Assembly (NCBI GenBank): GCA_963851265.1
Contig: CAWKNZ010000004.1
Location: 1-64,000 of the forward strand
Direction of reading: 5' to 3'
Length of the DNA: 64,000 nucleotides
From: an uncultured Gemmatimonadales bacterium
GTDB lineage: Bacteria; Gemmatimonadota; Gemmatimonadetes; Gemmatimonadales; Gemmatimonadaceae
Shown here: piece after piece, positions 1-64,000 of the stretch
Layout of the letters: each line of letters starts with the position of its first letter
Numbering within the stretch: the stretch's first letter is position 1
Program-made: the position numbers and the translations under genes
Notes under the pieces: model-generated
Databases searched by the model: none
The model's input: the letters and a program-made list of their open reading frames with translations, nothing else
Told to the model about the DNA's origin: nothing

Positions 1-1319
1 CGCGGGCCCACGAGCGACATGTCGCCGCGTACCACGTTCCACAGCTGCGGCAGTTCGTCGAGCGACGTGCGGCGCAGCAACGCGCCGAACGGCGTCACAC
101 GCGGGTCGCGGGCGATCTTGAACACCGGCCCGCCCGCCTCGTTTTGTGATTCGAGCGCCGCTTGCCGCTGCTCCGCGTCGACGACCATCGTGCGGAACTT
201 GTACATGCGGAAGTGGCGCTTGCGATACCCGTAGCGGTGCTGCGCGAAGAGGATCGGGCCCGGACTCGACATCCGGACGCAGAGCGCGATCACGAGCAGA
301 ACCGGCGACAGCAATACGAGCCCCGCGGCCGCGCCGACGATGTCGACCGCCCGTTTGGCGACGAGGCGCCAATCGTCGACGACGACGTGCATCGACACCG
401 CGGGGAACTGACCACTCGTACCCGAGCGCGCGCGGGCGACCTTGGGAGCGACGGGATCGGCGAGAAATCGCGCGTGCACGCCGGCCTGCTCGCAGGTCGT
501 GAGCACCGTCTCGATCTCATCGTACCGCGAGCGCACGGGGAGGGCGACGAACACCTCGTCGACGACCGTGTGCATCATGAACGTCGCGAGCCGGTCGACC
601 GCCACACCCAACGCGCCGCCGAATGACGCTCCGCACAGCGCTTCCGGAACGTCCGTGACGGCGACGAGGCGATACTCCACCGTGGGATCGTCGCGCAGCT
701 GCGTCCACAGCGCGCGCGCGCGCGGGCCGGTCCCGGCGACGACGACGTGAATCGGGCCACCGCGGCGGAGCCGAATCGTCGCGCGCGCGGCGAGTCGCAC
801 CGCCGCCGTTCCAACGACGAGTCCACACCAGACGAGGACGACGACCGCCGCACGTAAGTGTCCGCTGTCCGTCACCCACGGCAGCAGGACGGCGGGAACC
901 GCGGCGAGCGTACAGCCGCCGAGCGTGTTCGCCACGAGCTCGCGGAAGGTCGGCGAGCGGGCGGCGTCGTAGCCCCCGGTTAGGCGCAGCGCGGCGGATG
1001 CCCACGCCAGCAGCGCGGCCACGAAAAGGCCATTCCGCACGCTGATGCGCAGCGAGAAGAACTCCGCCGCGCCGCGCGGCAGCTGCACGCCTTCCATCAG
1101 CACGACGCACGCGAACAGCACGGCGAGCGTCATCGCGACGTCGACACCGGGCGTCCACGTCGCGAGCCACAAGCCAGGGGCCTCCTCGGAACCGCTGCCG
1201 GTGGTGTCCCACGCGCCGACAGCGGCCGCCGCACGTCGGTCCGGGTGGGCGACACGCGGCTGTGCGTAAGAGTCGACCGGCTCCGGCCGCCGCTCGGGCG
1301 CCGTCTCAATCAACTGCAT
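1..1319 (-). CDS. Polyprenyl-phosphate sugar phosphotransferase (WcaJ/ExoY-like priming glycosyltransferase), 3' end runs off window
   Basis: Manual translation of minus strand: MQLIETAPE..., N-terminal hydrophobic segments, then FRMYKFRTM...[41 protein letters not shown] (Bac_transf motifs); GGAG upstream of ATG at 1319. Absent from ORF track because no stop in window. Confidence 0.9.
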   Translation of the reverse strand, partial: [439 protein letters not shown]

Positions 1320-1773
1320 GTCGCATCTCCAAACGACTCGGGAAGGCGGGAGTCGTCGCTATACGGGACCGGGTGGGGAGGTCCCAAGACATGGTCGCGC
1401 GTGTTGTGGGAGTACCGCGGCGCATGCCGAACGCGCGATTATTGTATAAGTGCTTCTTAATCGTCGCGCGTGGCCTGCGACAAACATCCTATTACGTCCG
1501 CGTCACGAGCACAATACCGATCTGACGCTGTTTTTTGCCAGCACCGACAGGCAGCGTTCCTGTTGCAGTCACGATCGCGTGCACCGTCGACAACGTAGCA
1601 GTTCTGTTACGCTGCCATGTACCGGGCTGGCACCTGCGCTCGTGTTGTATCGCGGCCCTTCCCCACCGTTCTCCGCTGCGACGCGGCCGAACGATCGCTG
1701 CGGTGGGGAGGGTCTTCTCGCGCAATCCATGCGCGAGGAAGCTCCGGTCATCCGCGCGACCGACCCGCGCTCC

Positions 1774-2928
1774 TCACCGACGTTCGCCAGCCGGGAAACC
1801 CGCGAACACGGTCGGTTCGCCTCCTGCGGGCTCGGCCCGCTCCCCCGCCCCCACCTCCACCCCCTCATCCACCACCCCCCGCACCACCCGCCCCCCCGCC
1901 CGCACCACCACCCCGTCCAGCAGCACGCTCTCCCGCACCTCCGCCCCCGCCTCCACCACCACCCCCGGCCCGAGCACCGACCGCTCCACCACCCCCGCCA
2001 CCGTCGCCCCCGGCGACACCAGCGCGTCGTCCACCCGCGCCGTCCGCGCGATCCGCGCCGGCATCCGCACCACGCTCGCCGTCCGCACCGGCCACGCCGG
2101 GTCGTCGACCACCAGCGCCGGCGCGTCGCCTAACAGATCCATGTGCCCGCGCCAGTAACTCTCCACCGTGCCCACGTCGCGCCAGTAGCCCGCGTGCGCG
2201 AACGCCCGCGCGCCGCCCTCCGCGACCAGCGCCGGCACCAGGTGGTCGCCGAAGTCGCCCAGGTGCGCGTCGTCGCCGCCCGCGCGCGTCACGTCCGCGT
2301 GCAGCCGCTCGAGCGTGGCCAGCAGGTGCGGCACGTCGTACACGAACACCTCCGTCGCCGCCGTCGTCCCCTCCGGCCGCTCCGGCTTCGACGCGAAGCG
2401 CGTCACGCGCCCGTCCGCCCCCACCCCGACGATGCCGAACCGGTGCGCCTCCGCGGCCGCCACCTCGGTCGTCACCACGGTGAGCCGCGCCGACGCGTCG
2501 CGGTGCGCGTCCAGCACGTCGCGCAGGTCGATCCGCTCCACGTGGTCGGCGCTCATCACCACGAGCTGGTCCGCCGCGAACTCCCGCATCAACGCGCGCG
2601 ACCGCCACAGCACGTCCGCGTTCCCCTCGGCGAACCCCTCGCCCTCCGCGCCCGTGAACGGCGGCAGCACGCGCAGGCCGCCCACGTTGCGGTCGAGGTC
2701 CCACGGGCGCCCGTTCAACAGATGGTCGTTGAGCGCGTGCGGCTGGTACTGCTCCACCACCCACACGTCACTCAGCCCGCTGTGGACGCAGTTGCTGAGC
2801 GCGAAGTCGATCAGCCGGTAGACGCCGGCGAAGGAAAGCGCGGGCTTCGCGCGGTGCGCGGTGAGGGGGCCGAGTCGGGAACCCTTGCCGCCGGCGAGGA
2901 CGAGGGCGAGAACTTTGGGGCGTCGCAT
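1774..2928 (-). CDS. glgC: Glucose-1-phosphate adenylyltransferase family protein
   Basis: VLAGGKGSRL, RAKPA, YRLIDFALSNC, YWRDVGT motifs and C-terminal hexapeptide repeats; start placed at MRRPK. Confidence 0.85.
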   Translation of the reverse strand: MRRPKVLALVLAGGKGSRLGPLTAHRAKPALSFAGVYRLIDFALSNCVHSGLSDVWVVEQYQPHALNDHLLNGRPWDLDRNVGGLRVLPPFTGAEGEGFAEGNADVLWRSRALMREFAADQLVVMSADHVERIDLRDVLDAHRDASARLTVVTTEVAAAEAHRFGIVGVGADGRVTRFASKPERPEGTTAATEVFVYDVPHLLATLERLHADVTRAGGDDAHLGDFGDHLVPALVAEGGARAFAHAGYWRDVGTVESYWRGHMDLLGDAPALVVDDPAWPVRTASVVRMPARIARTARVDDALVSPGATVAGVVERSVLGPGVVVEAGAEVRESVLLDGVVVRAGGRVVRGVVDEGVEVGAGERAEPAGGEPTVFAGFPAGERR

Positions 2929-3056
2929 GCCCCCGCCATCGCAAGGCACTTGCCCGACGCACGACGCCCCCGGCCGGATGGTGCGGCCGAGGGCGTCACG
3001 TTACAGCACGTACAAAAGCGGCTCACGCCGGCGGTGGCGCCGGCACGCCGCGGGCC

Positions 3057-4814
3057 CTACTGCCGGCAGGTGCCCCGCGGATCCGGCTTCGGTTGATCCA
3101 CCACCACACGGTGGTCGAGGTTCGCCACCTTCTGCGCGATGTCGTAGACGAGGTTGTCCACCCGCGCCATCCGGTCGTAGTCGATGTACTCCGGCTCGTC
3201 GGTCACCTGGTGGTAGTCCGAGTGCCCGCCCGTCGTGAAGAACACGATCGGGATGCCGTAGCGCGCGTACTCGTAATGATCGCTCCGGCAGTAAATGTTC
3301 ATCGGGTGGCCGTTCGCGTCCATCGAGTAGTCGAACACGAAGTTCGACTTGTCGTCCTTGTTCACCTGCTCGACGATGTTCCCCAACTCGGTCGAGAGGC
3401 GGCGCGAGCCGACGAGCTGCAGGTAGTCCGGGCCGCCGTGCAGCACCTGCCCGTCCTTCGACAGCCCCGTGACGTCGCTCGCCGAGCCGCGGCCGACCAT
3501 GTCCATGTTGAGCTGCGCGACGATCGAGTCGCGCGGCACCGTCGGGTGATCGGTGTAGTACTCGCTGCCCAACAGCCCCTTCTCCTCGCCCACGTGCCAC
3601 ACGAAGAGGATGGAGCGCTTGGGCCGCGCGTCGCCCTTGAGCGAGGCGAACTTCTCTGCCACCTCGAGCACGCTCACCGAGCCCGAGCCGTCGTCGTCGG
3701 CGCCGTTGCTGATGCTGTCGGCGCGCGTCGACCCCGGGTGCGCCTTGCGGTAGTCGGCGAGCATCTGATCGACCCGCGCCTGCTGCTCGGGCGTCGCTTC
3801 CTTCCCCTGGTCCTCGGCCCCTTCGGGACGCACCAGGTGGTTGTAGATGCGGATCGAGTCGTGGTCGACGGCGCGGCCGGCGTACCCGATGTGGTCGTTG
3901 TGCCCGCCGACGGCGACGTACTCGCCGGCGAGCGACGGGTCGCGGCCGGGGAGGATGGCGACGACGTTGCGCGCGGGGAACGGCACCGGCGTCACGTTCA
4001 GCTTGATGTCGACCGTGACCGGACGCCCCGGGGCGCCGGGCGCGAGCCCCGCCACCGGCGCGGAGAACAGCTGCTGCCCCGCGCTCGGCGCGAGGAACAC
4101 GGTCGTCGGCCCGGTGCGCGCGCCGGCCGTCTTGCTCGGATCGTCGACGAACTGCGCCGGGCGGCTGAGGATCGGGATGTAGCGCTCGTCGATGCCGTAC
4201 CCGGCGACCACCGCGGCCTGCGGGTACAGGCGCGCGAGCCCGCGGCGCATGAGGCGCAGCGACTGCGGCGTGAGCGTGAAGACGACCATCTTCCCGACGG
4301 TCTGCTCCGGCGCGATCATCGACGCGGAGTCGCCGAGGGTGCCGCCGTAGACGACGGGCAGGTCGTGCAGCGAGACGCTCGTGAGCCCCGCCGCCGCCCA
4401 GTCGTGGCCCGCGACCAGGCGCGCCGGCGTGCCGGTGCCGCCGATGACGATGGCCGACGAGGGGTCGACCGCGCGGATCTTGAACGGCAGCGTCTGGAAA
4501 TAGCCGCCGTTCTCGCCGGCGGGCTTGAGCCCGAGGCGGCGCACCTCGCTCGCGATGTAGTCGGTGCCCTTGACGTTGCCGAGCGTCCCGGCCTCGCGCC
4601 CCATCATCGAGTCGTCGGCGAAGATGTAGAGACGGGTCATCAGGTCCGCGGCCGTGATGGCGGCGGTGGTCGGCTGCGGCGCGTGCTTGAGCGGGAGCGC
4701 GGTGGCGGGCGGCGGGACCGCGTCGGCGGCGGCCTGCGCGCGCGCGCGCGCCAGCGGCGCGATGGCGAGGGCGGCGGCAGCGGTCAGCGCGCCGAGGCGT
4801 GCAATACGTGACAT
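3057..4814 (-). CDS. Secreted M28 family metallopeptidase
   Basis: Signal peptide; HNDH, NGADDDGSG, GEEKGLLGS, NMDMVGR, SDH, YH zinc-binding motifs. Confidence 0.88.
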   Translation of the reverse strand: MSRIARLGALTAAAALAIAPLARARAQAAADAVPPPATALPLKHAPQPTTAAITAADLMTRLYIFADDSMMGREAGTLGNVKGTDYIASEVRRLGLKPAGENGGYFQTLPFKIRAVDPSSAIVIGGTGTPARLVAGHDWAAAGLTSVSLHDLPVVYGGTLGDSASMIAPEQTVGKMVVFTLTPQSLRLMRRGLARLYPQAAVVAGYGIDERYIPILSRPAQFVDDPSKTAGARTGPTTVFLAPSAGQQLFSAPVAGLAPGAPGRPVTVDIKLNVTPVPFPARNVVAILPGRDPSLAGEYVAVGGHNDHIGYAGRAVDHDSIRIYNHLVRPEGAEDQGKEATPEQQARVDQMLADYRKAHPGSTRADSISNGADDDGSGSVSVLEVAEKFASLKGDARPKRSILFVWHVGEEKGLLGSEYYTDHPTVPRDSIVAQLNMDMVGRGSASDVTGLSKDGQVLHGGPDYLQLVGSRRLSTELGNIVEQVNKDDKSNFVFDYSMDANGHPMNIYCRSDHYEYARYGIPIVFFTTGGHSDYHQVTDEPEYIDYDRMARVDNLVYDIAQKVANLDHRVVVDQPKPDPRGTCRQ

Positions 4815-4945
4815 GGAGCGGAGGAAGGGGAGCGTGGAGCGGAGCAGCACGGCGGCGCGCGCCGGACGTCTCCTGCCTCGCCATACGCGCGACCGGAGTC
4901 GGCCGCTGTCGAGGCCAGCCCGGTCCGGTACCCCGCGCGCGCCTG

Positions 4946-4998
4946 GAGGTGCGCGCTCGAGAGGTGCGCGCTCAGAGGTGCGCGCTCAGAGGTGCGCG
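4946..4998. repeat. Tandem 14-15 bp repeat GAGGTGCGCGCTC(G)A x~3.7 in divergent intergenic region
   Basis: Units start at 4946, 4961, 4975, 4989. Confidence 0.9.
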
Positions 4999-5011
4999 GT
5001 AGCTTCCCGCG

Positions 5012-5533
5012 ATGCCTTCCGCCCCCGCCCTCCCCGCAGGCGTCGCGCTCCGCCCCGCCACCGACGACGACGTGCCGCTCATCCTCGCACTCGTGCGCGA
5101 GCTGGCCGAGTACGAGCGCGCGCTCGACGACTGTCACGCGACCGAGGAGGCGCTGCGCGCGTCGCTCTTTCCGCCGCCCGCGAGCGGGGAGCGGCCACAG
5201 GCGGAGGTGGTGATCGCCGAGGTGGACGGCGCGCCGCAGGGCTTCGCGCTCTTCTTCCACAACTACTCGACGTGGGAAGCGCGGCGCGGGCTGTATCTGG
5301 AGGACCTCTTCGTGCGCCCCCCCGCACGCGGGCGCGGGGTGGGGCGGGCGCTGCTGGAGCACCTCGCGCGCGTGGCCGTCGCGCGCGGGTGCGGGCGGTT
5401 CGAGTGGAGCGTGCTCGACTGGAACGCGCCCGCGATCGGGTTCTACGAGGCGCTCGGCGCGCGGATGATGACCGAGTGGCGGATCATGCGCGTGGACGGC
5501 GCGGCGCTGCCGCGGCTGGCCGGCGGCGCCTGA
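5012..5533 (+). CDS. GNAT N-acetyltransferase (SSAT/diamine acetyltransferase-like)
   Basis: ELAEYE, YSTW, LYLEDLFV, RGRGVG, VLDWNAPAIGFY. Confidence 0.9.
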   Translation: MPSAPALPAGVALRPATDDDVPLILALVRELAEYERALDDCHATEEALRASLFPPPASGERPQAEVVIAEVDGAPQGFALFFHNYSTWEARRGLYLEDLFVRPPARGRGVGRALLEHLARVAVARGCGRFEWSVLDWNAPAIGFYEALGARMMTEWRIMRVDGAALPRLAGGA

Positions 5534-5542
5534 CCGCCCTCC

Positions 5543-6364
5543 TCACGGCACCGGAACCTGCGGCGTCGCCGGCAGCTCGCGCACCCACATGTTGCGGAAG
5601 CTGACCGGCGGGCTCGGGTCGCCGTGCGCCTGGAGCTTGATGGGCGACGGGCCGTGCGGCGTGTACTTCGGCGGCCCGACGTAGAGCGTCTGCCCCTTGA
5701 GCGCGACGTGGTCCTGCGCGAGCACGCCGTTGTGGAACACCGTCACGTACGCCGGCGACTTGAGCGAGCCGTCGGCGTTGAAGGTCGGCGCCGTCCACAC
5801 CACGTCGTAACCCTGCCACTCGCCGGGGCGTCGGCTCGCGTTGGCGAGCGGCGGATACTGCTTGTAGATGCTCGCCGCCTGCCCGTTGACGTAGGTCGGG
5901 TTCTGGTACGAGTCCATGATCTGCAGCTCGTAACCCGCGTCGCCCTTGCCGGTCGAGGCCAGGAACACGCCGCTGTTGCCGCGCAGCTGCCCGGTGCCGG
6001 TGATGCCGGCCGGCACGCGCCACTCCAGGTGCAGCTGGTAGTTGGTGAACTTTCGCTTCGTCTCGATGTTGCCCGACGCCTTCACCACCGTGACGACGCC
6101 GTCCGTCACCGTCCAGCGCGCGGGGCTCCCGTCGTTCACGCTCGTCCACCCCGCGAGATCGTTGGTGCCGAAGAGCACGACTGCGTCGGCCGGCGCGCCC
6201 TTCATGAGCCCCGCGTCGGGCGCGGGCGTCACGACGGGGGGCACCGGCGTGTACACCTCGGTGTCTTCGTGGCGCGGGCCCGCGGGCTGCGCCTGGGCGT
6301 GCGAGTGGGCGGGCAGGATCGTGAGGCCGGCGAGGGCCGCGAGCGGAACGAGGGCGAGACGCAT
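5543..6364 (-). CDS. DUF1080 (3-keto-disaccharide hydrolase/lyase family) secreted protein
   Basis: Signal peptide MRLALVP...; LHLEW, GNSGVFL, YELQIMD, GEWQ, IKLQAHG, FRNMWV. Confidence 0.88.
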   Translation of the reverse strand: MRLALVPLAALAGLTILPAHSHAQAQPAGPRHEDTEVYTPVPPVVTPAPDAGLMKGAPADAVVLFGTNDLAGWTSVNDGSPARWTVTDGVVTVVKASGNIETKRKFTNYQLHLEWRVPAGITGTGQLRGNSGVFLASTGKGDAGYELQIMDSYQNPTYVNGQAASIYKQYPPLANASRRPGEWQGYDVVWTAPTFNADGSLKSPAYVTVFHNGVLAQDHVALKGQTLYVGPPKYTPHGPSPIKLQAHGDPSPPVSFRNMWVRELPATPQVPVP

Positions 6365-6423
6365 CACAGGGCGTGGGCGAAGGGAAGCGGCGGATCGGGC
6401 GGACGGGCGCGGCGGGCCCGCGG

Positions 6424-7290
6424 TCAGACGCGACACAGGCGCACCGCCTCGGCGAGCGAGGTGAGCGGGTCGCGCGTCGGGATGAACTCCTGCGCGACGT
6501 ACCCCGTGAACCCGGTGTCGGCGATGGCGCGCACGATCGCCGGGTAATTGAGCTCCTGCGTGGCGTCGATCTCGTGCCGCCCCGGGACGCCGCCGGTGTG
6601 GTAGTGGGCGATGTGCTCGTGGTACTGCCGGACGGTGCGGATCACGTCGCCCTCCATGATCTGCATGTGGTAGATGTCGTAGAGCAGCCGGAAGCGCGGC
6701 GAGCCCACCCGGTCGACGAGCGCGGCGCCCCACGCGGTGTGGTCGCACTGGTAGTCGTGGTGGTCGACCTTGGAGTTGAGCAGCTCCATGCACACCGTCA
6801 CCCCCAGCCGCTCGGCGTCGGGCATGAGCGCGCGCAGCCCGGCCGCGCACGCGGCGATGCCGGCCGCGTCGCTCAACCCGCCGCGGTTGCCCGAAAAGCA
6901 GATCACGTTGGGCACGCCCGCCGCCGCGGCGAGCGCGAGCCCGCGCCGGTAGCCGGGGAGCAGCCACTCGTGGTTGGCCTCGCGGTTCCACCCCACGGTG
7001 AGGCGTGTCTTCGGGTCGCCCGCGGGCGCGTAGCCCATCGCGCAGGTCAGCCCGTGCGCCTTCGCCGTGGCCCACTCGTCGGGCTCGAGCAGCTCCACCG
7101 ACTGCAGGTTCATCCCGGCCGCCGCGCGCGACAGCTGGTCGACGGTGAGCGAGGGGAAGGGCCAGCGCGTGACCGAGAGCTTGAGCGGCGCCGCGGAGGC
7201 CGATCCGCCCACCCCGCCCGAGGCGGCCTCGCCGTAGAGGGGGAGCGCGCCCAACACCGCGCCGGTCTGCAGAAAGTCGCGCCGGTTCAT
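6424..7290 (-). CDS. Tat-exported hydroxypyruvate isomerase-like TIM-barrel protein
   Basis: MNRRDFLQ Tat motif; [39 protein letters not shown] overlap with upstream gene. Confidence 0.85.
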
Positions 7291-8348
7291 GCGGCCCCCG
7301 CCGGTTCGGCCACCGGTTCGCCGTTCGACGGCGCCCCGCTCGGCTGCGCGCTCTGCGCGAACGCGGCGTCGAACGCGCCCGCGGCGCGCGGGAAGTCGAG
7401 CCGCCGCACGAACGCGCACGCCTCGCGCGCACCGTGCTCGCGGTCCATCTCGGGGTCCTCCCACTCGACCGAGAGCGGCCCCGCGTACCCCGCCCGCGTG
7501 AGCCCCCGCATCACGCCCTCGAAGTCCACCCGCCCGCGTCCCGGCGAGCGGAAGTCCCAGTACCGGCGCGGGTCGCCGAACGCCAGGTGCCCGCCGAACA
7601 CCCCCGACGCCCGCGGGCTCTCGGCCCACCACACGTCCTTCACGTGCACGTGGAACACGCGCCCGCCGAAGCGCTCCAGGAACGCGAGGTAGTCGACGCC
7701 CTGGTAGGCCAGGTGGCTCGGGTCGTAGTTGAAGCCGAACGCCGGGTGGTCGTCCAGCGCCGCGAGCGTGCGCTCCGCGGTCACGATGTCGAACGCGATC
7801 TCGGTGGGGTGCACCTCGAGGGCGAAGCGCACGCCCGCCGCCGCGTACGCGTCGAGGATGGGCGTCCACCGGCGCGCGACGTCCTCGAAGCCGGCGTCGA
7901 TGGTCGCGTCGGGCACGGGCGGGAAGCTGTAGAGCAGGTGCCAGATCGGCGACCCCGTGAAGCCGTTCACCACGCCCACGCCGAGCTTGGCCGCGGCCCA
8001 CGCGGTGCGCCGCATCTCCTCGGCCGCGCGCTGGCGCACCCCCTCGGGGTCGCCGTCGCCCCACACGTGCGCGGGGAGGATGCTCGCGTGGCGCGCGTCG
8101 ACGGGGTCGCACACGGCCTGCCCGACGAGGTGGTTGCTGATCGCGTGCACGGCGAGGCCGTGCCGCGCGAGCAGCGCGCGCCGCTCGTCGCAGTAGCCGT
8201 CCTCCTCGAGCGCGCGGCCGACGTCGAAGTGGTCGCCCCAGCAGGCGAGCTCGAGGCCGTCGTAGCCGAAGGCGGCCGCCTTGGCCGCGAGCGTCTCGAG
8301 GGGGAGGTCGGCCCACTGGCCGGTGAACAGCGTGACGGGGCGGGGCAT
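7287..8348 (-). CDS. Sugar phosphate isomerase/epimerase (xylose-isomerase-like TIM barrel)
   Basis: [36 protein letters not shown]. Confidence 0.88.
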
Positions 8349-8381
8349 GGGCGGGGCTCGGGATCGGCTGGTGAGACTACG

Positions 8382-9605
8382 TTACGCGCTCGCCGCGTGG
8401 GGCGGCTCGTGCGGCGGCCCGTGGGGGGGCTCGTACGACGCGTCGACCCACACGCCGCCCGCGGCCGCGCTCCGCACGGAGGCCAGCAGGAAGTGCACCC
8501 CGCGCGCGCCGTCCTGGACGGTCGGGAAGTCGAGATCGAGCGGGTCGGGCGCCTCGCCGGCGCGCCGCGCGCGCATCGTGCGCATGGCGTTGGCGTACAC
8601 GTTCGCGAAGGCCTCGAGGAACCCCTCGGGGTGCCCCGCCGGGATGCGCGCCGCGCGCTGCGCCGCGGGCGCGAGGTAGGGCTGCGCGCGCGTCCACCGC
8701 TCGGCGGGGGCGTCGGGACGCCGCACCCACAGCTCGTTGCAGCTCGCGTGCGTCCACAGCACCGAGGCGCGCTCGCCGTACACGCGCAGCGTGAGCGCGT
8801 TCTCCTCCCCGCTCGACACCTGCGAGCAGAGCAGCACGCCGCGCGCGCCGCCGCGGAAGCGGAGCAGCATGTTGGCGTCGTCCTCGAGTGCGCGCCCGGG
8901 CACGAAGGTCGTGAATTCGGCGCAGAGCGATTCCAACTCCAACCCCGTCACGTAGCGCACGAGGTGCTCGGCGTGCGTGCCGATGTCGCCCACCGCGCCC
9001 GCCGCCCCGGCCCGCGCGGGGTCCGTGCGCCACTCGGCCTGCTTGGACCCCGCCTGCTCGGCGGCCGTGCCGAGCCAGTCCTGGGCGTACTCGACGACGA
9101 CCTTGCGGATGGGACCGAGCACGCCGGCGGCGACGAGGGCGCGGGCCTGCTTGACCATCGGGTAGCCGGCGTAGTTGTGCGTCAGCGCGAACGTCGCGCC
9201 GCGCGCCGCCTCCTGCTGCGCGACGAGGCGGCAGAGCGACTCCGCGTCCTCGAGGGTGGTCGTGAGCGGCTTGTCGCACACCACGTCGAAGCCGCGCTCG
9301 AGAAAGGCGCGCGCCACGGGGTAGTGCAGGTGGTTAGGCGTGACGATGCTCACAAAGTCCAGCCGATCGTCGGCGGGCCGGTCGGCCTCGGCGTCGGCCA
9401 TGCGCGCCCAGCCGTCGTAGGTGCGCTCGGGCGAGAGGCCGAGTTCGGCCCCCTGCGCGCGGGAGCGGGCGGCGTCCGAGGCGAACGCGCCGCCGACGAG
9501 GTCGGCGAGTCCGTCGAGGGCGGCGGCGCGGCGGTGGACGGCGCCGATGAACGCGCCGGGGCCGCCGCCGATCATGCCGTAGCGGAGTTTGCGGGTGGGG
9601 GGCAC
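8382..9605 (-). CDS. Gfo/Idh/MocA family NAD-dependent oxidoreductase
   Basis: [36 protein letters not shown]; start GTG at 9605 uncertain. Confidence 0.88.
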
Positions 9606-9763
9606 GCAGCAGGGGGAGGGGGTTGGGGGGCAGAACCTAACGATGGAAACGGGTTGAGGCGATTGGGACCGAACGGGGCCGTTCGGCGGCCGGCTCGTTG
9701 ACGCCACCCGTTCCCGCGGCGATGTTCGCCTTACCCCCTCTCTCTACCCTGTCCCCGGTTTCG

Positions 9764-11107
9764 ATGACCGCAGCGGCCCGCCCCGCTCCCTCGCCGGTCG
9801 CCTCCTCCGCCGTCGCCTCCACGATCGGCACCCGGCTCGGCGCGATGATGTTCCTCCAGTTCTTCATCTGGGGAGCGTGGTACACCACCATCGCCGTGTT
9901 CATGTCCAACCACGGCATGGGCACGCTGACGCAGTGGCCGTTCACCGTGAACCCGGTGGCGGCCATCGCGGCGCCGTTCTTCGTCGGCCTCGTCGCGGAC
10001 CGCTACTTCGCCACGCAGAAGGTGCTCGCCCTGCTGCACCTCGTCGGCGGGGTGCTGCTGCTCGCGGCGCCGAGTCTGTCGGGCACGCCGACCCCGTTCA
10101 TCCTGCTCCTGCTGCTGTACAACCTGTGCTACATGCCGACGCTCGGGCTTTCGAGCTCGTTGGCCTTCCAGCACATCCACGATCAGGAGAAGCAGTTCCC
10201 GCGCGTGCGGGTGTGGGGCACCATCGGGTGGATCGTCGCGGGGCTGCTCATCAGCTTCGTGCTCAGCCGCTTCACGACCGGGCCCGCCGAGGCGACCTCG
10301 CTCCCGCTCTACACCGCGGGGGTGGCGAGCCTGGTGCTGTCGGCCTACTGCCTCACGCTCCCGCACACGCCGCCGTCGGCGGCCGGGCAGCGCGTTTCGG
10401 CCCGCAGCCTGCTCGGCGTCGACGCGCTGGCGCAGCTCGGCAGCCGCTCGTTCTACGTGTTCGTCGCGAGCGCGCTGCTCATCTGCATCCCGCTCGCGGC
10501 CTACTACAACATGACGCAGCTGTTCCTGCAGGCCGCGCGCGTCGAGAACATCGCGGCCACGCAGTCGCTCGGGCAGATGTCCGAGATGCTGTTCATGCTC
10601 GCGATGCCCTTCCTCTTCGCGCGGCTCGGCGTGAAGTGGATGCTGCTGGCCGGAATGGTGTCGTGGGTGCTGCGCTACGCCGTGTTCGCCGCCGCGGCAC
10701 CCGGCGCGGTGTTCTGGCTCATCGCGCTCGGCATCCTGCTGCACGGGGCCTGCTACGACTTCTTCTTCGTCACCGGGCAGATCTACGTCGACAAGAAGAG
10801 CACGGCCGCGATTCGCGGGCAGGCGCAGGGATTCTTCGTGTTCATCACGTACGGCGTGGGCATGCTGATCGGAGCGCAGGTGGCCGGCGCGGTGTACAAC
10901 CGCTTCCTCGCCGCCGCCCCGGCGGCCGCACCCGGCACGGCCGCGACGCTCACGCTCGCGCAGTGGCAGCAGTTCTGGTGGTTCCCGGCGACGTTCGCGG
11001 CCGCCGTGGCGATCTTCTTCGCCCTCTTCTTCCGCGAGCGTGGCACCGCGCCCGACGGGCGCGAGCCCAACATCGGGCCGGCCGTCGCGGCCGAGCTCCA
11101 ACCGTAG
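9764..11107 (+). CDS. MFS permease, nucleoside:H+ symporter (NupG/XapB-like)
   Basis: MMFLQFFIWGAW, ADRYF, FPRVRVWGTIGWI, GQMSE, LLHGACYDFFFV; ~12 hydrophobic segments. Confidence 0.88.
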   Translation: MTAAARPAPSPVASSAVASTIGTRLGAMMFLQFFIWGAWYTTIAVFMSNHGMGTLTQWPFTVNPVAAIAAPFFVGLVADRYFATQKVLALLHLVGGVLLLAAPSLSGTPTPFILLLLLYNLCYMPTLGLSSSLAFQHIHDQEKQFPRVRVWGTIGWIVAGLLISFVLSRFTTGPAEATSLPLYTAGVASLVLSAYCLTLPHTPPSAAGQRVSARSLLGVDALAQLGSRSFYVFVASALLICIPLAAYYNMTQLFLQAARVENIAATQSLGQMSEMLFMLAMPFLFARLGVKWMLLAGMVSWVLRYAVFAAAAPGAVFWLIALGILLHGACYDFFFVTGQIYVDKKSTAAIRGQAQGFFVFITYGVGMLIGAQVAGAVYNRFLAAAPAAAPGTAATLTLAQWQQFWWFPATFAAAVAIFFALFFRERGTAPDGREPNIGPAVAAELQP

Positions 11108-11137
11108 GCCAACCGCAGGCCAACCCTGAGTCGCCCC

Positions 11138-12037
11138 ATGACGATCCCCGACACCTCCGCCGCGCCCGCCACCTCCGGCTCCGCGAACGGCGCCTCCCGC
11201 CGTGACTTCCTCCGCACCGCGGCCGCGGCGGCGGCCGGCGCCCTCGTGCTGCCGTTAGGCGCGGCCGCGGCGGTCGCCGCCCCGGCGCGCGCCGCCGCGC
11301 ACGTGCCCGGCATCCAGCTCTACACCGTGCGCACGCTCATGCAGCGCGACTTCGACGGCACGCTCGCCGCGCTCGCGAAGATGGGCTACAAGGAGTTCGA
11401 GTTCGCCGGCTACTACGGGCGCGACCCGCGCGCGCTGCGCCGCCAGCTCGACGGCCTCGGGGTGACGACGCCGAGCGCGCACATCCCGCTCGAGACGCTG
11501 CGCAACGGGCTCGGGCCCGCGCTCGACGCGGCGGCCGTGCTCGGCCACCAGTACATCGTCTGCCCCTACGTCGTCGACGCCGACCGCACGCCGGACAGCT
11601 TCGCGCGCATCGCGGACGACCTCGGGCGCATCGGGCGCGAGACCAAGGCGCGCGGGATGCAGCTCGCCTACCACAACCACGACTTCGAGTTCAAGGCGAT
11701 GCCGGACGGCCAGCTGCCGTACGACATGCTGCTGGCGCGCACCGACCCGTCGCTCGTGAAGATGGAGGTCGACCTGTACTGGATGACCTACGCGGGGCAG
11801 GACGCGATCAAGTACATCACCGCCCACCCCGAGCGCTTCCCGCTCTGCCACGTGAAGGATCTGAGCCGCGCGGGCGGGACGGCGCACATGGCCGACGTGG
11901 GCCAGGGCTCGATCGACTTCAAGTCCATCTTCGCGCGCGCGCAGTTCCAGCACTACTTCGTCGAGCGCGACGATACCACCGACCCGCTGACCAGCGCGCG
12001 GGTGAGCGAGCAGGCGCTGAAGGCGCTGCTCGCGTGA
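11138..12037 (+). CDS. Tat-exported sugar phosphate isomerase/epimerase TIM-barrel protein
   Basis: SRRDFL Tat motif; GIQLYTVR, YHNHDFEF, EVDLYW, HVKD, FVERD. Confidence 0.88.
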   Translation: MTIPDTSAAPATSGSANGASRRDFLRTAAAAAAGALVLPLGAAAAVAAPARAAAHVPGIQLYTVRTLMQRDFDGTLAALAKMGYKEFEFAGYYGRDPRALRRQLDGLGVTTPSAHIPLETLRNGLGPALDAAAVLGHQYIVCPYVVDADRTPDSFARIADDLGRIGRETKARGMQLAYHNHDFEFKAMPDGQLPYDMLLARTDPSLVKMEVDLYWMTYAGQDAIKYITAHPERFPLCHVKDLSRAGGTAHMADVGQGSIDFKSIFARAQFQHYFVERDDTTDPLTSARVSEQALKALLA

Positions 12038-12088
12038 CCGCACGCGTGACCGCACGCGCGACCGCACGCGCGGGCGCACACGTGAGCG
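12031..12088. repeat. Degenerating 12-bp tandem repeat CGCGTGACCGCA x~4-5 starting at a stop codon
   Basis: Units at 12031, 12043, 12055, 12067, 12079 (last two degenerate). Confidence 0.8.
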
Positions 12089-12137
12089 CGGGACACGCTG
12101 GCATCGTCGGGCATCACGACTCTCTCCCTTCCCTTTC

Positions 12138-12887
12138 ATGACTCCGCGCCTCTCGTTCGCGCTCGCCGCGACGCTCGCCTCCGCGACCCTCGCGGCCGCG
12201 GCGCCCCTCGCCGCCCAGACCGCGGCCGCGGCCGACGCCCCGGCCGCCCGGGGCGGCTGGACCGTGCTCTTCGACGGCACGCCGGCCTCGCTCGCCGCGC
12301 ACTGGCGCGGCTACCGCCGCACGGACGTCCCGACCGACTGGAAGGCCGAGGGGGGCGTGCTCACGCTCACGCCGGGCGGCGACAGCGTCGCGCACGGCGA
12401 CCTCCTCACGCGGGAGCAGTACGGCGACTTCGAGCTCGAGTACGAGTGGAAGATCTCGCCCGGCGGCAACAGCGGGGTGATCTACCGCGTGGCCGAGACC
12501 GAGCCGACGACGTGGCAGACCGGCCCGGAGATGCAGGTGCTCGACGACGCGCGCCACGCCGACGGCAAGCTGCCCTCCCACCGGGCCGGCGCGCTCTACG
12601 ACCTGATCGCGCCGCCGGCGGGGGTGGCGCGGCCGGTCGGCGAGTTCAACCGCGCGCGCATCGTGATGCGCGGCATGCACGTGCAGCAATACCTCAACGG
12701 GAAGCTCACGGCGGACCTCGACTTCTCGAGCCCGCGCGGTCAGCAGCTCGTCGCGGCCAGCAAGTTCCACGTGTACCCGCACTTCATGACGGGGCGGAGC
12801 GGCTACATCGCGCTGCAGGACCACGGCAACGAGGTCACGTTCCGCAACATCCGGGTGCGGCGGCTCGACGGCGGCCGCAGCGGCTGA
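12138..12887 (+). CDS. DUF1080 secreted protein
   Basis: Signal peptide; GWTVLFDG, DFELEYEW, GNSGVIY, GPEMQVLD, LQDHG, FRNI. Confidence 0.88.
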   Translation: MTPRLSFALAATLASATLAAAAPLAAQTAAAADAPAARGGWTVLFDGTPASLAAHWRGYRRTDVPTDWKAEGGVLTLTPGGDSVAHGDLLTREQYGDFELEYEWKISPGGNSGVIYRVAETEPTTWQTGPEMQVLDDARHADGKLPSHRAGALYDLIAPPAGVARPVGEFNRARIVMRGMHVQQYLNGKLTADLDFSSPRGQQLVAASKFHVYPHFMTGRSGYIALQDHGNEVTFRNIRVRRLDGGRSG

Positions 12888-12905
12888 CCGCGGCCGCGGC
12901 GCGGG

Positions 12906-13715
12906 TCACGGCAGCTCGCGCACCCACATGTTGCGGAAGCTGATCGGCGGGCTCGGGTCGGGGTGCGCCTGGAGCTTGATGGGCGACGGGCCGTGCGCGG
13001 TGTAGGCGGGCACGCCGTCGTTCACCGTCTCGCCGCGCACGGCGACGTGGTTCTGCACGAGCGCGCCGTTGTGGTAGGCCGTCACGTACGCCGGCGACTT
13101 GAGCGAGCCGTCGGCGTTGAAGGTCGGCGCCGTCCACACCACGTCGTAACCCTGCCACTCGCCGGGCGGGCGCATGGCGTTGACGAGCGGTGCGTACTGC
13201 TTGTAGACGCTCGCCGCCTGCCCGTTGACGTAGGTCGGGTTCTGGTACGAGTCCATGATCTGCAGCTCGTAGCCCGCGTCGCCCTTGCCGGTCGAGGCCA
13301 GGAACACGCCGCTGTTGCCGCGCAGCTGCCCGGTGCCGGTGATGCCGGCCGGCACGCGCCACTCCAGGTGCAGCTGGTAGTTGGTGAACCGGCGCGTCGT
13401 CTGGATGTTGCCCGCGGACTTGACGACGGTCACGACGCCGTCGGCGACCGTCCAGCCGGCCGGGCCGGCGGTCGCGACGTTGGCCCACTGCGCGAGGTCG
13501 TGCCCGTCGAAGAGCACCGCCGCGTCGGACGGGGGCGGCGTCAGCAGGCCGGCGCCGGGCGCGGGGGTCACCACCGGCGGGACCGGGGCGTAGACCTCGG
13601 CCACCGCAGCGTTAGGCGCGACGGTGCCGTCGGGGTGCCGGGCGCAGGCGGCGAGGGCGGCGGCCCCCGCGAGCACGGGCGCGAGCACGGGCGGGAGGAG
13701 GAACGAACGGCGCAT
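12906..13715 (-). CDS. DUF1080 lipoprotein, close paralog of 5543..6364
   Basis: Lipobox LAAC; same DUF1080 motifs; near-identical DNA blocks to the first copy. Confidence 0.87.
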   Translation of the reverse strand: MRRSFLLPPVLAPVLAGAAALAACARHPDGTVAPNAAVAEVYAPVPPVVTPAPGAGLLTPPPSDAAVLFDGHDLAQWANVATAGPAGWTVADGVVTVVKSAGNIQTTRRFTNYQLHLEWRVPAGITGTGQLRGNSGVFLASTGKGDAGYELQIMDSYQNPTYVNGQAASVYKQYAPLVNAMRPPGEWQGYDVVWTAPTFNADGSLKSPAYVTAYHNGALVQNHVAVRGETVNDGVPAYTAHGPSPIKLQAHPDPSPPISFRNMWVRELP

Positions 13716-13898
13716 CGCGATCGCGGGCGGAGGAACGGGGCGGCCGTGCATCGTGCGAGCGCGGTGGGGCGAAGTCAAGCGGCGCGCACCCCGCCGCGCG
13801 CATCCGCAGCGCGCCGCGTAGCTTGACGTGCGAGACCTGCGGCGGCGCGGCTCGCCGGACCGGGCCGCGGCGCGACACCCTTCGACCCCCGACGCCTC

Positions 13899-15584
13899 AT
13901 GGCTGATCAGACATACGACGTGTGCATCATCGGCTCGGGCGCGGGGGGCGGGATGGCCGCGTACGTGCTCACGCAGGCGGGCGCGAACGTCGTCATGCTC
14001 GAAGCCGGTCCCGAGTGGTACAGCACGCGGGACGCCCAGATGCTGACGCCCACGTACGCGACCGTGCGCCGGGGCGCCGGGTCCAAGCGCAAGCCGTTCG
14101 GCGAGTTCGACGGCTGCATCGGCGGGTGGGAGATCGAGGGCGAGCCCTACACCTTCGCCGAGGGCAACTACTTCCACTGGTGGCGCGCGCGCATGCTCGG
14201 CGGGCGCACCAACCACTGGGGGCGCATCTCGCTGCGCTTCGGCCCCGAGGATTTCAAGGGCAAGTCGAAGGACGGGCTCGGCGACGACTGGCCCATCGGC
14301 TACGACGACGTCGCGCCGTACTACGATCGCGTCGACCGGCTGGTGGGCGTGTTCGGGTCCAAGGAGGGGCTGCGCAACCACCCCGACGGCGACTTCCTGC
14401 CCGCGCCCAAGCCGCGCTGCTACGAGCTGATGGTCAAGCGCGCGAGCGACCGGCTGGGCGTCACGTGCATCCCGTCGCGCCTGTCGATCCTCACGAAGCC
14501 GATCAACGGGCGTGCGGGGTGTCACTTCTGCGGGCAGTGCGGGCGCGGGTGCCGGGTGAACGCGAACTTCTCGAGCCCGGGCGTGCTCATCGCCCCCGCG
14601 CTCAAGACGGGCCGCCTCACGCTGGTGACCAACGCGATGGCGCGCGAGGTCACCGTCGGGCGCGACGGGCTCGCGACGGGGGTCAGCTACGTCGACAAGC
14701 GCGACGGCAGCGACCAGCACGTGCGCGCGCGCGTGGTGGTGCTCGCGGCGAGCGCGCTCGAGAGCGCGCGGCTGCTGCTCAACTCGCGGTCGTCGCTCTT
14801 CCCCAACGGCCTCGCCAACTCGAGCGGCACGGTGGGGCGGTACATCACCGACACCACGGGCACCGACGTGGCGGGCTACATCCCGGCGTTGCTCGACCAC
14901 GTGCCGCACAACGAGGACGGCGTGGGCGGGATGCACGTGTACATGCCCTGGTGGCTCGACAACCGGAAGCTCGACTTCCCGAGGGGCTACCACATCGAGG
15001 TGTGGGGCGGGCAGGGGCAGCCGGGGTACGGCTTCGGCGGCGGCATCCAGAGCCGGCCGGGCGTGGCGGGCGGCTACGGCGCGGGGCTCAAGCAGGAGTA
15101 CCGGCACCAGTACGGCGCGACCATCGGCTTCTCGGGGCGCGGCGAGATGATCCCCAACGACGGGTCGTACGCGGAGCTCGACCCCGAGGTCGTCGACCAG
15201 TGGGGGATCCCGGTGCTGCGCTTCCACTGGCTCGCGACCGACCACGAGAAGCTGCAGGTGAAGCACATGCAGGAGACCTTCCGCGCGCTCATCCACGAGA
15301 TGGGGGGCACGCCACTCTCGCCGATGCCGACCAAGGAGAAGGGGTACGGCATCGCGCCGGGCGGGCACATCATCCACGAGGTGGGCGGCGCGCGGATGGG
15401 GAGCGACCCGAAGACGTCGGTGCTCAACGCGGGCTGCCAGGCGCACGACGTCAAGAACCTGTTCGTCGCCGACGGCGCGCCGTTCACGACGCAGGCGGAC
15501 AAGAACCCGACGTGGACCATCCTCGCGCTCGCCTGGCGCACGGCGGACAACATCACGGCGCTGCGCAAGCAGGGGGCGGTATGA
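13899..15584 (+). CDS. GMC-family FAD oxidoreductase (glycoside 3-dehydrogenase catalytic subunit-like)
   Basis: IIGSGAGGG FAD motif, GGRTNHW, CHFCGQCGRGC cysteine cluster, HEVGGARMG, KNPTWT. Confidence 0.9.
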   Translation: MADQTYDVCIIGSGAGGGMAAYVLTQAGANVVMLEAGPEWYSTRDAQMLTPTYATVRRGAGSKRKPFGEFDGCIGGWEIEGEPYTFAEGNYFHWWRARMLGGRTNHWGRISLRFGPEDFKGKSKDGLGDDWPIGYDDVAPYYDRVDRLVGVFGSKEGLRNHPDGDFLPAPKPRCYELMVKRASDRLGVTCIPSRLSILTKPINGRAGCHFCGQCGRGCRVNANFSSPGVLIAPALKTGRLTLVTNAMAREVTVGRDGLATGVSYVDKRDGSDQHVRARVVVLAASALESARLLLNSRSSLFPNGLANSSGTVGRYITDTTGTDVAGYIPALLDHVPHNEDGVGGMHVYMPWWLDNRKLDFPRGYHIEVWGGQGQPGYGFGGGIQSRPGVAGGYGAGLKQEYRHQYGATIGFSGRGEMIPNDGSYAELDPEVVDQWGIPVLRFHWLATDHEKLQVKHMQETFRALIHEMGGTPLSPMPTKEKGYGIAPGGHIIHEVGGARMGSDPKTSVLNAGCQAHDVKNLFVADGAPFTTQADKNPTWTILALAWRTADNITALRKQGAV

Positions 15585-16318
15585 GCGACGAATCGGTCAC
15601 CCCGAAGGGCGTCTCGCGCCGCGACGCGCTCCGCACGTTAGGCCTGGCCGCGGGCGGCGTCGCGGCGGCGGGCGCGGCCGGCGCGGCGGCCTGCACGACC
15701 GACGCAACGCCGAAGGGGTCGGGCGCCGCGCCCGCGGGCGCGGCCGGGTCGGGCGCGGCCGGGTCGGGCGCGGCCGGGTCGGGCGCGGCCGACGCGGGCG
15801 GCGCCGCGAAGACCTACTTCACGCCGCACGAGCGCGAGACGGTGGGCGCGCTGGTCGATTACATCATCCCGCGCGACGAACGCTCGGGGAGCGCCACCGA
15901 CGCGGGGGTGCCGGCGTGGATGGACGCGTTCCTCGCCCACCCCGACACCGAGGACAACTTCCGCCTCGCGATCCGCGGCGGGCTGGCCTGGCTGGACGCC
16001 GAGACGCTGCGGCGCACGGGCGTGACCTTCGCACGCGCGACCGACGCGGCGCGGCGGGCGGTGCTCGACGACATCGCCTACCCCGCACGCGCGCGCCCCG
16101 CGATGAGCCAGGGCGTCGCCTTCTTCAACCACTTCCGCGACTTCACCGCGTCGGGATTCTTCTCGAGTCAGATGGGGCAGAAGGATCTGCAGTACGAGGG
16201 CAACGTCGCCGTGCCGGTGTGGGACGGCTGCCCGCCGGCGGCGCTGGCGAAGCTCGGGGTGAGCTACGACCTGATGGCGACGCGGGTGGCGCCGCAGACC
16301 GGGGGGGCGCGGGCCTGA
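15581..16318 (+). CDS. Gluconate 2-dehydrogenase subunit 3 family (Tat hitchhiker subunit)
   Basis: SRRDALR Tat motif; DYIIP...SATDAGV, FFNHFRDFTASGFFSS; ATGA overlap with GMC gene. Confidence 0.85.
   Translation: MSDESVTPKGVSRRDALRTLGLAAGGVAAAGAAGAAACTTDATPKGSGAAPAGAAGSGAAGSGAAGSGAADAGGAAKTYFTPHERETVGALVDYIIPRDERSGSATDAGVPAWMDAFLAHPDTEDNFRLAIRGGLAWLDAETLRRTGVTFARATDAARRAVLDDIAYPARARPAMSQGVAFFNHFRDFTASGFFSSQMGQKDLQYEGNVAVPVWDGCPPAALAKLGVSYDLMATRVAPQTGGARA
15736..15790. repeat. In-frame 15-bp tandem repeat (GAAGS linker x~3.7)
   Basis: GGGCGCGGCCGGGTC at 15736, 15751, 15766, partial 15781. Confidence 0.9.
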
Positions 16319-16323
16319 GGTCG

Positions 16324-16367
16324 CCGGCGGGCGCGCGGTCGGCGGGCCGGAGGCGTGCGCCCGCCGG
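16324..16367. terminator. GC-rich inverted repeat between convergent genes
   Basis: CCGGCGGGCGC ... GCGCCCGCCGG; no U tract. Confidence 0.4.
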
Positions 16368-16378
16368 GCGAGACACCG

Positions 16379-16717
16379 TCAGGTGTGGGAGGCCCGCGGG
16401 TGGGCGGGATTGGGCGTGTGCGGCGCCCGTCCCAGGTCCTGCCAGCGTTCCTCACGCACCTCGACGCCGAAGTGGCGGGCGGCCGAGCGCAGGTTGGCCC
16501 AGGCGAGATCGCGGTCGGCGTCGCTGACGTCCGCGACCTGATCGAAACGGGCGAGCGCCGCGCGCACGTGCCCCGCGTCGGTGAGCGGGAGCTTGCGCTG
16601 CTCGGGCAGCGCGTACGCGGTGTCGGGCAGCTCGCCGCGCTCGGACGATTCGAGGCGGTGGTTGTGGTTGTGGTCGACGTCCGTGGCGGGCGGGCGCCAG
16701 GTGGCGGTGGGCGGCAT
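16379..16717 (-). CDS. Small DUF6582-like protein
   Basis: [32 protein letters not shown]...DRDLAWANL pattern; GGAG upstream. Confidence 0.75.
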
Positions 16718-16863
16718 GCACGACTCCGGGTAGAAAGTGGACGCGCGAATCGTGCACGCCGTGTACCCTCAATACCGTTCGGCGCGGTGCGCCGCGGCCA
16801 CCGACCGGCCCGCCGCTCGACCGCTCCGGTCCCCACCCGATCTCCTTCATCCGTCTCTGCCTC

Positions 16864-18456
16864 ATGAGCGCTGACCCGACCGTCTCCCGCCGTCAGTTCG
16901 TCACCACCGCCGCCGCGTTCGGCGCGGGGATCATGATCGTGCCGCGCCACGTGCTCGGCGGCCGGGGCCACGTCGCCCCGAGCGACCAGTTGAACGTGCT
17001 CATGGTGGGCGGCGGGGGCATGGCGTCGAGCAACGCGTTCGCGCTCGTGGCCGGCGGTCAGCGCATCGTGGCGATCGCCGACGTCGACCAGGCGTACGCC
17101 GACCGGAGCGCGGCCGGCCGCGCCCAGCCCGACCCGCGCACCGGCGTCGCCAACCCCGACGGCGCGCGGCTCGTCGCGCAGTACGCCGCGGCCCGGCGAT
17201 ACACCGACTTCCGCCAGATGCTCGAGCGCGAGAAGAACGCCGACGCCGTGGTGGTCGCCTGCCCCGACCACATCCACGCAGTGGCCGCGAAGGCGGCGAT
17301 GGAGCTGGGCAAGCCGGTCTACGTGCAGAAGCCGCTCACCTACTCGGTGCACGAGGCGCGCGTGCTGCGCGACACCGCCCGCCGCACGGGCGTGGTCACG
17401 CAGATGGGCAACCAGGGGCACTCGACGCGCGAGGCGGGCCTCATCAACGACTGGGTGCGTTCGGGCGGCATCGGCGCGGTGCGCGAGGTGCACGTCTGGA
17501 CCAACCGCCCGATCTGGCCGCAGGGGGTGCCCTACCCCTCGGACGCCCCCGCGGGGCCGCCGAGCGCGCCGTTCGGGAACGCCTACACGTCGCGCTCGCT
17601 CAACGAGCAGCTCGCCGCGGCGATGGCGGCGGCCCCGCCGCACGCGCCGCCCGCGAACCTCGACTGGGACCTCTACTGCGGCCCCGCGGCGATGATCCCG
17701 TGGCACGCGATCTACCACCCGTTCAACTGGCGCGGGTGGACCAACTTCGGCGCGGGCGCGTTAGGCGACATGGGCGCCCACCTGATCGACGCCCCGTACT
17801 GGGCGCTCGGCCTCACCTACCCGACGACCATCGAGGCGACGAGCACGCCGTGGGGCGGCGACCAGCAGCACCCCGCGTCGTACCCGATGAGCATGATGGT
17901 GCACTACGACTTCCCGGCCCGCGGCGCGCAGCCGCCGGTGCGGATGACGTGGTACGACGGCGGGCTGATGCCGGCCCGCCACCCGAGCCTGCCCGACGAC
18001 CTCGTGCTCGACCGGTCGGGCGGCACGATGATGGTCGGCGACAAGGGCGTGCTCATGCACGAGACGTACGGCCGCAACCCGCGCATCTACCCCGAGTCGC
18101 GCTTCCGCGAGGTCGCGCCCGCGTACGTGGAGGAGCGCGACCGCGCCCGGCGCGAGCAGGAGGAGATCCGGCGTCACGCGGCCGAGGGCGGCCAGCCGAT
18201 GCCGCGTCAGCTGCCGACGAGCCCCGTGGTGTCGCACGAGATGAACTGGGTGGAGGCGGTCAAGGCCAAGCGCGCCGCGAGCTGCCCCTTCGACTACGCC
18301 GCCCCGCTCACCGAGACGATGCTGTTGGGCATCGTCGCGCTGCGCACCGGGCAGGGGCGCCCCATCCACTACGACGGCGCGCGCATGGCGATCACCAACG
18401 TGCCCGAGGCGAACGCGTACCTGCAGCGCCAGTACCGCGCGGGCTGGACGTTGTGA
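16864..18456 (+). CDS. Tat-exported Gfo/Idh/MocA oxidoreductase
   Basis: SRRQF Tat motif; PDHIH, YVQKPL, TQMGNQG, NWRGW, GDMGAH. Confidence 0.88.
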
Positions 18457-19502
18457 GCGACGGCGCCCGCGGGCGCGGCGCCGCGCTCACGACGCTCGGC
18501 GCCGCCCCGCTCGGCGCGTACCTCGCCGTGCACCTGGCCGTGCGCATGGCCGCACACCCGGCCGTGCACGCGGCCGTACAGCCACCGCGCGCCGACGCGC
18601 GCCCGGCGGTCGCGCCGCCGGCCTGGGCGTCCCCGACGGGTTCGGTGCCCGGACTTCCGTCGGACAGCGTGACGCCGCGGCACGTGCCGGCCAGCGCCGT
18701 CGCGTTCACCGTCGCGGGCACGCGCGACCTGTACTCCGTGCCGGACTGGTTTCCCGGCACGCACCCGCCGATGCCGCCCGTGGTGGCGCGCGGGCGGCGG
18801 CCCGCGGTGTGGGCCTGCGGCTACTGTCACCTGCCCGACGGCGCGGGCCGCCCCGAGAACGCGCCCCTCGCGGGCCTCCCGGCGGACTACATCGTCCGGC
18901 AGGTGGCCGCGATGCGCGATGGTACGCGCGACAGTCCGTGGCACGCGGCGAACACGCCGTGGTCGGGGATGCGACGCGTCGCGGACAGCGCGACGGACGC
19001 CGAGGTGGCGGTGGCGGCGCAGTACTTCGCGGCGCTTCGGCTGCGCCGTCGGGCGCGCGTGGTGGAGGCCGTCCGCATCCCGCGACTGCTGCCCGGGAAC
19101 GGCCTGTACTTCCTCGCCCCCGGGGGCGGTGAGGACTCGCTCGGCCGCCGTCTCGTCGAGGTCGCCTCGAACGCCGAGCGGCACGAACTGCACGACGCCA
19201 GCCTCACCTACGTGACGTACGTCCCGCCCGGGAGCGTCGCGCGCGGGCGCGCGTTGGCGATGCGGGGCGTGCCCGGTTCGGTCGCCTCGTGCGCGAGCTG
19301 CCACGGTGCGGACCTTCGCGGTGTGGGATCCGTGCCGCCGCTCGCCGGCCGCTCGCCGTCGTACCTGCTGCGGCAGCTCATGGGCTTCGCGGCGGGGACG
19401 CGCACGGCGCCGGCCTCCGCCCCGATGCGCGCGGTCGCCGGCGCGCTCGGGCTCGACGAGATGATCGCCGCGGCCGCGTACGCGGGCTCGCGCACGCCCT
19501 GA
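18453..19502 (+). CDS. Diheme c-type cytochrome (c4/c553-like)
   Basis: Two CxxCH motifs (CGYCH, CASCH), PLAGL/PLAGR...YL..QL; GTGA overlap, true start uncertain. Confidence 0.82.
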
Positions 19503-19516
19503 CCCCCGTGGGGCGC

Positions 19517-20476
19517 CTACGCCCCCTCGATCTGTCCCGTCATCAGCGGCTGCCCGGTTGGCCGCGGCGACCCGCCGTCGGGCTCCTCGGTGACCGCGGC
19601 CACCTGCATCTCGGCCTCGGGCGGCACGTGCAGGACCACCTGCACCCGCCCGTTCTCCTCTGGCGTGAAGGTGCCGAGGCTCTGCGGCTGCCCGCCCTTC
19701 GCGATGCCCCAGAGTTGGTAGGTGCGCCCCGCGTGCGGCCGCGGCATTGCCGACGCCGTGAGCAGTACGGCGCCCTGCCCCGGGCTCCAGATCAGGCGCG
19801 CCGCTGCCGGCTCGCCCGGGACCGCGAGCCGTGCGGTGCGCGCGTCGGGTGCGGTCACGACGGCGAGGAGCGAGTCGCGCGCGCGGTCGACCAGCGCGCC
19901 CCGGCGCCGGACGCGGGCGGCGAGTTCCTGCAGGGTGCCGAGTGCGCGCTCGCGCTCCGCGAGGCGGACCTGGCGCTCGCGCGCCCACCCCGCGCCGAGG
20001 CCGGCGGCGAGCGCGAGGCACGCGGCGGCCGCGTACCAGGGCGCCCACGCGGTCGGACGTCGCGCCGGGGTGATCGCGCGGATCGACGACGTCGCCGTGC
20101 GCGGGCGGAGCGGCTGTGCGGCGGTCGCGGGGGCGTCGGGCGCTGTCGTGGCGGGGGCGGTCGTGGCGGGGGCGGTCGTGGCGGGGGCGGTCGTGGCGGG
20201 GGACGGGTTGGCCCGCGCTTCGGACAGGATGCGCGCGCGCAGCGACGGCGAGGGCGACTGCGAGGGCGACTCGGCCCCCGCCTCGCGGGCCAGCAGCACG
20301 CCGACGTCGCGGAACTGGCGCACCTCGGCCGCGCACCGCGCACAGCCCGCCAGGTGCGCCTCGAACGCGGCGCGCTCGTCGGCGTCGAGCGCGCCCAGCG
20401 CGTACGCCGCCGCGTCGTCGGCCCACGGCGCGTGGTCGTGCGCGTTGGGCAGGGCGCCCGCCGGCCCGCCCGTCAC
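19517..20476 (-). CDS. Anti-sigma factor (zf-HC2 + TM + RskA-like C-terminal domain)
   Basis: AAYALGAL, HLAGCARC (HxxxCxxC), TM helix, YQLW, AVTEEPDGGSPRPTG. Confidence 0.87.
   Translation of the reverse strand: MTGGPAGALPNAHDHAPWADDAAAYALGALDADERAAFEAHLAGCARCAAEVRQFRDVGVLLAREAGAESPSQSPSPSLRARILSEARANPSPATTAPATTAPATTAPATTAPDAPATAAQPLRPRTATSSIRAITPARRPTAWAPWYAAAACLALAAGLGAGWARERQVRLAERERALGTLQELAARVRRRGALVDRARDSLLAVVTAPDARTARLAVPGEPAAARLIWSPGQGAVLLTASAMPRPHAGRTYQLWGIAKGGQPQSLGTFTPEENGRVQVVLHVPPEAEMQVAAVTEEPDGGSPRPTGQPLMTGQIEGA
20145..20202. repeat. In-frame 15-bp tandem repeat (ATTAP x4) in anti-sigma linker
   Basis: GTCGTGGCGGGGGCG units at 20145, 20160, 20175, 20190. Confidence 0.9.
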
Positions 20477-21198
20477 GCGTCGCCCCCCGCCGCGGCCGCG
20501 GGGCGCATCGCCTCGCGGAGCTTGAGCAGTCCCGTGCGGATGCGCGTCTTGACGGTGCCTAACGGCTGGCCGAGCGCGGCGGCGACGTCGGCGTGCGAGA
20601 GCCCGCCGAAGAAGGCCAGCTCGATCGCGCGGCGCTGCGGCTCGGGCAGCGCGGCGAGCGAGCCGCGCACCGCGCGCGCCGCCTCCGCGCGCTCCACCGC
20701 CGCGTCGGGCGCCTCGGGGCTCCCGCCTAACGGGACGGCGGTGGCGGCCGTGCCGGCCGGCGCGAGCGCGGCCGCGTCGCCGGCGGCGCGCTCCTCCAGG
20801 CGTACGCGGCGGCGCCGCGCGCGCACGTGGTCGAGCGCCCGGGCGCGGGTCACCATCGTCACCCACGCGGCCACGCTTCCGCGCGCCGCGTCGTAGCGCG
20901 CCGCGGTGCGCCAGAGCTGCGCGAACACCGCGGCCGTCACGTCGTCGGCCTCGTCGGCCGCCCCGCCGACCAGCACGCGGGCGAAGCGGTGCGCGTCGGC
21001 GCCGAACCGGTCGTACAGGGTGCCGAGCGCCTCGGCGTCGCCGGCCGCGACGCGCGCCACGAGGGCCGCGTCCGCCGTCGGGCCGGCCGCCGCGTCGGAC
21101 GGTGCAACGCCGCCGCCCGCGAGGTCGGCTTGCGTGACGGGCGGCGGAGGATCGTCCACACGGACCGGAACGGGTTGGAGCGCGGGGCGATCGGTCAC
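20473..21198 (-). CDS. ECF sigma-70 factor (SigK-like)
   Basis: GDAEALGTLYDR, LWRTAARYD..RGS, LPEPQRRAIELAFFGGLSH, PLGTVKTRIR; start uncertain (GTG 21198 or 21159). Confidence 0.87.
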   Translation of the reverse strand: MTDRPALQPVPVRVDDPPPPVTQADLAGGGVAPSDAAAGPTADAALVARVAAGDAEALGTLYDRFGADAHRFARVLVGGAADEADDVTAAVFAQLWRTAARYDAARGSVAAWVTMVTRARALDHVRARRRRVRLEERAAGDAAALAPAGTAATAVPLGGSPEAPDAAVERAEAARAVRGSLAALPEPQRRAIELAFFGGLSHADVAAALGQPLGTVKTRIRTGLLKLREAMRPAAAAGGDA

Positions 21199-21263
21199 GA
21201 GCGGCGCGGGGGCGAAGGTCGCCGCAACATCGCCCCCGCCGGGCCGGACGGCAACGGCCGAGT

Positions 21264-21845
21264 TCAGTGCGCGGCCGCCGGAAACAGCTTCGCGTACTGC
21301 CCGTACCCTTCCGCCCGCAGCCGGTCGGCGGGGACGAACCGCATCGCCGCCGAGTTCATGCAGTAGCGCAGCCCGGTGGGCGCGGGTCCGTCGTCGAACA
21401 CGTGCCCGAGGTGCGAGTTGGCGTGGGTCGACCGGACTTCGGTGCGCTCCATGCCGAGGGTGTGGTCGTCGGCGCGCCGCACGTTGGCCGGCTCGAGCGG
21501 CCGCGTGAAGCTCGGCCACCCGGTGCCCGACTCGAATTTGTCGCGCGAGCTGAATAGCGGCTCGCCGCTCACCACGTCGACGTAGATGCCGTCGCGGTGG
21601 TTGTCCCAGTACTCGTTGCGGAACGGCGGCTCGGTCTCGCTCTGCTGCGTGACCGCGTACTGCAGCGGCGTGAGGCGGCGGCGGAGCGCGGCGCTGTCGC
21701 GCGTCCCGCCGTCCCGCGCGCCGGCGGTCGCCACGGCGGTACGAAGGTCCGCCCGCCGCGCCGGCGCCGGTTGGGCACCGGCCGCCGCGGCCGCGAGTCC
21801 CGCCGCGAGCGCGAACGAGGCTCTGGTCATGGTGAACGATCGCAT
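21264..21845 (-). CDS. msrB: Peptide-methionine (R)-S-oxide reductase with N-terminal signal peptide
   Basis: [30 protein letters not shown]; Ala-rich signal-like N-terminus; no Zn CxxC pairs. Confidence 0.93.
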
Positions 21846-21880
21846 CGGCCGTGTGCTCCCGGAAAAAGGCGCCAGCGCGA

Positions 21881-22495
21881 TTACATCGCGGGCATGAGGA
21901 CCTTGTCGACGACGTGGATCACGCCGTTGGACTGCCGCACGTCATACGTCGAGATCTCGGCCACGTTCCCCTGCGCGTCCTTGAGGACGACGTTGCGCGG
22001 GCCGTTCATCATCGCGGTGAGCGTGCCGCCGCTGACCGTCTTGAGCGTGGCCGTGCCGCCGCCGGCGCGGATCGCGCTCATGATCGCGGCCGCGTCCATG
22101 TTGCCCGCCACCACGTGGTAGGTGAGAATCTTGGTCAGCGCGGCCTTGTTCTCGGGCTTGAGCAGGTTGTCGACCGTGCCGGCCGGCAGCACCGCGAACG
22201 CCTCGTTGGTCGGCGCGAAGACGGTGAACGGGCCCTTGCCCTTCAGCGTCTCGACGAGCCCCGCGGCCTTGACGGCGGCGACGAGCGTCGTGTGGTCGGC
22301 CGAGTTGACGGCGTTGTCGACGATGTCCTTGTTGGGGTACATCGCCTGGCCGCCGACCATCACGGTGCCGGGCGTCATGCGCGCGGCGCCTTCCATGTGG
22401 CCCTGCTGCATCTGGGCGGCGAGCGGCGCGACGGCGGCACCGGTGCTGAGGGCGGCGACGACGACGGCGTTGGCGAGAATCGACTTGAGCTGCAT
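21881..22495 (-). CDS. Secreted fasciclin (FAS1) domain protein (MPT70/83-like)
   Basis: Signal peptide; [28 protein letters not shown]. Confidence 0.92.
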
Positions 22496-22554
22496 GCGAG
22501 CGTCCTGGTGAGAGCGTGAAGGTTGAAGCCCATCGCTGCCGGGCTCACCAGGGC

Positions 22555-22580
22555 TACGCCGCACGCGGGCAACTGGATTG
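22555..22580 (-). promoter_or_regulatory. Putative ECF (SigK-type) promoter CAATCC-N15-GCGTA upstream of fasciclin-msrB-sigma-antisigma
   Basis: Minus strand reads CAATCC agttgcccgcgtgcg GCGTA about 60 bp before fasciclin ATG; resembles mycobacterial SigK consensus CCATCC-N15-CCGAA. Confidence 0.55.
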
Positions 22581-22588
22581 GTGCCGCG

Positions 22589-23005
22589 TCACCCGGGGGG
22601 GTGCGGCCGCTCGCTCATGAGGCCCACGAGGTTGCCCTCGCTGTCGCGGATGAAGCCCATCCACAGCTCGTGGTCGGGCATGCGCGCGATCATGTGCGGC
22701 GCCCCCGCCGGCGCGGCGCCGCGCGCGACCACCGCCGCGTAGGTCGCGTCGAGGTCCGCGGTGCGGTAATAGAGGACCGACGTGCCGGGCGCCGGGCTGC
22801 CGTCGGCCGGCGTCTCGGCGGGCGTGAGCATCAGGCGCACGCCGCCCGCGTCGAAGAAGGCGAGCGCCGGTGCGCCGTCGGGGCCGGGCGCGGCGAAGAG
22901 GAATGGCAGGCCGAGCACGTCGCGGTAGAACGCCGTGGCGCGCGCGACGTCGGCGGCGACGACCGCGATCTGGCCGATGCCGGAGAGCGATGGGGTGGCG
23001 GGCAT
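22589..23005 (-). CDS. VOC/glyoxalase family protein
   Basis: IGQIAV...ATAFYRDVLGL, LAFFDAGGVRLML, FIRDSEGNLVGLMSE. Confidence 0.87.
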   Translation of the reverse strand: MPATPSLSGIGQIAVVAADVARATAFYRDVLGLPFLFAAPGPDGAPALAFFDAGGVRLMLTPAETPADGSPAPGTSVLYYRTADLDATYAAVVARGAAPAGAPHMIARMPDHELWMGFIRDSEGNLVGLMSERPHPPG

Positions 23006-23054
23006 GAGGGCGTTGGGCAGGTCGGGTACGCGAGCAGTCGCCCCGGTGATGCGA

Positions 23055-23570
23055 CTAGTACGGCCCAGCCGGGCCCCGCGCTAGCGCCCGCGCGCGCCCG
23101 CGCGCGCCCGCTGTCCCCTCGCGCGCCGTCACCCCGCCCAACAGCAGGAAGCCCACGCCCCCGACCGCCAGAAACAGCCAGTCGTAGAGCGGCACGTGCG
23201 CCGGCACGTCCACCACGTGGTGCAGTTGCAGCAGGTGGTGGTCGATCACCCCCTCGACGAGGTTGAACAGCCCCCAGCCCGCGAGCAGCTGTCCGGCGAA
23301 GCGGCGGCCGTTGGGCGTGGCGCCCCGCCGGCCGGCCGCCCACAGCGTCACCACGCCCGCGACGACGATCGCCCACGAGCCGGCGTCGAAGAACCCGTCG
23401 GCGGTCATGTTCTCGCGCATGGCCGCCATCGACGTGGGCGGGATGCGCGCCGAGAGCATGTTGTGCCACTGCAGGATCTGGTGCAGCAGCCACCCGTCGA
23501 CGAGTCCGCCGAGCCCGACCCCGAGGACGAGGCCGGGCGCGGCGGCGCCGCCGGAGCGGCGGTCGGTCAT
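23055..23570 (-). CDS. DUF2243 membrane protein
   Basis: GLGGLVDGWLLHQILQWHNM, GWGLFNLVEGVIDHHLLQLHHV; ATGA overlap with catalase gene. Confidence 0.83.
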   Translation of the reverse strand: MTDRRSGGAAAPGLVLGVGLGGLVDGWLLHQILQWHNMLSARIPPTSMAAMRENMTADGFFDAGSWAIVVAGVVTLWAAGRRGATPNGRRFAGQLLAGWGLFNLVEGVIDHHLLQLHHVVDVPAHVPLYDWLFLAVGGVGFLLLGGVTAREGTAGARGRARALARGPAGPY

Positions 23571-24448
23571 GCCTCGCCGGTGATGGCGTGCTTGATGGTG
23601 CCGAGGATGCCGGTCGCCGCCGTCATCTGCTCCTTTTGCGCGAAGGCGGCCGGGACGGGTGCGGCGAGCGTCGGCTCGCTGCCGAACGGCTTGGCCGGGC
23701 GCACGCTGTACTCGCCCTTGCCGTCGAGGGACGGGCCCTGTGTGTAGCGGCCCCGAAGCGGCTCGACGTCGTCGCCGATGCGCGTGTCGTAGAACACGTA
23801 GCTGTGCTCCTTGAGCTCCGACTCGGGCGGGTTGTCGTTCGGGATGGGGAGCTGCTGCTCGTACCCGCCGAGTTCCTCGATCACGGCGAGCCACTGCTGC
23901 TGGTGCATCGTGTCGCGCGCGATGTGGAAGGCGAGCAGGTCGCGCATCCCGGTGTCCGTGGTCATGTGCCACAGCCGCGTCGCGAGCACGCGCCCGGTCG
24001 CCTCGGCGGCGACGTTGGCGTACATGTCTGCGGCGATGTTCCCGCTCGCGTAGACGTGCGACATGTTGAACGGCACCCCGTTCGCGTTCTCACCCGTCGC
24101 CGCAAAACCGGCCGAGAGATAGTGGCGGAGATTCATCCCGCCGAGCACGCAGTTGACGGCGCCGTCCTTCGCGGCCTCCTCCTGCAGCTGGGTGGGCGCG
24201 CCCTCGAGGAGGAGCGCCACGGCGGTGGCGAGGTTCTCGACGTGCGAGATCTCCTCGGCGGCCACGGAGAGCAGCATGTCGCGGTACTTCTTGGGGCCGC
24301 GCTGCCCCCAGGCCTGAAAGAGGTACTGCATCATCACGCGGATCTCGCCCTCGACGCCGCCGATCGCCTGCTGCATGGCGCGGGCGAAGATCGGGTCGGG
24401 CCTATCGACGCGGACCTTGTACTGGAGCTTTCCGTCGGTGTAGAACAC
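23567..24448 (-). CDS. Manganese catalase family protein
   Basis: GEIRVMMQY, AEEISHVE, NVAAE, RDTMHQ; GGAGG upstream of GTG at 24448. Confidence 0.9.
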   Translation of the reverse strand: MFYTDGKLQYKVRVDRPDPIFARAMQQAIGGVEGEIRVMMQYLFQAWGQRGPKKYRDMLLSVAAEEISHVENLATAVALLLEGAPTQLQEEAAKDGAVNCVLGGMNLRHYLSAGFAATGENANGVPFNMSHVYASGNIAADMYANVAAEATGRVLATRLWHMTTDTGMRDLLAFHIARDTMHQQQWLAVIEELGGYEQQLPIPNDNPPESELKEHSYVFYDTRIGDDVEPLRGRYTQGPSLDGKGEYSVRPAKPFGSEPTLAAPVPAAFAQKEQMTAATGILGTIKHAITGEA

Positions 24449-24563
24449 GTGGACCTGCCTCCGAAGATGATGTCGACCGTGGGAGGCAGGGCGGCGGGCA
24501 AGCGCGGGGCCAGCGTGCCGACGCGTTCCGAAACGCGTTGGCACGCAAGAGCCCGCCCGCGGG

Positions 24564-24953
24564 TCAGGCGGACCGGCTGGCCGCGCGCCTGGCGCCCTTG
24601 GCCGCGGTCTTGGCGGCGCCCTTGGCGGCCGTCTTGGACCCGCCCTTGGCGGCGGCCTTCGTCGCCGACTTCCCGGCGGTCTTCGCGGCACCCTTGGCCG
24701 CGGACTTGGCGGCCGTCTTGGCCGCGCCCTTCGCGGCGCCCTTCGCCGGCGCCTTGGCGGCGGGGCGCGACTCGGGGGCGAGACCGGGGTTGGCGCGCCG
24801 GTGCTTGCGGAGCTCGCCGATGAGCCGGTCGAGCACGGCGGCGGTGCCCTCGCCGCCGGCGCGCTCGCGGGCCATGAACTCGGCGGCGGTCTTGCTGATC
24901 CAGACCGTGGTCTGGTCGGCGCGGTACTTGGAGTAGCGGTCGGCGCTCGGCAT
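24564..24953 (-). CDS. Small basic protein: putative ribbon-helix-helix domain + histone H1-like (xAAK)n tail
   Basis: TTVWISKTAAEFMARERAGGEGTAAVLDRLIGEL has beta-alpha-turn-alpha RHH pattern; C-terminal Lys/Ala 4-mer repeats; GGGAG RBS. Confidence 0.75.
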   Translation of the reverse strand: MPSADRYSKYRADQTTVWISKTAAEFMARERAGGEGTAAVLDRLIGELRKHRRANPGLAPESRPAAKAPAKGAAKGAAKTAAKSAAKGAAKTAGKSATKAAAKGGSKTAAKGAAKTAAKGARRAASRSA

Positions 24954-24977
24954 GGCGGGCTCCCGGGTGTGGGGTCA

Positions 24978-25119
24978 CGTTAGGACCAACTCATTAGGAA
25001 TATTCCTAACGTCGGCAAACTGTGCGTATGGGGCGCAATCCGCAACCATAGCCTAACAAACGCGCCCAACGCGGCGCCCCGGCGCCCGCCCAACGGGCGC
25101 CCAACGGCCCCGCCCAACG
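24978..25119. promoter_or_regulatory. Operator-like array: 16-bp palindrome TTAGGAATATTCCTAA plus repeated CC(T/C)AAC boxes
   Basis: CGTTAGGA 24978; palindrome 24994-25009; GCCTAAC 25051; GCCCAACG at 25064, 25088, 25099, 25112; AT-rich relative to flanks. Confidence 0.7.
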
Positions 25120-25264
25120 GGCGCGCGCCCGAACACGGACCGAAGGGGGAGGGCGGCCGGCGACCCCCGCGGGGGTCGCGCGCCGACGACGCTCCAGCGG
25201 CGCGCCTACACCCCGCCGGGCGCGCGCCTACAGCCCGCGCGCCGGCCCGCCGACACTCCCGGCG

Positions 25265-25426
25265 ATGACCAAACTCCTCGGGTCGGTCGGCGCGTTCGCC
25301 GGCAGCAGCGCCGGCTGGGCCGCCGGCGAGGGCGCGGGCATCTTCACCGCGTTCGTCCTCAGCGTCGTCGGCACCGGCGTCGGGCTCTACCTCGGCCGGC
25401 GCGTCGCCCGCCACCTCGGGCTCTAG
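25265..25426 (+). CDS. 53-aa Gly-rich small membrane protein
   Basis: MTKLLGSVGAFAGSSAGWAAGEGAGIFTAFVLSVVGTGVGLYLGRRVARHLGL; GC3-rich codons; below ORF-track cutoff. Confidence 0.7.
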   Translation: MTKLLGSVGAFAGSSAGWAAGEGAGIFTAFVLSVVGTGVGLYLGRRVARHLGL

Positions 25427-25446
25427 GCCGCGGCCGGGCGGCGCCG

Positions 25447-25506
25447 GGGCGCACGACGAGACGGGGGCCCCCACGCGCGTGGGGGCCCCCGTCTCGTCGT
25501 GCGCCC
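25447..25506. terminator. Perfect 60-bp palindrome between convergent genes (possible bidirectional terminator)
   Basis: GGGCGCACGACGAGACGGGGGCCCCCACGC|GCGTGGGGGCCCCCGTCTCGTCGTGCGCCC. Confidence 0.65.
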
Positions 25507-25553
25507 GGTCGGGACCGCGCTGTAGCGCTACAGCGCCACAGCGCCCGCCCGCG

Positions 25554-26903
25554 CTAGACCGCTTCCGACAGGCTCGTGAAGTCGAAGTCCCGCACCCGCA
25601 GACTCGGCATCACCACGTCCCCGCCCTGCTCCGTACCCGCGAGCCGCTCGGCGCGCCCGAGCGCGTCGAGGTTGTTGAGCATGAAGAGCGGGCTCTCGTT
25701 GAAGCGGAAGTTGCGCAGCGCCTTCGTGACCTTGCCGTTCTCGACGAGGAAGGTGCCGTCGCGCGTGAGGCCCGTGTAGAGGATCGTGCGCGGGTCGACC
25801 TCGCGCAGGTACCAGAGCCGCGTGACGAGCACGCCGCGCGCGGTGCCCCTGACCAGTTCGTCCAGGGACTGCGTGCCGCCGGCCATCTTCAGCGAGCCCG
25901 GGGCGCCCGTCGCGGACTTGCCCTGCTTCTTGGCCCAGAAGCGCGAATAATAGAGCTGCTTGAGCACGCCGTTCTCGATCCACACCTGGCGGCCCAACGG
26001 CAACCCGTCGCCGTCCCAGGGGCGCGCGAGGAGCTGCGGGTCGGCCGGGTCGGAAAAGAGCGTCACGCGCTCGTCGGCGACCTTCTGCCCGATCTTGTTG
26101 CCGCCGCCCTGCTTCACGAACGGGCTGCGCCCCTCGTCGGCCTCGCGGGCGCCGGCGTAGTTGCCGACGAGTTGCACGAGGTCGCCCACCGCCTGCGGTT
26201 CGAGGATCACGGTGTAGCGCCCCGGCTCGATCGCGACCGGGTTCCGCGACAGGCGCGCCTTGGTCGTCGCCCGCTCGGCGATCGCGGCCACGTCCACCTG
26301 CGACCAGTCGGGGTGGTCGGCCGCGGCCCAGCCGGAGCCGGTGCCGTCGGTGCTGCGCACGGTGAGCGTGTAGTTGCTGCCCGTGCGCCGGTCGTAGGCG
26401 AAGAGGCCGGCCTTGTTGCCTAACGCGGACGCGCTCACCCCGGTCTCGAGGAAGCCGGCCGCGACGAGGTCGCCCGAGCCGCGGGTGAGCTTGAGCGCGG
26501 CGAGCGCGGCGCGCGCGCGGTCCTCGGGGGTGAGCGCGGCGGTGCTCTCGAAGTACGCGTTCACGGGCGCGTACTGCTGCTGCGGCAGCGCCGGCATGGC
26601 CTCCGGGTCGTCGGGCGCGAGCCGCGCGACGCGCTCGCTCTGCTCGACCGCCCGCCGGATCGACTCGTCCGAGAGGTCGTTGGTCGTGACGACGGCGTGC
26701 TTGGGGCCGAAGCTCGACTGCACGCCGAGCTGCGCGTCGGTGCGCGCGCCCGACGTCGACATCTGGTTGGCCGCGAAGCGGACGTTCCCGCTGTAGCTCG
26801 AGTTGAGCTGCACCTCGATGCCGTCGGCCTTGCTCAGGGCGACGGCTTTGGCGACGATCGCCTGCGCCTCGTCGCGGGTGAGGATTCCCTGTTGCGCGGC
26901 CAT
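25554..26903 (-). CDS. TldD/PmbA family protein, PmbA/TldE-like non-catalytic partner
   Basis: RFAAN, EPGRYTVILEP, TRLWYLR, TGLTRDGTF, FRFNESP; no HExxxH, no signal peptide. Confidence 0.85.
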   Translation of the reverse strand: MAAQQGILTRDEAQAIVAKAVALSKADGIEVQLNSSYSGNVRFAANQMSTSGARTDAQLGVQSSFGPKHAVVTTNDLSDESIRRAVEQSERVARLAPDDPEAMPALPQQQYAPVNAYFESTAALTPEDRARAALAALKLTRGSGDLVAAGFLETGVSASALGNKAGLFAYDRRTGSNYTLTVRSTDGTGSGWAAADHPDWSQVDVAAIAERATTKARLSRNPVAIEPGRYTVILEPQAVGDLVQLVGNYAGAREADEGRSPFVKQGGGNKIGQKVADERVTLFSDPADPQLLARPWDGDGLPLGRQVWIENGVLKQLYYSRFWAKKQGKSATGAPGSLKMAGGTQSLDELVRGTARGVLVTRLWYLREVDPRTILYTGLTRDGTFLVENGKVTKALRNFRFNESPLFMLNNLDALGRAERLAGTEQGGDVVMPSLRVRDFDFTSLSEAV

Positions 26904-28543
26904 CACGCCTTCCTCCCCGTGTTGATGACGTTGACGTTGCGGAAGCGCGCGGCGGGCGCGCCGTGGCTCACCGCGTTCACCTGCGCGGGCTGCCCCTTGC
27001 CGTCGAAGAAGGAGCCGTTGAGCTGGTAGGAGCGCTTCCCGCCGATCATGTCCATGGAGTTCCAGAAGTCGGGCGTGCGGATCTGGTAGGCGACGTCCTT
27101 GAGCATCCCGACCACCTTGCCGCCCTTGATCTCGTAGAAAGTCTGGCCGCCGAACTGCGCGTTGTAGCGCTGCTGGTCGATGCTGAAGCTGCCGTCGCCG
27201 ACGATGAGGATGCCGCGGTCGGTGCCGGCGACGAGGTCGTCGCGCGTGAGGTCCTTCTCGCCGGGGAGCAGGCTCACGTTGGGCATGCGTTGGAACTGCA
27301 CGTTGTCCCACCCCTGCGCGTACGAGCAGCCGTGGCTCCGCACGGGGCGCCCCTCCTTGTCGTACCACCAGCGCAGCCACGGCGCCTGCTCGCGCGTGGT
27401 CTGGTACTCGTTCAGCACGCCGTTCTTGACGATGAGGAAGGTGTCGGGCTTCACGCCGTCGTCATCGTACCCGATGGTCGAGAGGCCGCCGGGCTGCTCG
27501 CGGTCGCCCTGGATGTTCATGAGCGGCTGCCCGTATTTCAGCTGGCCAAGCATCTTCTCGGGGGGCGCGACGAAGCTGGTGCCGGCGTAGTTGGCTTCGT
27601 AGCCCATCGCGCGGTCCAGCTCCGTCGGGTGCCCGATGCTCTCGTGGATGGTGAGCCAGATGTTGCTCGGATCGAGCACGAGGTCGTAGCGCCCAACGTC
27701 GACGGGCTTGGCGCCGAGCTTGGCGGCGGCGTCCTCGCCCCAGCTCGCGGCGTGGCCCGCGAGGTCGTTGGCCTCGACGTACTCCCACCCGCGGCCCGCA
27801 GGCGCGACCACGTTGCCGCGCGTCTGGAAATCGGTGAACGTGGCGTTGACGGCCGTGATCTGCATCAACGGCCACGAGCGGATCACGTCCTGGCGGATGG
27901 TCGAGCCGTCGGTGTTGGCGTAGTTGCGCTCGTCCTTGACGAAAAAGAGGCCGGAGAAGACGAATTTCACGTTCTTCGCCTTGAGCGCCTCCTTGTTGGC
28001 GCGCAGCAGCAGGTCGGCCTTCTGCTCGACCGGCACGTCCCACGGGTCCTTCTCCGCGGCGTTCTTCCACGTCACGTCGGCGTAGACGGGGCCCGGGAGC
28101 CACTCGACCGCCTTGTCGCGCGCGAGGCGGCTGGCCTTGCCGATCGCGACGGCCTCGCGCGCGGCCGCGGCCGCGCCGTCGGCGGTGAGGACGCGGGTGG
28201 CGGCGAAACCCCAGGTGCCGTCGACGAGGGCGCGGACGCCGATGCCGAGCGAGTCGGTGTCGACGACGTTCTGGATCTGCTGCTCGCGCGTGAAGACGAA
28301 GTTCTGCCGCTGACGGCTGATGCGCACGTCGGCGTATGTGGCACCGGCCGCCTTCGCCGCCGCGAGGGCGGTGGCCATGAGGGCCTTCGTCGCGGCCGGA
28401 TCGGCGAACGTGTCGAGGGCACGGCCGGCGGGGGCGGGGGCGGCCGAGAGCAGGCGCGGGATGCCGCCGAGGGCGCCGCCCGCGGTGGCGAGGGCGCCGA
28501 GGGCGAGGCCGCCGTGGCGGAGGAAGTCGCGTCGTGACGTCAT
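26903..28543 (-). CDS. tldD: TldD-family metalloprotease with Tat signal
   Basis: MTSRRDFLR Tat motif; GIGVRALVDGTWGFA; HESIGH; RMPNVSL; DGKGQP. Confidence 0.85.
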   Translation of the reverse strand: MTSRRDFLRHGGLALGALATAGGALGGIPRLLSAAPAPAGRALDTFADPAATKALMATALAAAKAAGATYADVRISRQRQNFVFTREQQIQNVVDTDSLGIGVRALVDGTWGFAATRVLTADGAAAAAREAVAIGKASRLARDKAVEWLPGPVYADVTWKNAAEKDPWDVPVEQKADLLLRANKEALKAKNVKFVFSGLFFVKDERNYANTDGSTIRQDVIRSWPLMQITAVNATFTDFQTRGNVVAPAGRGWEYVEANDLAGHAASWGEDAAAKLGAKPVDVGRYDLVLDPSNIWLTIHESIGHPTELDRAMGYEANYAGTSFVAPPEKMLGQLKYGQPLMNIQGDREQPGGLSTIGYDDDGVKPDTFLIVKNGVLNEYQTTREQAPWLRWWYDKEGRPVRSHGCSYAQGWDNVQFQRMPNVSLLPGEKDLTRDDLVAGTDRGILIVGDGSFSIDQQRYNAQFGGQTFYEIKGGKVVGMLKDVAYQIRTPDFWNSMDMIGGKRSYQLNGSFFDGKGQPAQVNAVSHGAPAARFRNVNVINTGRKA

Positions 28544-28665
28544 GGGTGGGGGCGAGAGGGGGTGTGTGGCATACGGGTGTGGACGGCGGGGCGTTTCGCG
28601 GGAGGACGGGCGGGGCGACGGTGGTGCGCGGCGGCGCGCGGGGCGGCGCGCGGGGCGGCGGCGCG

Positions 28666-30003
28666 TCAGGCGCGCGCGCGGAGGCGGCGGCTGGCGACCT
28701 CGGTGAGGAGGGCGCCTAACGCGACGGGGACGAGCACGTCGTCGGACACCGGTCGGCGGGCGGGGCGGGCCGGGGGCGGGGGCGCGGCGGCGGGCGACGT
28801 GGGCGGACCGAGCGCGGCGACGGTGGCGGCGAGCGGCGCGGGGTCGGCCGGAGGCGGCGCGAGCGCGGACGCGGGCGGGGTGGTGTCGGGGCGTGGCGCG
28901 CCGGTGTAGGCCGCGGCGGCGAGCACCTGCGCCCACCACGCGCGGTGGGCGGCGGGGGCCGCGTCGTCGGCGTGGAGACGACGGTGCCAGGTGGCCTCAT
29001 CGGCGATCTGGACGACACGCCCGGCGCCCACACGGCGGGCGGCGGCGACGAGGACGCGGGTGCCGGCGACGGTGCGCCACGCGAGCGGGACGGCGTCGGC
29101 GCGCGGGCGGTCGAGCGGGCGAACGGTGCCCGCACTGTCGTCGACGGGCGTGAGGGCCGGGGTGGCGGGCGCGAGGGCGGCGAGTGGCGGGACGAGCGCG
29201 GCCTCGCCGGCGAGCACGAGGCCGCCGCCGGCCCGCACGTAGCGGGCGATCGCGGGGGCGAGGGGGGCGGCGCTCGAATCGAGCGCGACCACGACGGCGA
29301 CGGTGCTCGTGTCGAGTTGCGGACCGCCGGGGGCGTTCACGACCACGTCGGGGTCGATGGCGAAGCGGGTGCGCACCGTCCAGCCGCGTTCCTCGAGCGC
29401 CGCCGCGGTGAACTTCGCCTCCCATCCGGCGCGGGCGAGGACGACGGCGGCACCGAGCCGACCGGGCGGGCGCGGAGCCGCGAGGCGGGCGGACGCGCCG
29501 GCCGCGCGAACGGTGAGGCCGGGGCCCGCGTCCGCGAGCCGGATCGTGGCACCAGCAGCGCCCGCGCGCGTGCTGTCGAGCGACCCGATCGAGTCGGCGA
29601 CTCCCACGGGCTCGGCGCCGCCCGACGGGCGCCCCGCGCCGGGCGCGAGCACGGCGTCCACGCGTACGCCGCCGGCCGGATCGGCCACGGGTTCGGCGAC
29701 CGCGGCGAGGGCGGGCGCGCGGGCCGCCTCCCACGAAATACGTGTGCCCGCGGCGGCAAGCGCGGCGAGCCAGGCGCGGGTCGTCGCGTCGGGAAGCGTG
29801 TCGAAGGCCGCGTGCGCCGCCTGGAGTGGTTGGGCGGTCCAGCGCTCGAGGGCGGCGGGCAGGGCGCGCGCGTCGGCGTGGGCGGCAGCGGGCGGTGGCG
29901 CGGGCGGCGGATGCAGGCGCTGCCACGCGGCGAACGCGAGCGCGGCGACGGCGAGGGCGCGAAGGCCGTGCTCGGCCGCGGAGCGCGAGCGCGAGGCGGT
30001 CAC
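28666..30003 (-). CDS. Hypothetical membrane-anchored protein of the MoxR/DUF4159 operon
   Basis: N- and C-terminal hydrophobic segments, WEAKFTAAALEERGW, YVRAGGGLVL (GATase-like segment); GGGA upstream of GTG. Confidence 0.65.
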   Translation of the reverse strand: MTASRSRSAAEHGLRALAVAALAFAAWQRLHPPPAPPPAAAHADARALPAALERWTAQPLQAAHAAFDTLPDATTRAWLAALAAAGTRISWEAARAPALAAVAEPVADPAGGVRVDAVLAPGAGRPSGGAEPVGVADSIGSLDSTRAGAAGATIRLADAGPGLTVRAAGASARLAAPRPPGRLGAAVVLARAGWEAKFTAAALEERGWTVRTRFAIDPDVVVNAPGGPQLDTSTVAVVVALDSSAAPLAPAIARYVRAGGGLVLAGEAALVPPLAALAPATPALTPVDDSAGTVRPLDRPRADAVPLAWRTVAGTRVLVAAARRVGAGRVVQIADEATWHRRLHADDAAPAAHRAWWAQVLAAAAYTGAPRPDTTPPASALAPPPADPAPLAATVAALGPPTSPAAAPPPPARPARRPVSDDVLVPVALGALLTEVASRRLRARA

Positions 30004-30024
30004 GGAGTTCCCACCCTCAAGGCG

Positions 30025-30687
30025 TCACCGCGTGAGTGCATACGCGGCGATGTTGACGAAGAAGCGCGTGTTGTCGACGCTCTGGAACCGCTTGTTGTCG
30101 GGGTGATAGCCCCACTCCGAACTGTAGTCCTTGTTGCTGTAGAGCACGGCCACGCGCCCGCCGCGCATCACCGCACGCAGGTGCTTGTGCACGAGGTTGT
30201 CGCCCCACCCGTTCAGCTCGTGGCTGGTGGTCGGCGGGCCGTCGGGAAACTGAAAGAAGGCGCGATAGAGCGGGTGCTCGTTGGGCAGATCGACCATCGG
30301 GCCGAGCGTGTGCTCCAGCTCTTCGGTGCACGACTTGTGGAACACGCCGTCGACGTCGTGGTTGTGATCGTCGGCGAAGAGGAACCCGCCGCGGTCGATC
30401 CACGCGCGCAGCGTCCGCCGTTCGGCCTCGGAGAAGCGCACGGGCAGGTGCCCGGTGAGGTAAGCGAACGGATAGCGGAAGAGGGCGGCGGAGCCGAGCG
30501 GGACGATGACGCCGCTCGGGGCGACGCGCAGCGTCGTGTAGCGGGCGAGCGTGTCGATGAGGTTGGCGGGGACGAGCGGGGCGGCGTCCCAATCGCCACT
30601 CTCGTACTGCACCGTGGCGAAGGTGAAGTCGACCGGCGGTGCGGCGGCGTCGAGCGCGTTCGGCTCGCCCATGGGAAGTGCGCTCAC
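30025..30687 (-). CDS. DUF4159 domain protein
   Basis: QYESGDWD, YPFAYLTGH, GGFLFADDHNHD, ELNGWGD, YSNKDY..EW; GTGA overlap. Confidence 0.85.
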   Translation of the reverse strand: MSALPMGEPNALDAAAPPVDFTFATVQYESGDWDAAPLVPANLIDTLARYTTLRVAPSGVIVPLGSAALFRYPFAYLTGHLPVRFSEAERRTLRAWIDRGGFLFADDHNHDVDGVFHKSCTEELEHTLGPMVDLPNEHPLYRAFFQFPDGPPTTSHELNGWGDNLVHKHLRAVMRGGRVAVLYSNKDYSSEWGYHPDNKRFQSVDNTRFFVNIAAYALTR

Positions 30688-32963
30688 GGGCGGAGGTCCT
30701 GCCACCCGGGCGCCCACGCACCGGCACCCGCGGCGGCCGGCGCCGCCGGGCCGAGGGCGGCGCGGCGGGCGCGGGCGAGCGGCGCGGTGGCGTCGTCGCC
30801 GCGGCCGAGTGCCGCGAGGGCGTCGCCCAGTGCCGTGGCGAGGGCGGGCGCGCGACCGAGCGCCCCGACGCGGAGCACGGCCAGCGAGTCAGCGGCGGCG
30901 GCACGCGAGGCCGCGCCACCGGCGAGTGCGACAAGGGCGCGGTCGAGGGCCGCGGCGCGGGCCCGGGCGGCGGGGTCGAGCGACGGGTACAGGGCGCCCG
31001 GCGCGTCGTCGCGTGGGGCGGGGTGGAGCGTGTCGCCGCGCACGTGCCCGGCGCCGCGCACCTTCGCGAGGTCGACGACGACCACGGGCGGGCGGCCGCG
31101 GAGGTAGAGGCGCTCCGCCTGGTGCGCGCGCTGAAGGGCGGCGATCGCGCGGCGCATGGGCGCGAGGGCGCGCCGAGGCTCGCCCACCTCGAGCGCGCGC
31201 CCGGCGTCCCACATCGCGTTGTACGCTGCGAGGAGGGGCCGGTTGACCGCCGTGACCGGCGTTTCCGCTTCATCCCCCTCCAGCGCGCCGGCCGCGCCGG
31301 CACCGGTCGCCCGGTTCGCCTCCTCGACCAACTCCTGCGGGGTGAGCCGGCCACGGCGCTCCGAGGCGTCGGCATTACCCTGCGATTCCTCCCCGCTCGG
31401 CTGGGCGCCGAGCCGGCTGAACACGGCGTCCCCGACACGGCGCCGGAGCCGCGCCTGGTCGCCGCCGATCTTCCGCGATTCCTCGACGACGACCGGACGG
31501 TCGAGCGGCGCCCGGCGCGATTCGGCGCGGGCGACGAGTGCCTCCGTGAGCTGGAGGAGCATCCGCTGCCCGAACGCGGCCGTGTCGGCGTCGGGCGGGG
31601 GCGCGCCGTCGACCGCGACCGAGTCGTACTCGCCCGCGCGCGCGACGCGAATGGCGCGCGTTTCGGACGCCCCGGGCGCGGCGCCCGGCCGTGCGTCGCG
31701 GGCGAGCGCGCGCACGTGCACGAGGTCGCCCGGTTTGAGCTTCAGTGCGGCGAGGTCGAGCGCGGTGGTGAGTGCTCCCCCGCGTGCGCCGCCGAAGGTG
31801 GCCACTCCGACCCGCCCGGTGCGAAAGGTGAAGTTCTCTCCCTCGCCCGAGCTCACCACGTACTCGAACGCGCCGTCGACGAGGCCGATGTCGTCGTCCG
31901 CACGTGCACGAAGGGCCACGGTTCCCTGCGGCGCCCGAACCACGGTGTCGCGCGACGGAGCGAGGAGTGCCACGCGCGGCGGAAGATCCGGGCGCGGGTC
32001 GAGCACGACCAGCCGGTCGCGCACGGGACCCGCGAGGCGCAGCGCGACCGGTGTCGTGGGCATCGCGAGCGTCACGCGCCAGCGCCCGCCGCCGGACACG
32101 CGGACGACGAGGGGCGACGCGGCCGGCGAGGTCAGGAGCGCGGCGCGCACGCGCGCCGCCTCTCCCGCGCCCTCGACGACGAGCGCGCTGCCGACGAGCG
32201 CCGCGACGGCGCTCGGGTCGTCGAGGGTGCGCGCGGACTCGCCCGCGTAGGCCGGCGGGGTCACGGTCGCGCGCACGTGCGCGAGCGGATCGGCGACCGC
32301 GGTAGCACCGACGCCAGCCACATCTCGCGTCGATGGCGCCAGGCTGTCCGTCATATGCGCGGCGAATGGCGCGAACTCCGCGAGCACGAGGAGCACGAGC
32401 ATGACCATGAGCACGACGGCCGGGCGTCGGAGGGCGCGCCACCCGGTCTCGCGTAGCAGGTCGTCCCACCGCGTGTCGCGCACGCGGTCCGCCAGAACGC
32501 GGGCGACGGGCGCCGGGAGCGGCGTGGCAGCCCCATCGTCGGCGAGGGTGACGAGCGCGTACTGCAGCGTCGGGACGCGAGCCTCGATCCAGAGCGCCAC
32601 CGCGGCAAGGGTCCATTCGCGCGAGAGCGGTGCCACGGTCAATCCCCCGGCGCACACGACGGCGCATCCCGCCAGGAGCACGAGTGGGAGCGGCACGTGC
32701 GCACCCAGTCCGCGCGCGACATGTTGCGCGAGCGCGCACGCCAGTAGCGCCGCGGCGACCCACAGAGCGGCGCGCGCGACGGCAATCCCGCGCAGCGTGC
32801 GTCGTGTACGCTCGAGCCGTGCGGTCGCGACGGCGCGCGCCCGCTGCGACTCGCGCACGTCAGAGCCGGGGACGTCGCCCGACGGCTCGGCGCGGAGCGG
32901 GCGCACCTGGCGCGACGCCGTCCCAGCGGAACCGGACGGCAGATGGGACCGACCTGTGGTCAT
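30684..32963 (-). CDS. DUF4175-like large membrane protein
   Basis: N-terminal TM helices, PPAY, ADDDIGL, C-terminal helical region AMWDA..AL...P..AL; ATGA overlap. Confidence 0.65.
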   Translation of the reverse strand: MTTGRSHLPSGSAGTASRQVRPLRAEPSGDVPGSDVRESQRARAVATARLERTRRTLRGIAVARAALWVAAALLACALAQHVARGLGAHVPLPLVLLAGCAVVCAGGLTVAPLSREWTLAAVALWIEARVPTLQYALVTLADDGAATPLPAPVARVLADRVRDTRWDDLLRETGWRALRRPAVVLMVMLVLLVLAEFAPFAAHMTDSLAPSTRDVAGVGATAVADPLAHVRATVTPPAYAGESARTLDDPSAVAALVGSALVVEGAGEAARVRAALLTSPAASPLVVRVSGGGRWRVTLAMPTTPVALRLAGPVRDRLVVLDPRPDLPPRVALLAPSRDTVVRAPQGTVALRARADDDIGLVDGAFEYVVSSGEGENFTFRTGRVGVATFGGARGGALTTALDLAALKLKPGDLVHVRALARDARPGAAPGASETRAIRVARAGEYDSVAVDGAPPPDADTAAFGQRMLLQLTEALVARAESRRAPLDRPVVVEESRKIGGDQARLRRRVGDAVFSRLGAQPSGEESQGNADASERRGRLTPQELVEEANRATGAGAAGALEGDEAETPVTAVNRPLLAAYNAMWDAGRALEVGEPRRALAPMRRAIAALQRAHQAERLYLRGRPPVVVVDLAKVRGAGHVRGDTLHPAPRDDAPGALYPSLDPAARARAAALDRALVALAGGAASRAAAADSLAVLRVGALGRAPALATALGDALAALGRGDDATAPLARARRAALGPAAPAAAGAGAWAPGWQDLRP

Positions 32964-34510
32964 GCGACGGCGGCGAGGTTCGGACCGTCCGGTCCTGACG
33001 CCACCGACCGATCGGGGCTCGACGTGCCGCGGTCACCGGCACCGAGGTCGTCCTCGGCGTTGGACGCGTCGACCGGACGGCGCAGCAGGCGGCGGAGCGG
33101 GAGCTCCGCGACGAGCAGCGCCGCCGACGTTGCGAGCAGCGCGGCGCCGAGTGGGTCGGGCATGTCGGTCGAGTGGGGTGCGCGGAGCGAAGCCGCGGCG
33201 AGCAGCGGTCCCGTGCCGCCGAGGCGCGCCAGGTCGGCCGGCGCGAGTGCGGCGGGCTCGCGCGGCGGATCGCAGGGTCCGAGCAGGGCGGGGAGCGTCG
33301 CGAGGAAGGTCGGCCGGAGGGCGGCGTCGCCGGTCTGCGGCACGCGCACGGCGACCGTCCGAACGCAACCACCCCCGGTGCGCTGTTCGATCGCGGCGGG
33401 CGCACCATCCGACCAGCGGGCCACGGTGCGCGACCGCCCGGTCGCGGCACCGATGTCGCTCGCGTCCGCCCCGCCGTGTCCGACGCGCCCAAACGCTCCG
33501 ACCGCGACCTGGGCACCGACGACCAGCGCCTGGGCCGTGTCCGAGCGCGGAGGCCCGGTCTGCGCGTCCACGGCCGGCCAGACGACGAGCACGTGTCCGG
33601 GCGCGGTGGCCCACGTCCGGTCGGCGTCGGTCGCCCGGTCGCGCACGATCCGCACCGGCGCGGCCGCGTCGCGCGCCGTCCCCGCCAGAGCGAGCGCCGC
33701 GGCCAGGGCGTCGTCGGTCGGGCCGCCGCGGAGGGCGACGGCGACGCGCGGCGCGCGGCCTGGGCGCGACGCTGCCATCGGCGCGCCCGCCGGCGCGACC
33801 GGCGCCCGGGCGGCGCGCACCAGCCGAGCGCGCCCCGCCCAACTCCGCCGGAGCGCCAGCGTCGCCGCGTCGACCTCATCACGGGCGAAGGGCGAGACGA
33901 TCACGAGTTCGACCGAGTCTGCCGCGTCCACGACGGCCGGCACGGCCCGGCGCGCCGCGACCAGCGCCGCCGAGAGCGTCCCGCTGGCGGGCGACCCTGC
34001 GGGCAGGTCGCCCGCTGCACGATCGGAGTCCGACGCCGCGGTTGCGAGCGCCGAATCGACGGCGGCGCGACGCGCGGCCGCGTCGTCCGACGCGGCCGGC
34101 GAGCGGCCGACGAGGTGGAGCGCCGCGCGCGGCACGTCGGCGAACGGGACGAGCGCGTCACCCGGACTCACGAGCGCCCGCACGCTGTCGCGCACCGCGC
34201 CGCGGGTCGCGACGGCGCCGACGTCGGCGAGCACCACGCGTGCGATCCGCCGGCGCGCGGGTTCACGCACCGGCCACGCGAGCGCCAGCGCGGCGAGCGC
34301 CGCGGCGGCCACGCGCACGGCGAGCAACCACGCGTCGGCGGGTCGGGCCAGCCGGCGCGCCGCCCGCGGCGCGCGGTCGGGCGCGAAGCGCGCCGTGGGC
34401 AGCAACGCCGGCCGCGGCCGCCCCACGGTGACCGCGTGGAGCAGCGCGAGTCCACCCGCCGCGACCGCACCGAGCGCGAGCGCTGCCGGCGCGAGCAGCG
34501 TCACGATCAT
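32960..34510 (-). CDS. BatA-like N-terminal double-TM domain protein
   Basis: LALLH...LPTARF...LLAVR...LALAWP N-terminal pattern; C-terminal TM; ATGA overlap with DUF58 gene. Confidence 0.7.
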   Translation of the reverse strand: MIVTLLAPAALALGAVAAGGLALLHAVTVGRPRPALLPTARFAPDRAPRAARRLARPADAWLLAVRVAAAALAALALAWPVREPARRRIARVVLADVGAVATRGAVRDSVRALVSPGDALVPFADVPRAALHLVGRSPAASDDAAARRAAVDSALATAASDSDRAAGDLPAGSPASGTLSAALVAARRAVPAVVDAADSVELVIVSPFARDEVDAATLALRRSWAGRARLVRAARAPVAPAGAPMAASRPGRAPRVAVALRGGPTDDALAAALALAGTARDAAAPVRIVRDRATDADRTWATAPGHVLVVWPAVDAQTGPPRSDTAQALVVGAQVAVGAFGRVGHGGADASDIGAATGRSRTVARWSDGAPAAIEQRTGGGCVRTVAVRVPQTGDAALRPTFLATLPALLGPCDPPREPAALAPADLARLGGTGPLLAAASLRAPHSTDMPDPLGAALLATSAALLVAELPLRRLLRRPVDASNAEDDLGAGDRGTSSPDRSVASGPDGPNLAAVA

Positions 34511-35415
34511 GCGTCCGCGCCTCGCGGTTCGGCCATGCCCTGCACCACCCGGCGCACCGCCCGCACCGGCCCCTCGTCCGTGCGCACGAGGGTGTAGGAT
34601 GCGCCCGCATCGCGCCATCCGCGCGCCACCTCGGCACGCCAGGCGCCAAATTGTGCGAGGTACGTCGCTCGCGCACCCGCGTCCAGTGCACGGCGCGTGA
34701 GGGCGTTCTCCGGATCGACCGCGACGCGGATGCCCGCGGGAGGCTCCAACTCCTCGACGGCCACCACGTGCACCGCGTACACCTCGCCCCCGCCCGCCGC
34801 GTGCGCCGCCGTCGAGCGCCTCACGGCTGCCAGGTCGTCCTCGAGGAAGTCGCCGATCAGCACGATGCGCGTTCCGGCCCCGCGCGGCACGCGCGCGACC
34901 AGCGGCGCGAGCCCTCCAGTCCCAGCCGGCGTCACCGCGCCGAGCGTGTTCGCGATTTCCAGCACGACGCCACGGCGCGAGCGTGGCGCGAGCACCTGGA
35001 CGGTCCCGCCGCCGGCGACCACGAGTCCCACCGGGTCGCCCGCGGCGTGCGCCACCGACGCGAGGCCGACCGCGACCGCGCACGCCGTGCGCCACTTCGC
35101 ATGCAACCGTTCGGTCCGCCCGGCCGCCGCGGCCGCGTCCGGGTACGCCATCGACAGCGTGGCGTCGACCACGCACACCGTCGGCAGCAGGGCATGGTCG
35201 TCAGCCAGGCGGACGTACGCCCGATCGCTGCGCGCCAGCAGACGCCAGTCCAACCGCCGCGGATCGTCGCCCTGGCGGTACGCGCGGTACTCGCTGAACT
35301 CACCGCCCGGCCCACGCAGGCGCGCGGGGTGCGCGCCGGGCAGTACGCCCGGCACCCGGCGCCGAGCGGGCCAGCGCAGCCCGCGGAGTTCGTCGAGAAG
35401 GGGAGCGTAGGTCAT
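34507..35415 (-). CDS. DUF58 (vWA-like) protein
   Basis: GEFSEYRAYRQGDDPRRLDW, VDATLSM, IGDF. Confidence 0.9.
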   Translation of the reverse strand: MTYAPLLDELRGLRWPARRRVPGVLPGAHPARLRGPGGEFSEYRAYRQGDDPRRLDWRLLARSDRAYVRLADDHALLPTVCVVDATLSMAYPDAAAAAGRTERLHAKWRTACAVAVGLASVAHAAGDPVGLVVAGGGTVQVLAPRSRRGVVLEIANTLGAVTPAGTGGLAPLVARVPRGAGTRIVLIGDFLEDDLAAVRRSTAAHAAGGGEVYAVHVVAVEELEPPAGIRVAVDPENALTRRALDAGARATYLAQFGAWRAEVARGWRDAGASYTLVRTDEGPVRAVRRVVQGMAEPRGADA

Positions 35416-35486
35416 CGGGTCAGCGCGCAGCAGATCGCACCGTCACCGCCGGGCACGACCGGACCGTCCGCCCTCCCCCGCCCTCC

Positions 35487-36563
<1,077 letters not shown>

Positions 36564-36593
36564 GCAGGCACTACGCCCAGAGGCCGCGCGACG

Positions 36594-37025
36594 TTAGCTC
36601 GGCGATACGGCCCCCCTGAACAGGTCCGCCACCGCCACGCGGAACTCGGGCAGCACGGGCGCGCCGTCGAGCTCGGCCCCCCACGGCACACACCGCACCG
36701 GCTGCCCTGCCGCGTGCACCTCCACCGCGCGCCGGCGCGGGTCGATCACCCACGCCAGTTCGGTCCCACCCGCGGGCGAGCGGACCGTGTCGGCATCGGG
36801 AGGAAGCGCGAACCCGGTTCCGTCCATGAAGCAGCGACCGAGTGCACGCGGTTCGACATGGCGATCGGGCGCACGGAACACGTTCGCGGCGATTCCCGCG
36901 TGCCGCCCACCCGCGGGTGCCAGGACGCGAATCTCCCCGTGCGCGAGTTCCGACGGCCCGTTCGCCGCCGGGTGGTGGGAGAAATCCGCCGCGGTCATCC
37001 GCTCCGTGCCGACGGTCGTCGCCAT
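36594..37025 (-). pseudogene. Uma2/DUF820 endonuclease-family gene with internal in-frame deletion
   Basis: ELAHGEI..P...H, GF.L...TVRSP jumps directly to AGGTELAWVIDP...VLPEF; central PD...VEVLSP region missing. Confidence 0.7.
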
Positions 37026-37094
37026 GTGCGCCTCCGTATCTGTGGGCCCGCCCCGCCTCCAAACTAGTGCGGCCGGGCCACCCCGAGTCGCCGG

Positions 37095-39623
37095 TCACCC
37101 CGGCGGGCCGCCCCCACCGCTCGGCGCCTGCTGCGGCGCGGCATCGTTGGTCTGCGGCCGGAACTGTGGCGGCTTGCCGAACGTGTAGTTGAAGCTGACG
37201 CGGACCGCCCGCGCCCCGAAGTGCTGGTCGGTCGTCTGGACCAGCGGCCCGTTCACCGTGCGCATCCCGAACGCCACGAGGTTGAACGGGTCCTGCGCCG
37301 AGAACGTGAGCGTCTTCTGGTCGCCGCCCAGCTTGCGCTTGACGGCGAGCGAGTTCCACGTGAAGCCGCGCATCCGCCCCCCCTCCACGTTCTGCGGGGC
37401 GCGGTAGAACACGAAGGCCTGCAGGTCGACGAGCGGCGTGGCCTTGAACGTCGCGTTGCCGCGCGCGTTCCACCCCGCGCCGCGGAACGACACGTCGGGC
37501 GTGACGTTGTGCGCGTCGGTCGAGACCCCGAACACGCTCCCGCCGCCGAACATCGTGAACCGCCCGAGGCGCAGCGACAGGTTCAGGTCGGTGCCGTACG
37601 ACTTGCTGAGCGCGACGTTGGCGAACGTCGACCGCGTGACCCCGGCCGTGTCGACGGTGCGGATGTAGCGCACCGCGTTGGGCGTGTGGCGGAAGTACGG
37701 GCTGAGCTGGAGCGAGCCCTTCGAGAACGACCGCTGGTAGCCCAGCTCGAACGAGTTGGTGTACTCGGGGCGGAGCGTCGGGTTGCCCTGGAAGATGCTG
37801 TACGCGTCCTGCCGCTGGACGAACGGGTTGAGCTGCGACGGGTCGGGCCGGTTGATGCGCCGCGAGTAGCTCACCTTGAGCTGTTGCGTCGCGTCGATGT
37901 TGTACGCGACGAGCGCGCTCGGGAACGCGCTCTTGTACCCGTTGTCGTAGCGCTGTGCGCCCGCGGCCGTCGGCGTCGCGGCGGCCCCGGGTGCGGCGAG
38001 CCCCGTGGACGCGGGCACGCCCGCCGCCAGGTCGAAGCGCGTCGTGGCCTGCTCCAGCCGCAGCCCGCCCTGGAACTGCCACGGCCCCGCCTTTTGCGTG
38101 AGCACCCCATACGCCGATTCGACGTTCTCGTGGTACTCGAACGCGTTGGCCTGTCCGGCGAGCGCGACGTAGCCGGCGCCCGAGTCGGCCGCGGCGCTGA
38201 AGGCGGTCGACTGGCGGCGGCGGACGCCGAGCAGGCCGGCCTCGAGCTTGGTGTTGGCGCCTAACGCGCGAGTCCAGTCGGTCTGCAGGCGCCAGGTGGG
38301 CGTGCGCTCGCGCTCGGTGGTGCGCGTCGGCACGCCGAGCGGCTGCGCCGCCGCGGCCGCGAGCTGCCGCGGCACGATCTGGCTGTCGAACCCGGGCTGC
38401 GCGTCGTTGAGCCGCAACTCGACGCTGAACGCGTTGCGGTCGGGGTCGACCGTGTGCCGGTAGGCGAGCGCGTAATCGCCGGTGGTGCTCGGCGAGCGGG
38501 AGCTGGTGAACTGCCCGTAGCGCGCCGTCGGCGTGCCGAGCGCGTCGGCGGCGACGTAGGCCGCGTTGCTCGTGCGCGTGAACGCGCCGGTGTTGAACAC
38601 GACGTCGCCCGCGAGCGCGTCGTGCTCGGCGAGCTTGTACTCGCCGCGCAGCGTCGCACTCTGGAACTGCGGCTGCTGGTGCCCCGTGAGCGTCGAATTC
38701 AGCGTGGTCGGGGTCGCGCCGCCGTTGAACTGGTCGGAGGTGCCCGACGAGACGCGGTTCTCGTGGAAGAAGCCGTAGCTCGCGAACCCCGTCCACGGCC
38801 CCTGCTGCCGCCCCACGTTGCCGTTGAGGTTGACGAGGCCCGAGGTCGACGTCGACGCCTGGAACCCGCCGCTGGTGCCGAGGTCGGTGCGCTGGGTGAG
38901 CGTGATGTTGATGATGCCGGCCTGGCCGTCGGGGTCGTTCTTGGCCGACGGGTTGGTGATCACGTCGACCTTCGCGACGAGGTTGGCCGGGAGCTGCGCG
39001 AGGTAGTTGCCTAACTGCGTGCCCTTGAGCGGCGTCGGCCGGCCGTTGATCTGGACGGTCACGTTCTGGTTGCCCCGCACCGACACGTTGTTGTCGGTGT
39101 CCACCTCCACCTGCGGCACGTTGCGCAGCACGTCGATCGCGGTGCCCCCCGCGGCGGCGGGGAGATCCTTGGTCTGGAACGTGTTGCGGTCGGGCGCGAG
39201 CGTGGCCGCGTCGGCCTGGGCCTGCACCTGCACGCCGCCGAGCTGCGCCGCGACGCTGGCGAGCGCCAGGCGCCCGAGTTCGACCGTGCCCCCGGCCGCG
39301 ACCACCACGCTGCGCACGAGCGGGGCGTAGCCGAGCGAGCGCACCCGCACCGTGTACCGCCCCGGGCGGAGCCCCTCGACGCGGAACGTGCCGTCCGCGT
39401 GGACCTGCGCGCCGCCGGCGAGCTCGGAGTCTGATGTACCCGCCGTGGACCGCACCGCCACCGACGCCGTCGCGACTGGCTGTCCGGAGGCGGCCGCGAC
39501 GACGGTGCCGCGCACCTCGCCGCGGCCGCGCGCGGGCTGCGCCGGGGACTGGGCCGCCGCCTGCTGCGCGGCGACGGCGGTGAAGCAGGACGCGGCGACG
39601 AGCAACCCGCGGCGGAAGGGCAT
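37095..39623 (-). CDS. TonB-dependent receptor / outer-membrane beta-barrel family protein with carboxypeptidase-regulatory-like N-domain
   Basis: Signal peptide, GTAIDVLRNVP, DVITNPSAK, YSRRINRP, GNPTLRPEYTNSFEL, VSFNYTF followed by short tail. Confidence 0.88.
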   Translation of the reverse strand: MPFRRGLLVAASCFTAVAAQQAAAQSPAQPARGRGEVRGTVVAAASGQPVATASVAVRSTAGTSDSELAGGAQVHADGTFRVEGLRPGRYTVRVRSLGYAPLVRSVVVAAGGTVELGRLALASVAAQLGGVQVQAQADAATLAPDRNTFQTKDLPAAAGGTAIDVLRNVPQVEVDTDNNVSVRGNQNVTVQINGRPTPLKGTQLGNYLAQLPANLVAKVDVITNPSAKNDPDGQAGIINITLTQRTDLGTSGGFQASTSTSGLVNLNGNVGRQQGPWTGFASYGFFHENRVSSGTSDQFNGGATPTTLNSTLTGHQQPQFQSATLRGEYKLAEHDALAGDVVFNTGAFTRTSNAAYVAADALGTPTARYGQFTSSRSPSTTGDYALAYRHTVDPDRNAFSVELRLNDAQPGFDSQIVPRQLAAAAAQPLGVPTRTTERERTPTWRLQTDWTRALGANTKLEAGLLGVRRRQSTAFSAAADSGAGYVALAGQANAFEYHENVESAYGVLTQKAGPWQFQGGLRLEQATTRFDLAAGVPASTGLAAPGAAATPTAAGAQRYDNGYKSAFPSALVAYNIDATQQLKVSYSRRINRPDPSQLNPFVQRQDAYSIFQGNPTLRPEYTNSFELGYQRSFSKGSLQLSPYFRHTPNAVRYIRTVDTAGVTRSTFANVALSKSYGTDLNLSLRLGRFTMFGGGSVFGVSTDAHNVTPDVSFRGAGWNARGNATFKATPLVDLQAFVFYRAPQNVEGGRMRGFTWNSLAVKRKLGGDQKTLTFSAQDPFNLVAFGMRTVNGPLVQTTDQHFGARAVRVSFNYTFGKPPQFRPQTNDAAPQQAPSGGGGPPG

Positions 39624-39849
39624 GGCTGACAGGGGTGACGGAGACGTGGCGCGCAGGGGCCACGACGCACGGCGTGGCACCCGGATACGACAACGCGGCG
39701 GCGCAGATGGTTGCGCCGCCGCGTGCGAGGAATACGCGCGGGCCGTGCCGTTTGTTCGCCGAACGGGCAAACGTGGAGCCGATCGCGACCGATCCGTGAC
39801 CGTGGCGGGACGACCGGGTGGCCGACCCTGCGGCCGCACCCGTGGGCCG

Positions 39850-40377
39850 CTACTGCTCGTCCGCCGTCGGCCCGTACATGCCGGGCACCGCCACGCCGAG
39901 CAGCCGGTAGTACACCGTCAACTGGCCGCGGTGGTGCGCGGCGTGGCTGACGAGGTGCTGCCGGAGCACGCGCCCGCGCCGGTCGTCGATGAAGACGGCG
40001 TCGCCCATGCGCAGCTTCCAGCGGTCGTCGAGGCGCTCGTGCACCGCGGCCTCGACGGCGGCGCGCGCCGACGCCGCCGACCGGTCGAACATCGCGACCA
40101 GCTCCGCGGCCGTACGCCCGACCTCGGGCTTGTAGGGCGTCGCGGCCATGTCGTGCTCGTCCGAGTTCAGCATGATCGCCGCGAAGTTGGGGAGCGTGGC
40201 GACGTGCGAGGCGAGCACGGCGAGCGACATCGACTTCTCGTGCGGCTTGAAGTCCGCGTGCTCGGCGGGAAAGCGCTCCAAGAGTCGACGTGTGGCGGCG
40301 AACTCGGCGTCGAGGTCGTCGAAGTGACGGTCGAGGACGGTGGCGGAGCCCGTCGGGGTCGTGCCGGCGGTGGTCAT
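39850..40377 (-). CDS. DinB family protein
   Basis: KPHEKSMSL..LASHV, HAAHHRGQLTVYYRLLG..VPGMYG. Confidence 0.88.
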   Translation of the reverse strand: MTTAGTTPTGSATVLDRHFDDLDAEFAATRRLLERFPAEHADFKPHEKSMSLAVLASHVATLPNFAAIMLNSDEHDMAATPYKPEVGRTAAELVAMFDRSAASARAAVEAAVHERLDDRWKLRMGDAVFIDDRRGRVLRQHLVSHAAHHRGQLTVYYRLLGVAVPGMYGPTADEQ

Positions 40378-40540
40378 GCGAGCGATGGTCGGGGGCGGGG
40401 GATGCCGTCGAGCGCGCCGACGGAGGCGGCCCGGCGTGCGACAAGCTACGCCAGGCCGTCCAGGCCGACTACTCGGCGGGCCGGCGGCCCCCGTGGCGTC
40501 AGCACTCCCCGCCCCCGCTGCGTAGCAGGTCCGTAGCGGG

Positions 40541-40589
40541 CCCGTCGCACGGGCCGTCGTACGTCCCGTCGTACGTCCCCGTCGTACGG
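40541..40589. repeat. 12-13 bp tandem repeat CCCGTCGTACGT x~4 upstream of second tldD
   Basis: Units at about 40541, 40553, 40565, 40578. Confidence 0.8.
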
Positions 40590-40625
40590 CCTCTCGCACC
40601 ACCGTTCCCGAACCTCACCCCGCGC

Positions 40626-42272
40626 GTGACTCTCGACCGCCGCGACTTCCTCAAAGGCTCCGCCGCCGCGGCCGCCGGCCTCGCCCTCGCCGGGCGTGCC
40701 GGCGCCATGCTCCCCGGCGTGCCCGATCCGTTCGCCACCGCCGGCTACGTGCCGCTCAACGGCGCGTCGCCGGGCGACCCGGGCACGCGCGACCTCCTCA
40801 TGCGTGCCCTGGACGCCGCGAAGAGCGGCGGCGCCAGCTACGCCGACGCCCGCATCGGCCAGAACCGGTCGCAGGCCGTGTTCACCCGCGAGCGCCGCGT
40901 GCAGGGGCTCACCGACAGCGAGACGCAGGGCATCGGCGTGCGCGCCCTCGTCGACGGGGCGTGGGGCTTCGCCGCCACGCGCGACCTCACGGCGGACGGC
41001 GTCACGACCGCCGCGCGCCAGGCCGTCGCGCAGGCGCGCGCCAACCGCGCCGCGCAGGTGCGCCCGATCACCCTCGCGCCGGTCACGCCCACCCCCTCGG
41101 GCGAGTGGCGGAGCCCGATCGAGGTGGACCCGTTCACCGTACCCGTGGCCGACAAGGTGGCCCTGCTCCTCGCGGCCAACGAGGCCGCGCTGAAGGGCGG
41201 CGCGCGCTTCGTGAACTCGGGGGTCAGCTTCCTCCGCGAGGAGAAGAGCTTCGCCTCGACCGACGGGACGTACACGGTGCAGACGCTCTACCGCACCTCG
41301 CCGGTCGTGAACGTCACGGCGGTGTCGAGCGACATGCGCGACTTCCAGTCGCGCCAGAGCGCCGAGATCGCGCCGATGGGGCTGGGATACGAGCACGTCA
41401 CCCGCTCCGACCTCGTGGCGCAGAGCGCGAAGTACGCCGCCGAGGCGCAGGAGAAGCTCAAGGCCAAGCCGGTCGAGGTGGGCCGCTACGACCTCGTGCT
41501 GCACCCGTCCAACCTCTGGCTCACGATCCACGAGAGCGTGTCGCACCCGCTCGAGCTCGACCGCGTGCTCGGCTTCGAGGCGAACTACGCGGGCACGAGC
41601 TTCGTCACGCCACCCGAGCGCGTGCTCGGCAAGCTGAAGTACGGCTCGCCGCTCATGAACATCCAGGCCGACCGGGCGCAGCCGGGCTCCCTCGCCGCCT
41701 GCGGCTGGGACGACGAGGGCGTCAAGCCCGAGACGTACACGCTCGTCAAGGACGGCGTGGTGGTCGACTACCAGACCACGCGCGAACAGGCGCCGTACCT
41801 CGACTGGTGGTACCGGCAGCAGGGGCGGCCCGTGCGCAGCCACGGCAACTCGTACGCGCAGAGCTGGGAGGACGTGCAGTTCCAGCGCATGCCCAACGTG
41901 AGCCTGCTGCCCGGCGCCAAGGACCAGACCTACGAGGACCTGATCGCCGCCACCGACCGCGGCATCGCCATCGTCGGCAACGGCAGCTTCAGCATCGACC
42001 AGCAGCGCTACAACGGCCAGTTCGCCGGGCAGCTGTTCTATGAGATCCGCGGCGGCAAGATCGCCGGCATGCTCAAGGACGTCGCCTACCAGTTCCGCAC
42101 GCCCGAGTTCTGGGGCGGGATGGACATGATCGGCGGCCGGCGCTCGTACTACCTGGGCGGCGCCAACAACGACGGCAAGGGGCAGCCGAGCCAGAGCAAC
42201 GCGGTGAGCCACGGCTGCGTGCCGGCGCGCTTCCGCAACGTCAACGTCATCAACACCGGTCGCACGGCATGA
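40626..42272 (+). CDS. tldD: Second TldD-family metalloprotease with Tat signal
   Basis: GTG start, DRRDFLK Tat motif; HESVSH; RMPNVSL; DGKGQP. Confidence 0.85.
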   Translation: MTLDRRDFLKGSAAAAAGLALAGRAGAMLPGVPDPFATAGYVPLNGASPGDPGTRDLLMRALDAAKSGGASYADARIGQNRSQAVFTRERRVQGLTDSETQGIGVRALVDGAWGFAATRDLTADGVTTAARQAVAQARANRAAQVRPITLAPVTPTPSGEWRSPIEVDPFTVPVADKVALLLAANEAALKGGARFVNSGVSFLREEKSFASTDGTYTVQTLYRTSPVVNVTAVSSDMRDFQSRQSAEIAPMGLGYEHVTRSDLVAQSAKYAAEAQEKLKAKPVEVGRYDLVLHPSNLWLTIHESVSHPLELDRVLGFEANYAGTSFVTPPERVLGKLKYGSPLMNIQADRAQPGSLAACGWDDEGVKPETYTLVKDGVVVDYQTTREQAPYLDWWYRQQGRPVRSHGNSYAQSWEDVQFQRMPNVSLLPGAKDQTYEDLIAATDRGIAIVGNGSFSIDQQRYNGQFAGQLFYEIRGGKIAGMLKDVAYQFRTPEFWGGMDMIGGRRSYYLGGANNDGKGQPSQSNAVSHGCVPARFRNVNVINTGRTA

Positions 42273-43687
42273 GCCTCCGTTCCCTGTTCGACGCGCCGGC
42301 CGCCGCCGTGCTGTCCCGCGACGCCTGCGAGGCGCTCGCCAAGAAGGTGCTCGGCTACGCCACCGCCGACGAGACGCGCGTGAGCATCGCGAGCGGCGCG
42401 CGCGGCAACACGCGCTTCGCCGTGAACCAGATCTCGACCGCGGGCGACGACCAGGACGTGGTCGTCGTGGTGCGCAGCACGTTCGGCGCGCGCACGGCCA
42501 GCGCGGTGACCAACGGCCTCACGGACGACGCGCTGCGGAGCGTGGTGCAGCGCGCGGAGGGGCTCGCGCGGCTCGCGCCCGAGGACCCCGAGAAGGTGGC
42601 CGAGTTGGGGCCGCAGCAGTACCGCGAGGCGCCGGGGTACGTGGAGGCGACGGCGGCGGTGGACGCGGCCGCCCGCGCCGCCGCGGTGCGCGCCGTGACC
42701 GAACCGTCGCGCGCGGCCGGGCTCGTCGCGACGGGCTACCTCGAGCACACGGCCGGCGCGACGGCGGTGGCCAACAACCGCGGCCTGTTCGCGTACAGCC
42801 GGCAGACGCGCGCGTCGATGACGACCACCGTGCGCACCGCCGACGGCACCGGTTCGGGGTGGGCGGGCGCGTCGGAGAACGACTTCTCGCGCATCGACCC
42901 CGCGGCGTTGGGCGCCCGCGCGATCGCCAAGGCGCGCGGGTCGGTCAACCCGGTCGCCGTCGAGCCCGGGCGGTACACGGTGGTGCTCGAGCCCACCGCC
43001 GTGGGCAACCTCGTGCAGCTCATGGCGGGTGCGCTCAACGCCCGCGCGGCCGACGAGGGGCGTTCGTTCTTCTCCAAGCCGGGGGGCGGTACGAAGATCG
43101 GGCAGAAGGTGGTCGACGAGCGCGTCACGCTCGTCACCGACCCGTTCGACCCCGAGGCGCCGGCGGCGCCGTTCGCCGCCGACGGACTGCCGTTAGGCAA
43201 GACGACGTGGATCGAGAACGGCGTCGTGAAGGACCTCGCCTACGATCCGTACTGGGCGGGGCGGCAGAACCGGCGGCCCAACACCGGCGGTGGTGGCGGC
43301 TTCGGCCCCGGCGGCGGCGGGTTCGGCGGGGCGGGGTCGCTCCGCATGTCGGGCGGGACGGCGTCGCTCGACGAACTCATCGCGTCGACCGACCGCGGGC
43401 TGCTCGTCACGCGGCTCTGGTACATCCGCCCGGTCGACCCGCGCACGATCCTCTACACCGGCCTCACGCGCGACGGCACGTTCCTCATCGAGCGCGGCAA
43501 GATCACGCGCGCGGTGAAGAACCTGCGCTGGAACGACTCGCCCGTGTTCCTGCTCAACAACCTCGAGGCGATGGGCCGTCCGGTGCGGGTGAGCGCGAGC
43601 GAGGACGGCAGCCCGGGCGCGTCGGTCGTGATGCCGCCGGTGAAGGCGCGGGACTTCAGCTTCACCAGCCTCAGCGACGCGGTGTGA
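42269..43687 (+). CDS. Second PmbA/TldE-like partner
   Basis: RFAVN, EPGRYTVVLEP, TRLWYIR, TGLTRDGTF; ATGA overlap; no signal peptide. Confidence 0.85.
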   Translation: MSLRSLFDAPAAAVLSRDACEALAKKVLGYATADETRVSIASGARGNTRFAVNQISTAGDDQDVVVVVRSTFGARTASAVTNGLTDDALRSVVQRAEGLARLAPEDPEKVAELGPQQYREAPGYVEATAAVDAAARAAAVRAVTEPSRAAGLVATGYLEHTAGATAVANNRGLFAYSRQTRASMTTTVRTADGTGSGWAGASENDFSRIDPAALGARAIAKARGSVNPVAVEPGRYTVVLEPTAVGNLVQLMAGALNARAADEGRSFFSKPGGGTKIGQKVVDERVTLVTDPFDPEAPAAPFAADGLPLGKTTWIENGVVKDLAYDPYWAGRQNRRPNTGGGGGFGPGGGGFGGAGSLRMSGGTASLDELIASTDRGLLVTRLWYIRPVDPRTILYTGLTRDGTFLIERGKITRAVKNLRWNDSPVFLLNNLEAMGRPVRVSASEDGSPGASVVMPPVKARDFSFTSLSDAV

Positions 43688-46493
43688 CGGCCCGCGCGTC
43701 GAGCGCGCCGCGCACCGCGTCGAGCAGCTGCGCCGGCGTGAACGGCTTGTCGAGCGTTCGCACCGGCGGGCCGGTGGCCGCCGCGCCCCCGACCGGCTCC
43801 TCGACGTAGCCCGACATGATCACCGCGGGCAGCTCGGGGCACCGCTCGCGCAGCCGTTTCACCAGCTCGCGCCCACCCAGCTCGGGCATCCGCTGGTCGG
43901 TCAGCACCACGTCCACGTCGCCGCCGCGCTCGTCCCAGACCAGCAGCGCGTCGGCGCCGTGCCGCGCCTCGAACACCCGGTACCCGTGGCGCTCGAGCAC
44001 GCGCCGCGCGGTGCGGCGTACCGCGTTCTCGTCCTCGACGAGGAGCACCGTCTCGCCCCCGGCCCGCTCCGACGCGGTACCGCCGCGCGCCGGGTCGGCG
44101 GCCGGCGCCACGTCCCCCGCGCTCGGCAGGAGCACCGCGAAGGTGGTGCCCAGCCCCGGCGTGCTCTCGACCAGGATCGTGCCGCCGCTCTGCGCCGCGA
44201 TCCCGAACGCCGTCGAGAGGCCGAGCCCCGTGCCCCGCCCCGGCTCCTTGGTCGTGAAGAACGGCTCGAACACGTGCGCGCGCGTGGCCGCGTCCATCCC
44301 GATGCCGTCGTCGCGCACCACGAGGCGCACGTACGCGGCCGGCACGTACGCGGCCGGCACGTACGCGGGCGACACGTACGCGGCGGACAGGTAAGCGGCC
44401 GGCGCGTCGGCCGACGGGTCGCCGCGCGCCCCGAGCGCGGCTGCCGACCCGGGCTCCGGGCGCCACGTGTCGACCGCCACCTGCACGAGCCCGTGCGGGC
44501 GGTCGCGCACGGCCTGCACCGCGTCGCGCGCGTTCACGACGAGGTTCATGAGCACCTGCTCCAACTGCCCGGGGTCGGCGTGCACGACGTGCGGCGTGTC
44601 GGGCAGCACGAGGTCGAGGGTGATCGTCTCGGGGAGCAGACGGCGGAGCAACGCCTCCGCGCCGCGCACCACGTCGGCGAGGTCGAGCAGGCGCGGGCGC
44701 AGCATCTGCCGCCGGCTGAAGGCCAGGAGCTGCCGCGTGAGCTGCGCGCCGCGCCGCGCGGCCCGCCCGATCTCGTCGAGGTCGGCGGCGAGCACCGACC
44801 CCGGGGGCGCCGCGTTGCGCGACAGCTCGGCGCTCGCGAGGATCACCGAGAGCAGGTTGTTGAAGTCGTGCGCGATGCCGCCGGCGAGCTGCCCCACGGC
44901 CTCCATCTTCTGCGACTGCCGCAGCTGGGCCTCCAGCTCGCGCTGCTCCGACACGTCGAGCACTGCACCGATCACCCGCAACGGCCGGCCCGCGACGTCG
45001 CGGACCACGAGCACGCGGTCGATGACCGTCGCAAACGTGCCGTCGCCGCGGCGCAGGCGGTACTCGGCGACGCTCACGTCGTCCGAACCCGCGAGGACGG
45101 CGTCGAGCGACGCGAGCACGCGCGGGCGGTCTTCGGGGTGCAACGTGTTCTCCCACGACGCGTGGTCGAATCCGGCGTCGGCGGGCACGCGAAAGATTTC
45201 GAGCAGCTGGTCGCTCGTCCACAACGTCCCCCGCGCCACGTCCCATTCGTAGAACCCGTCGCGCGTCGCACGCGCAGCGAGCCGGAATCGCTCCTCGCTC
45301 GCGCGCAGCGCCTCCTCGGCGGCCACCTGCTCGGTCACGTCCTGCACGGTGCCCGAGGCGTAGACCGGGCGCCCCGCGGCGTCGTAGCGCCACTCGGTAC
45401 GCGTGATGACCACGCGCCGCACCCCGTCGGGGCGGTCGATGCGCCACCGCCCGCTGCTGTGCGGCAGCCGCGCCGCGGTGGCTGAGCGGCGCTGCTCGTT
45501 CGACGCGGCGCGGTCCTCCGGCACCAGCAACGCGTCAAACGCCTCGACCGCGTTCGCCCCGAGCTCCGGCATCCGGTCCGGGGGCACGCCGAACAGGCGG
45601 TACACCTCGTCGCTCACCCACGTCTCGCCGGTGGCGATGTCCCACGACCAGCTCCCGAGCTGCCCGATGCGTTGCGCCTCGGCGAGGAGCGCCCGCTCGC
45701 GCTCGAGCGCCGCGCGCGCGGTCTCGCGCTCCGTGACGTCGGTGTGCGTGCCCACCCACTCGGTGATCGCGCCGTCGGCGGCGCGCACCGGCACGGCGCG
45801 CATGACCATCCAGCGCCAGCCGCCGTCGGCGGCGCGCAGGCGGTACGGGTGCTCGTACATCCGCTCGGTCGCGAACGCGGTCCGCCACGCCTCCCTGAGC
45901 TGCGCGCGGTCGTCGGGGTGCACGGGGGTGAACCAGTCGTCCGCGGGGCTTTCGGGCGTGACGCGCACGCCCGTGAAGCTGCTCCAGGCGTCGTCCCCGT
46001 CGATGTCGCGCCCGTCGGGCGTCGTGCGCCAAACGATCTGCGCCGCGGCCTCGGTGAGCGAGCGGTAACGTGCCTCGCTCGCGCGCAGCGCCTCCTCCGC
46101 CGCGAGCGCGTCCTCGACGTCGCTCGACACGCCCACCCACTCGGCCACACGCCCCTCCGGGTCGACGATGGGCACCGCGCGCATGCGGAAGCGGTGGTAG
46201 CGGCCGTCCGGCAGGCGCAGGCGGTAGACCGACGTGTAGGGCCGGCGCTCGCGCAACGCGGCGCGCCACTCGTCGCGCATCGCCGGCAGGTCGTCCGGGT
46301 GCACCACGCGGGCCCAGCCGTAGCCGTCCGTCTCCTCGCGCGACAGCTGGAAGAGCGTCGACCACTGCCCGGGATCGAGCGTGCGGCCGTGGGCGTCGGT
46401 GCGCCAGACCACGTCGGCGGTGGCCTCGGCGAGCGAGCGGAAGCGGGCCGCGTCGAGGGCGAGGGCGTGGGTCGCGTCTTCGGTGGGCGGCAT
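43671..46493 (-). CDS. Cytoplasmic hybrid sensor histidine kinase (4 PAS/PAC + HisKA + HATPase + receiver)
   Basis: Four PAS repeats, GGIAHDFNNLL, NLVVNARDA, FEPFFTTK..G.GTGLGL, LLVEDE...TDQRMP...KPF; no TM. Confidence 0.93.
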   Translation of the reverse strand: MPPTEDATHALALDAARFRSLAEATADVVWRTDAHGRTLDPGQWSTLFQLSREETDGYGWARVVHPDDLPAMRDEWRAALRERRPYTSVYRLRLPDGRYHRFRMRAVPIVDPEGRVAEWVGVSSDVEDALAAEEALRASEARYRSLTEAAAQIVWRTTPDGRDIDGDDAWSSFTGVRVTPESPADDWFTPVHPDDRAQLREAWRTAFATERMYEHPYRLRAADGGWRWMVMRAVPVRAADGAITEWVGTHTDVTERETARAALERERALLAEAQRIGQLGSWSWDIATGETWVSDEVYRLFGVPPDRMPELGANAVEAFDALLVPEDRAASNEQRRSATAARLPHSSGRWRIDRPDGVRRVVITRTEWRYDAAGRPVYASGTVQDVTEQVAAEEALRASEERFRLAARATRDGFYEWDVARGTLWTSDQLLEIFRVPADAGFDHASWENTLHPEDRPRVLASLDAVLAGSDDVSVAEYRLRRGDGTFATVIDRVLVVRDVAGRPLRVIGAVLDVSEQRELEAQLRQSQKMEAVGQLAGGIAHDFNNLLSVILASAELSRNAAPPGSVLAADLDEIGRAARRGAQLTRQLLAFSRRQMLRPRLLDLADVVRGAEALLRRLLPETITLDLVLPDTPHVVHADPGQLEQVLMNLVVNARDAVQAVRDRPHGLVQVAVDTWRPEPGSAAALGARGDPSADAPAAYLSAAYVSPAYVPAAYVPAAYVRLVVRDDGIGMDAATRAHVFEPFFTTKEPGRGTGLGLSTAFGIAAQSGGTILVESTPGLGTTFAVLLPSAGDVAPAADPARGGTASERAGGETVLLVEDENAVRRTARRVLERHGYRVFEARHGADALLVWDERGGDVDVVLTDQRMPELGGRELVKRLRERCPELPAVIMSGYVEEPVGGAAATGPPVRTLDKPFTPAQLLDAVRGALDARAVTPRR
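44327..44401. repeat. In-frame 15-bp repeat (AAYVP-like x5) inside kinase ATPase domain
   Basis: GCACGTACGCGGCCG units at 44327, 44342, 44357, 44372, 44387. Confidence 0.85.
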
Positions 46494-46539
46494 GTGTCGT
46501 AGAGTGCGCCGGCAACGGGCCGAACGCCAGAGGGACCGC

Positions 46540-47616
46540 TCAGCCGTTGCCGCCGACGGCGAGCAGCGCGAACGTCGCGAGCCAGTGCTCGCCCATGTAG
46601 TCGCCCGCGACGTGCGGCAGGCCGGCCGCGAGGTGACGCCGCGCCGCCCCGCGCGCGGCGCCGCAGCGCGGGTCGTCGGCCCCGGCCGTGGCGGCGAGTG
46701 CGTCGGCCACGCCGCGCCAGCACCACGCCCGGCTCAGGTTGAGCCCGTCCAGGTGCGCGATCTTGCCGTCGGTGCGGTCGCTCACGGCGGCCGGCTCGAA
46801 CAGCGCCGCCGGCGCGCCCGCGGCCACGCCCGGCAGGAAGCGCGCGAACCACTCGGCAAATTCGTCGGCGGGCAGCACGCGGCGCATGCACTCGGCCTCG
46901 ACCAACGCGGGCGAGAGGAAATCGTCGCCGCCCGGCTCCCACGCCTGGCAGTCGCGGTCGCCCGCGTACCACCGGCGCGCGCGCCCGCGGAGGAGCGTGC
47001 CCAACGCGTCGTCGCCCGCCGCGTCGGCGTACTCCAGCGCGAGCGCGAGCGCGAACGCCGTGTTGAAGTGCGTGCCCGCGCGCACCGGGTAGTCGGCCTT
47101 GGGGAGGAACTCGCGGAACCGCTCGGCGAACGCCGCCGCGAGCGGCGCCAGCGCCGCCGCCCACCGCCGCCCCTCGGGCGTCGCGTGCCGCCCCACCTCC
47201 GCCGCGAGCGCGAGCAGCCACGCCCAGCCGTACGGCCGCTCGAAACCGCGCGCCGACGGCCGGGCCAGGTAGGCCACCTCGCCCGCGACGCGCTCCGGCG
47301 TGAGGTGCGCGTCGAACAGCGCGCGCACGGCCCCCGCTTCCGGGAGCGACGGCACGCGGCGCAGCACGCGCGCCAGCAGCCAGTAGCCGTGCACGCACGA
47401 GTGCCAGTCGAAGCTGCCGTAGAACACCGGGTGCAGGGCGCGCGGCCCGCGGGCGTCCTCCGGCCCGGCGAGCACGTGGTCGAGCTTGTTGGGGTACTCG
47501 CGCGTGACGTGGCCGAGGGCGAGCGCCGCGAAGCGCGAGGCGAGCGCGGGGGTGAGGATGGGCAGACCGTCCGCGTCGACGGCCGGCGCCGGGTCAGCGG
47601 CGGGGGATGCAGGCAT
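46540..47616 (-). CDS. DUF2891 domain protein
   Basis: REYPNK, HPVFYGSFDWHSCVH, FERPYGWAW, HLDGLNLSRAW, GDYMGEHWLATFA. Confidence 0.87.
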   Translation of the reverse strand: MPASPAADPAPAVDADGLPILTPALASRFAALALGHVTREYPNKLDHVLAGPEDARGPRALHPVFYGSFDWHSCVHGYWLLARVLRRVPSLPEAGAVRALFDAHLTPERVAGEVAYLARPSARGFERPYGWAWLLALAAEVGRHATPEGRRWAAALAPLAAAFAERFREFLPKADYPVRAGTHFNTAFALALALEYADAAGDDALGTLLRGRARRWYAGDRDCQAWEPGGDDFLSPALVEAECMRRVLPADEFAEWFARFLPGVAAGAPAALFEPAAVSDRTDGKIAHLDGLNLSRAWCWRGVADALAATAGADDPRCGAARGAARRHLAAGLPHVAGDYMGEHWLATFALLAVGGNG

Positions 47617-48607
47617 AGAGCAGCGCGGTGTTGACGGCGAGCAGCGCGAGCGCGGTGGGCGCCTGCGCGCGGATCACGGCCCAGTCGCCGCGCAGGCCGA
47701 GCAGCGCGACGGGGACGACGTTGAAGTTGGCCGCCATGGGCGTGCAGAGCGTGCCGCAGAACCCCGACAACATGCCTAACGCGGCGACGGGGGCCGGGTC
47801 GGCGCCGAAGCGGCCGACGAGCACCGGCAGCCCCACGGCGAGCAGCATCACGGGAAACGCCGCGAACGCGTTGCCGAGCACCGCGGTGAACAGCGCCATC
47901 CCGACCGTGTAGGCGGCGACGGCGGCGAGGGGGACGCCGAGCGGCACGACGCCGCCGACGAGCCCGGCGACCGCGCGCCCCACGCCGGCGGACGCGAACA
48001 CCGCGCCGAGCGCGGCGAGGGCCTGCGGCAGCACGGCGGGCCACCCGACGGCGTCCATGAGCCGGCGCGTCTCGCGGGCGGGCGCGCCGGCGCCCGGGCG
48101 CAGCAGCGCGAGCGCCGCCCCGAGCCCGGCGAGCGCGCCCGTGCCTAACGCGACGAGGGTGGCCTGCTTGGGGTCGACCAGCGGCGCGCCGCCCGCGCGC
48201 AGGCGGGGGAACGCCCAGGTGCCAGCGACCGTGACCGCGGGCACGAGGAGCGCGGGCAGGAACAGCCGGTTGCCGGCGCGCGGGTGCTCGGCACGCCGGG
48301 CCTCGGCGTGTCGGGGCGCGGCACTTCGGGGCTCGCGCGCCGGGGCGGGCGGCGACGCGGGCGCGTCGGGCACGGCGGCGTCTCGCGGGCGGGCGAACCC
48401 GACGCCCGCGAGCACGCCGAGCGCGATCAGCACGGCCCCCGCGCCAACGTCGCCCAGCCGCCGGCCGGCGAGGAAGGTGAGCGACCACAGCCCCCAGAAT
48501 GCCGCCGCGCGCCAGCGCCGCGGGTGCCCGGCGTCGCGCGCGTTGATCACCGCCACCGCCGCGGTGAGCGCGCCCATGAGCGTGTAGACGAAGCCGAGCC
48601 CGATCAC
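47594..48607 (-). CDS. DUF979 membrane protein (putative 5-oxoproline transporter subunit)
   Basis: GNRLFLPAL, LPQALAALG, GNAFAAFPV, GFCGTLCTPMAANFN. Confidence 0.87.
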   Translation of the reverse strand: MIGLGFVYTLMGALTAAVAVINARDAGHPRRWRAAAFWGLWSLTFLAGRRLGDVGAGAVLIALGVLAGVGFARPRDAAVPDAPASPPAPAREPRSAAPRHAEARRAEHPRAGNRLFLPALLVPAVTVAGTWAFPRLRAGGAPLVDPKQATLVALGTGALAGLGAALALLRPGAGAPARETRRLMDAVGWPAVLPQALAALGAVFASAGVGRAVAGLVGGVVPLGVPLAAVAAYTVGMALFTAVLGNAFAAFPVMLLAVGLPVLVGRFGADPAPVAALGMLSGFCGTLCTPMAANFNVVPVALLGLRGDWAVIRAQAPTALALLAVNTALLYACIPRR

Positions 48608-48632
48608 GGCGCGCCGTTCCGCGCACGGCGGC

Positions 48633-49301
48633 TCACGGACGGCCGCCGCGCGCGAGCCGCCCGTCGAGCCGCAGCAGCCGCGCGCCGTGCACGCCGAACG
48701 CGGCGACGGCCGTCGGCACCGCCCAGAGCGCGACGCGCGCGGGCTCGATCAGGATGCCGTTCTCCGCCAGCACGCCCTTGATCAGGAGGATGGAGCCGAT
48801 CGCGATGAACACGTCCTCGCCGAAGAAGAGCCCGACGTTGTCGACCGCGGCGGCGTGGGCGCGGAGCCGCTCGCGCGCCGGGGCGTCGGTGCCGTCGGGC
48901 GCGGCGCCCTCGACCATCGGCGCGAGCAGCGGGCGGACCATCTGCGGGTGGCCGCCGAGCGACGTGAGACCGAGCGCCGCGGTGAGCTGGCGGAGCGCGA
49001 GGTAGGCGAGGAGCACGCGGCCGGGCGTCGCGCCGCGCAGCCCGGCGACGAGGGCGCGGGCGCGATCCTTGAGGCCGGCCGACTCGAGCACACCGATGGT
49101 CGGCACGACGAGCCAGACGATCGCCACGTAGCGATTCTCGACGAACGCGCGACCGAGCGTGGCGACGACGGCGAGCGGCGAGCGGCCGGCCGCGACCCCC
49201 GTCACGAGCGCCGCGACGGCGACGACGAGCAGCGGATTGACGCGCCGCGCGAACCCCGCGACGATGACGAGAACGCCGGCGAGCGGCAGGAGCGAGGGCA
49301 T
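48633..49301 (-). CDS. DUF969 membrane protein (putative 5-oxoproline transporter subunit)
   Basis: NPLLVV, LGGHPQMVRPL, DNVGLFFGED. Confidence 0.87.
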   Translation of the reverse strand: MPSLLPLAGVLVIVAGFARRVNPLLVVAVAALVTGVAAGRSPLAVVATLGRAFVENRYVAIVWLVVPTIGVLESAGLKDRARALVAGLRGATPGRVLLAYLALRQLTAALGLTSLGGHPQMVRPLLAPMVEGAAPDGTDAPARERLRAHAAAVDNVGLFFGEDVFIAIGSILLIKGVLAENGILIEPARVALWAVPTAVAAFGVHGARLLRLDGRLARGGRP

Positions 49302-49384
49302 CGCGGAATGATGGAGCCGCGCGGCGCCCGCGGCTACGTGGCCGCTACGTTGCCGGGGCGCGCCCCGACGCGCCGTCCACCTTC

Positions 49385-49816
49385 ATGCCCGCGACCATGT
49401 CCGCCTCCGCCGACGCCACCGCCCGCCACGTCCGCTGGGAGGACCTGCAGAAGGAGCAGGTCACCCCGCAGCTCGCCCGCCGCCTCGTCACGAGCGAGCG
49501 CATGATGCTCGCCCAGGTGTACCTCGAGGCGGGGTGCGTGGTCCCGAAGCACTCGCACGAGAACGAGCAGATCACCTGGATCGTCGAGGGCGCGCTCCGC
49601 TTCCACCTCGGCGAGCACGGCGAGCAGGAGGTGGTCGTGCGCGCGGGCGAGGTGCTCGTCATCCCCTCGCACCTGCCGCACACCGCCGAGGCGCTCGAGG
49701 ACACGCTCGACGTCGACATCTTCTGCCCGCCGCGGGCCGACTGGCTGAACGGGACCGACACGTACTTCCACCAGACGACCCCCCACCAGGCCGCCCCCCC
49801 GGCGGCCGGGCGTTAG
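49385..49816 (+). CDS. Cupin domain protein
   Basis: PKHSHENEQ...G, IPSHLPH, DIFCPPR. Confidence 0.87.
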   Translation: MPATMSASADATARHVRWEDLQKEQVTPQLARRLVTSERMMLAQVYLEAGCVVPKHSHENEQITWIVEGALRFHLGEHGEQEVVVRAGEVLVIPSHLPHTAEALEDTLDVDIFCPPRADWLNGTDTYFHQTTPHQAAPPAAGR

Positions 49817-49832
49817 GCGCGGGCCCGGCGCG

Positions 49833-51029
49833 ATGACCACCGCCGCCGCCCCCGCGCCCGCCGCCCCCGCCGCGCGCCTCGCCCTGCTCTCGGGCGAGGG
49901 CGCGCTCGACGTCTTCCGCCGCGCGCAGGAGGTGGAGCGCGCGGGGCGTTCGGTCATCCACCTCGAGCTGGGCGCGCCCGACGTGGATGCCCCGCCGCAC
50001 GTCGTCGACGCCGCGGTGCGCGCGCTCCGCGCGGGCGACGCGCGCTACGTCGCGCCGCAGGGCCTGCCCGAGTTGCGCGAGGCGATCGCGGCCGACCTGC
50101 GCTCGCGCGGCGTCGACGCCGGCGCCGACCGCGTGGTCGTGACGCCGAGCGCCAAGACGGCCGTGTTCTACGCGCTCCTCGCGACGGTGGGCCCCGGCGA
50201 CGAGGTGCTCGTCCCCGACCCGGGGTTCCCGATCTACGCCTCGATGGTCCGCTTCGCGGGCGGGGTGCCGGTGGGCTACGCGCACGACGCCGACGGCGCG
50301 CCCGACCTCGACGACGTCGTGGCGCGCGTGACGCCGCGCACGCGCGCGCTCGCGCTCAACTCACCGGGCAACCCCACCGGCGGCGCGTTGGGCGAGGCCG
50401 GGCTCGCGCGGCTCGCGGAGCTGGCGCGGCGGCACGACCTCGTGCTCGTCGCCGACGACATCTACTCGCGGCTCGTGTACGAGGGCGCCCGGGCGCCGAG
50501 CGCGGCCGCGTTCGCGCCCGAGCGCACGCTGCTCGTCGACGGGTTCTCGAAGACGTACGCGATGACCGGCTACCGGCTCGGCTACCTCGTCGCGCCGGCC
50601 GCGTGGACCGAGCGGCTGGTGACGCTCGCGATCAACGGGCACACGTGCGTGCCGCCGTTCGTGCAGCGCGCGGGGGTCGCGGCGCTGGAGGGGCCGCAGG
50701 ACGTGGTCGCGTCGCAGGTGGCGGCCTACCGCGCCCGGCGCGACCTGCTGGTCGGCGCGCTCGGCGCGATCCCGGGCGTGCGCTGCGCGACGCCGGCCGG
50801 CGCGTTCTACGTGTTCCCCGACTTCTCGGGCGCGCTCGCGCCGCGCGGGGTGACCTCGCGCGCGTTCGCCGCGCGGCTGCTCGAGGCGCACGGCGTGGCG
50901 GCGATCGACGGCGCCACGTTCGGCCCGCGCGGCGAGGGGCACCTGCGCTTCTCGTTCGCCTCGGCGCAGTCGGACCTCGACGCCGCGGTCGCGCGGGTGC
51001 GCGCCGCGGTGGAATCGTTAGGCGCGTGA
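49833..51029 (+). CDS. PLP-dependent aminotransferase class I/II
   Basis: NSPGNPTG, DDIY, DGFSKTYAMTGYRLG, GAFY, LRFSFA. Confidence 0.92.
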   Translation: MTTAAAPAPAAPAARLALLSGEGALDVFRRAQEVERAGRSVIHLELGAPDVDAPPHVVDAAVRALRAGDARYVAPQGLPELREAIAADLRSRGVDAGADRVVVTPSAKTAVFYALLATVGPGDEVLVPDPGFPIYASMVRFAGGVPVGYAHDADGAPDLDDVVARVTPRTRALALNSPGNPTGGALGEAGLARLAELARRHDLVLVADDIYSRLVYEGARAPSAAAFAPERTLLVDGFSKTYAMTGYRLGYLVAPAAWTERLVTLAINGHTCVPPFVQRAGVAALEGPQDVVASQVAAYRARRDLLVGALGAIPGVRCATPAGAFYVFPDFSGALAPRGVTSRAFAARLLEAHGVAAIDGATFGPRGEGHLRFSFASAQSDLDAAVARVRAAVESLGA

Positions 51030-51232
51030 CGCCGCCGTTACGGGTGCGTCACGTGTCGTCCCGACGCGCATGGTTGCGATTGGTAACATAAAAAAAGCTT
51101 GTCCGAAGCACGTGACATGCGGCACGGATTCGGTACTCGATAAGGGGTTGTTTGGGGTCGACCCTCGCAGGGTCGACCCGCGCGCGTCTCCCGCCGCGCG
51201 GGCATTCTCCCGCCCCACCGAAGCCCCGTCCC

Positions 51233-52867
51233 ATGCACGCCCCGCAGCACACCCCCTCGTCCGCCCCCCCCGTCTCGTCCCGCCGGCCGCGCGCGCGCGC
51301 CGCGGCCTTCACCACGTCCCTCGTCGCGCTCGGGCTGAGCGCTTCCGGGCTCGTCGCCTGCTCCGACGCGACCACGGCGCCCGCCGCTCCGGCCGCGGCT
51401 ACGCCGGCCTTTACCACCGCGACGCTGCAGGGGACTGGCGCCACGGCGTCGCTCACCTCGCGCGCCAACGCGTCGATGTGCATGGATGCACAGGACAACG
51501 GTCTGACCGCGGGCAAGGTCGTTCAGCTGTGGACCTGCACCGGAAGCGCCAACCAGCAGTTCGTCTGGAATGCCGCGGGCGAGATCCGCCACGGCAGCCT
51601 GTGCGTGGCGGACGCCGGCGGCGCGGGCCGCAACGGCGACGTCCTGATCGTCTGGACGTGCAACGGCACGGCGAGCCAGCACTGGAGCGGCACGACCGAC
51701 GGCCGCATCGTCGGCATCAACGGCCGCTGCGTCGACGCGCCCTGGGGCCGCACCGCGAACGGCACCGTGCTCCAGCTCTGGGACTGCTACGGCGGACCCA
51801 ACCAGACCTGGGACGAGCACACCGCGCCCGTGACGGCAACGCCGCCGGCGGTGACGGCACCCACGGGCACGCCCGCGCAGGTGCTCGCCTTCGTGGGCGC
51901 GTCCAACGTCGCGAATGTGGCCGCGATCCAGGCGAAGGGTGGAGCGTACGCGCGGTACGAATCCGACTTCGCGACCTACGCCAACAGCCACTGGACGGCC
52001 GACAGCACGTCGTTCGACGCCAATTTCTACGACCGCGCGATGATCTACTACGTGTGGTGGGCGCGCACCGGCAACGCGACGTACCTCGACCGCGCCAACA
52101 AGCTCGCGATCGCCGCGAGGACGTACCTCACCAATACGAATTACGCGCCGCCGGCCTACAACATGATGATCGACGGCGTCGCGCTGCACGCGCTCGTCAC
52201 CGGCGATCAGCAGTCCGCGACGACCGTCGCGAAGGTCGCCGACGGCATGGGGAACCCGAACTCCTGGGGGTACTGGGTGGCCGGCAACCACGGCGACGCG
52301 AACGGCGACAGCCGGACCTCGGCGCGCGTGCTCACCGCCGTGCTCGACGCATACCTGCTCAAGGTGACGAGCCCCGGCGGATACAACTATGCCGCCATCC
52401 TGCCGCAGCTCGAGAGCCGCATTCTGACGACGCAGGACGGCGACGGCGCGTACCACTGGCCCAACCAGTGCGGCTACAACAAGCCGTACATGGTGGGTAT
52501 GCTGGACGACGCACTCATCCGTTACTACACGTCGGTCCAGGCGGACGCACGCATCGTCACGTCGGTGAAGAAAGCCGTCGACTACATGTGGGCGAACGAC
52601 TGGTACTCGACGTCGTCCGCGTTCACGTATCTCGAAGGATACTGTGCGAGCACGGGCGAAGCGGGTGGCGCGCCCGGCGCGGCGGACCTCAACAACATGA
52701 TCTCGTCCGGTTACGCGTTCGTCGCCAAGCAGACCGGCGACGCGTCGTACTACACCAAGGCCGACGCAGTCTTCAACGGCGGCGTCTACGGCGCGTGGCT
52801 CCAGGGCCCCAAGCAGTTCAACCAGGAGTACACGGCCTCGTACCGCTACCTCGCGCTCCGCTTCTGA
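51233..52867 (+). CDS. Lipoprotein: ricin-B (CBM13-like) lectin domain + uncharacterised helical domain
   Basis: Lipobox LVAC; three C..(Q/N)QxW subrepeats (NQQF, SQHW, NQTW); C-terminal aromatic-rich region with repeated TG(N/D)..Y..A helices. Confidence 0.8.
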   Translation: MHAPQHTPSSAPPVSSRRPRARAAAFTTSLVALGLSASGLVACSDATTAPAAPAAATPAFTTATLQGTGATASLTSRANASMCMDAQDNGLTAGKVVQLWTCTGSANQQFVWNAAGEIRHGSLCVADAGGAGRNGDVLIVWTCNGTASQHWSGTTDGRIVGINGRCVDAPWGRTANGTVLQLWDCYGGPNQTWDEHTAPVTATPPAVTAPTGTPAQVLAFVGASNVANVAAIQAKGGAYARYESDFATYANSHWTADSTSFDANFYDRAMIYYVWWARTGNATYLDRANKLAIAARTYLTNTNYAPPAYNMMIDGVALHALVTGDQQSATTVAKVADGMGNPNSWGYWVAGNHGDANGDSRTSARVLTAVLDAYLLKVTSPGGYNYAAILPQLESRILTTQDGDGAYHWPNQCGYNKPYMVGMLDDALIRYYTSVQADARIVTSVKKAVDYMWANDWYSTSSAFTYLEGYCASTGEAGGAPGAADLNNMISSGYAFVAKQTGDASYYTKADAVFNGGVYGAWLQGPKQFNQEYTASYRYLALRF

Positions 52868-52897
52868 CCGCGGAGCACGGGGCGCGCGGGGGCGGCG

Positions 52898-53743
52898 TTA
52901 GGCGCCGCCCCCGTCGCCCTCCGCCGCGAGCCGCGCGTCGAGGTCGGCCCGCAGCGCCGCCGCCCGCTCGGCGGGCAGCACGCGCGGCTCGGGGTCGATC
53001 GCCTCGAGCGCGCGCACCAGCACCCCGGCCACGAGGTAGTTCCGCAGCTTCTTGCTGTCGGCCGGCACCACGTACCACGGAGCGCGCGCGGTGCTCGTCT
53101 TCCGCAGCACGTCGCGGTAGGCGCGCGTGTACTCGTCCCATCGCGCGCGGTCGTCGAGGTCCCCGGCGTTGTACTTGTACTGCTTGGCAGGCTCGTCGAG
53201 CCGCGCGCGCAACCGCTGCGCCTGCTCCGCGCGCGAGACGTGCAGGAACAGCTTGACCACGGCCGTCCCCTCGTCGTCCAGCATCCGCTCGAACTCGACG
53301 ATGTGCCGGTAACGCCGCGACCACACCGCCTCGGGCGCGAGCTTGCGCACGCGCACCGCGAGCACGTCCTCGTAATACGAGCGGTTGAAGATGCCGACCG
53401 TGCCCCGCGGCGGACACGCGACGTGCGCGCGCCACAGGAAGTCGTGCCGCGCCTCCGCGCCCACCGGCACGCCGAACCCGGTCACCTGGCACGCCTGCGG
53501 GTTGAGGCCGCTGAACACGTGGCGCACCGTGCCGTCCTTGCCGCCGGCGTCGCGCGCCTGGAGCACCACGAGGAGCGCGCGGCCGCCGTCCGCGATCAGG
53601 CGCGCGTGCAGCTCGGCCAACCGCTCGAGCCGCTCGGCGCTCGCACTGGCGAGCGCCGGTCCGTGCGGCGCGCCGGCCGGGGGCGCGGCTTCCGCGTCGG
53701 CGAGTGCCGGAACGTCATCGGGGTCGACCGCACGGACGTGCAT
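52898..53743 (-). CDS. ppk2: Polyphosphate kinase 2 family (class III-like)
   Basis: QARDAGGKDG Walker A, HDFLWR, FNRSYYEDVL, APWYVVPADSK. Confidence 0.9.
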   Translation of the reverse strand: MHVRAVDPDDVPALADAEAAPPAGAPHGPALASASAERLERLAELHARLIADGGRALLVVLQARDAGGKDGTVRHVFSGLNPQACQVTGFGVPVGAEARHDFLWRAHVACPPRGTVGIFNRSYYEDVLAVRVRKLAPEAVWSRRYRHIVEFERMLDDEGTAVVKLFLHVSRAEQAQRLRARLDEPAKQYKYNAGDLDDRARWDEYTRAYRDVLRKTSTARAPWYVVPADSKKLRNYLVAGVLVRALEAIDPEPRVLPAERAAALRADLDARLAAEGDGGGA

Positions 53744-53867
53744 GCGCCGCCGCGTTGGAAGAAGCGGGCCGAGCCGGTCCGGGCTACGGACCGGTCCCGT
53801 TGCCGCTAGGTTGAGACGTCCCGGGGCGCCGCGCGCTCCACCACCACCGACCCGCGGAGTCCGCCAC

Positions 53868-54071
53868 GTGGCCCGAAAGCCCAACTACGGTTTCGAAAAG
53901 CGCCAGAAAGAGCTCGAACGCAAGAACAAGAAGGAAGAAAAGCTGAAGCGTCGCGAGGAAGGCCGCGACGACGGCGGCAGCTCGGAGCCGGGCTTCGATG
54001 AGTACGGCCGTCCGATCACCGTGATTCCCGGGGCCGACGACGCGGCCGACGACGCGGCGGGCGGGCCCTGA
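53868..54071 (+). CDS. Small charged hypothetical protein (ARKPNYGFEKRQKELERK...)
   Basis: GGAG then GTG; basic coiled-coil N-half, acidic C-half; 67 aa. Confidence 0.7.
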   Translation: MARKPNYGFEKRQKELERKNKKEEKLKRREEGRDDGGSSEPGFDEYGRPITVIPGADDAADDAAGGP

Positions 54072-54121
54072 CCCGCTGAGCGGCGCGGCAAAGCGGCTGC
54101 AAAGCGGCTGCGCGGATCGGC

Positions 54122-54595
54122 TCAGCCGATCAGCATCGCCTCGCAACGCGCCGCGAGCACGTCGCGCGTGTAGCGCGCCCCGTCCGCCGCCTTCCACTCC
54201 CACACCCCGTCGGCGAGCGCCGGCGTGAGGATCTCCTGTGCGAGCGTTTCGGCGCCGCCGACCGCGCCCGGCGCGCGCGCGGCGCCCGGCCGCGCGACCC
54301 GCCCGCGCCACGTCACGATCTGCAACTCGCCGAGCTGCAGGTCGGACGCCCCCGGCGGGAACCACGACACGCTCACCGCGCGCGCCGCCCCCTGCAGGAT
54401 GCACCCGCGCGGCGTCCGCACGCGCTGCACCTCGGGCGTGGTCTCGCCGCCCCGGGCCGGCGGGCGCTCGGGCGCGAGGGCGTCGAGTAGGGCGTTCACC
54501 GCGTGCTGGACGCCGGTGCGCTGCTGCGCCGTCGGCCGGTCTTCCCAGCGCGACGCGGTCGCGCCACCCACGCCTTCTTCATCGTCGTCAATCAC
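54122..54595 (-). CDS. Hypothetical protein
   Basis: GGGAG upstream of GTG at 54595; protein-like composition (GCILQG..RAVSVSWF, GELQIVTW). Confidence 0.6.
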   Translation of the reverse strand: MIDDDEEGVGGATASRWEDRPTAQQRTGVQHAVNALLDALAPERPPARGGETTPEVQRVRTPRGCILQGAARAVSVSWFPPGASDLQLGELQIVTWRGRVARPGAARAPGAVGGAETLAQEILTPALADGVWEWKAADGARYTRDVLAARCEAMLIG

Positions 54596-54776
54596 GTCCG
54601 TCTCCCGCGCGAGCCCCGCGCCGTGTTCCAGATAGCCGGATGTTAGATGCGCGAACATCAAAAGGGCTCTCGCGAGCGCGAGAGCCCCGTCCGGCGTGCC
54701 ACCGCACAAAGTTACGGCTCGGTCCGACAGCGGGCAACCGACGCCGCGCAACGGCCGCCGTGCGCCCGACAGGGTT

Positions 54777-56417
54777 CTACCGGAGCGCGCCCACCTCCGC
54801 CTCCGCCGCCCGCACCACGCCGCCACCGACCACCAGCGCGTGCACCGCGCGCAGGTCCGCCTGCAGCGCCCGGTCGCCGTCGAGCGTGGGCACCACCGCC
54901 CGGATCGCCGCCCGCGCCGCCCCCGTGCCCGGCGCCGGCGCCAGCGGCGCCCGAAGGTCGAGCGCCTGTGCCGCGCACAGCAGCTCGATCGCCACCACCC
55001 ACTGCGCGTGCTCGACCACCTGCCGGGCGTGGCGCGCGCTCGTCGTGCCCATCGACACGTGGTCTTCCTGGTTCGCACTCGTCGGAATGCTGTCGGCGCT
55101 CGCCGGGTGCGCGAGCACCTTGTTCTCGCTCACCAGGCTCGCGGCCGTGTACTGCACGATCATCAGCCCGGAGTGCAGCCCCTGGCGCGGCGTCAGAAAC
55201 GCCGGCAGACCGTCCGAGACCCCGGGGTCCATCAGGTGCGCCACGCGCCGCTCGGCGATGTTCGCCAGTTCGGCGATCGCCAACTTCGCGTAGTCCATCG
55301 CGAGCGCCACGGGCTGCCCGTGGAAGTTGCCGGCCGACACGACGGTGCCGGCCGAACCTGCGGAGCCTGCCGAGCGCGGGCGCCCAGCACCCTCGTCGTC
55401 CGGAAAGAGGAGCGGGTTGTCGGTGACGCTGTTCGCCTCGCGCGTGAGCACCTCGGCCGCGTGGGCGAGCGCATCCCGCGTGGCGCCGTGGACCTGCGGG
55501 ATGCACCGCAGGCTGTAGGCGTCCTGCACCTTGGGGCAGCTCGCGTGCGCGGCGTGGATCGCGCTCCCCGCGCCCAGCCGCCGCACGTTCTCCGCGGCCG
55601 CGGCCGCGCCCGGATGCGGCCGCAGTTCGGCCACGCGCGGGTCGAACGCGGCGAGCGTGCCCTGCAGCGCTTCGAGTGTCATCGCCCCCGCCACGTCCGC
55701 GCACGTCGCCAGCGCGAGGCCGTCGGCGATGGCGAGGATGCCCAACGCGGTCATCGCCTGCGTGCCGTTGACGAGCGCGAGCCCCTCCTTGGCCTCGAGA
55801 ACGGCCGGCGCGAGCCCGACGCGCGCGAGCGCGTCGGCCGCGGGGAGCACCGCACCGTCCACCTCCGCCTCCCCCTCGCCGATGAGCGCGAGCGCGACGT
55901 GTGCGAGCGGCGCGAGATCGCCGCTCGCTCCGACCGAGCCCTGCGCCGGCACCACGGGGTGCACCCCGCGGTCGAGGCAGTCGAGGAGGAGCTGCAGCGT
56001 CGCGGGGCGCACGCCACTGTGGCCCACGGCGAGGCTCTGTGCGCGCAGCAGCAGCATCGCGCGCACGACCTCGGTCGGCAGCGGCGCGCCCACGCCCACC
56101 GCGTGCGAGAGCACCAGGTGCCGCTGCAGGGCGCGGACGTCCTCGGACGCGATGCGCACCTGCGCGAGCCGCCCGAACCCGGTGTTGATGCCGTACGCCG
56201 TACGCCCCTCTGCGACGATCCGCTCGACGAACGCGCGGCTCGCGCGCACCCGCGCGAGCGCGGCGGGGGCGAGCGCGACGGGCGCGCGACCGCGGGCGAC
56301 GCGCACCACGTCCGCGATCCCGATCGGCTCGCCGACGATGACGGGTGCCACAGCGGCGGGCGCGACGGCGGTCGTCGGCGCACCGGCCGCCGGTGCACCG
56401 GCGCGCGGCCCCGTCAC
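54777..56417 (-). CDS. hutH: Histidine ammonia-lyase
   Basis: [17 protein letters not shown] (MIO ASG), [32 protein letters not shown]. Confidence 0.95.
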
Positions 56418-57712
56418 GCGCCCGCCCCCGCCGCGGCGCCCACCGCCGACGGCAGCTCGCCCCCGGCGGCGAACACCCGCGCCACCACCGAACGCCCGAG
56501 CGCGTAGGGCAGCTCGCGCCAGTCGCCCGCGTCCAGCACGAGCAGGTCGGCGCGCGCGCCGGGCCCGAGCCACCCGCGGTCGGCGAGGCCTAACGCGGCG
56601 GCCGCGTTGGCGGTGGCCGCGACGAGCGTCTCGGCGGGGGTGAGGCGGTTGAGGCGTACGGCGAGGGCCATCGCGAGGGCGGGTGAGAAGAGGGGGCTCG
56701 ACCCGGGGTTGCAATCGGTCCCGACCGCGACGGCCGCGCCGGCGTCCACGAGGGCGCGCGCGGGCGCGGGCGGCAGGCCGAGGTGGAGCGTCACGCCGGG
56801 AAGCACCGTCGCGACCGTAGACGCGGCAGCGAGCGCCGCCACCTGCGCCGGCCCCGACGCTTCGAGGTGGTCGACGGAGCGCGCGCGGTGACGCACGGCG
56901 AGTTCGACGCCGCCCACCGCGTGAAACTGGTCGGCGTGCAGCGTGACCGCGAGTCCGTGCGCGCGCGCCGCCGCGAGCATCGCATCGGCCTCGCCCAAGG
57001 TGAACGCCTCGCGCTCGACGAACACGTCGACCGCGGACGCGAGGCCGCGTCGCGCCACCTCGGGCACGAGCGATCGGACCACCGCCGCGACGTAGGCCGC
57101 GCGCTCCGCGCCGTCCGCCGGGGGCAGGTGGACAAGCAGCGTGGCGACGACCGCCGGTCTCCCGGGCGCGGCCGCGTCCGACGGTCCGCTCAGGCGCGCG
57201 ATCGCCTCGAGCGACCGCAGCTCCGCGTCGGGCGCGAAGCCGTAGCCCGACTTCACCTCGACCGTCGTCGCGCCCTCGCGCGCGAGCGCGGCGAGCCGGG
57301 GCCGTGCCGCGTCGACGAGCGCGTCGACGCCCGCCGCCGCGGTCTCGCGCACGGTGTGGCGGATGCCGCCGCCGCGCGCGAGGATGGCCTCGTACGCGAC
57401 CCCCGCCGCGCGCGCGTCGAAGTCGGCGAGCCGGTCTCCCGCCCACACGAGATGCGTGTGCGGGTCGACGAGCCCGGGCACGACGGCCGCACCGCCGGCG
57501 TCCACGGTGACGCGCGCCTCGCCGCGCCAGTCGCGGGCTGGGCCGGCGTAGGTCACGCGGCCGTCACGGACGGCGAGCACGGCGTCGGGCACGATGCGGA
57601 GCGCGCGCTGGGACGCGCCGCGGTGCGGGCCGGGGCCGAACGGCGTGGCGAGCTGGCCGACGCCGGCGACGAGGAGGTCGGCGGCCGGCGGACGAGACGA
57701 TGGGTCGCTCAC
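56414..57712 (-). CDS. hutI: Imidazolonepropionase
   Basis: [39 protein letters not shown]. Confidence 0.93.
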
Positions 57713-58662
57713 CCGAACACCGCCCCGATCACGTCCATCACCAACCGCGCGGCGAGAAGCGCGCTGTTGCCGCTCGCGTCCAGCCCCGGCGCCAGCTCGA
57801 CGAGGTCGGCGCCCACCACCGCGTTCCGCCGCGCGGTCGCCTCGACGATGCGACGCGCGAGCGCCGCGGTCATCCCGTCCGGCTCGGGGCTCGACGTCCC
57901 GGGCATGATCGCCGGGTCGAGCGCGTCGACGTCGAGCGACAGATACACCTGCTCGCCGCGCGGCAGTCGATCGAGCGCGGCCGCGACCGCCGCGTCATCC
58001 TCCAACTCCCACATCGGCACGAGCACGTGGCCACGCGCCCGGGCCGCCGCCACCGCCTCGCGGTCGAACCGCAACCCGCGCAGGCCCAACGTCGTCACCC
58101 GTGCCAGCCCGGGCACCAGCTCCGCCGCGCGGCGAAACGGGCTCGAGTTGGACCAGCGCGTGTCGTTGCGCACGTCGGTGAAATCCAGGTGGGCGTCGAG
58201 TTGCACGACGTGCAACGCGGGCACGTCGTCGAACGCGCGGAGCGTGGACGCGGTCACGCTGTGGTCGCCGCCGACGAAGATCGGGAGCGTCGCCCGCGCG
58301 CGCAGCGCCCGCGCGTCGGCCTCGATGCGCGCGCGCGCCAGCTCGGGCTCGAGGCTCGGCAGGTCCACGTCGCCCGCGTCGACGAGGGTGAGCCCGGCCA
58401 GGCGGACCCGATCGGTGCGCAGGTCGTAGAACCCTTCGGGCGGCAGCGCGTAGCGGAGCGACGCCTCGCGGACGGCGCGCGGCGCGAAGCGCTGCCCGGG
58501 GCGGAAGCCCACCGCGGCGTCGAACGGCACCCCGAGCACCGCGACGTCCGCCCGCCACGCGGCGCCGAGCGGCGCGTGCGCGGCGCGGGCGAAGGTCGGG
58601 ATGCCGGCGAAGGGAAGGAGGGGCACGGCCGGTACGATAACGCGCGGCCGTGCCCGCCTCAC
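57709..58662 (-). CDS. hutG: Ureohydrolase (arginase family), probable formimidoylglutamase
   Basis: GGDHS, DAHLD, SLDVDALDP..PGT; SNSSPF in place of agmatinase HGxPF; between hutU and hutI; start uncertain. Confidence 0.75.
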   Translation of the reverse strand: MRRARPRVIVPAVPLLPFAGIPTFARAAHAPLGAAWRADVAVLGVPFDAAVGFRPGQRFAPRAVREASLRYALPPEGFYDLRTDRVRLAGLTLVDAGDVDLPSLEPELARARIEADARALRARATLPIFVGGDHSVTASTLRAFDDVPALHVVQLDAHLDFTDVRNDTRWSNSSPFRRAAELVPGLARVTTLGLRGLRFDREAVAAARARGHVLVPMWELEDDAAVAAALDRLPRGEQVYLSLDVDALDPAIMPGTSSPEPDGMTAALARRIVEATARRNAVVGADLVELAPGLDASGNSALLAARLVMDVIGAVFG

Positions 58663-59051
58663 CCATCACCCCGCGCCGCGGAGCCGAGCGCGCCGAGCGC
58701 GAACCGCGCGAGGACGTCGTGCCGCGCGCCGGCGCGGGTGAGCGTGCTCGCGACGAGATCGACGCTCCGGACGACGAAGGGGTCGGGCGCGCGCACGGCG
58801 GCCAGGGCCGGGGCGAGCGCGGCCCGGTCGACCCGCGCGCCGCGGCGCAGGCGGGCGACGGTGAGGTGCGCGCGGAACGGGCGCGTCTCGCGACCGAGGC
58901 CCGACGCCGCGCACGCGTCGTCGACGCGCCGGGCGAGCGCGTCGAGCGCGGCGTCGGAAGCGAGGCCCAGCCAGAGCACCTGCGCGCGGGCTGGCGTGGG
59001 GAACGCGCCTGCGCCGGCGACGGCGAGCGTCAGCGGCCCGTCGGCCGCCAC
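58659..59051 (-). pseudogene. thpR: C-terminal half of RNA 2',3'-cyclic phosphodiesterase (ThpR/LigT 2H family)
   Basis: GAFP..ARAQVLWLG, RPFRAHLTVAR, LVASTL; only one HxT motif; GTG 3 nt after hutU stop. Confidence 0.65.
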
Positions 59052-59053
59052 GC

Positions 59054-60739
<1,686 letters not shown>

Positions 60740-60745
60740 GGCAGG

Positions 60746-60997
60746 TCAGCTCGCGGCGACCGTGCGCATCACCCCATCGGGCGCGTGGACCTCCGCGGTG
60801 CGGTCGCCGAGGTCGGGCGCCAGGCGGACGCACCCCCACGGCCCGAAGGCGGAGGGCAGGCGCCCGGCCCGGACGAACGACGCGGCCGGCGCCATCACGT
60901 GCACCGTCCCGTGCACGAGTTCCGCCCGGTCGGGGACTTCGGGCGCGTCGGAGTACTCACTGGCGGTGAGACGTCCGGTGGTGACGGCGGTGGCCAT
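60746..60997 (-). pseudogene. Second Uma2/DUF820 remnant with two internal deletions
   Basis: MATAVTTGRLT...AELVHG..VMAPA, then SFVRAGRLP...VRLAPDL, then RTAEVH; GGAGGAG RBS retained. Confidence 0.65.
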
Positions 60998-61043
60998 CGC
61001 TCCTCCAAGGGTAGGCGGCTGCCGAGAAAGCTACTCGCCCGCC

Positions 61044-62918
61044 TCACGGCAGCGCCAACACCTCCACGTTCGACGGCGCCGCGGGCGTGTGCGCGACGCG
61101 GTGCGTCTGGGCGCGGTAGTCCTCCGCCCGCGCGTGGAAGATGTTGGGCACGAAGGTCTGCGGGTTGCGGTCGTAGAGCGGGAACCACGAGCTCTGCACC
61201 TGCACCATGATCCGGTGTCCCGCCTTGAACGTGTACGCCTGCTGGTGCAGGTCGACCGTGTACGCGAGCATCGCGTTAGGCGCGAGCGGCGCGGGGTGCT
61301 CGCGGCTCTGGCGGTAGCGCCCGCGCGTGATCTCGCTCGCCACCATCAGCTCGTAGCCGCCCATCGCCGGCCGGTCGGCGACCGAGTCGGGGTAGACGTC
61401 GATCAGCTTCACCACCCAGTCGGCGTCGGTGCCCGTGGTCGACGCGAACAGGTGGGCGGTGACGTCGCCGGCCACCGTCATGTCGTGGTCCAGCCGCCCC
61501 GTCGACCACGACAGCACGTCGGGGCGACCCTCGACGAAGCGCTGGTCCTCGGTGCGCCAGCGCGTCCAGCGCGAGCCCCGCGGGTCGTACTCCCACTCGA
61601 CCGGGCGCGGGCGGTAGGGCACCGGGTGCGCCGGGTCGCTGACGAACGCGTCGGCGGCCTCGCTCGCCGCGGGGGCGGCGAGCGAGAGCGCGCCGCCCGC
61701 GCGCAGGTAGAGCTTCACGGGCCGCGCGCCCGCGGCCGGCCAGCGGTCGTACGTCCGCCACCGCCGCGCACCCGCGTCGTACACCGTCGCCTCGGCGAAC
61801 CGGCCGTCCCCCGTCCCGCGCAGGTAGTGGGCGAACCACTTCGCCTCGACGTCGCGCCGGAACTCCGCGGCCGTGGGCTCGCCGAAGTGGACGTTGCCTA
61901 ACGAGTCGCCCGCCTCGATGAACCACTCGCCGTGGTACCACGGCCCGAGCACGACGTGGTTGATGTGCGCCGAATCCGTGCGCTCGAGCGCGCGGTAGGT
62001 CGCCTGCGGGCCGTACACGTCCTCCTGGTCCCAGAACCCGCCCACGGTGAGCGTCGGGACGGTGGTGTGCGTGAGCACCCGCGTCACGGACCGCGCCTGC
62101 CACGTGGTGTCGTACGCCGGGTGCGCGGCGAACATCCGCCAGCTCGGCCACCGCTCAGCGCCGATCGAGCGGCCGAGCGCGGCGAGGGTGGGGTACGAGC
62201 GGTACCACTCGTAGGTGTCGTAGCGCGCGGGCGCGGGGACCACGCTCTCGTCGCTGCTCGCCTCCATCTGCCAGGCGTACTCCAGCCCCACCGACAGCCG
62301 GAACGCGCCGTTGTGGAAGAAGTCGTCGCCGATCCAGCCGTCGCCCATCGTGGCCTGCGGGCTCACCGCCTTGAGCGCGGGGTGCGGGTCGATGGTCGCC
62401 ATGTTGGTCAGCCACCCGGGGTACGAGATCCCCAGCTCGCCCACGCGCCCGTTGTTGCCCGGCACGTGTTTCACGAGCCAGTCGATGGTGTCGTAGGCGT
62501 CGGTGCTCTCGTCGATCGCCTTCGGGTCGCGGTGGTCCTGGGGCGGGTGGTTCATCACGTACGCGCCCTCGCTCTGGTGCCGGCCGCGGATGTCCTGGAA
62601 CGCGAAGATGTAGCCGTCGGCCATCAGCTCGCGGAAGCCGTACAGGATGCCCGACGTGCCGCCCCAGTTGTTGGTGCCGTAGGGCGTGCGCGAGAGGATG
62701 ATCGGCAGTGCGCCGGGCGCGGGCGCGTGCCGCGGCGTGAGGACCACGGTGAACAGGCGCACGCCGTCCCGCATGGGGACCATCACCTCCTGCCGCGTGA
62801 ACGCCGAGTCGAGCGCGGCGCGCTCGGCGGTCGGCGCCTGCGCGTGGGCGGAGCGGGACGCGGGGGCGACGAGGGCGGCGACGAGGGCGAGCGCGGAGAG
62901 GGAGCGAAAGGCGCGCAT
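61044..62918 (-). CDS. CocE/NonD family serine hydrolase (alpha-amino acid ester hydrolase-like), secreted
   Basis: Signal peptide; MRDGVRL, RTPY, DIRGR..SEG, GISYPG nucleophile motif, GPWYHG, QSSWFPLYDRNPQ. Confidence 0.92.
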   Translation of the reverse strand: MRAFRSLSALALVAALVAPASRSAHAQAPTAERAALDSAFTRQEVMVPMRDGVRLFTVVLTPRHAPAPGALPIILSRTPYGTNNWGGTSGILYGFRELMADGYIFAFQDIRGRHQSEGAYVMNHPPQDHRDPKAIDESTDAYDTIDWLVKHVPGNNGRVGELGISYPGWLTNMATIDPHPALKAVSPQATMGDGWIGDDFFHNGAFRLSVGLEYAWQMEASSDESVVPAPARYDTYEWYRSYPTLAALGRSIGAERWPSWRMFAAHPAYDTTWQARSVTRVLTHTTVPTLTVGGFWDQEDVYGPQATYRALERTDSAHINHVVLGPWYHGEWFIEAGDSLGNVHFGEPTAAEFRRDVEAKWFAHYLRGTGDGRFAEATVYDAGARRWRTYDRWPAAGARPVKLYLRAGGALSLAAPAASEAADAFVSDPAHPVPYRPRPVEWEYDPRGSRWTRWRTEDQRFVEGRPDVLSWSTGRLDHDMTVAGDVTAHLFASTTGTDADWVVKLIDVYPDSVADRPAMGGYELMVASEITRGRYRQSREHPAPLAPNAMLAYTVDLHQQAYTFKAGHRIMVQVQSSWFPLYDRNPQTFVPNIFHARAEDYRAQTHRVAHTPAAPSNVEVLALP

Positions 62919-62957
62919 GGATGGGGGGCGGTGAGGAGGGCGTGGTGCGCCGGGCCG

Positions 62958-63171
62958 TGAACGGCCGGGGATCGGTGCTGACCGAACGCCGAGGCCGGGG
63001 ATGAACCTGCGGGGATTCTACAGCCGGGGATACGACCGCAGGGGCGATACGGCCGCGGGTAGGGACGGTCTGGCCGTTGCCCTTTCCAGCGTCGTCGCCC
63101 CTCCCGTCCTATCGTCAATCAGCACGAATCCCCAGCCGTCTCATCCCCGGGGCGTTCATCCCCGGCCCGTT
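62958..63171. repeat. Structured intergenic element with direct CGGGGAT and inverted ATCCCC(G) repeats
   Basis: CGGGGAT at 62966, 62996, 63010, 63025; inverted at 63128, 63143, 63158; 13-bp IR 62994-63006 / 63154-63166. Confidence 0.7.
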
Positions 63172-64000
63172 ACGGCCCCCCGCGCGACACCCCGCCAGGC
63201 GATGTGCCCCCCGCGCTCCCCGCGGCCAAAAACGCCCCGATCTTCTCGTTCAAGAACCTCCCGTCCTCCGGATTGCTCGCCGCCCCTGCCGTGTGCCCCC
63301 AGAGCGACGGGATCGGCGCGAACGTCACGCGCGGGATGAACGCCTGCTCGTACCGCGCGTCGCCTAACGGAAAGTACAGGTCCGTCTCGGACGGCATGTA
63401 GAGGAAGGGCACGCGGATCGACCGCAGCGCGCGCTCGACGTCGCCGCCCATCCCCGGCGTGGCGCCGACGTCGTGGTGCTCCCAGGTCCGCATCTGGAGG
63501 ATCAGGTCGTTCGCGTCGGCGCCGGGGATGAAGTGCAGGCGGTAGTTGTCGATCACCTGCATGAGGGTGGTTCCCGCCGGGGCGCCCGCCTTCCAGAGCC
63601 CGCGCCGCCACCACTCCTGCGAGTACAGCCACCCGGTCCACACCACCGCGAACGCCTGGAGCCCCTTCTCCGGGGGCGCCGTGTAGTCCCCGCCGTTGAA
63701 CGTCGCGTCGGCCGCGATCGCGGCGATCTGCCCCTCCAGCCGCACCACGCCGTGCGGGTACGTCTTGGCCGTGCCCGACGTGGCGACCGCGCGGTCCATG
63801 AAGTCCGGATAACTCACCGCCCACTGGAACGCCTGCTGCGCGCCCATCGAGAAGCCGACCACCGCCCGGAGGTGCGTCACGCCTAACGAATCGACGAGCA
63901 GCCGGTGCACCGCCTCGACGTTGTCGCGGATCGTCGTCACCGGGAACCGCGGCCCGTGGAACGGCTCGGGCGTGTTGCTCGGCGACGACGAGTGCCCGTT
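63170..64000 (-). CDS. Alpha/beta hydrolase, homoserine O-acetyltransferase-like (5' end outside window)
   Basis: NGHSSSPSN, TIRDNV, VGFSMGAQQA, DANDL, TDLYF, WGH. Confidence 0.85.
   Translation of the reverse strand, partial: NGHSSSPSNTPEPFHGPRFPVTTIRDNVEAVHRLLVDSLGVTHLRAVVGFSMGAQQAFQWAVSYPDFMDRAVATSGTAKTYPHGVVRLEGQIAAIAADATFNGGDYTAPPEKGLQAFAVVWTGWLYSQEWWRRGLWKAGAPAGTTLMQVIDNYRLHFIPGADANDLILQMRTWEHHDVGATPGMGGDVERALRSIRVPFLYMPSETDLYFPLGDARYEQAFIPRVTFAPIPSLWGHTAGAASNPEDGRFLNEKIGAFLAAGSAGGTSPGGVSRGGP

Follow-up and report, generated by a model that had tools for sequence, protein, structure and literature searches.

A GTTAGGC word dispersed through some Gemmatimonadales genomes is a DNA-level target with the letters of an integron attC arm

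Why should one short word recur all along the DNA of a soil bacterium, and what is it that is being favoured, the protein, the codon or the DNA itself? The question arises from the window, the whole stretch of 64,000 nt analysed here, which belongs to the genome called G000. The original prediction had counted 27 copies of GTTAGGC or its complement GCCTAAC (the 7-mer), with 21 of them extending to CGTTAGGC (the 8-mer). We recovered the same 27 coordinates exactly, against 2.44 expected from dinucleotide shuffles (sd 1.58, maximum 8 in 100), and again 21 extensions, against 1.20 (maximum 4 in 100). The one-mismatch variant GTTGGGC, also claimed to be frequent, was found 31 times in the window vs. 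9.2 expected. We have called rich those genomes with a GTTAGGC count above the control (13 of 41 relatives) and poor the remaining 28. The copies of the window, with frames assigned from gene calls made in this analysis and, for some, the state in other genomes, are as follows.

979..985, plus strand: GTTAGGC, antisense CGC-CTA-ACC (Leu-Thr) in a minus-strand gene
2128..2134, minus strand: GTTAGGC, sense CTG-TTA-GGC in a nucleotidyl transferase gene
9333..9339, plus strand: GTTAGGC, antisense ACG-CCT-AAC (Pro-Asn) in a GFO/IDH/MocA oxidoreductase gene; G004 orthologue GTTGGGC
11253..11260, plus strand: CGTTAGGC, sense CCG-TTA-GGC; CGCTCGGC in G004
13610..13617, plus strand: CGTTAGGC, antisense GCG-CCT-AAC in a 3-keto-disaccharide hydrolase gene
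15636..15643, plus strand: CGTTAGGC, sense ACG-TTA-GGC
17759..17766, plus strand: CGTTAGGC, sense GCG-TTA-GGC; CGCTCGGC in G004
20557..20564, minus strand: CGTTAGGC, sense CCG-TTA-GGC in an ECF sigma factor gene
20725..20732, minus strand: CGTTAGGC, sense CCG-TTA-GGC in the same ECF sigma factor gene, 168 bp from the previous copy
25051..25057, minus strand: GTTAGGC, the sole intergenic copy, adjoining four GCCCAAC repeats; kept in G004
26418..26425, minus strand: CGTTAGGC, sense GCG-TTA-GGC in a PmbA/TldD peptidase gene
28714..28721, minus strand: CGTTAGGC, sense GCG-TTA-GGC
38259..38266, minus strand: CGTTAGGC, sense GCG-TTA-GGC in a TonB-dependent receptor-like gene
39009..39015, minus strand: GTTAGGC, sense CAG-TTA-GGC in the same receptor-like gene; kept in G004
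43191..43198, plus strand: CGTTAGGC, sense CCG-TTA-GGC in a PmbA/TldD gene; kept in G004
47774..47781, minus strand: CGTTAGGC, sense GCG-TTA-GGC in a DUF979 gene
48143..48150, minus strand: CGTTAGGC, sense GCG-TTA-GGC in the same DUF979 gene; kept in G004
49811..49818, plus strand: CGTTAGGC, supplying the TAG stop codon of a cupin gene; kept in G004
51016..51023, plus strand: CGTTAGGC, sense TCG-TTA-GGC near the end of an aminotransferase gene; kept in G004
52896..52903, plus strand: CGTTAGGC, its complement GCC-TAA-C supplying the TAA stop codon of a PPK2 gene
56588..56595, minus strand: CGTTAGGC, sense GCG-TTA-GGC in an amidohydrolase gene; kept in G004
60023..60029, minus strand: GTTAGGC, sense CTG-TTA-GGC in the urocanase gene; the same in G004, TTG in G003, CTG/CTC/GTS in poor relatives
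60374..60381, minus strand: CGTTAGGC, sense GCG-TTA-GGC in the urocanase gene; also in G003 and G004, and GCx-CTS-GGx in poor relatives with Ala-Leu-Gly
61274..61281, plus strand: CGTTAGGC, antisense GCG-CCT-AAC in an S15 peptidase gene; kept in G004
61896..61903, minus strand: CGTTAGGC, sense TCG-TTA-GGC in the same S15 peptidase gene; kept in G004
63362..63369, minus strand: CGTTAGGC, sense CCG-TTA-GGC; kept in G004
63881..63888, minus strand: CGTTAGGC, sense TCG-TTA-GGC; one-off GCCTAAT in G004

The gene calls bear out the frame spellings proposed from the letters, with 20 copies read as sense xxG-TTA-GGC, three as antisense CCT-AAC (9333, 13611, 61275), one as CTA-ACC (979) and two through stop codons (CGT-TAG at 49812 and GCC-TAA at 52897), besides the intergenic one at 25051. 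The codons involved had been described as otherwise avoided, and indeed 20 of the 21 in-frame TTA codons of the window lie inside GTTAGGC, and 993 of the 1,282 in the genome lie within G-TTA-GGC. Genome-wide, G000 contains 1,762 copies of GTTAGGC (885 on the plus and 877 on the minus strand) and 1,396 of CGTTAGGC, ca. 24 times the expectation; with 58 copies expected under a third-order Markov model, the 8-mer is the top outlier among all 8-mers. The base preceding the dispersed GTTAGGC is C in 79% and T in 14% of the cases. A codon-preserving null left the original prediction standing: in called ORFs the 7-mer was seen 1,133 times and the 8-mer 901 times, vs. 77.4 ± 9.6 and 42.5 ± 6.3 when synonymous codons were shuffled within genes. 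In matched contexts the enrichment was 30- to 100-fold in all usable frames and on both strands. Leu in xCG|Leu|GGC is written as TTA in 27% of the cases, whereas control contexts have 0.2 to 1.0%; Pro in xxG|Pro|AAC|G is written as CCT in 26% (control 0.6%) and Leu in xGC|Leu|ACG as CTA in 11% (control 0.2 to 0.3%), while GTT is 48% of the Val codons preceding AGG-C. Stop codons are also written within the word (109 TAA and 84 TAG genome-wide), and its density is higher in spacers (0.52 per kb) than in genes (0.36 per kb). The target is the word itself, neither codon nor peptide.

One might still ask whether protein motifs, codon usage, repeats or assembly error could have produced such an excess. 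The bases around GTTAGGC do have a phase-locked periodicity of 3, a point in favour of such an origin. However, the synonymous shuffle yields 15-fold fewer copies, the host genes are unrelated to each other, four coding frames, stop codons and spacers all carry the word, and the same word is the top outlier in genomes ranging from 62 to 74% GC. We consider this explanation refuted, with a negligible probability of being correct.

Orientation is irrelevant to the word. Plus-strand genes have 535 sense and 190 antisense copies, and minus-strand genes 515 and 189 (odds ratio 1.03); none of 17 segments of 300 kb deviated when an absolute-strand effect was sought, gene strand being allowed for. With ca. 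one copy per 3 kb, the word is an over-represented 8-mer as Chi is in E. coli, which would be in keeping with a polar signal of the Chi or KOPS type, acting in recombination or translocation. However, strand skew beyond gene direction was absent from the 17 segments and an antisense frame has the highest occupancy, which contradicts a polar signal and makes it highly improbable. Of the analogies put forward by the original prediction, Chi/KOPS therefore fails for lack of polarity and matS/NBS, which are few-site systems, does not match 1,762 copies; uptake sequences and HIP1 are the closest.

The word is also maintained. G000 and its congener G004 have 83% identity and keep A/T third positions in 15% of the cases, but 12 of 23 aligned word sites are kept, vs. 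35 of 869 (4%) phase-matched 7-mers whose middle codon ends in A/T. Of the 31 word sites in G004, 12 are in common with G000. The word is kept or regained far oftener than comparable rare-codon words, and gain and maintenance are ongoing in sister lineages. Along similar lines, in the urocanase genes of 30 genomes the word is confined to rich genomes, at lineage-specific columns, and has been written twice through an amino-acid change, DPAD to APND in G012 and APAE to APNE in G003. This synonymous and non-synonymous writing in orthologues, together with the enrichment in all frames, in stops and in spacers, upholds the earlier claim of selection or drive on the DNA word as such. In favour of a tie to recombination, 4-kb bins in which G000 and G004 agree more often at third positions also have more sites (rho 0.58 over 89 bins; partial r 0.29 with GC3 controlled), a correlation from a single genome pair and confounded by GC3 (rho 0.74 between identity and GC3). 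Word occupancy climbs from 9% to 24% with gene GC3.

The distribution among genomes is patchy. Counts above the control were found in 10 of 251 genomes of the phylum sample and in none of the 81 genomes of other families in the phylum. The identical word was found in G012, G040 and G008, and no substitute word was found in the poor G006 and G014. The same word recurs across scattered genera of one order, Gemmatimonadales by its named relatives.

The spacing of the copies is far from random. We compared the gaps in G000 with sites placed randomly among synonymous opportunities (300 permutations) and found 46 gaps of <200 bp, out of 1,750, vs. 136 ± 10 (minimum 112), and 133 of <400 bp vs. 256 ± 13 (minimum 216). 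Ca. 8 pairs fold like attC (in C10, C6, C9 and C11). Close opposite-strand pairs number 19, several of them being attC sites, and inverted pairs are scarce in spacers. G012 behaves likewise (16 gaps of <100 bp vs. 47 expected, coefficient of variation 0.82). Copies repel each other within 400 bp, and the benefit saturates over short distances.

The reading that we favour, with a probability of ca. 45%, is a recombination-coupled self tag like DUS or USS. In Neisseria and Haemophilus self tags are used in DNA uptake; DUS and USS are family-wide, with dialects between genera, and in Neisseriaceae DUS is read by the minor pilin ComP. By analogy, the DNA-level signal (C/T)GTTAGGC would be read in either orientation by a protein recognizing it in double- or single-stranded form, and native DNA would keep gaining copies under a standing directional force. 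Most likely this would be a recombination-coupled drive as described for DUS in Neisseriaceae and USS in Pasteurellaceae, in which fragments bearing the word are preferentially taken up or recombined and word alleles therefore replace word-less ones, the replacement continuing up to ca. one copy per 0.7 to 3 kb. We infer that the reader would be part of the DNA-uptake or recombination machinery. The likeness to DUS and USS (see also PMC1939737 and PMC3868556) extends to a short exact word at ca. 0.4 to 1.4 per kb, equally on both strands, found in spacers, at gene ends and, in defiance of codon habit, in several frames inside genes, with over-even spacing, orthologous sites in common but with turnover, and an enriched one-off variant. 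Against the self tag, the phylum is a different one, the spread is patchy at the genus level, the word is identical everywhere without dialects, inverted pairs are few, no reader appeared among the candidates, and repulsion and maintenance are also to be expected from other per-segment functions.

The machinery for uptake is there. ComEC, DprA and a ComEA-like HHH_3 domain were found in all five genomes tested, PilM in 37 of 41, and G000 has a pilus locus. However, competence and pilus genes are equally present in poor genomes and do not separate rich from poor. ComP_DUS (PF16732) was above the cut-off in no rich genome and in 1 of 41 overall, that one being poor, and an ORF of the pilus locus was present in 12 of 13 rich but also in 16 of 28 poor genomes. 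None of the reader candidates examined (ComP family, methyltransferase families, Vsr, pilus-locus ORF) tracks the word.

Some of the same evidence would also suit another orientation-blind DNA-binding system, such as a nucleoid or chromosome-organising protein or a self-marker for defence or repair, with selection placing ca. one site per kilobase. The repulsion below 400 bp with a roughly even spread and the strong maintenance between congeners point in this direction, and so do the longest word-free stretch (45 kb, C1:182,876-227,962), which contains gidA, parA, parB and mnmE, and another word-free gap of 15 kb around dnaA. However, the parB gap is unconserved, since G012 and G240 have the word at 1 kb or less from parB and in G004 the gap is just 7.8 kb. 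A function that the cell needs would also hardly be expected to be absent from most genera of the family. On balance we find it rather unlikely.

A methylation-linked mutational or repair drive, converting near-cognates site by site as in older HIP1 and very-short-patch repair models, appears very unlikely. HIP1 (GCGATCGC) is described in the available portions of its literature (PMC13756078; bioRxiv 10.1101/2024.09.10.611283) as hyper-abundant, uneven across cyanobacteria and a proposed transformation aid, and the hyper-abundance and patchy spread of our word recall it. Both are octamers hyper-abundant inside genes, quasi-periodic and uneven across a phylum, the function of HIP1 having long been obscure, and the enrichment of the one-off GTTGGGC (2.3-fold) would fit conversion. 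However, HIP1 is palindromic and recognised by two methylases, while the word here is asymmetric and no one-mismatch variant is clearly depleted. Among the families searched, neither a C5 methyltransferase (PF00145) nor Vsr (PF03852) turned up in any of five rich genomes, and PF01555 and PF02384 do not track the word, both being absent from G001, G002, G018, G036 and G040. Furthermore, site-independent conversion predicts no repulsion, and repulsion is strong. The NTS/SRM repeats offer another comparison, being genome-wide and read by dedicated Ssn single-strand nucleases that modulate transformation, according to the available text of PMC11893778. Unlike our word, they are hairpins of ca. 30 bp that lie in spacers and cluster near the reader gene, and no small stand-alone GIY-YIG gene was evident in five rich genomes.

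The letters themselves lead to integrons. The original prediction considered the word unrecognised; this does not apply to its letters, which are an instance of the integron core site GTTRRRY (PMC3053210, available portion) and of the local attC arm, but it does hold for the dispersal, for which our literature search found no counterpart. The attC hairpins of G000 read CGCCTAACG...CGTTAGGCG, and in the poor genome G027 21 of the 24 attC sites of one array end in CGTTAGGC, the opposite arm being mostly GCCTAAC-A. This pattern mirrors the C or T that precedes the dispersed word. The word is the arm (R box) of attC sites in Gemmatimonadales. Its reader could be an integron integrase or a recombinase related to it, with the dispersed copies serving, for example, as secondary (attG-like) sites; in a variant of this idea, a receptor for uptake or recombination would have been co-opted to the attC arm. 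The identity of letters with the core GTTRRRY and inverse core RYYYAAC, including the preceding base, would favour this, as would the enrichment only in the order whose cassette arrays use this arm and the lack of dialects, which fits a fixed template. However, the integrase exceeds the cut-off in 8 of 13 rich genomes and in 17 of 28 poor ones and does not track the word; the very rich G001 and G012 have it in fragmentary form, and in G000 intI is split by an inserted serine-recombinase gene. Core sites are paired in attC hairpins of cassette arrays, whereas here there are ca. 1,700 lone copies in housekeeping genes, without hairpin partners. GTTAGAC and GTTAGGT also fit GTTRRRY, yet they are not enriched. 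Integrase activity at secondary sites is described as costly (PMC10127599, available portion), and we found no route by which integration or excision would write the word. We therefore regard a functional tie to integrons, in either form, as decidedly improbable.

A bolder combination, which we consider unlikely, would join the self tag to these letters. A receptor would read the attC arm CGTTAGGC, so that the word would be a kin-recognition tag for DNA exchange in some Gemmatimonadales, with its letters taken from the integron, the arrays acting as natural uptake hot spots, and the tag spread outwards from them through the chromosome by recombination-coupled drive. If true, this attC-derived tag would be the first uptake-type tag outside Proteobacteria and would for the first time connect the specificity of uptake mechanistically with the exchange of integron cassettes.

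All 27 copies of GTTAGGC or its complement GCCTAAC listed in the original prediction were exact on recount, against 2.44 expected in the window, and 100 dinucleotide shuffles never gave more than 8. The longer word CGTTAGGC was again counted 21 times, where 1.20 copies would be expected by our estimate (the original one was about 2), and the one-off GTTGGGC, which had seemed frequent by eye, 31 times vs. 9.2 expected. In the whole source genome (G000, 12 contigs, 4.60 Mb, 73% GC), where the window is C4:1-64000, the 7-mer is present in 1,762 copies (885 plus, 877 minus), preceded by C in 79% and by T in 14% of the cases, and the 8-mer in 1,396 copies, 24 times the third-order Markov expectation and the top outlier among all 8-mers. 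The enrichment also stays under a codon-preserving null, a check named in the original prediction: with synonymous codons shuffled 20 times inside each of 2,526 called ORFs, the 7-mer was expected 77.4 ± 9.6 times and the 8-mer 42.5 ± 6.3 times, and 1,133 and 901 copies were observed. The word is a real and strong feature at the level of DNA.

Reading frames of the word (window copies by our own gene calls, with start positions; genome copies in G000). Frame counts are approximate, both gene sets coming from a crude caller of our own.
Sense strand, TTA-GGC (xxG-TTA-GGC): 20 in the window; 993 in the genome
Antisense strand, CCT-AAC: 3 in the window (9333, 13611, 61275); 199 in the genome
GC-CTA-AC (CTA-ACC in the window): 1 in the window (979); 72 in the genome
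Stop codon GT-TAG-GC: 1 in the window (49812, TAG); 84 in the genome
Stop codon GCC-TAA-C: 1 in the window (52897, TAA); 109 in the genome
GTT-AGG-C: 23 in the genome
Intergenic: 1 in the window (25051); 282 in the genome

Our gene calls place the CCT-AAC, CTA-ACC, TAG and TAA copies of the window in the frames originally read for them. The genes that carry the word are ordinary and unrelated (urocanase, PPK2, PmbA/TldD peptidases, an aminotransferase, an ECF sigma factor, a TonB-type receptor and others). The share of TTA codons falling inside the motif, also proposed as a check, was 20 of 21 in-frame TTA codons in the window and 993 of 1,282 (inside G-TTA-GGC) in the genome, the latter counted over another gene set (3,762 genes, spanning 88% of it). 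Word density is 0.52 per kb in spacers vs. 0.36 in genes. In matched contexts, TTA makes up 27% of the leucine codons in xCG-Leu-GGC vs. 0.2 to 1.0% in controls, CCT 26% of the proline codons in xxG-Pro-AAC-G vs. 0.6%, and CTA 11% of the leucine codons in xGC-Leu-ACG vs. 0.2 to 0.3%, while valine preceding AGG-C is GTT in 48% of the cases. Therefore, all usable frames on both strands are driven to a similar order of magnitude, which bears out the original idea of a force on the DNA word: the target is the word itself. A conversion of CTG alone to TTA was considered and rejected, as it relied on the wrong baseline; matched contexts show CTC and CTG both drained, the CTC share dropping from 85% in controls to 57% in the word context. 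Nor does a missing tRNA explain why the CTA frame is used less, as both tRNA-Leu(TAA) and tRNA-Leu(TAG) were found.

Chi and KOPS had been among the analogies offered originally, and these polar ones did not stand. The orientation of the word in G000 tracks gene strand and nothing further (sense/antisense 535/190 for genes on the plus strand, 515/189 for those on the minus strand), and no deviation was seen in any of 17 segments (300 kb each). GC skew is too weak for placing replichores, but a bias of the Chi or KOPS type would still appear within single segments, so that the lack of a deviating segment and of polarity counts against both. The copies are also spaced more evenly than by chance, with 46 gaps under 200 bp (136 ± 10 expected) and 133 under 400 bp (256 ± 13 expected), when equal numbers of sites were drawn at random among peptide-compatible positions (300 draws, minima 112 and 216, respectively). 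Spacing was alike in the relative G012 (16 gaps under 100 bp vs. 47 expected, coefficient of variation 0.82). Copies thus repel each other, as a benefit per DNA segment predicts; a force acting on each site independently, e.g., biased repair, predicts no repulsion. Among the few inverted pairs is a perfect hairpin at C2:116,117-116,146 of G000, GCCTAACGTAGCGCGC/GCGCGCTACGTTAGGC, made of two word copies. In the window, the spacer at 24,975-25,125 holds the palindrome TTAGGAATATTCCTAA between the near-words CGTTAGGA and TCCTAACG, and after these the intergenic word copy and four GCCCAAC units set in a degenerate repeat (11 to 24 bp).

The 8-mer exceeded its reversed-word control (“rich” genomes, the others being “poor”) in 13 of 41 relatives, which answers positively the earlier question of its presence in related genomes. 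The rich ones comprise all five genomes of the genus of G000 (727 to 2,415 copies), G012 (6,360 copies), G008, G017, G018 and G023, as well as G036, G038 and G040 from a different family. Sampling the phylum evenly (251 genomes) gave 7 of 54 in family f1, 3 of 113 in f2 (all three from the single genus g73), 0 of 3 in f3 and 0 of 81 in nine other families; the relative and phylum tallies take in four unpublished genomes (G011, G085, G124, G203), all word-poor, and no conclusion depends on them. The same 8-mer was the top outlier in samples of 170 to 260 kb from G012 (62.5% GC), G040 (72%) and G008 (63.5%). The idea that poor relatives use a substitute word, or dialect, was rejected for G006 (400 kb) and G014 (312 kb), in which no word stands out (top z of 11 vs. 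45 in a G000 sample of the same size).

When the urocanase genes of 30 genomes were compared, the word was found in rich genomes only. G000, its congener G004 and G003 have GCG-TTA-GGC in common where poor genomes with the same Ala-Leu-Gly have GCx-CTS-GGx, and a second site is TTA in G000 and G004 and TTG in G003. Two extra sites of G004 are absent elsewhere, and those of G012 are at other columns, one of them as GTT-AGG-C. Some sites arose through amino-acid changes, two in a G012 site (DPAD to APND) and one in a G003 site (APAE to APNE), and the stop in G012 and G040 reads CGT-TAG-GC. Over 57 kb aligned between G000 and G004 (83% identity, 72.5% at third positions, only 15% of A/T third positions kept), 12 of 23 aligned G000 sites were kept, compared with 35 of 869 (4%) phase-matched 7-mers whose middle codon ends in A/T and, for phase-matched 7-mers of any kind, 5,642 of 18,201 (31%). 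G004 has 31 sites within the aligned columns, 12 of them common to G000, and at unshared sites the counterpart genome mostly has common GC-rich synonyms. This retention, together with sites of each lineage's own, indicates that the force is active in both. The window urocanase (59,054-60,739) is itself 81% identical to that of G014, 78-84% to named Gemmatimonadales, Acidobacteriaceae and Deinococcus records, and just 62-66% to most other relatives in the order; the named records closest to it are metagenome bins that carry the label Gemmatimonadota, Gemmatimonadaceae or Gemmatimonadales. These identities suggest that it may be an exchanged gene variant.

Across 89 bins (4 kb each) aligned between G000 and G004, the number of sites correlates with identity at third positions (rho 0.58, identity computed without word positions; 0.46 after leaving out a 45-kb word-free stretch), a link confounded by GC3, which itself correlates with identity at rho 0.74 (partial correlations 0.29 for sites and identity given GC3, and 0.24 for sites and GC3 given identity). 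Genome-wide, the occupancy of matched contexts climbs from 9% in the lowest-GC3 genes to 24% in the highest, the opposite of rare-codon avoidance in strongly biased genes. Frequent homologous exchange would produce all three of low divergence, high GC3 and abundant word copies, which is suggestive only, and the pattern could equally stem from residence time or from other effects of the region. The 45-kb stretch, the largest without the word (C1:182,876-227,962), holds gidA, parA, parB, mnmE and other housekeeping genes, with lower GC3 (0.88-0.93), a third-position identity to G004 of just 0.59-0.69 and normal protein-level identity; the word is likewise sparse there in G001 and G004, but not in G012 and G240. 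An exclusion zone at parB or the origin was rejected, as it is not conserved in G012, G240 and G004, and so was an import specific to G000, since G001 and G004 are likewise more divergent from each other in this region. A 15-kb word-free gap (C1:2,107-17,073) with lower GC (0.678) includes dnaA (C1:12,048-12,530), and five others of 12-22 kb are within or near C2:1.0-1.2 Mb, where genes are nearly all plus-strand (80:6 and 82:4 kb per 100-kb bin).

The word had not been recognised as a described motif. We found no paper on it in Gemmatimonadota (the bare word matched primers only), nor one pairing “Gemmatimonad” with “uptake sequence”, but its letters fit the known integron core site GTTRRRY (inverse core RYYYAAC), as given in PMC3053210. 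Integrons have been reported in Gemmatimonadota (PMC8618304). In G000, integron cassettes are arrayed over C10:188-215 kb and over C6:1-3 kb; their attC hairpins measure 90-115 nt and read CGCCTAACG...CGTTAGGCG, and the array probably runs on from the end of C10 into C6, beside intI. This intI is split (C6:3,005-6,044, locus L127), its parts matching model positions 2-265 and 260-313, 2 kb apart, around a large serine recombinase gene on the opposite strand (Resolvase, Recombinase and Zn_ribbon_recom domains). In the poor genome G027, whose array has at least 24 cassettes, the right attC arm is CGTTAGGC in 21 of 24 attC sites and the left arm mostly GCCTAAC-A; attC arms therefore account for regularly spaced same-strand copies in poor genomes. 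The integron integrase was rejected as driver of the dispersed word: TIGR02249 passed its cut-off in 8 of the 13 rich and in 17 of the 28 poor genomes, without association with richness, and was fragmentary in G001 and G012. Lone words in G000 have no hairpin partner, and the GTTRRRY variants GTTAGAC and GTTAGGT are not enriched there. Integrase activity at secondary sites is described as harmful in PMC10127599. Letters identical to the attC arm, restriction to the order and the lack of dialects motivate a further, less probable reading as a tag with integron-derived letters.

The search for a putative protein recognising the word (“reader”) found none among the dozen or so hand-picked families, nor among the ORFs, that were tried. 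ComP_DUS (PF16732) was above cut-off in one of 41 genomes, a poor one, hence without association. Competence and pilus genes were rejected as discriminators, since they occur in rich and poor alike (ComEC, DprA and a ComEA-like domain in 5/5 genomes, three rich and two poor; PilM in 37/41). The methyltransferases PF01555 (18/41) and PF02384 (20/41) do not track the word, five rich genomes having neither; PF00145 and Vsr (PF03852) were found in none of five rich genomes, and a small GIY-YIG of Ssn type, a comparison drawn from PMC11893778, was not evident. Within the pilus locus of G000, a 292-aa ORF that was rich-specific in five genomes was rejected because it is in 12 of 13 rich but also 16 of 28 poor genomes overall, a 140-aa ORF because it was found only in G001 and G240, and the pilin because all five genomes have it.

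We consider the best reading to be a self tag coupled to recombination and akin to uptake sequences, with putative reader and function, and hold it tentatively at a probability of about 0.45. In abundance, lack of polarity, spread over frames, even spacing and turnover in orthologues the word is like the uptake sequences of Neisseriaceae (DUS) and Pasteurellaceae (USS); unlike these, it has a patchy genus-level spread and a single invariant form, and no ComP-type receptor was found. As an intragenic, quasi-periodic and phylogenetically uneven octamer it resembles the cyanobacterial HIP1, now proposed as a transformation aid (PMC13756078; bioRxiv 10.1101/2024.09.10.611283), but the G000 word is non-palindromic and no methyltransferase tracks it among the families tried. 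Since some genera have the word and their close relatives lack it, its reader should be findable by comparative genomics and its function testable by transformation.

To our knowledge, only two proteobacterial families have firmly established sequence-specific self tags that serve in DNA exchange. The word is a candidate for a third such system, independent of these, in a soil phylum that has received little study, and as its letters are those of the integron recombination core, there may be a link of DNA uptake with cassette exchange. In practical terms, it marks native DNA and exposes contigs that are foreign or mis-binned in metagenome bins of Gemmatimonadales.

Follow-up and report, generated by a model that had tools for sequence, protein, structure and literature searches.

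The 8-nucleotide word CGTTAGGC is strongly over-represented in the genome studied here and in many of its relatives, and it probably belongs to a real and undescribed protein-plus-site system in which one of two unrelated small basic proteins appears to act as reader. In the window, by which we mean the whole 64-kb stretch of DNA that was analysed, the candidate reader is a 129-aa protein (24564..24953, minus strand, from ORF translation) composed of an N-terminal helix, a domain resembling the ribbon-helix-helix (RHH) fold, and a Lys/Ala tail. We infer, with moderate confidence, that this protein binds CGTTAGGC, limits its own transcription, and acts as a sequence-seeded nucleoid protein.

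The window contains 21 copies of CGTTAGGC where 1.2 are expected, as dispersed exact sites on either strand between 11253 and 63888. These are part of 1,396 copies in the 4.6-Mb genome, in which CGTTAGGC is the top 8-mer at 24 times the order-3 Markov expectation and occurs on 12 of 12 contigs at similar density. The word is non-palindromic and its copies are divided between the strands without overall skew (708/688), with local skews in 150-kb bins of this 12-contig draft; a strong strand skew by replichore is the mark of Chi and KOPS words. An earlier, sequence-only reading of the window had claimed sites about every 2-3 kb, in agreement with the mean spacing of 3.25 kb and median of 2.2 kb found genome-wide. 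Site density climbs with local GC content, low-GC regions holding 3.5 sites per 20 kb versus 8.4, and convergent spacers are mildly enriched in CGTTAGGC, partly through stop codons. Stop codons that form part of the word number 162.

By crude gene calls, 1,021 of the 1,396 copies are genic. The main codon frame is NCG-TTA-GGC, with 777 copies; Val-Arg was considered as the main frame and rejected, as it accounts for 22 cases. This usage dominates a rare codon, since 797 of the 1,264 TTA codons fall within (A/T/S/P)-Leu-Gly, 777 of them as exact CGTTAGGC, and outside CGTTAGGC contexts TTA makes up 0.4% of Leu codons. The word is also conserved. Across a 230-kb alignment with a congener (80% identity), 32 of 65 sites match exactly, compared with 5 of 117 for other TTA/TAA 8-mers and 27% for all 8-mers.

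Copies of CGTTAGGC keep a minimum distance from one another. A compatible codon context less than 100 bp from another site is written as CGTTAGGC in 1 of 212 cases (0.5%). The share rises to 8 of 244 (3%) at 100-200 bp and 25 of 224 (11%) at 200-300 bp, and between 300 and 4,000 bp it is 18-24%. Two control words had no such gap, and in samples from other genome groups CGTTAGGC pairs closer than 200 bp occur at about half the expected number. At gaps below 30 bp, close inverted pairs number 12 against 12.7 expected.

Site-free gaps of 20-45 kb are present in ordinary chromosome regions. The largest in this genome is 45 kb (C1:182875-227962) and spans mnmG, parA, parB, and mnmE. Exclusion of CGTTAGGC from the origin or parS as a general feature was rejected, as the parS gaps are just 3.6-7.8 kb in G160, G059, G261, G210, and G004. 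Two copies of a palindrome, TGTGGCACGTGCCACA, lie beside parAB in the genome studied here, G000 (C1:192709 and C1:195715). The palindrome is found exactly in four members of the genus (G000, G001, G003, and G004), no canonical parS within one mismatch was found in G004, and TGTGGCACGTGCCACA is likely a non-canonical parS. Elsewhere in the family, some genomes poor in the word carry their few copies in arrays on one strand with a spacing of about 550 bp (G027:C95 and C43, G025:C3), a pattern that would suit integron attC core sites (GTTRRRY). Short tandem repeats with units of 7-26 bp built on CGTTAGGC or CGTTGGGC, many of them intergenic, occur in G185 and G067 (L052-L081).

The candidate reader gene has a GC3 of 0.98, and its product has a pI of 11.3 and a net charge of +21. 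A conserved N-terminal helix, DRYSKYRA (residues 4-12; 24918..24944, minus strand), precedes the RHH strand and could possibly provide an extra DNA contact. It is followed by the predicted RHH domain (residues 13-56; 24786..24917, minus strand), delimited from a structural model and homolog conservation, so that the conserved head comprises 56 residues. The histone-H1-like tail (24597..24764, minus strand), identified by a tetrapeptide reading, consists of 14 xxxK units in an unbroken run over residues 64-119, ten of the 14 being exact xAAK, which bears out the earlier count of about 14 Lys/Ala units. Eleven homologs share 75-97% identity over residues 1-62. Close homologs carry the label of hypothetical protein in the source databases, where they are assigned to Gemmatirosa sp. 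and to a Gemmatimonadetes bacterium. The strand DQTTVWISK is near-invariant among homologs, and Y7, T16, S20, and K21 do not vary in any of 81 sequences matched by pattern, T16, S20, and K21 being partly fixed by the search pattern. Some homologs are only 58 aa long and lack the tail, and their host genomes hold 3,145-3,896 CGTTAGGC sites, about one per kb. The tail is therefore optional in the family and not needed for the system, and the view of it as an essential part of the reader has to be abandoned.

Judging by their translations, the genes on either side of the reader gene are one of catalase-like/ferritin-like type and one resembling TldD/PmbA. Neither a toxin gene nor a ParA gene adjoins the reader gene, as the sequence-only reading had stated. 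Type II antitoxins are recognized by a conserved adjacent toxin in the same operon, and none was found here: the neighbors, compared by eye, are ordinary enzymes that differ between lineages. In the loci read, no nuclease, methylase, or other effector is conserved beside the reader gene.

The fold of the reader is predicted to be ribbon-helix-helix. An AlphaFold2 monomer model (pLDDT 75, pTM 0.46) contains a helix at residues 4-12, coil at 13-20, and helices at 21-30 and 37-54. Among 48,161 solved chains, the 50 that matched the model best were mostly RHH proteins aligned over residues 13-56, including ParD2, MazE6, TraM, NikR, CdbA, PutA, AmrZ, Arc, MatP, and omega; the RHH labels follow in part the entry titles. 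The Z-scores are modest, reaching at most 5.0, a value that common arrangements also give, and the monomer model shows coil where the strand should lie, so the evidence for RHH lies in the consistency of the match list. Searches of Pfam, PHROGs, NCBIfam, and PDB sequences with the reader gave nothing significant. In Pfam, no RHH model reached the cut-off and VAPB_antitox alone appeared, at E 0.017-0.038 in 1-3 members, and the Atlas neighbors of the reader (RHH_1, RHH_3, and VAPB_antitox at 0.85-0.89) are leads only. The predicted fold thus agrees with the RHH pattern first claimed for the N-terminus.

The region upstream of the reader gene ties it to the word. Within 142 bp (24978-25119) lie seven sites within one mismatch of CGTTAGGC, none of them exact (0/7). 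No denser cluster of this kind exists in the genome: it ranks first of 3,764 peaks (the control word reaches a maximum of 4), and the reader gene ranks first of 3,520 crude gene calls by upstream near-copies. Five other ORFs in the genome have Lys/Ala-rich stretches (C1:34044, C2:38635, C2:48877, C2:317990, and C3:193414); they have 0-2 near-copies upstream and promoter clusters in none of the five. At the reader gene, five near-copies with the same direction (25051..25119, minus strand), 11-13 or 24 bp apart, are located upstream of a putative -35 box: TGTTAGGC at 25051 and CGTTGGGC at 25064, 25088, 25099, and 25112. The putative promoter, TTGCGG-N17-CAGTTT (25017..25045, minus strand), was assigned by eye and its -35 side is conserved; it falls below the threshold of a consensus promoter scan, which found none at this gene. 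Three near-copies lie downstream of the putative -10 box (24978..25011), namely CGTTAGGA at 24978-24985 on the plus strand, CATTAGGA at 24992-24999 on the plus strand, and CGTTAGGA at 25004-25011 on the minus strand. Two of these belong to the seven, and the third copy, with two mismatches, completes a palindrome, TTAGGAATATTCCTAA (24994-25009), formed by CATTAGGA at 24992-24999 and CGTTAGGA at 25004-25011. These palindrome-bearing near-copies, kept as 2-3 half-sites in congener loci L002-L004, are a candidate autorepression operator.

Three congeners and a second genus retain this promoter arrangement, and similar upstream arrays are found in G001, G003, G004, G059, and tailed metagenome loci. 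In the 250 bp upstream of five tailed genome loci, near-sites occur at 27.2 per kb versus 1.4 elsewhere, and at 36 metagenome loci at 11.5 versus 2.7 per kb. The cluster is absent from five tail-less genes of genus g54 (3.2 versus 4.5 near-sites per kb).

The number of CGTTAGGC copies is bimodal across 301 genomes of the family. We call genomes with at least 100 copies word-rich, a cut chosen after seeing the table. By domain profile, the RHH reader family is present in 11 of the 301 genomes, and 10 of these 11 are word-rich, versus 78 of 301 overall. Near-copy clusters were sought in five word-rich genomes without the RHH gene, and one lay directly upstream of a gene for a 94-aa basic protein, which defines family B. 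Family B occurs in 69 of these 301 genomes and consists of unannotated basic proteins of 88-134 aa that are unrelated to the RHH reader and have Lys/Ala-rich tails, mostly N-terminal. Near-copies of CGTTAGGC lie upstream of its loci (L064:718-1002 in G083:C37, L082-L113, and L234), with 18.5 near-sites per kb in the upstream regions of 29 loci versus 2.4 elsewhere. Its model shows three strands followed by a helix at low confidence (pLDDT 54), an arrangement that may resemble the AP2/IBD fold; searches with Foldseek and of Pfam and PDB returned no match. The family B profile has no match in the genome studied here. A weaker second family B paralog, with about 45% identity, is present in genera g66, g67, g71, and g72.

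The two families divide nearly all of the word-rich genomes between them. Among the 78 word-rich genomes, 67 have family B, 10 the RHH gene, and 1 neither; among the 223 word-poor genomes, 2 have family B, 1 the RHH gene, and 220 neither, and no genome of the 301 has both. The 220 include G011, G229, and G248, which are flagged unpublished, and the tally leaves out weak RHH matches in G210 (E 0.005) and G250 (E 0.01) and a family B match with stops in G173. Related genomes in these counts are not independent. However, in an RpoB tree of 27 genomes (without the fragment G073, and without G014 and G109, which have no RpoB match), word-rich and word-poor lineages interleave and the RHH carriers form two separate clades, the deep nodes being weak; the co-occurrence of gene and word is therefore not the marker of one clade. 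In genus g54, the RHH gene, in its 58-aa tail-less form, is found in exactly the 5 word-rich of 13 genomes. The sequence-only reading had expected orthologs to accompany enrichment of the word, and had counted motif-rich genomes lacking the gene against its proposal. The expectation holds for 10 of the 11 carriers, but 68 of the 78 word-rich genomes do not have the RHH gene and are, taken literally, such contrary cases. Family B is present in 67 of these 68, which indicates replacement rather than refutation, and it appears to fill the same role as the RHH reader in most word-rich relatives.

Exceptions exist in both directions. Three carriers are word-poor: G109 (RHH, 91 copies), G064 (family B, 85 copies), and G271 (family B, 34 copies). 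The RHH homolog of G109 (L028) is diverged, with Y10A, D13E, and E35Q relative to the reader in the window, and may have been weakened as a reader or acquired recently. Profile searches found neither the RHH gene nor family B in the word-rich drafts G040, G036, G038, and G108. Assembly gaps or recent loss are plausible for G040, G036, and G108, as they have the family B dialect, are drafts 87-94% complete, and have congeners that carry family B; G038, by contrast, is 98% complete and lacks the family B dialect. Family B is present in G018, which is outside the tally, and an RHH search gave no match in the word-rich G002 and G017 (78-80% complete). In a second family of 16 genomes, family B was found in 1 of 4 word-rich genomes and in 1 word-poor genome. 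A search for diverged RHH homologs in word-rich genomes returned chance matches only, and a search of viral contigs turned up neither family.

Genomes with different readers tolerate different variants of the word. We scored these dialects as the excess of word variants per 100 exact copies in four samples from RHH carriers and five from family B carriers, each of 68-200 kb except for the genome studied here, two of the RHH samples sharing one genus. The excess of CGTTGGGC is +13 to +178 in the four RHH samples and -5 to +4 in the five family B samples. Conversely, CGTTAGGT has an excess of at most 1 in the RHH samples and of 9, 14, 22, 20, and 1 in the family B samples, and CGTTATGC has no excess in the RHH samples and 2, 10, 11, 8, and 1 in the family B samples, both variants being in excess in 4 of the 5. 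The promoters of the reader genes use the dialect of their own genome type: CGTTGGGC makes up 19 of 34 sites in RHH promoters and 0 of 134 in family B promoters, which use CGTCAGGC, CGTTAGGC, and CGTAAGGC. If the two proteins are themselves the readers, genome and promoter dialects should both follow the gene carried, as they do. The proposed RHH system is thus tied to CGTTAGGC by promoter cluster, co-occurrence, and dialect, but as a description of the word-rich genomes it is incomplete, as most of them use family B.

In the mechanism that we propose, RHH dimers would fill the exact CGTTAGGC sites scattered over the chromosome and, once these are full, would occupy the weaker copies at the promoter and shut off their own gene, such that autorepression would match the level of the reader to the number of sites. 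RHH proteins commonly autoregulate through short repeats, and it is from this established behavior and the anatomy of the promoter that we infer the autorepression step. Each strong site may nucleate binding over about 200-300 bp; a second site within that distance would then add nothing and would rarely be kept. Where present, the Lys/Ala tail may add non-specific DNA affinity or bridging. If family B took over from the RHH reader or the reverse, the genome tag would have outlived at least one change of reader. We favor nucleoid organization as the purpose of binding, because H1-like tails seem to have been attached independently to both readers and CdbA offers a precedent; the case for packaging specifically is thin, and draws on the tail, the small size, and the analogy with CdbA. 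A broader idea, which we hold to be somewhat less likely than not, is that Gemmatimonadota possess sequence-programmed chromatin, in which a word written into rare codons every 0.7-3 kb seeds a histone-tailed protein with a minimum spacing of 200-300 bp. On this view the reader changed from one of two unrelated folds to the other on at least two occasions, and with each fold the variants tolerated in the genome shifted to the dialect of the new reader.

Two features sit uneasily with an RHH reader: CGTTAGGC is asymmetric and an RHH dimer symmetric, and two unrelated folds on one 8-mer would be unusual. Both would be explained if a third factor bound the word and the RHH gene and family B were its regulated partners or antagonists, which would also place near-copies at both promoters and cover word-rich genomes with neither gene. 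But the tolerated variants change with whichever gene a genome carries, including in the two separate RHH clades, a match that looks harder to explain by one hidden factor, and both proteins look like DNA binders; we regard a third factor as rather unlikely. Integron integrase was considered in this role, or as cause of the word, and rejected, as it does not track CGTTAGGC (50 of 78 word-rich versus 118 of 223 word-poor genomes). A conventional RHH repressor that controls its own gene through an operator similar to CGTTAGGC only by chance would accord with the frequent autoregulation of RHH proteins and with the absence of the RHH family from most word-rich genomes. Against it stand the concentration of carriers among word-rich genomes, the perfect exclusion with family B, and the dialect match, and we consider it very improbable.

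The remaining alternatives concern what the word is for. CGTTAGGC could be a self-DNA tag built up by biased uptake or recombination, with the two proteins as intracellular readers or helpers. Its density of 0.3-1.3 per kb, its presence on both strands in non-palindromic form, the preferred codon frames, the dialects, and the sparser sites in low-GC regions all resemble such a tag, and HIP1 has been proposed as an uptake signal (PMC13756078). The proteins that track the word, however, are small and basic and have, by eye, no evident signal peptide, unlike the pilin receptor ComP; close inverted pairs show no excess, and the arrays of weak copies at the promoters would suit a cytoplasmic protein that regulates its own gene, so that an uptake tag seems to us unlikely. 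Alternatively, the reader might mark self DNA within the cell, such that phages and plasmids arriving without the tag would be silenced, degraded, or kept out, defense being what maintains the sites. Gene and word are gained and lost together in a patchy manner, low-GC regions are poor in sites, and neither reader is found in viral contigs, as defense would have it, but no effector gene is conserved beside the reader in the loci read, and ordinary chromosome regions contain the site-free gaps of up to 45 kb. We consider defense decidedly unlikely.

If the preferred reading of an autoregulated, sequence-seeded nucleoid protein is true, a DNA-binding protein shapes synonymous codon use genome-wide (777 of 1,264 TTA codons), a binding code survives replacement of its reader, and chromosomes can be tagged, and possibly packaged, in a manner not described before.

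Taken separately, hyper-abundant words and nucleoid proteins of RHH type are already known. The DNA uptake sequences DUS and USS are non-palindromic words found inside genes about once per kb; their lineage dialects match the reader ComP, a surface pilin, and many of the sites are paired in terminators. CGTTAGGC is like them in having hundreds to thousands of copies, on both strands and in preferred codon frames. It differs in that its candidate readers look cytoplasmic, inverted pairs are unenriched, and weak copies cluster at the reader promoter. MatP is an RHH-containing, sequence-specific chromosome organizer with a few dozen palindromic matS sites in the terminus region only, whereas the sites here number hundreds to thousands genome-wide and mark no single chromosome domain; the reader matches MatP structurally (PDB 3vea) at Z 4.0. 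Lys/Ala repeat H1-like tails are found in HupB, Hc2, and AlgP; here there is no HU or Rsd-like domain, and the tail, which the family can do without, is joined to a reader predicted to be specific. In a literature search that covered few subscription journals, we found no description of CGTTAGGC, the RHH reader, or family B, and no word with interchangeable readers and matching dialects, in line with the earlier claim of an undescribed protein-plus-site system.

The closest protein precedent is CdbA of Myxococcus xanthus, described as a small RHH nucleoid protein with global chromosome binding and a sequence preference, 569 ChIP peaks, and about 7,000 monomers per cell (PMC7156744). The reader matches CdbA (PDB 6sbw) structurally at Z 4.8, with an rmsd of 3.5 over 46 residues at 9% identity, and a PDB sequence search at E up to 10 gave no match between the two. 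CdbA binds c-di-GMP and, in tetrameric form, recognizes a direct repeat of degenerate sequence (PMC7156744). Here, in contrast, the sites are single strict 8-mers, 24-fold enriched and written into codons, the H1-like tail is optional, and the reader alternates with an unrelated protein.

The closest precedent for the word is HIP1 of cyanobacteria, a hyper-abundant octamer that, like CGTTAGGC, is found lineage-wide; it is reported to be conserved across the lineage and has been proposed as the site of a chromosome-structuring protein (PMC5861425; PMC13756078). HIP1 is the palindrome GCGATCGC, and it is reported to be recognized by methylases and to have given no binder in EMSA (PMC5861425; PMC13756078). 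Hyper-abundant words such as HIP1 have long been without an identified binding protein (PMC5861425), whereas the non-palindromic CGTTAGGC comes with two small candidate readers and predicted variant preferences, which makes the purpose of the word testable in vitro.

Follow-up and report, generated by a model that had tools for sequence, protein, structure and literature searches.

The window analysed here (the whole stretch of 64,000 nt, G000:C4:1-64000) belongs to a soil bacterium with a 4.6-Mb genome of roughly 73% GC, over whose chromosome the heptamer GTTAGGC occurs in about 1,800 copies. Upstream of a small minus-strand gene, designated RHH-H1, lies an array of copies of this word arranged around a predicted promoter (Table 1), with one perfect GTTAGGC and four weak GTTGGGC sites upstream and three variant boxes near +1. 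Read toward the gene, the order is four GTTGGGC, GTTAGGC, 5 bp, TTGCGG, 17 bp and CAGTTT, followed by 5 bp, CGTTAGGAATATTCCTAAT, 8 bp, CCTAACG, the leader, GGGAG and the start codon. Counted from the perfect GTTAGGC, the weak sites are spaced by 13, 24, 11 and 13 bp. Every element stands where the original prediction had placed it.

Table 1. Features of the RHH-H1 locus (positions in the window unless residues are given)
Feature	Position	Strand	Remarks
Mn catalase gene	23567..24448	-	Downstream of RHH-H1; named by Pfam
RHH-H1 gene	24564..24953	-	129-aa protein P0001
N-terminal RHH domain, predicted	Residues: helix 4-14, extended TTVWIS 15-20, helices 21-30 and 37-54		Part of P0001
Tail	Residues about 62-129		Lys/Ala-rich (AAK-rich), histone-H1-like
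Ribosome-binding site GGGAG, predicted	24960..24964	-	Invariant in 6 aligned promoters
CGTTAGGA	24978-24985	+	Proximal variant site in the predicted 5' leader, 25 bp from the gene start at 24953; CCTAACG on the gene strand, with CTAACG invariant in 6/6 aligned promoters
Palindrome TTAGGAATATTCCTAA	24994-25009		16 bp, perfect; inverted pair of word cores
Inverted core pair with extended arm CCTAACG	24994..25011	None	Predicted +1 to +18
-10 element CAGTTT, predicted	25017..25022	-	CAnnnT/TAnnnT across homologs; from conservation
-35 element TTGCGG, predicted	25040..25045	-	17 bp from -10; invariant in 6/6
GCCTAAC	25051-25057	-	Gene strand reads perfect GTTAGGC; starts 12 bp upstream of the predicted -35
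GCCCAACG (CGTTGGGC on the minus strand)	25064, 25088, 25099, 25112-25119	-	Four weak sites, direct repeat
53-aa glycine-zipper-like membrane peptide gene	25265..25426	+	Divergent from RHH-H1

The neighbors of RHH-H1 in the window (Mn catalase, DUF2243, the glycine-zipper peptide and TldD/PmbA) are replaced by others in relatives. The Mn catalase gene is a variable neighbor, absent beside the ortholog in G004, and lies outside the system. The 53-aa gene is likewise regarded as a neighbor only, because loci without it still have the array beside the RHH gene. A role for RHH-H1 as a type II toxin-antitoxin antitoxin was rejected, as the downstream gene varies among homologs and none is toxin-like in the loci read. 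Downstream of the gene, positions 19517-24448 hold a stress-type cluster whose members were named by eye from their translations save for two Pfam cases: an anti-sigma/ECF sigma pair, MsrB-like, fasciclin-like and glyoxalase-like genes, DUF2243 (Pfam) and the Mn catalase (Pfam). A strong inverted repeat at 25454-25499, between the convergent 53-aa and PmbA/TldD genes, is likely a two-way terminator; six sub-threshold Rfam matches fall on the terminator-like hairpin at 25444-25533. Rfam gave no match over the array.

Rarity of the array in the genome

The original prediction had described the densest cluster of the motif in the window, a claim that extends beyond chance to the whole genome. The 1,925 TTAGG cores of the 4.6-Mb genome comprise 1,875 singletons, 23 pairs and one cluster of four, which is the array and the sole cluster of at least three cores. 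Also within the array are the only TTAGG-N2..12-CCTAA of the 4.6 Mb and the only run in the whole genome of at least three GCCCAACG/CGTTGGGC within 70 bp. A search for the palindrome allowing up to three mismatches gave a single match in the 64,000-nt window and none in 100 shuffles. Five exact-plus-near sites within 200 bp upstream occur at only one of the 3,707 genes called in the present analysis. Within the array the CGTTAGGC octamer is absent and a perfect GTTAGGC is found only once. When the pattern is relaxed to three GTTRGG with gaps within 22 bp, three other places in the genome match, as do many in relatives (20 in G001 and 11 in G004), so the uniqueness of the array is limited to this genome and to the strict definition.

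Predicted promoter

A sigma70-type promoter, TTGCGG-N17-CAGTTT, is predicted for RHH-H1 from the conservation of its hexamers. The general form TTG-N16/18-YAnnnT was matched in 20 of 26 homolog promoters, and in 14 of these 20 a perfect forward site begins 12-19 bp upstream of the -35 element; a further promoter (L063) shows a like arrangement of site and -35, though the script chose a different hexamer there. Two other promoter types were considered and rejected, a sigma54 promoter because its spacing is not found (GG-N9-GC) and an ECF-type GGAAT...GTT promoter because it is not fully conserved.

Conservation of the array among homologs

In six aligned orthologous promoters from the genus's own lineage, the spacers have drifted, but the boxes, the -35 element and the leader show no change. 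The perfect GTTAGGC is the most conserved element of the array (6/6), and three to five weak sites are found upstream in all six rows as well as in G076, a genome of another genus. Three of the six rows carry a 13-14-bp insertion at the proximal site, which produces an extra site. The cores of the inverted pair are separated by N6 here and by N7 in five relatives. The palindrome, which the original prediction had listed among the elements, was seen only in the genus's own lineage, and a role for it as the key element is not supported. One check that the prediction had set, the presence of the boxes upstream of orthologs, came out in its favor: they are kept there and belong to the promoter of the gene.

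Homolog promoters from genome and metagenome loci gave 43 distinct rows, which fall into 13 clusters at 85% identity (hereafter, lineages). Of the 13 lineages, 8 show an exact site in the 200 bp before the gene, versus 317 of the 3,707 control genes (the gene set called here), and 6 show a forward site at -126..-78, versus 44 of 3,707 (control window -125..-60); p-values for these comparisons are overstated because the clusters are related in the tree. The exact upstream sites include contigs without any other copy of the word (L150, L153 and L155), and arrays of various forms are found at L127-L133. The site in G126 overlaps the stop codon of the upstream gene, a common place for the word. 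A de novo word search over the 13 lineages returned GTTAGGC as the main shared signal, and no other shared operator-like word emerged from it. Clusters without an exact site are a clade of genus g60 whose homologs are tailless, L125, L134, L138 and L156, the last three with one near match each. In the tailless g60 clade the protein is nearly invariant; the exact site is found in none of 20 rows (two with short upstream sequence), and the upstream DNA holds one GTTGGGC or decayed forms only.

In G076, where the neighbors also differ, GTTGGGC at an 11-bp period is followed by GTTAGGC and then by TTGCAA-N16-TACGTT, without a TTAGG palindrome. The only GTTGGGC-GTTGGGC-GTTAGGC run in its 7.5 Mb adjoins the homolog, just upstream. 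That the array stands beside the homolog without synteny argues that it follows the gene rather than the locus.

These comparisons bear on whether the array could be a by-product, in which slippage multiplied word units in a GC-rich spacer, the genome being rich in the word, and the palindrome was kept as a transcript-stabilizing 5' RNA hairpin. Tandem GTTRGGC arrays with 10-15-bp periods do stand beside unrelated genes (G139, G202, G001), and in 6/6 rows the inverted core pair could give the RNA a weak hairpin at its predicted 5' terminus, with a G-U pair tolerated in two. Against this, the cores are fixed and the spacers differ within the own-genus lineage, the perfect site keeps its place and direction across distant lineages and neighborhoods, the hairpin has weak z-scores (-0.6 to -2.1), and no compensatory changes were seen in its arms among the six aligned promoters. 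We consider a by-product improbable; the inverted pair is likely an operator.

The RHH-H1 protein

The conserved head of the protein comprises 58 aa, and tailless homologs of 58-70 aa exist. When 1.84 billion representatives were searched with the profile, 18 matches reached E <=0.001, tailless forms among them; the homolog records bear the names Gemmatirosa and Gemmatimonadaceae, and no viral homologs were found. Chance profile matches were left uncounted, namely those in G074 (a 1,944-aa frame), G538 and G543, and ten at E 0.03-0.09. The T-x-W-x-S ribbon (T16, W18, S20) is invariant in 27/27 rows.

A structure model built from nine rows was all-helix. The model built from 27 rows (pLDDT 75.9) has an extended segment at 15-20 and helices at 21-30 and 37-54, in strand-helix-helix order and with an alternating ribbon pattern. 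Its list of structural matches is led by RHH proteins, although with a best Z of 4.7 none reaches 5, and includes CdbA (Z 4.5, rmsd 3.6, 47 aligned), NikR, AmrZ, Arc, MatP and omega. A Foldseek search with the first protein model gave no match. In the atlas, a tailless homolog scored 0.90-0.93 and its ten best named matches belong to one clan, RHH; the head of the window protein itself had only unnamed or sub-0.9 matches. Neither Pfam nor PHROG has a family for the window protein; PF02697 was found weakly in 8 of 19 homolog rows (E 0.0099-0.015), and a sequence search of solved structures returned chance rows only (E 0.5-1.4). The original prediction's assignment of the adjacent protein to the RHH class is likely right, as judged from the 27-row model, the structural list, the atlas clan and the PF02697 matches in homologs, and the whole protein is likely an RHH domain joined to a histone-H1-like tail.

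H1-like tails were also noted elsewhere in the genome: in an unassigned helix-turn-helix-like protein (G000:C3:194320-194802, L239), which has three identical-scoring copies in G076 and a homolog in only one of five genomes searched, and in a SWIB-domain protein (G000:C2:317990-318568, L240).

Genome-wide distribution of GTTAGGC

In G000, CGTTAGGC occurs 1,396 times and GTTAGG about 1,850 times. Whole-genome counts of CGTTAGGC show no Chi-like strand bias (708 versus 688), and 100-kb stretches of contig C2 are skewed. Among the gene calls, 1,020 of 1,283 TTA codons lie inside GTTAGG. A codon-context model shows an excess of GTTAGGC in each of the four frames open to it, whichever strand is read (ln odds 3.8-5.7), with the sense strand slightly ahead; for GTTGGGC the excess is about 2-5-fold and extends to all six coding frames (ln odds 0.7-1.5). 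Enrichment across frames and strands implies that the signal acts on DNA, and the enrichment of GTTGGGC in its own right marks the four GCCCAAC boxes of the array as weak versions of the genome-wide word, which bears out their proposed tie to the dispersed motif.

Word spacings below 200 bp are depleted (59 observed versus 143 expected), and close site pairs are rare, a direct spacing of 12 bp being the only peak. In intergenic DNA the density of the word stays level ahead of starts (0.08-0.34 per kb), with no pile-up at start codons, and the word is not a general promoter element. The pattern of site plus promoter was found in the intergenic DNA of G000 at RHH-H1 only; together with the level density, this agrees with a factor that regulates mainly its own gene.

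Several places stand out in their use of the word. One 45-kb stretch of normal GC (G000:C1:182876-227963) has no GTTAGG, where about 18 would be expected. The nusG gene (Pfam; G000:C5:306932-307471, L241) has two sense-strand GTTAGGC in its short upstream spacer, which, with the greater sense-strand enrichment, makes a link of the word to transcription possible. Intergenic tandem repeats with 10-13-bp units, each containing GTTRGG, lie beside unrelated genes at L116, L120 (G202), L115 (G139) and L081 (G019). GTTAGG-N7-CCTAAC stands just past the 3' end of an integrase-like gene (L055, G012:C182:738-755), a possible attachment site.

In the family-wide table, genera differ in the final base of the word. 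The ratio of CGTTAGGC to CGTTAGGD is 12-64 in ten rich genomes that bear the gene, 2-4 in genera g9, g28 and g84, and below 1 in g33 and g56; g66 and g52 are strict too (9-23), without an RHH-H1 gene. We know of nothing that reads the word. Neither CGTTAGGC nor GCCTAACG was found as a whole word, and no published description of the word, the array or the protein was found, in the literature searched (main texts, few of them from subscription journals); the accessible part of PMC11237797 does not contain the term 'motif'.

Distribution of the gene and the word among genomes

The family was surveyed by a profile search of 251 Gemmatimonadaceae genomes with scoring of the best 25 candidates of each genome; among the 251, the unpublished G011, G246 and G265 contribute only word-poor, gene-less rows. 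About a quarter of the genomes (69/251) hold at least 400 CGTTAGGC. True homologs were found, among the best 25 candidates per genome, in 11 of the 251, ten of which have 1,396-4,469 CGTTAGGC. The eleventh, G126, has 91, yet its top heptamer is GTTAGGC (14 versus 1.0 expected in 377.5 kb, with 7 of 9 TTA codons), and the word is still selected there. Over the whole order, 9 of 401 genomes gave true matches. Within genus g60, five gene-bearing genomes are rich in the word (3,244-4,141) and four gene-less ones are poor (4-66); no syntenic locus was found in the poor members, and the association in g60 is possibly a single event. Overall, about three independent lineages underlie the co-occurrence of gene and word.

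Every genome with the gene also shows selection for the word, but most word-rich genomes lack a detectable copy. Among the best 25 candidates per genome, no homolog was found in 59 of the 69 word-rich genomes, including 22 with a completeness of at least 97%, and homologs were found in 3 of 22 word-rich genera; a search of 60 relatives in which nearly all candidates were scored likewise found none in the word-rich G008, G012, G027 and G031. A gene found in only 10 of 69 word-rich genomes cannot encode the family-wide reader, so a second reader or cause must exist, and it could equally own the array. The link that the original prediction drew between the adjacent protein and the dispersed motif therefore holds at best for some lineages, in view of these genomes and of the single weak or decayed site in g60.

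A different and more widespread factor may accordingly read GTTAGGC, with the RHH-H1 gene as its target and the RHH protein binding some other sequence; the perfect site upstream of -35 would then be an activator or repressor position. The many word-rich genomes without a homolog speak for such a factor, as do a distance of 12-19 bp from the -35 element, which suits an activator, and the g60 clade, which keeps the protein and not the perfect site. It is opposed by the lack of a regulon signature, the site-plus-promoter pattern being confined to one gene of G000. Nor did the same pattern, searched in ten word-rich gene-less genomes, reveal a shared small DNA-binding gene in the 39 of 67 matched loci that were read, and no other operator-like word is at hand for the invariant ribbon of a protein class in which autoregulation is common. 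We regard this explanation as rather unlikely, yet as the strongest rival of the autoregulatory reading. The array pattern was also searched in 41 genomes, where no RHH gene was found outside G076. PF02697 and PF24434 were tried as analogous readers in five gene-less word-rich genomes each and rejected, the matches being a long-frame fragment and, ahead of a PIN-like gene, an ordinary antitoxin-like gene.

Proposed function of the array

On balance, the array is probably an operator by which a chromatin protein, itself the reader of the genome-wide word, regulates its own gene. The adjacent RHH protein would be its simplest owner, given the invariant ribbon, the lack of any other shared word upstream of its homologs and the lack of any other G000 gene with the promoter pattern. 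A perfect site beside the -35 element, together with weak sites and sites around +1, would suit a cytoplasmic reader of double-stranded DNA and would not be explained by an uptake receptor.

It is hypothesized that the RHH protein represses its own gene through the array around the predicted promoter and also reads the roughly 1,800 single GTTAGGC sites across the chromosome. One RHH dimer would contact one non-palindromic heptamer through the invariant T-W-S ribbon face, as omega does with heptads, and the basic H1-like tail would add non-specific DNA binding, the result being a nucleoid protein that is guided by sequence to single sites forming a lattice. Chromosomal sites would fill first, and only then would free protein load the array, cooperatively, from the perfect site to the weak sites, which lie roughly a helical turn from one another, and on to the sites around +1, shutting the promoter. 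Loading in this order would allow the array to match the level of the protein to the number of sites. We propose more tentatively, as a view that may well prove wrong, that RHH-H1 is a sequence-specific chromatin protein, that GTTAGGC is its address label, introduced into genes in hundreds to thousands of copies despite codon preference, and that the array is a titration switch. Since most word-rich genera are without the gene, the protein would be a lineage-limited reader, possibly one that took over a word already present, rather than the cause of the word across the family.

The array would provide the first evidence here that some intracellular protein recognizes, at a promoter, both the word and its weak variant, and a domain of 58 residues can be named as the candidate. 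Should the proposal hold, RHH-H1 would be the first identified cytoplasmic reader of the hyper-abundant word, which would then be one of the rare genome-wide DNA words whose reader is known, with RHH-H1 as a self-titrating chromatin protein; the word itself would be recast from an uptake tag to a chromosome-architecture code with different readers in different Gemmatimonadaceae lineages. If the RHH protein is not the reader, the array could still serve as bait for the true one.

Comparison with known systems

The core consensus of integron attC sites is GTTRRRY. The word has the letters of this core, and in word-poor relatives its clustered copies are integron attC ends, as in the long attC arrays of L056 (G039:C95:1-20000) and L057 (G037:C3:1-9000), whose ends are clustered CGTTAGGC. 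Integron-like cassette arrays are also present in G000 itself (C10:193000-213300 and C6:490-1700), with small toxin-antitoxin-like cassettes and attC bounded by GCCTAAC/GCCCAAC and GTTAGG. TTAGG-N4-CCTAA boxes before an mntH-like gene (L237, G120:C78:707966-708030) and as a tandem pair (L053, G029:C188:4664-4695) are likely DtxR/MntR-type operators that share the core of the word.

We judge it very improbable that the array is itself a site of a known system, be it a parS-like centromere of an RHH ParB, an integron attachment site or a DtxR/MntR box for the Mn catalase. The first, in line with the 'centromere-like' label of the original prediction, draws on RHH centromere proteins that bind heptad arrays over their own promoters (PMC9499535), but no ParA/ParM was found among the neighbors and the repeats are spaced by 11-24 bp rather than standing as at least four contiguous heptads, and the label is better dropped. 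An integron site would account for the letters of the word and for CGTTAGGC as attC end in relatives; however, the polarity TTAGG...CCTAA is opposite to that of attC, and the array is without attC hairpin polarity, a cassette or an integrase nearby. A DtxR/MntR box has TTAGG/CCTAA arms in its consensus (PMC7762939) and the Mn catalase lies downstream of the gene, but the core spacing is N6/N7, versus N4 before the mntH-like gene or N9 in the consensus, a search of G000 (94% complete) for PF02742 proteins found none, and the Mn catalase is not a fixed neighbor.

HupB/Hlp, AlgP and Hc1 carry histone-H1-like tails that are Lys/Ala-rich, of low complexity and basic. The tail of RHH-H1 is of the same kind, but is fused to an RHH-like head and is absent in part of its family (the 58-70-aa forms). 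As with DUS/USS and HIP1, the short word is enriched in all possible frames and on both strands, and its close spacings are depleted; it differs from cyanobacterial HIP1 in being non-palindromic, and from DUS/USS in that its promoter-locked perfect and weak sites point to a cytoplasmic double-strand reader rather than a surface uptake receptor.

The closest likenesses are to two RHH proteins. Omega, the ParB of pSM19035, binds heptad arrays that overlap its own promoter, and parS of RHH partition systems needs at least four contiguous heptads (PMC9499535). The array resembles this arrangement in its RHH-class protein, its non-palindromic 7-bp unit and its direct and inverted repeats over the protein's own promoter; it differs in being chromosomal, with no ParA partner nearby, in repeats spaced by 11-13 bp versus the contiguous ones of omega, and in its graded perfect and weak sites, the roughly 1,800 further single sites across the genome and the basic tail. 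In Myxococcus xanthus, 569 ChIP peaks have been recorded for the RHH nucleoid protein CdbA (PMC7156744). With the role proposed for it, RHH-H1 would likewise be a small RHH nucleoid protein with hundreds of sites inside and between genes and with direct repeats one helical turn apart, although here the word is exact, mostly single and written against codon usage, and the protein has an H1-like tail. By analogy, the array likely works like the promoter heptad arrays of omega, combined with a CdbA-like nucleoid role, while belonging to neither system.
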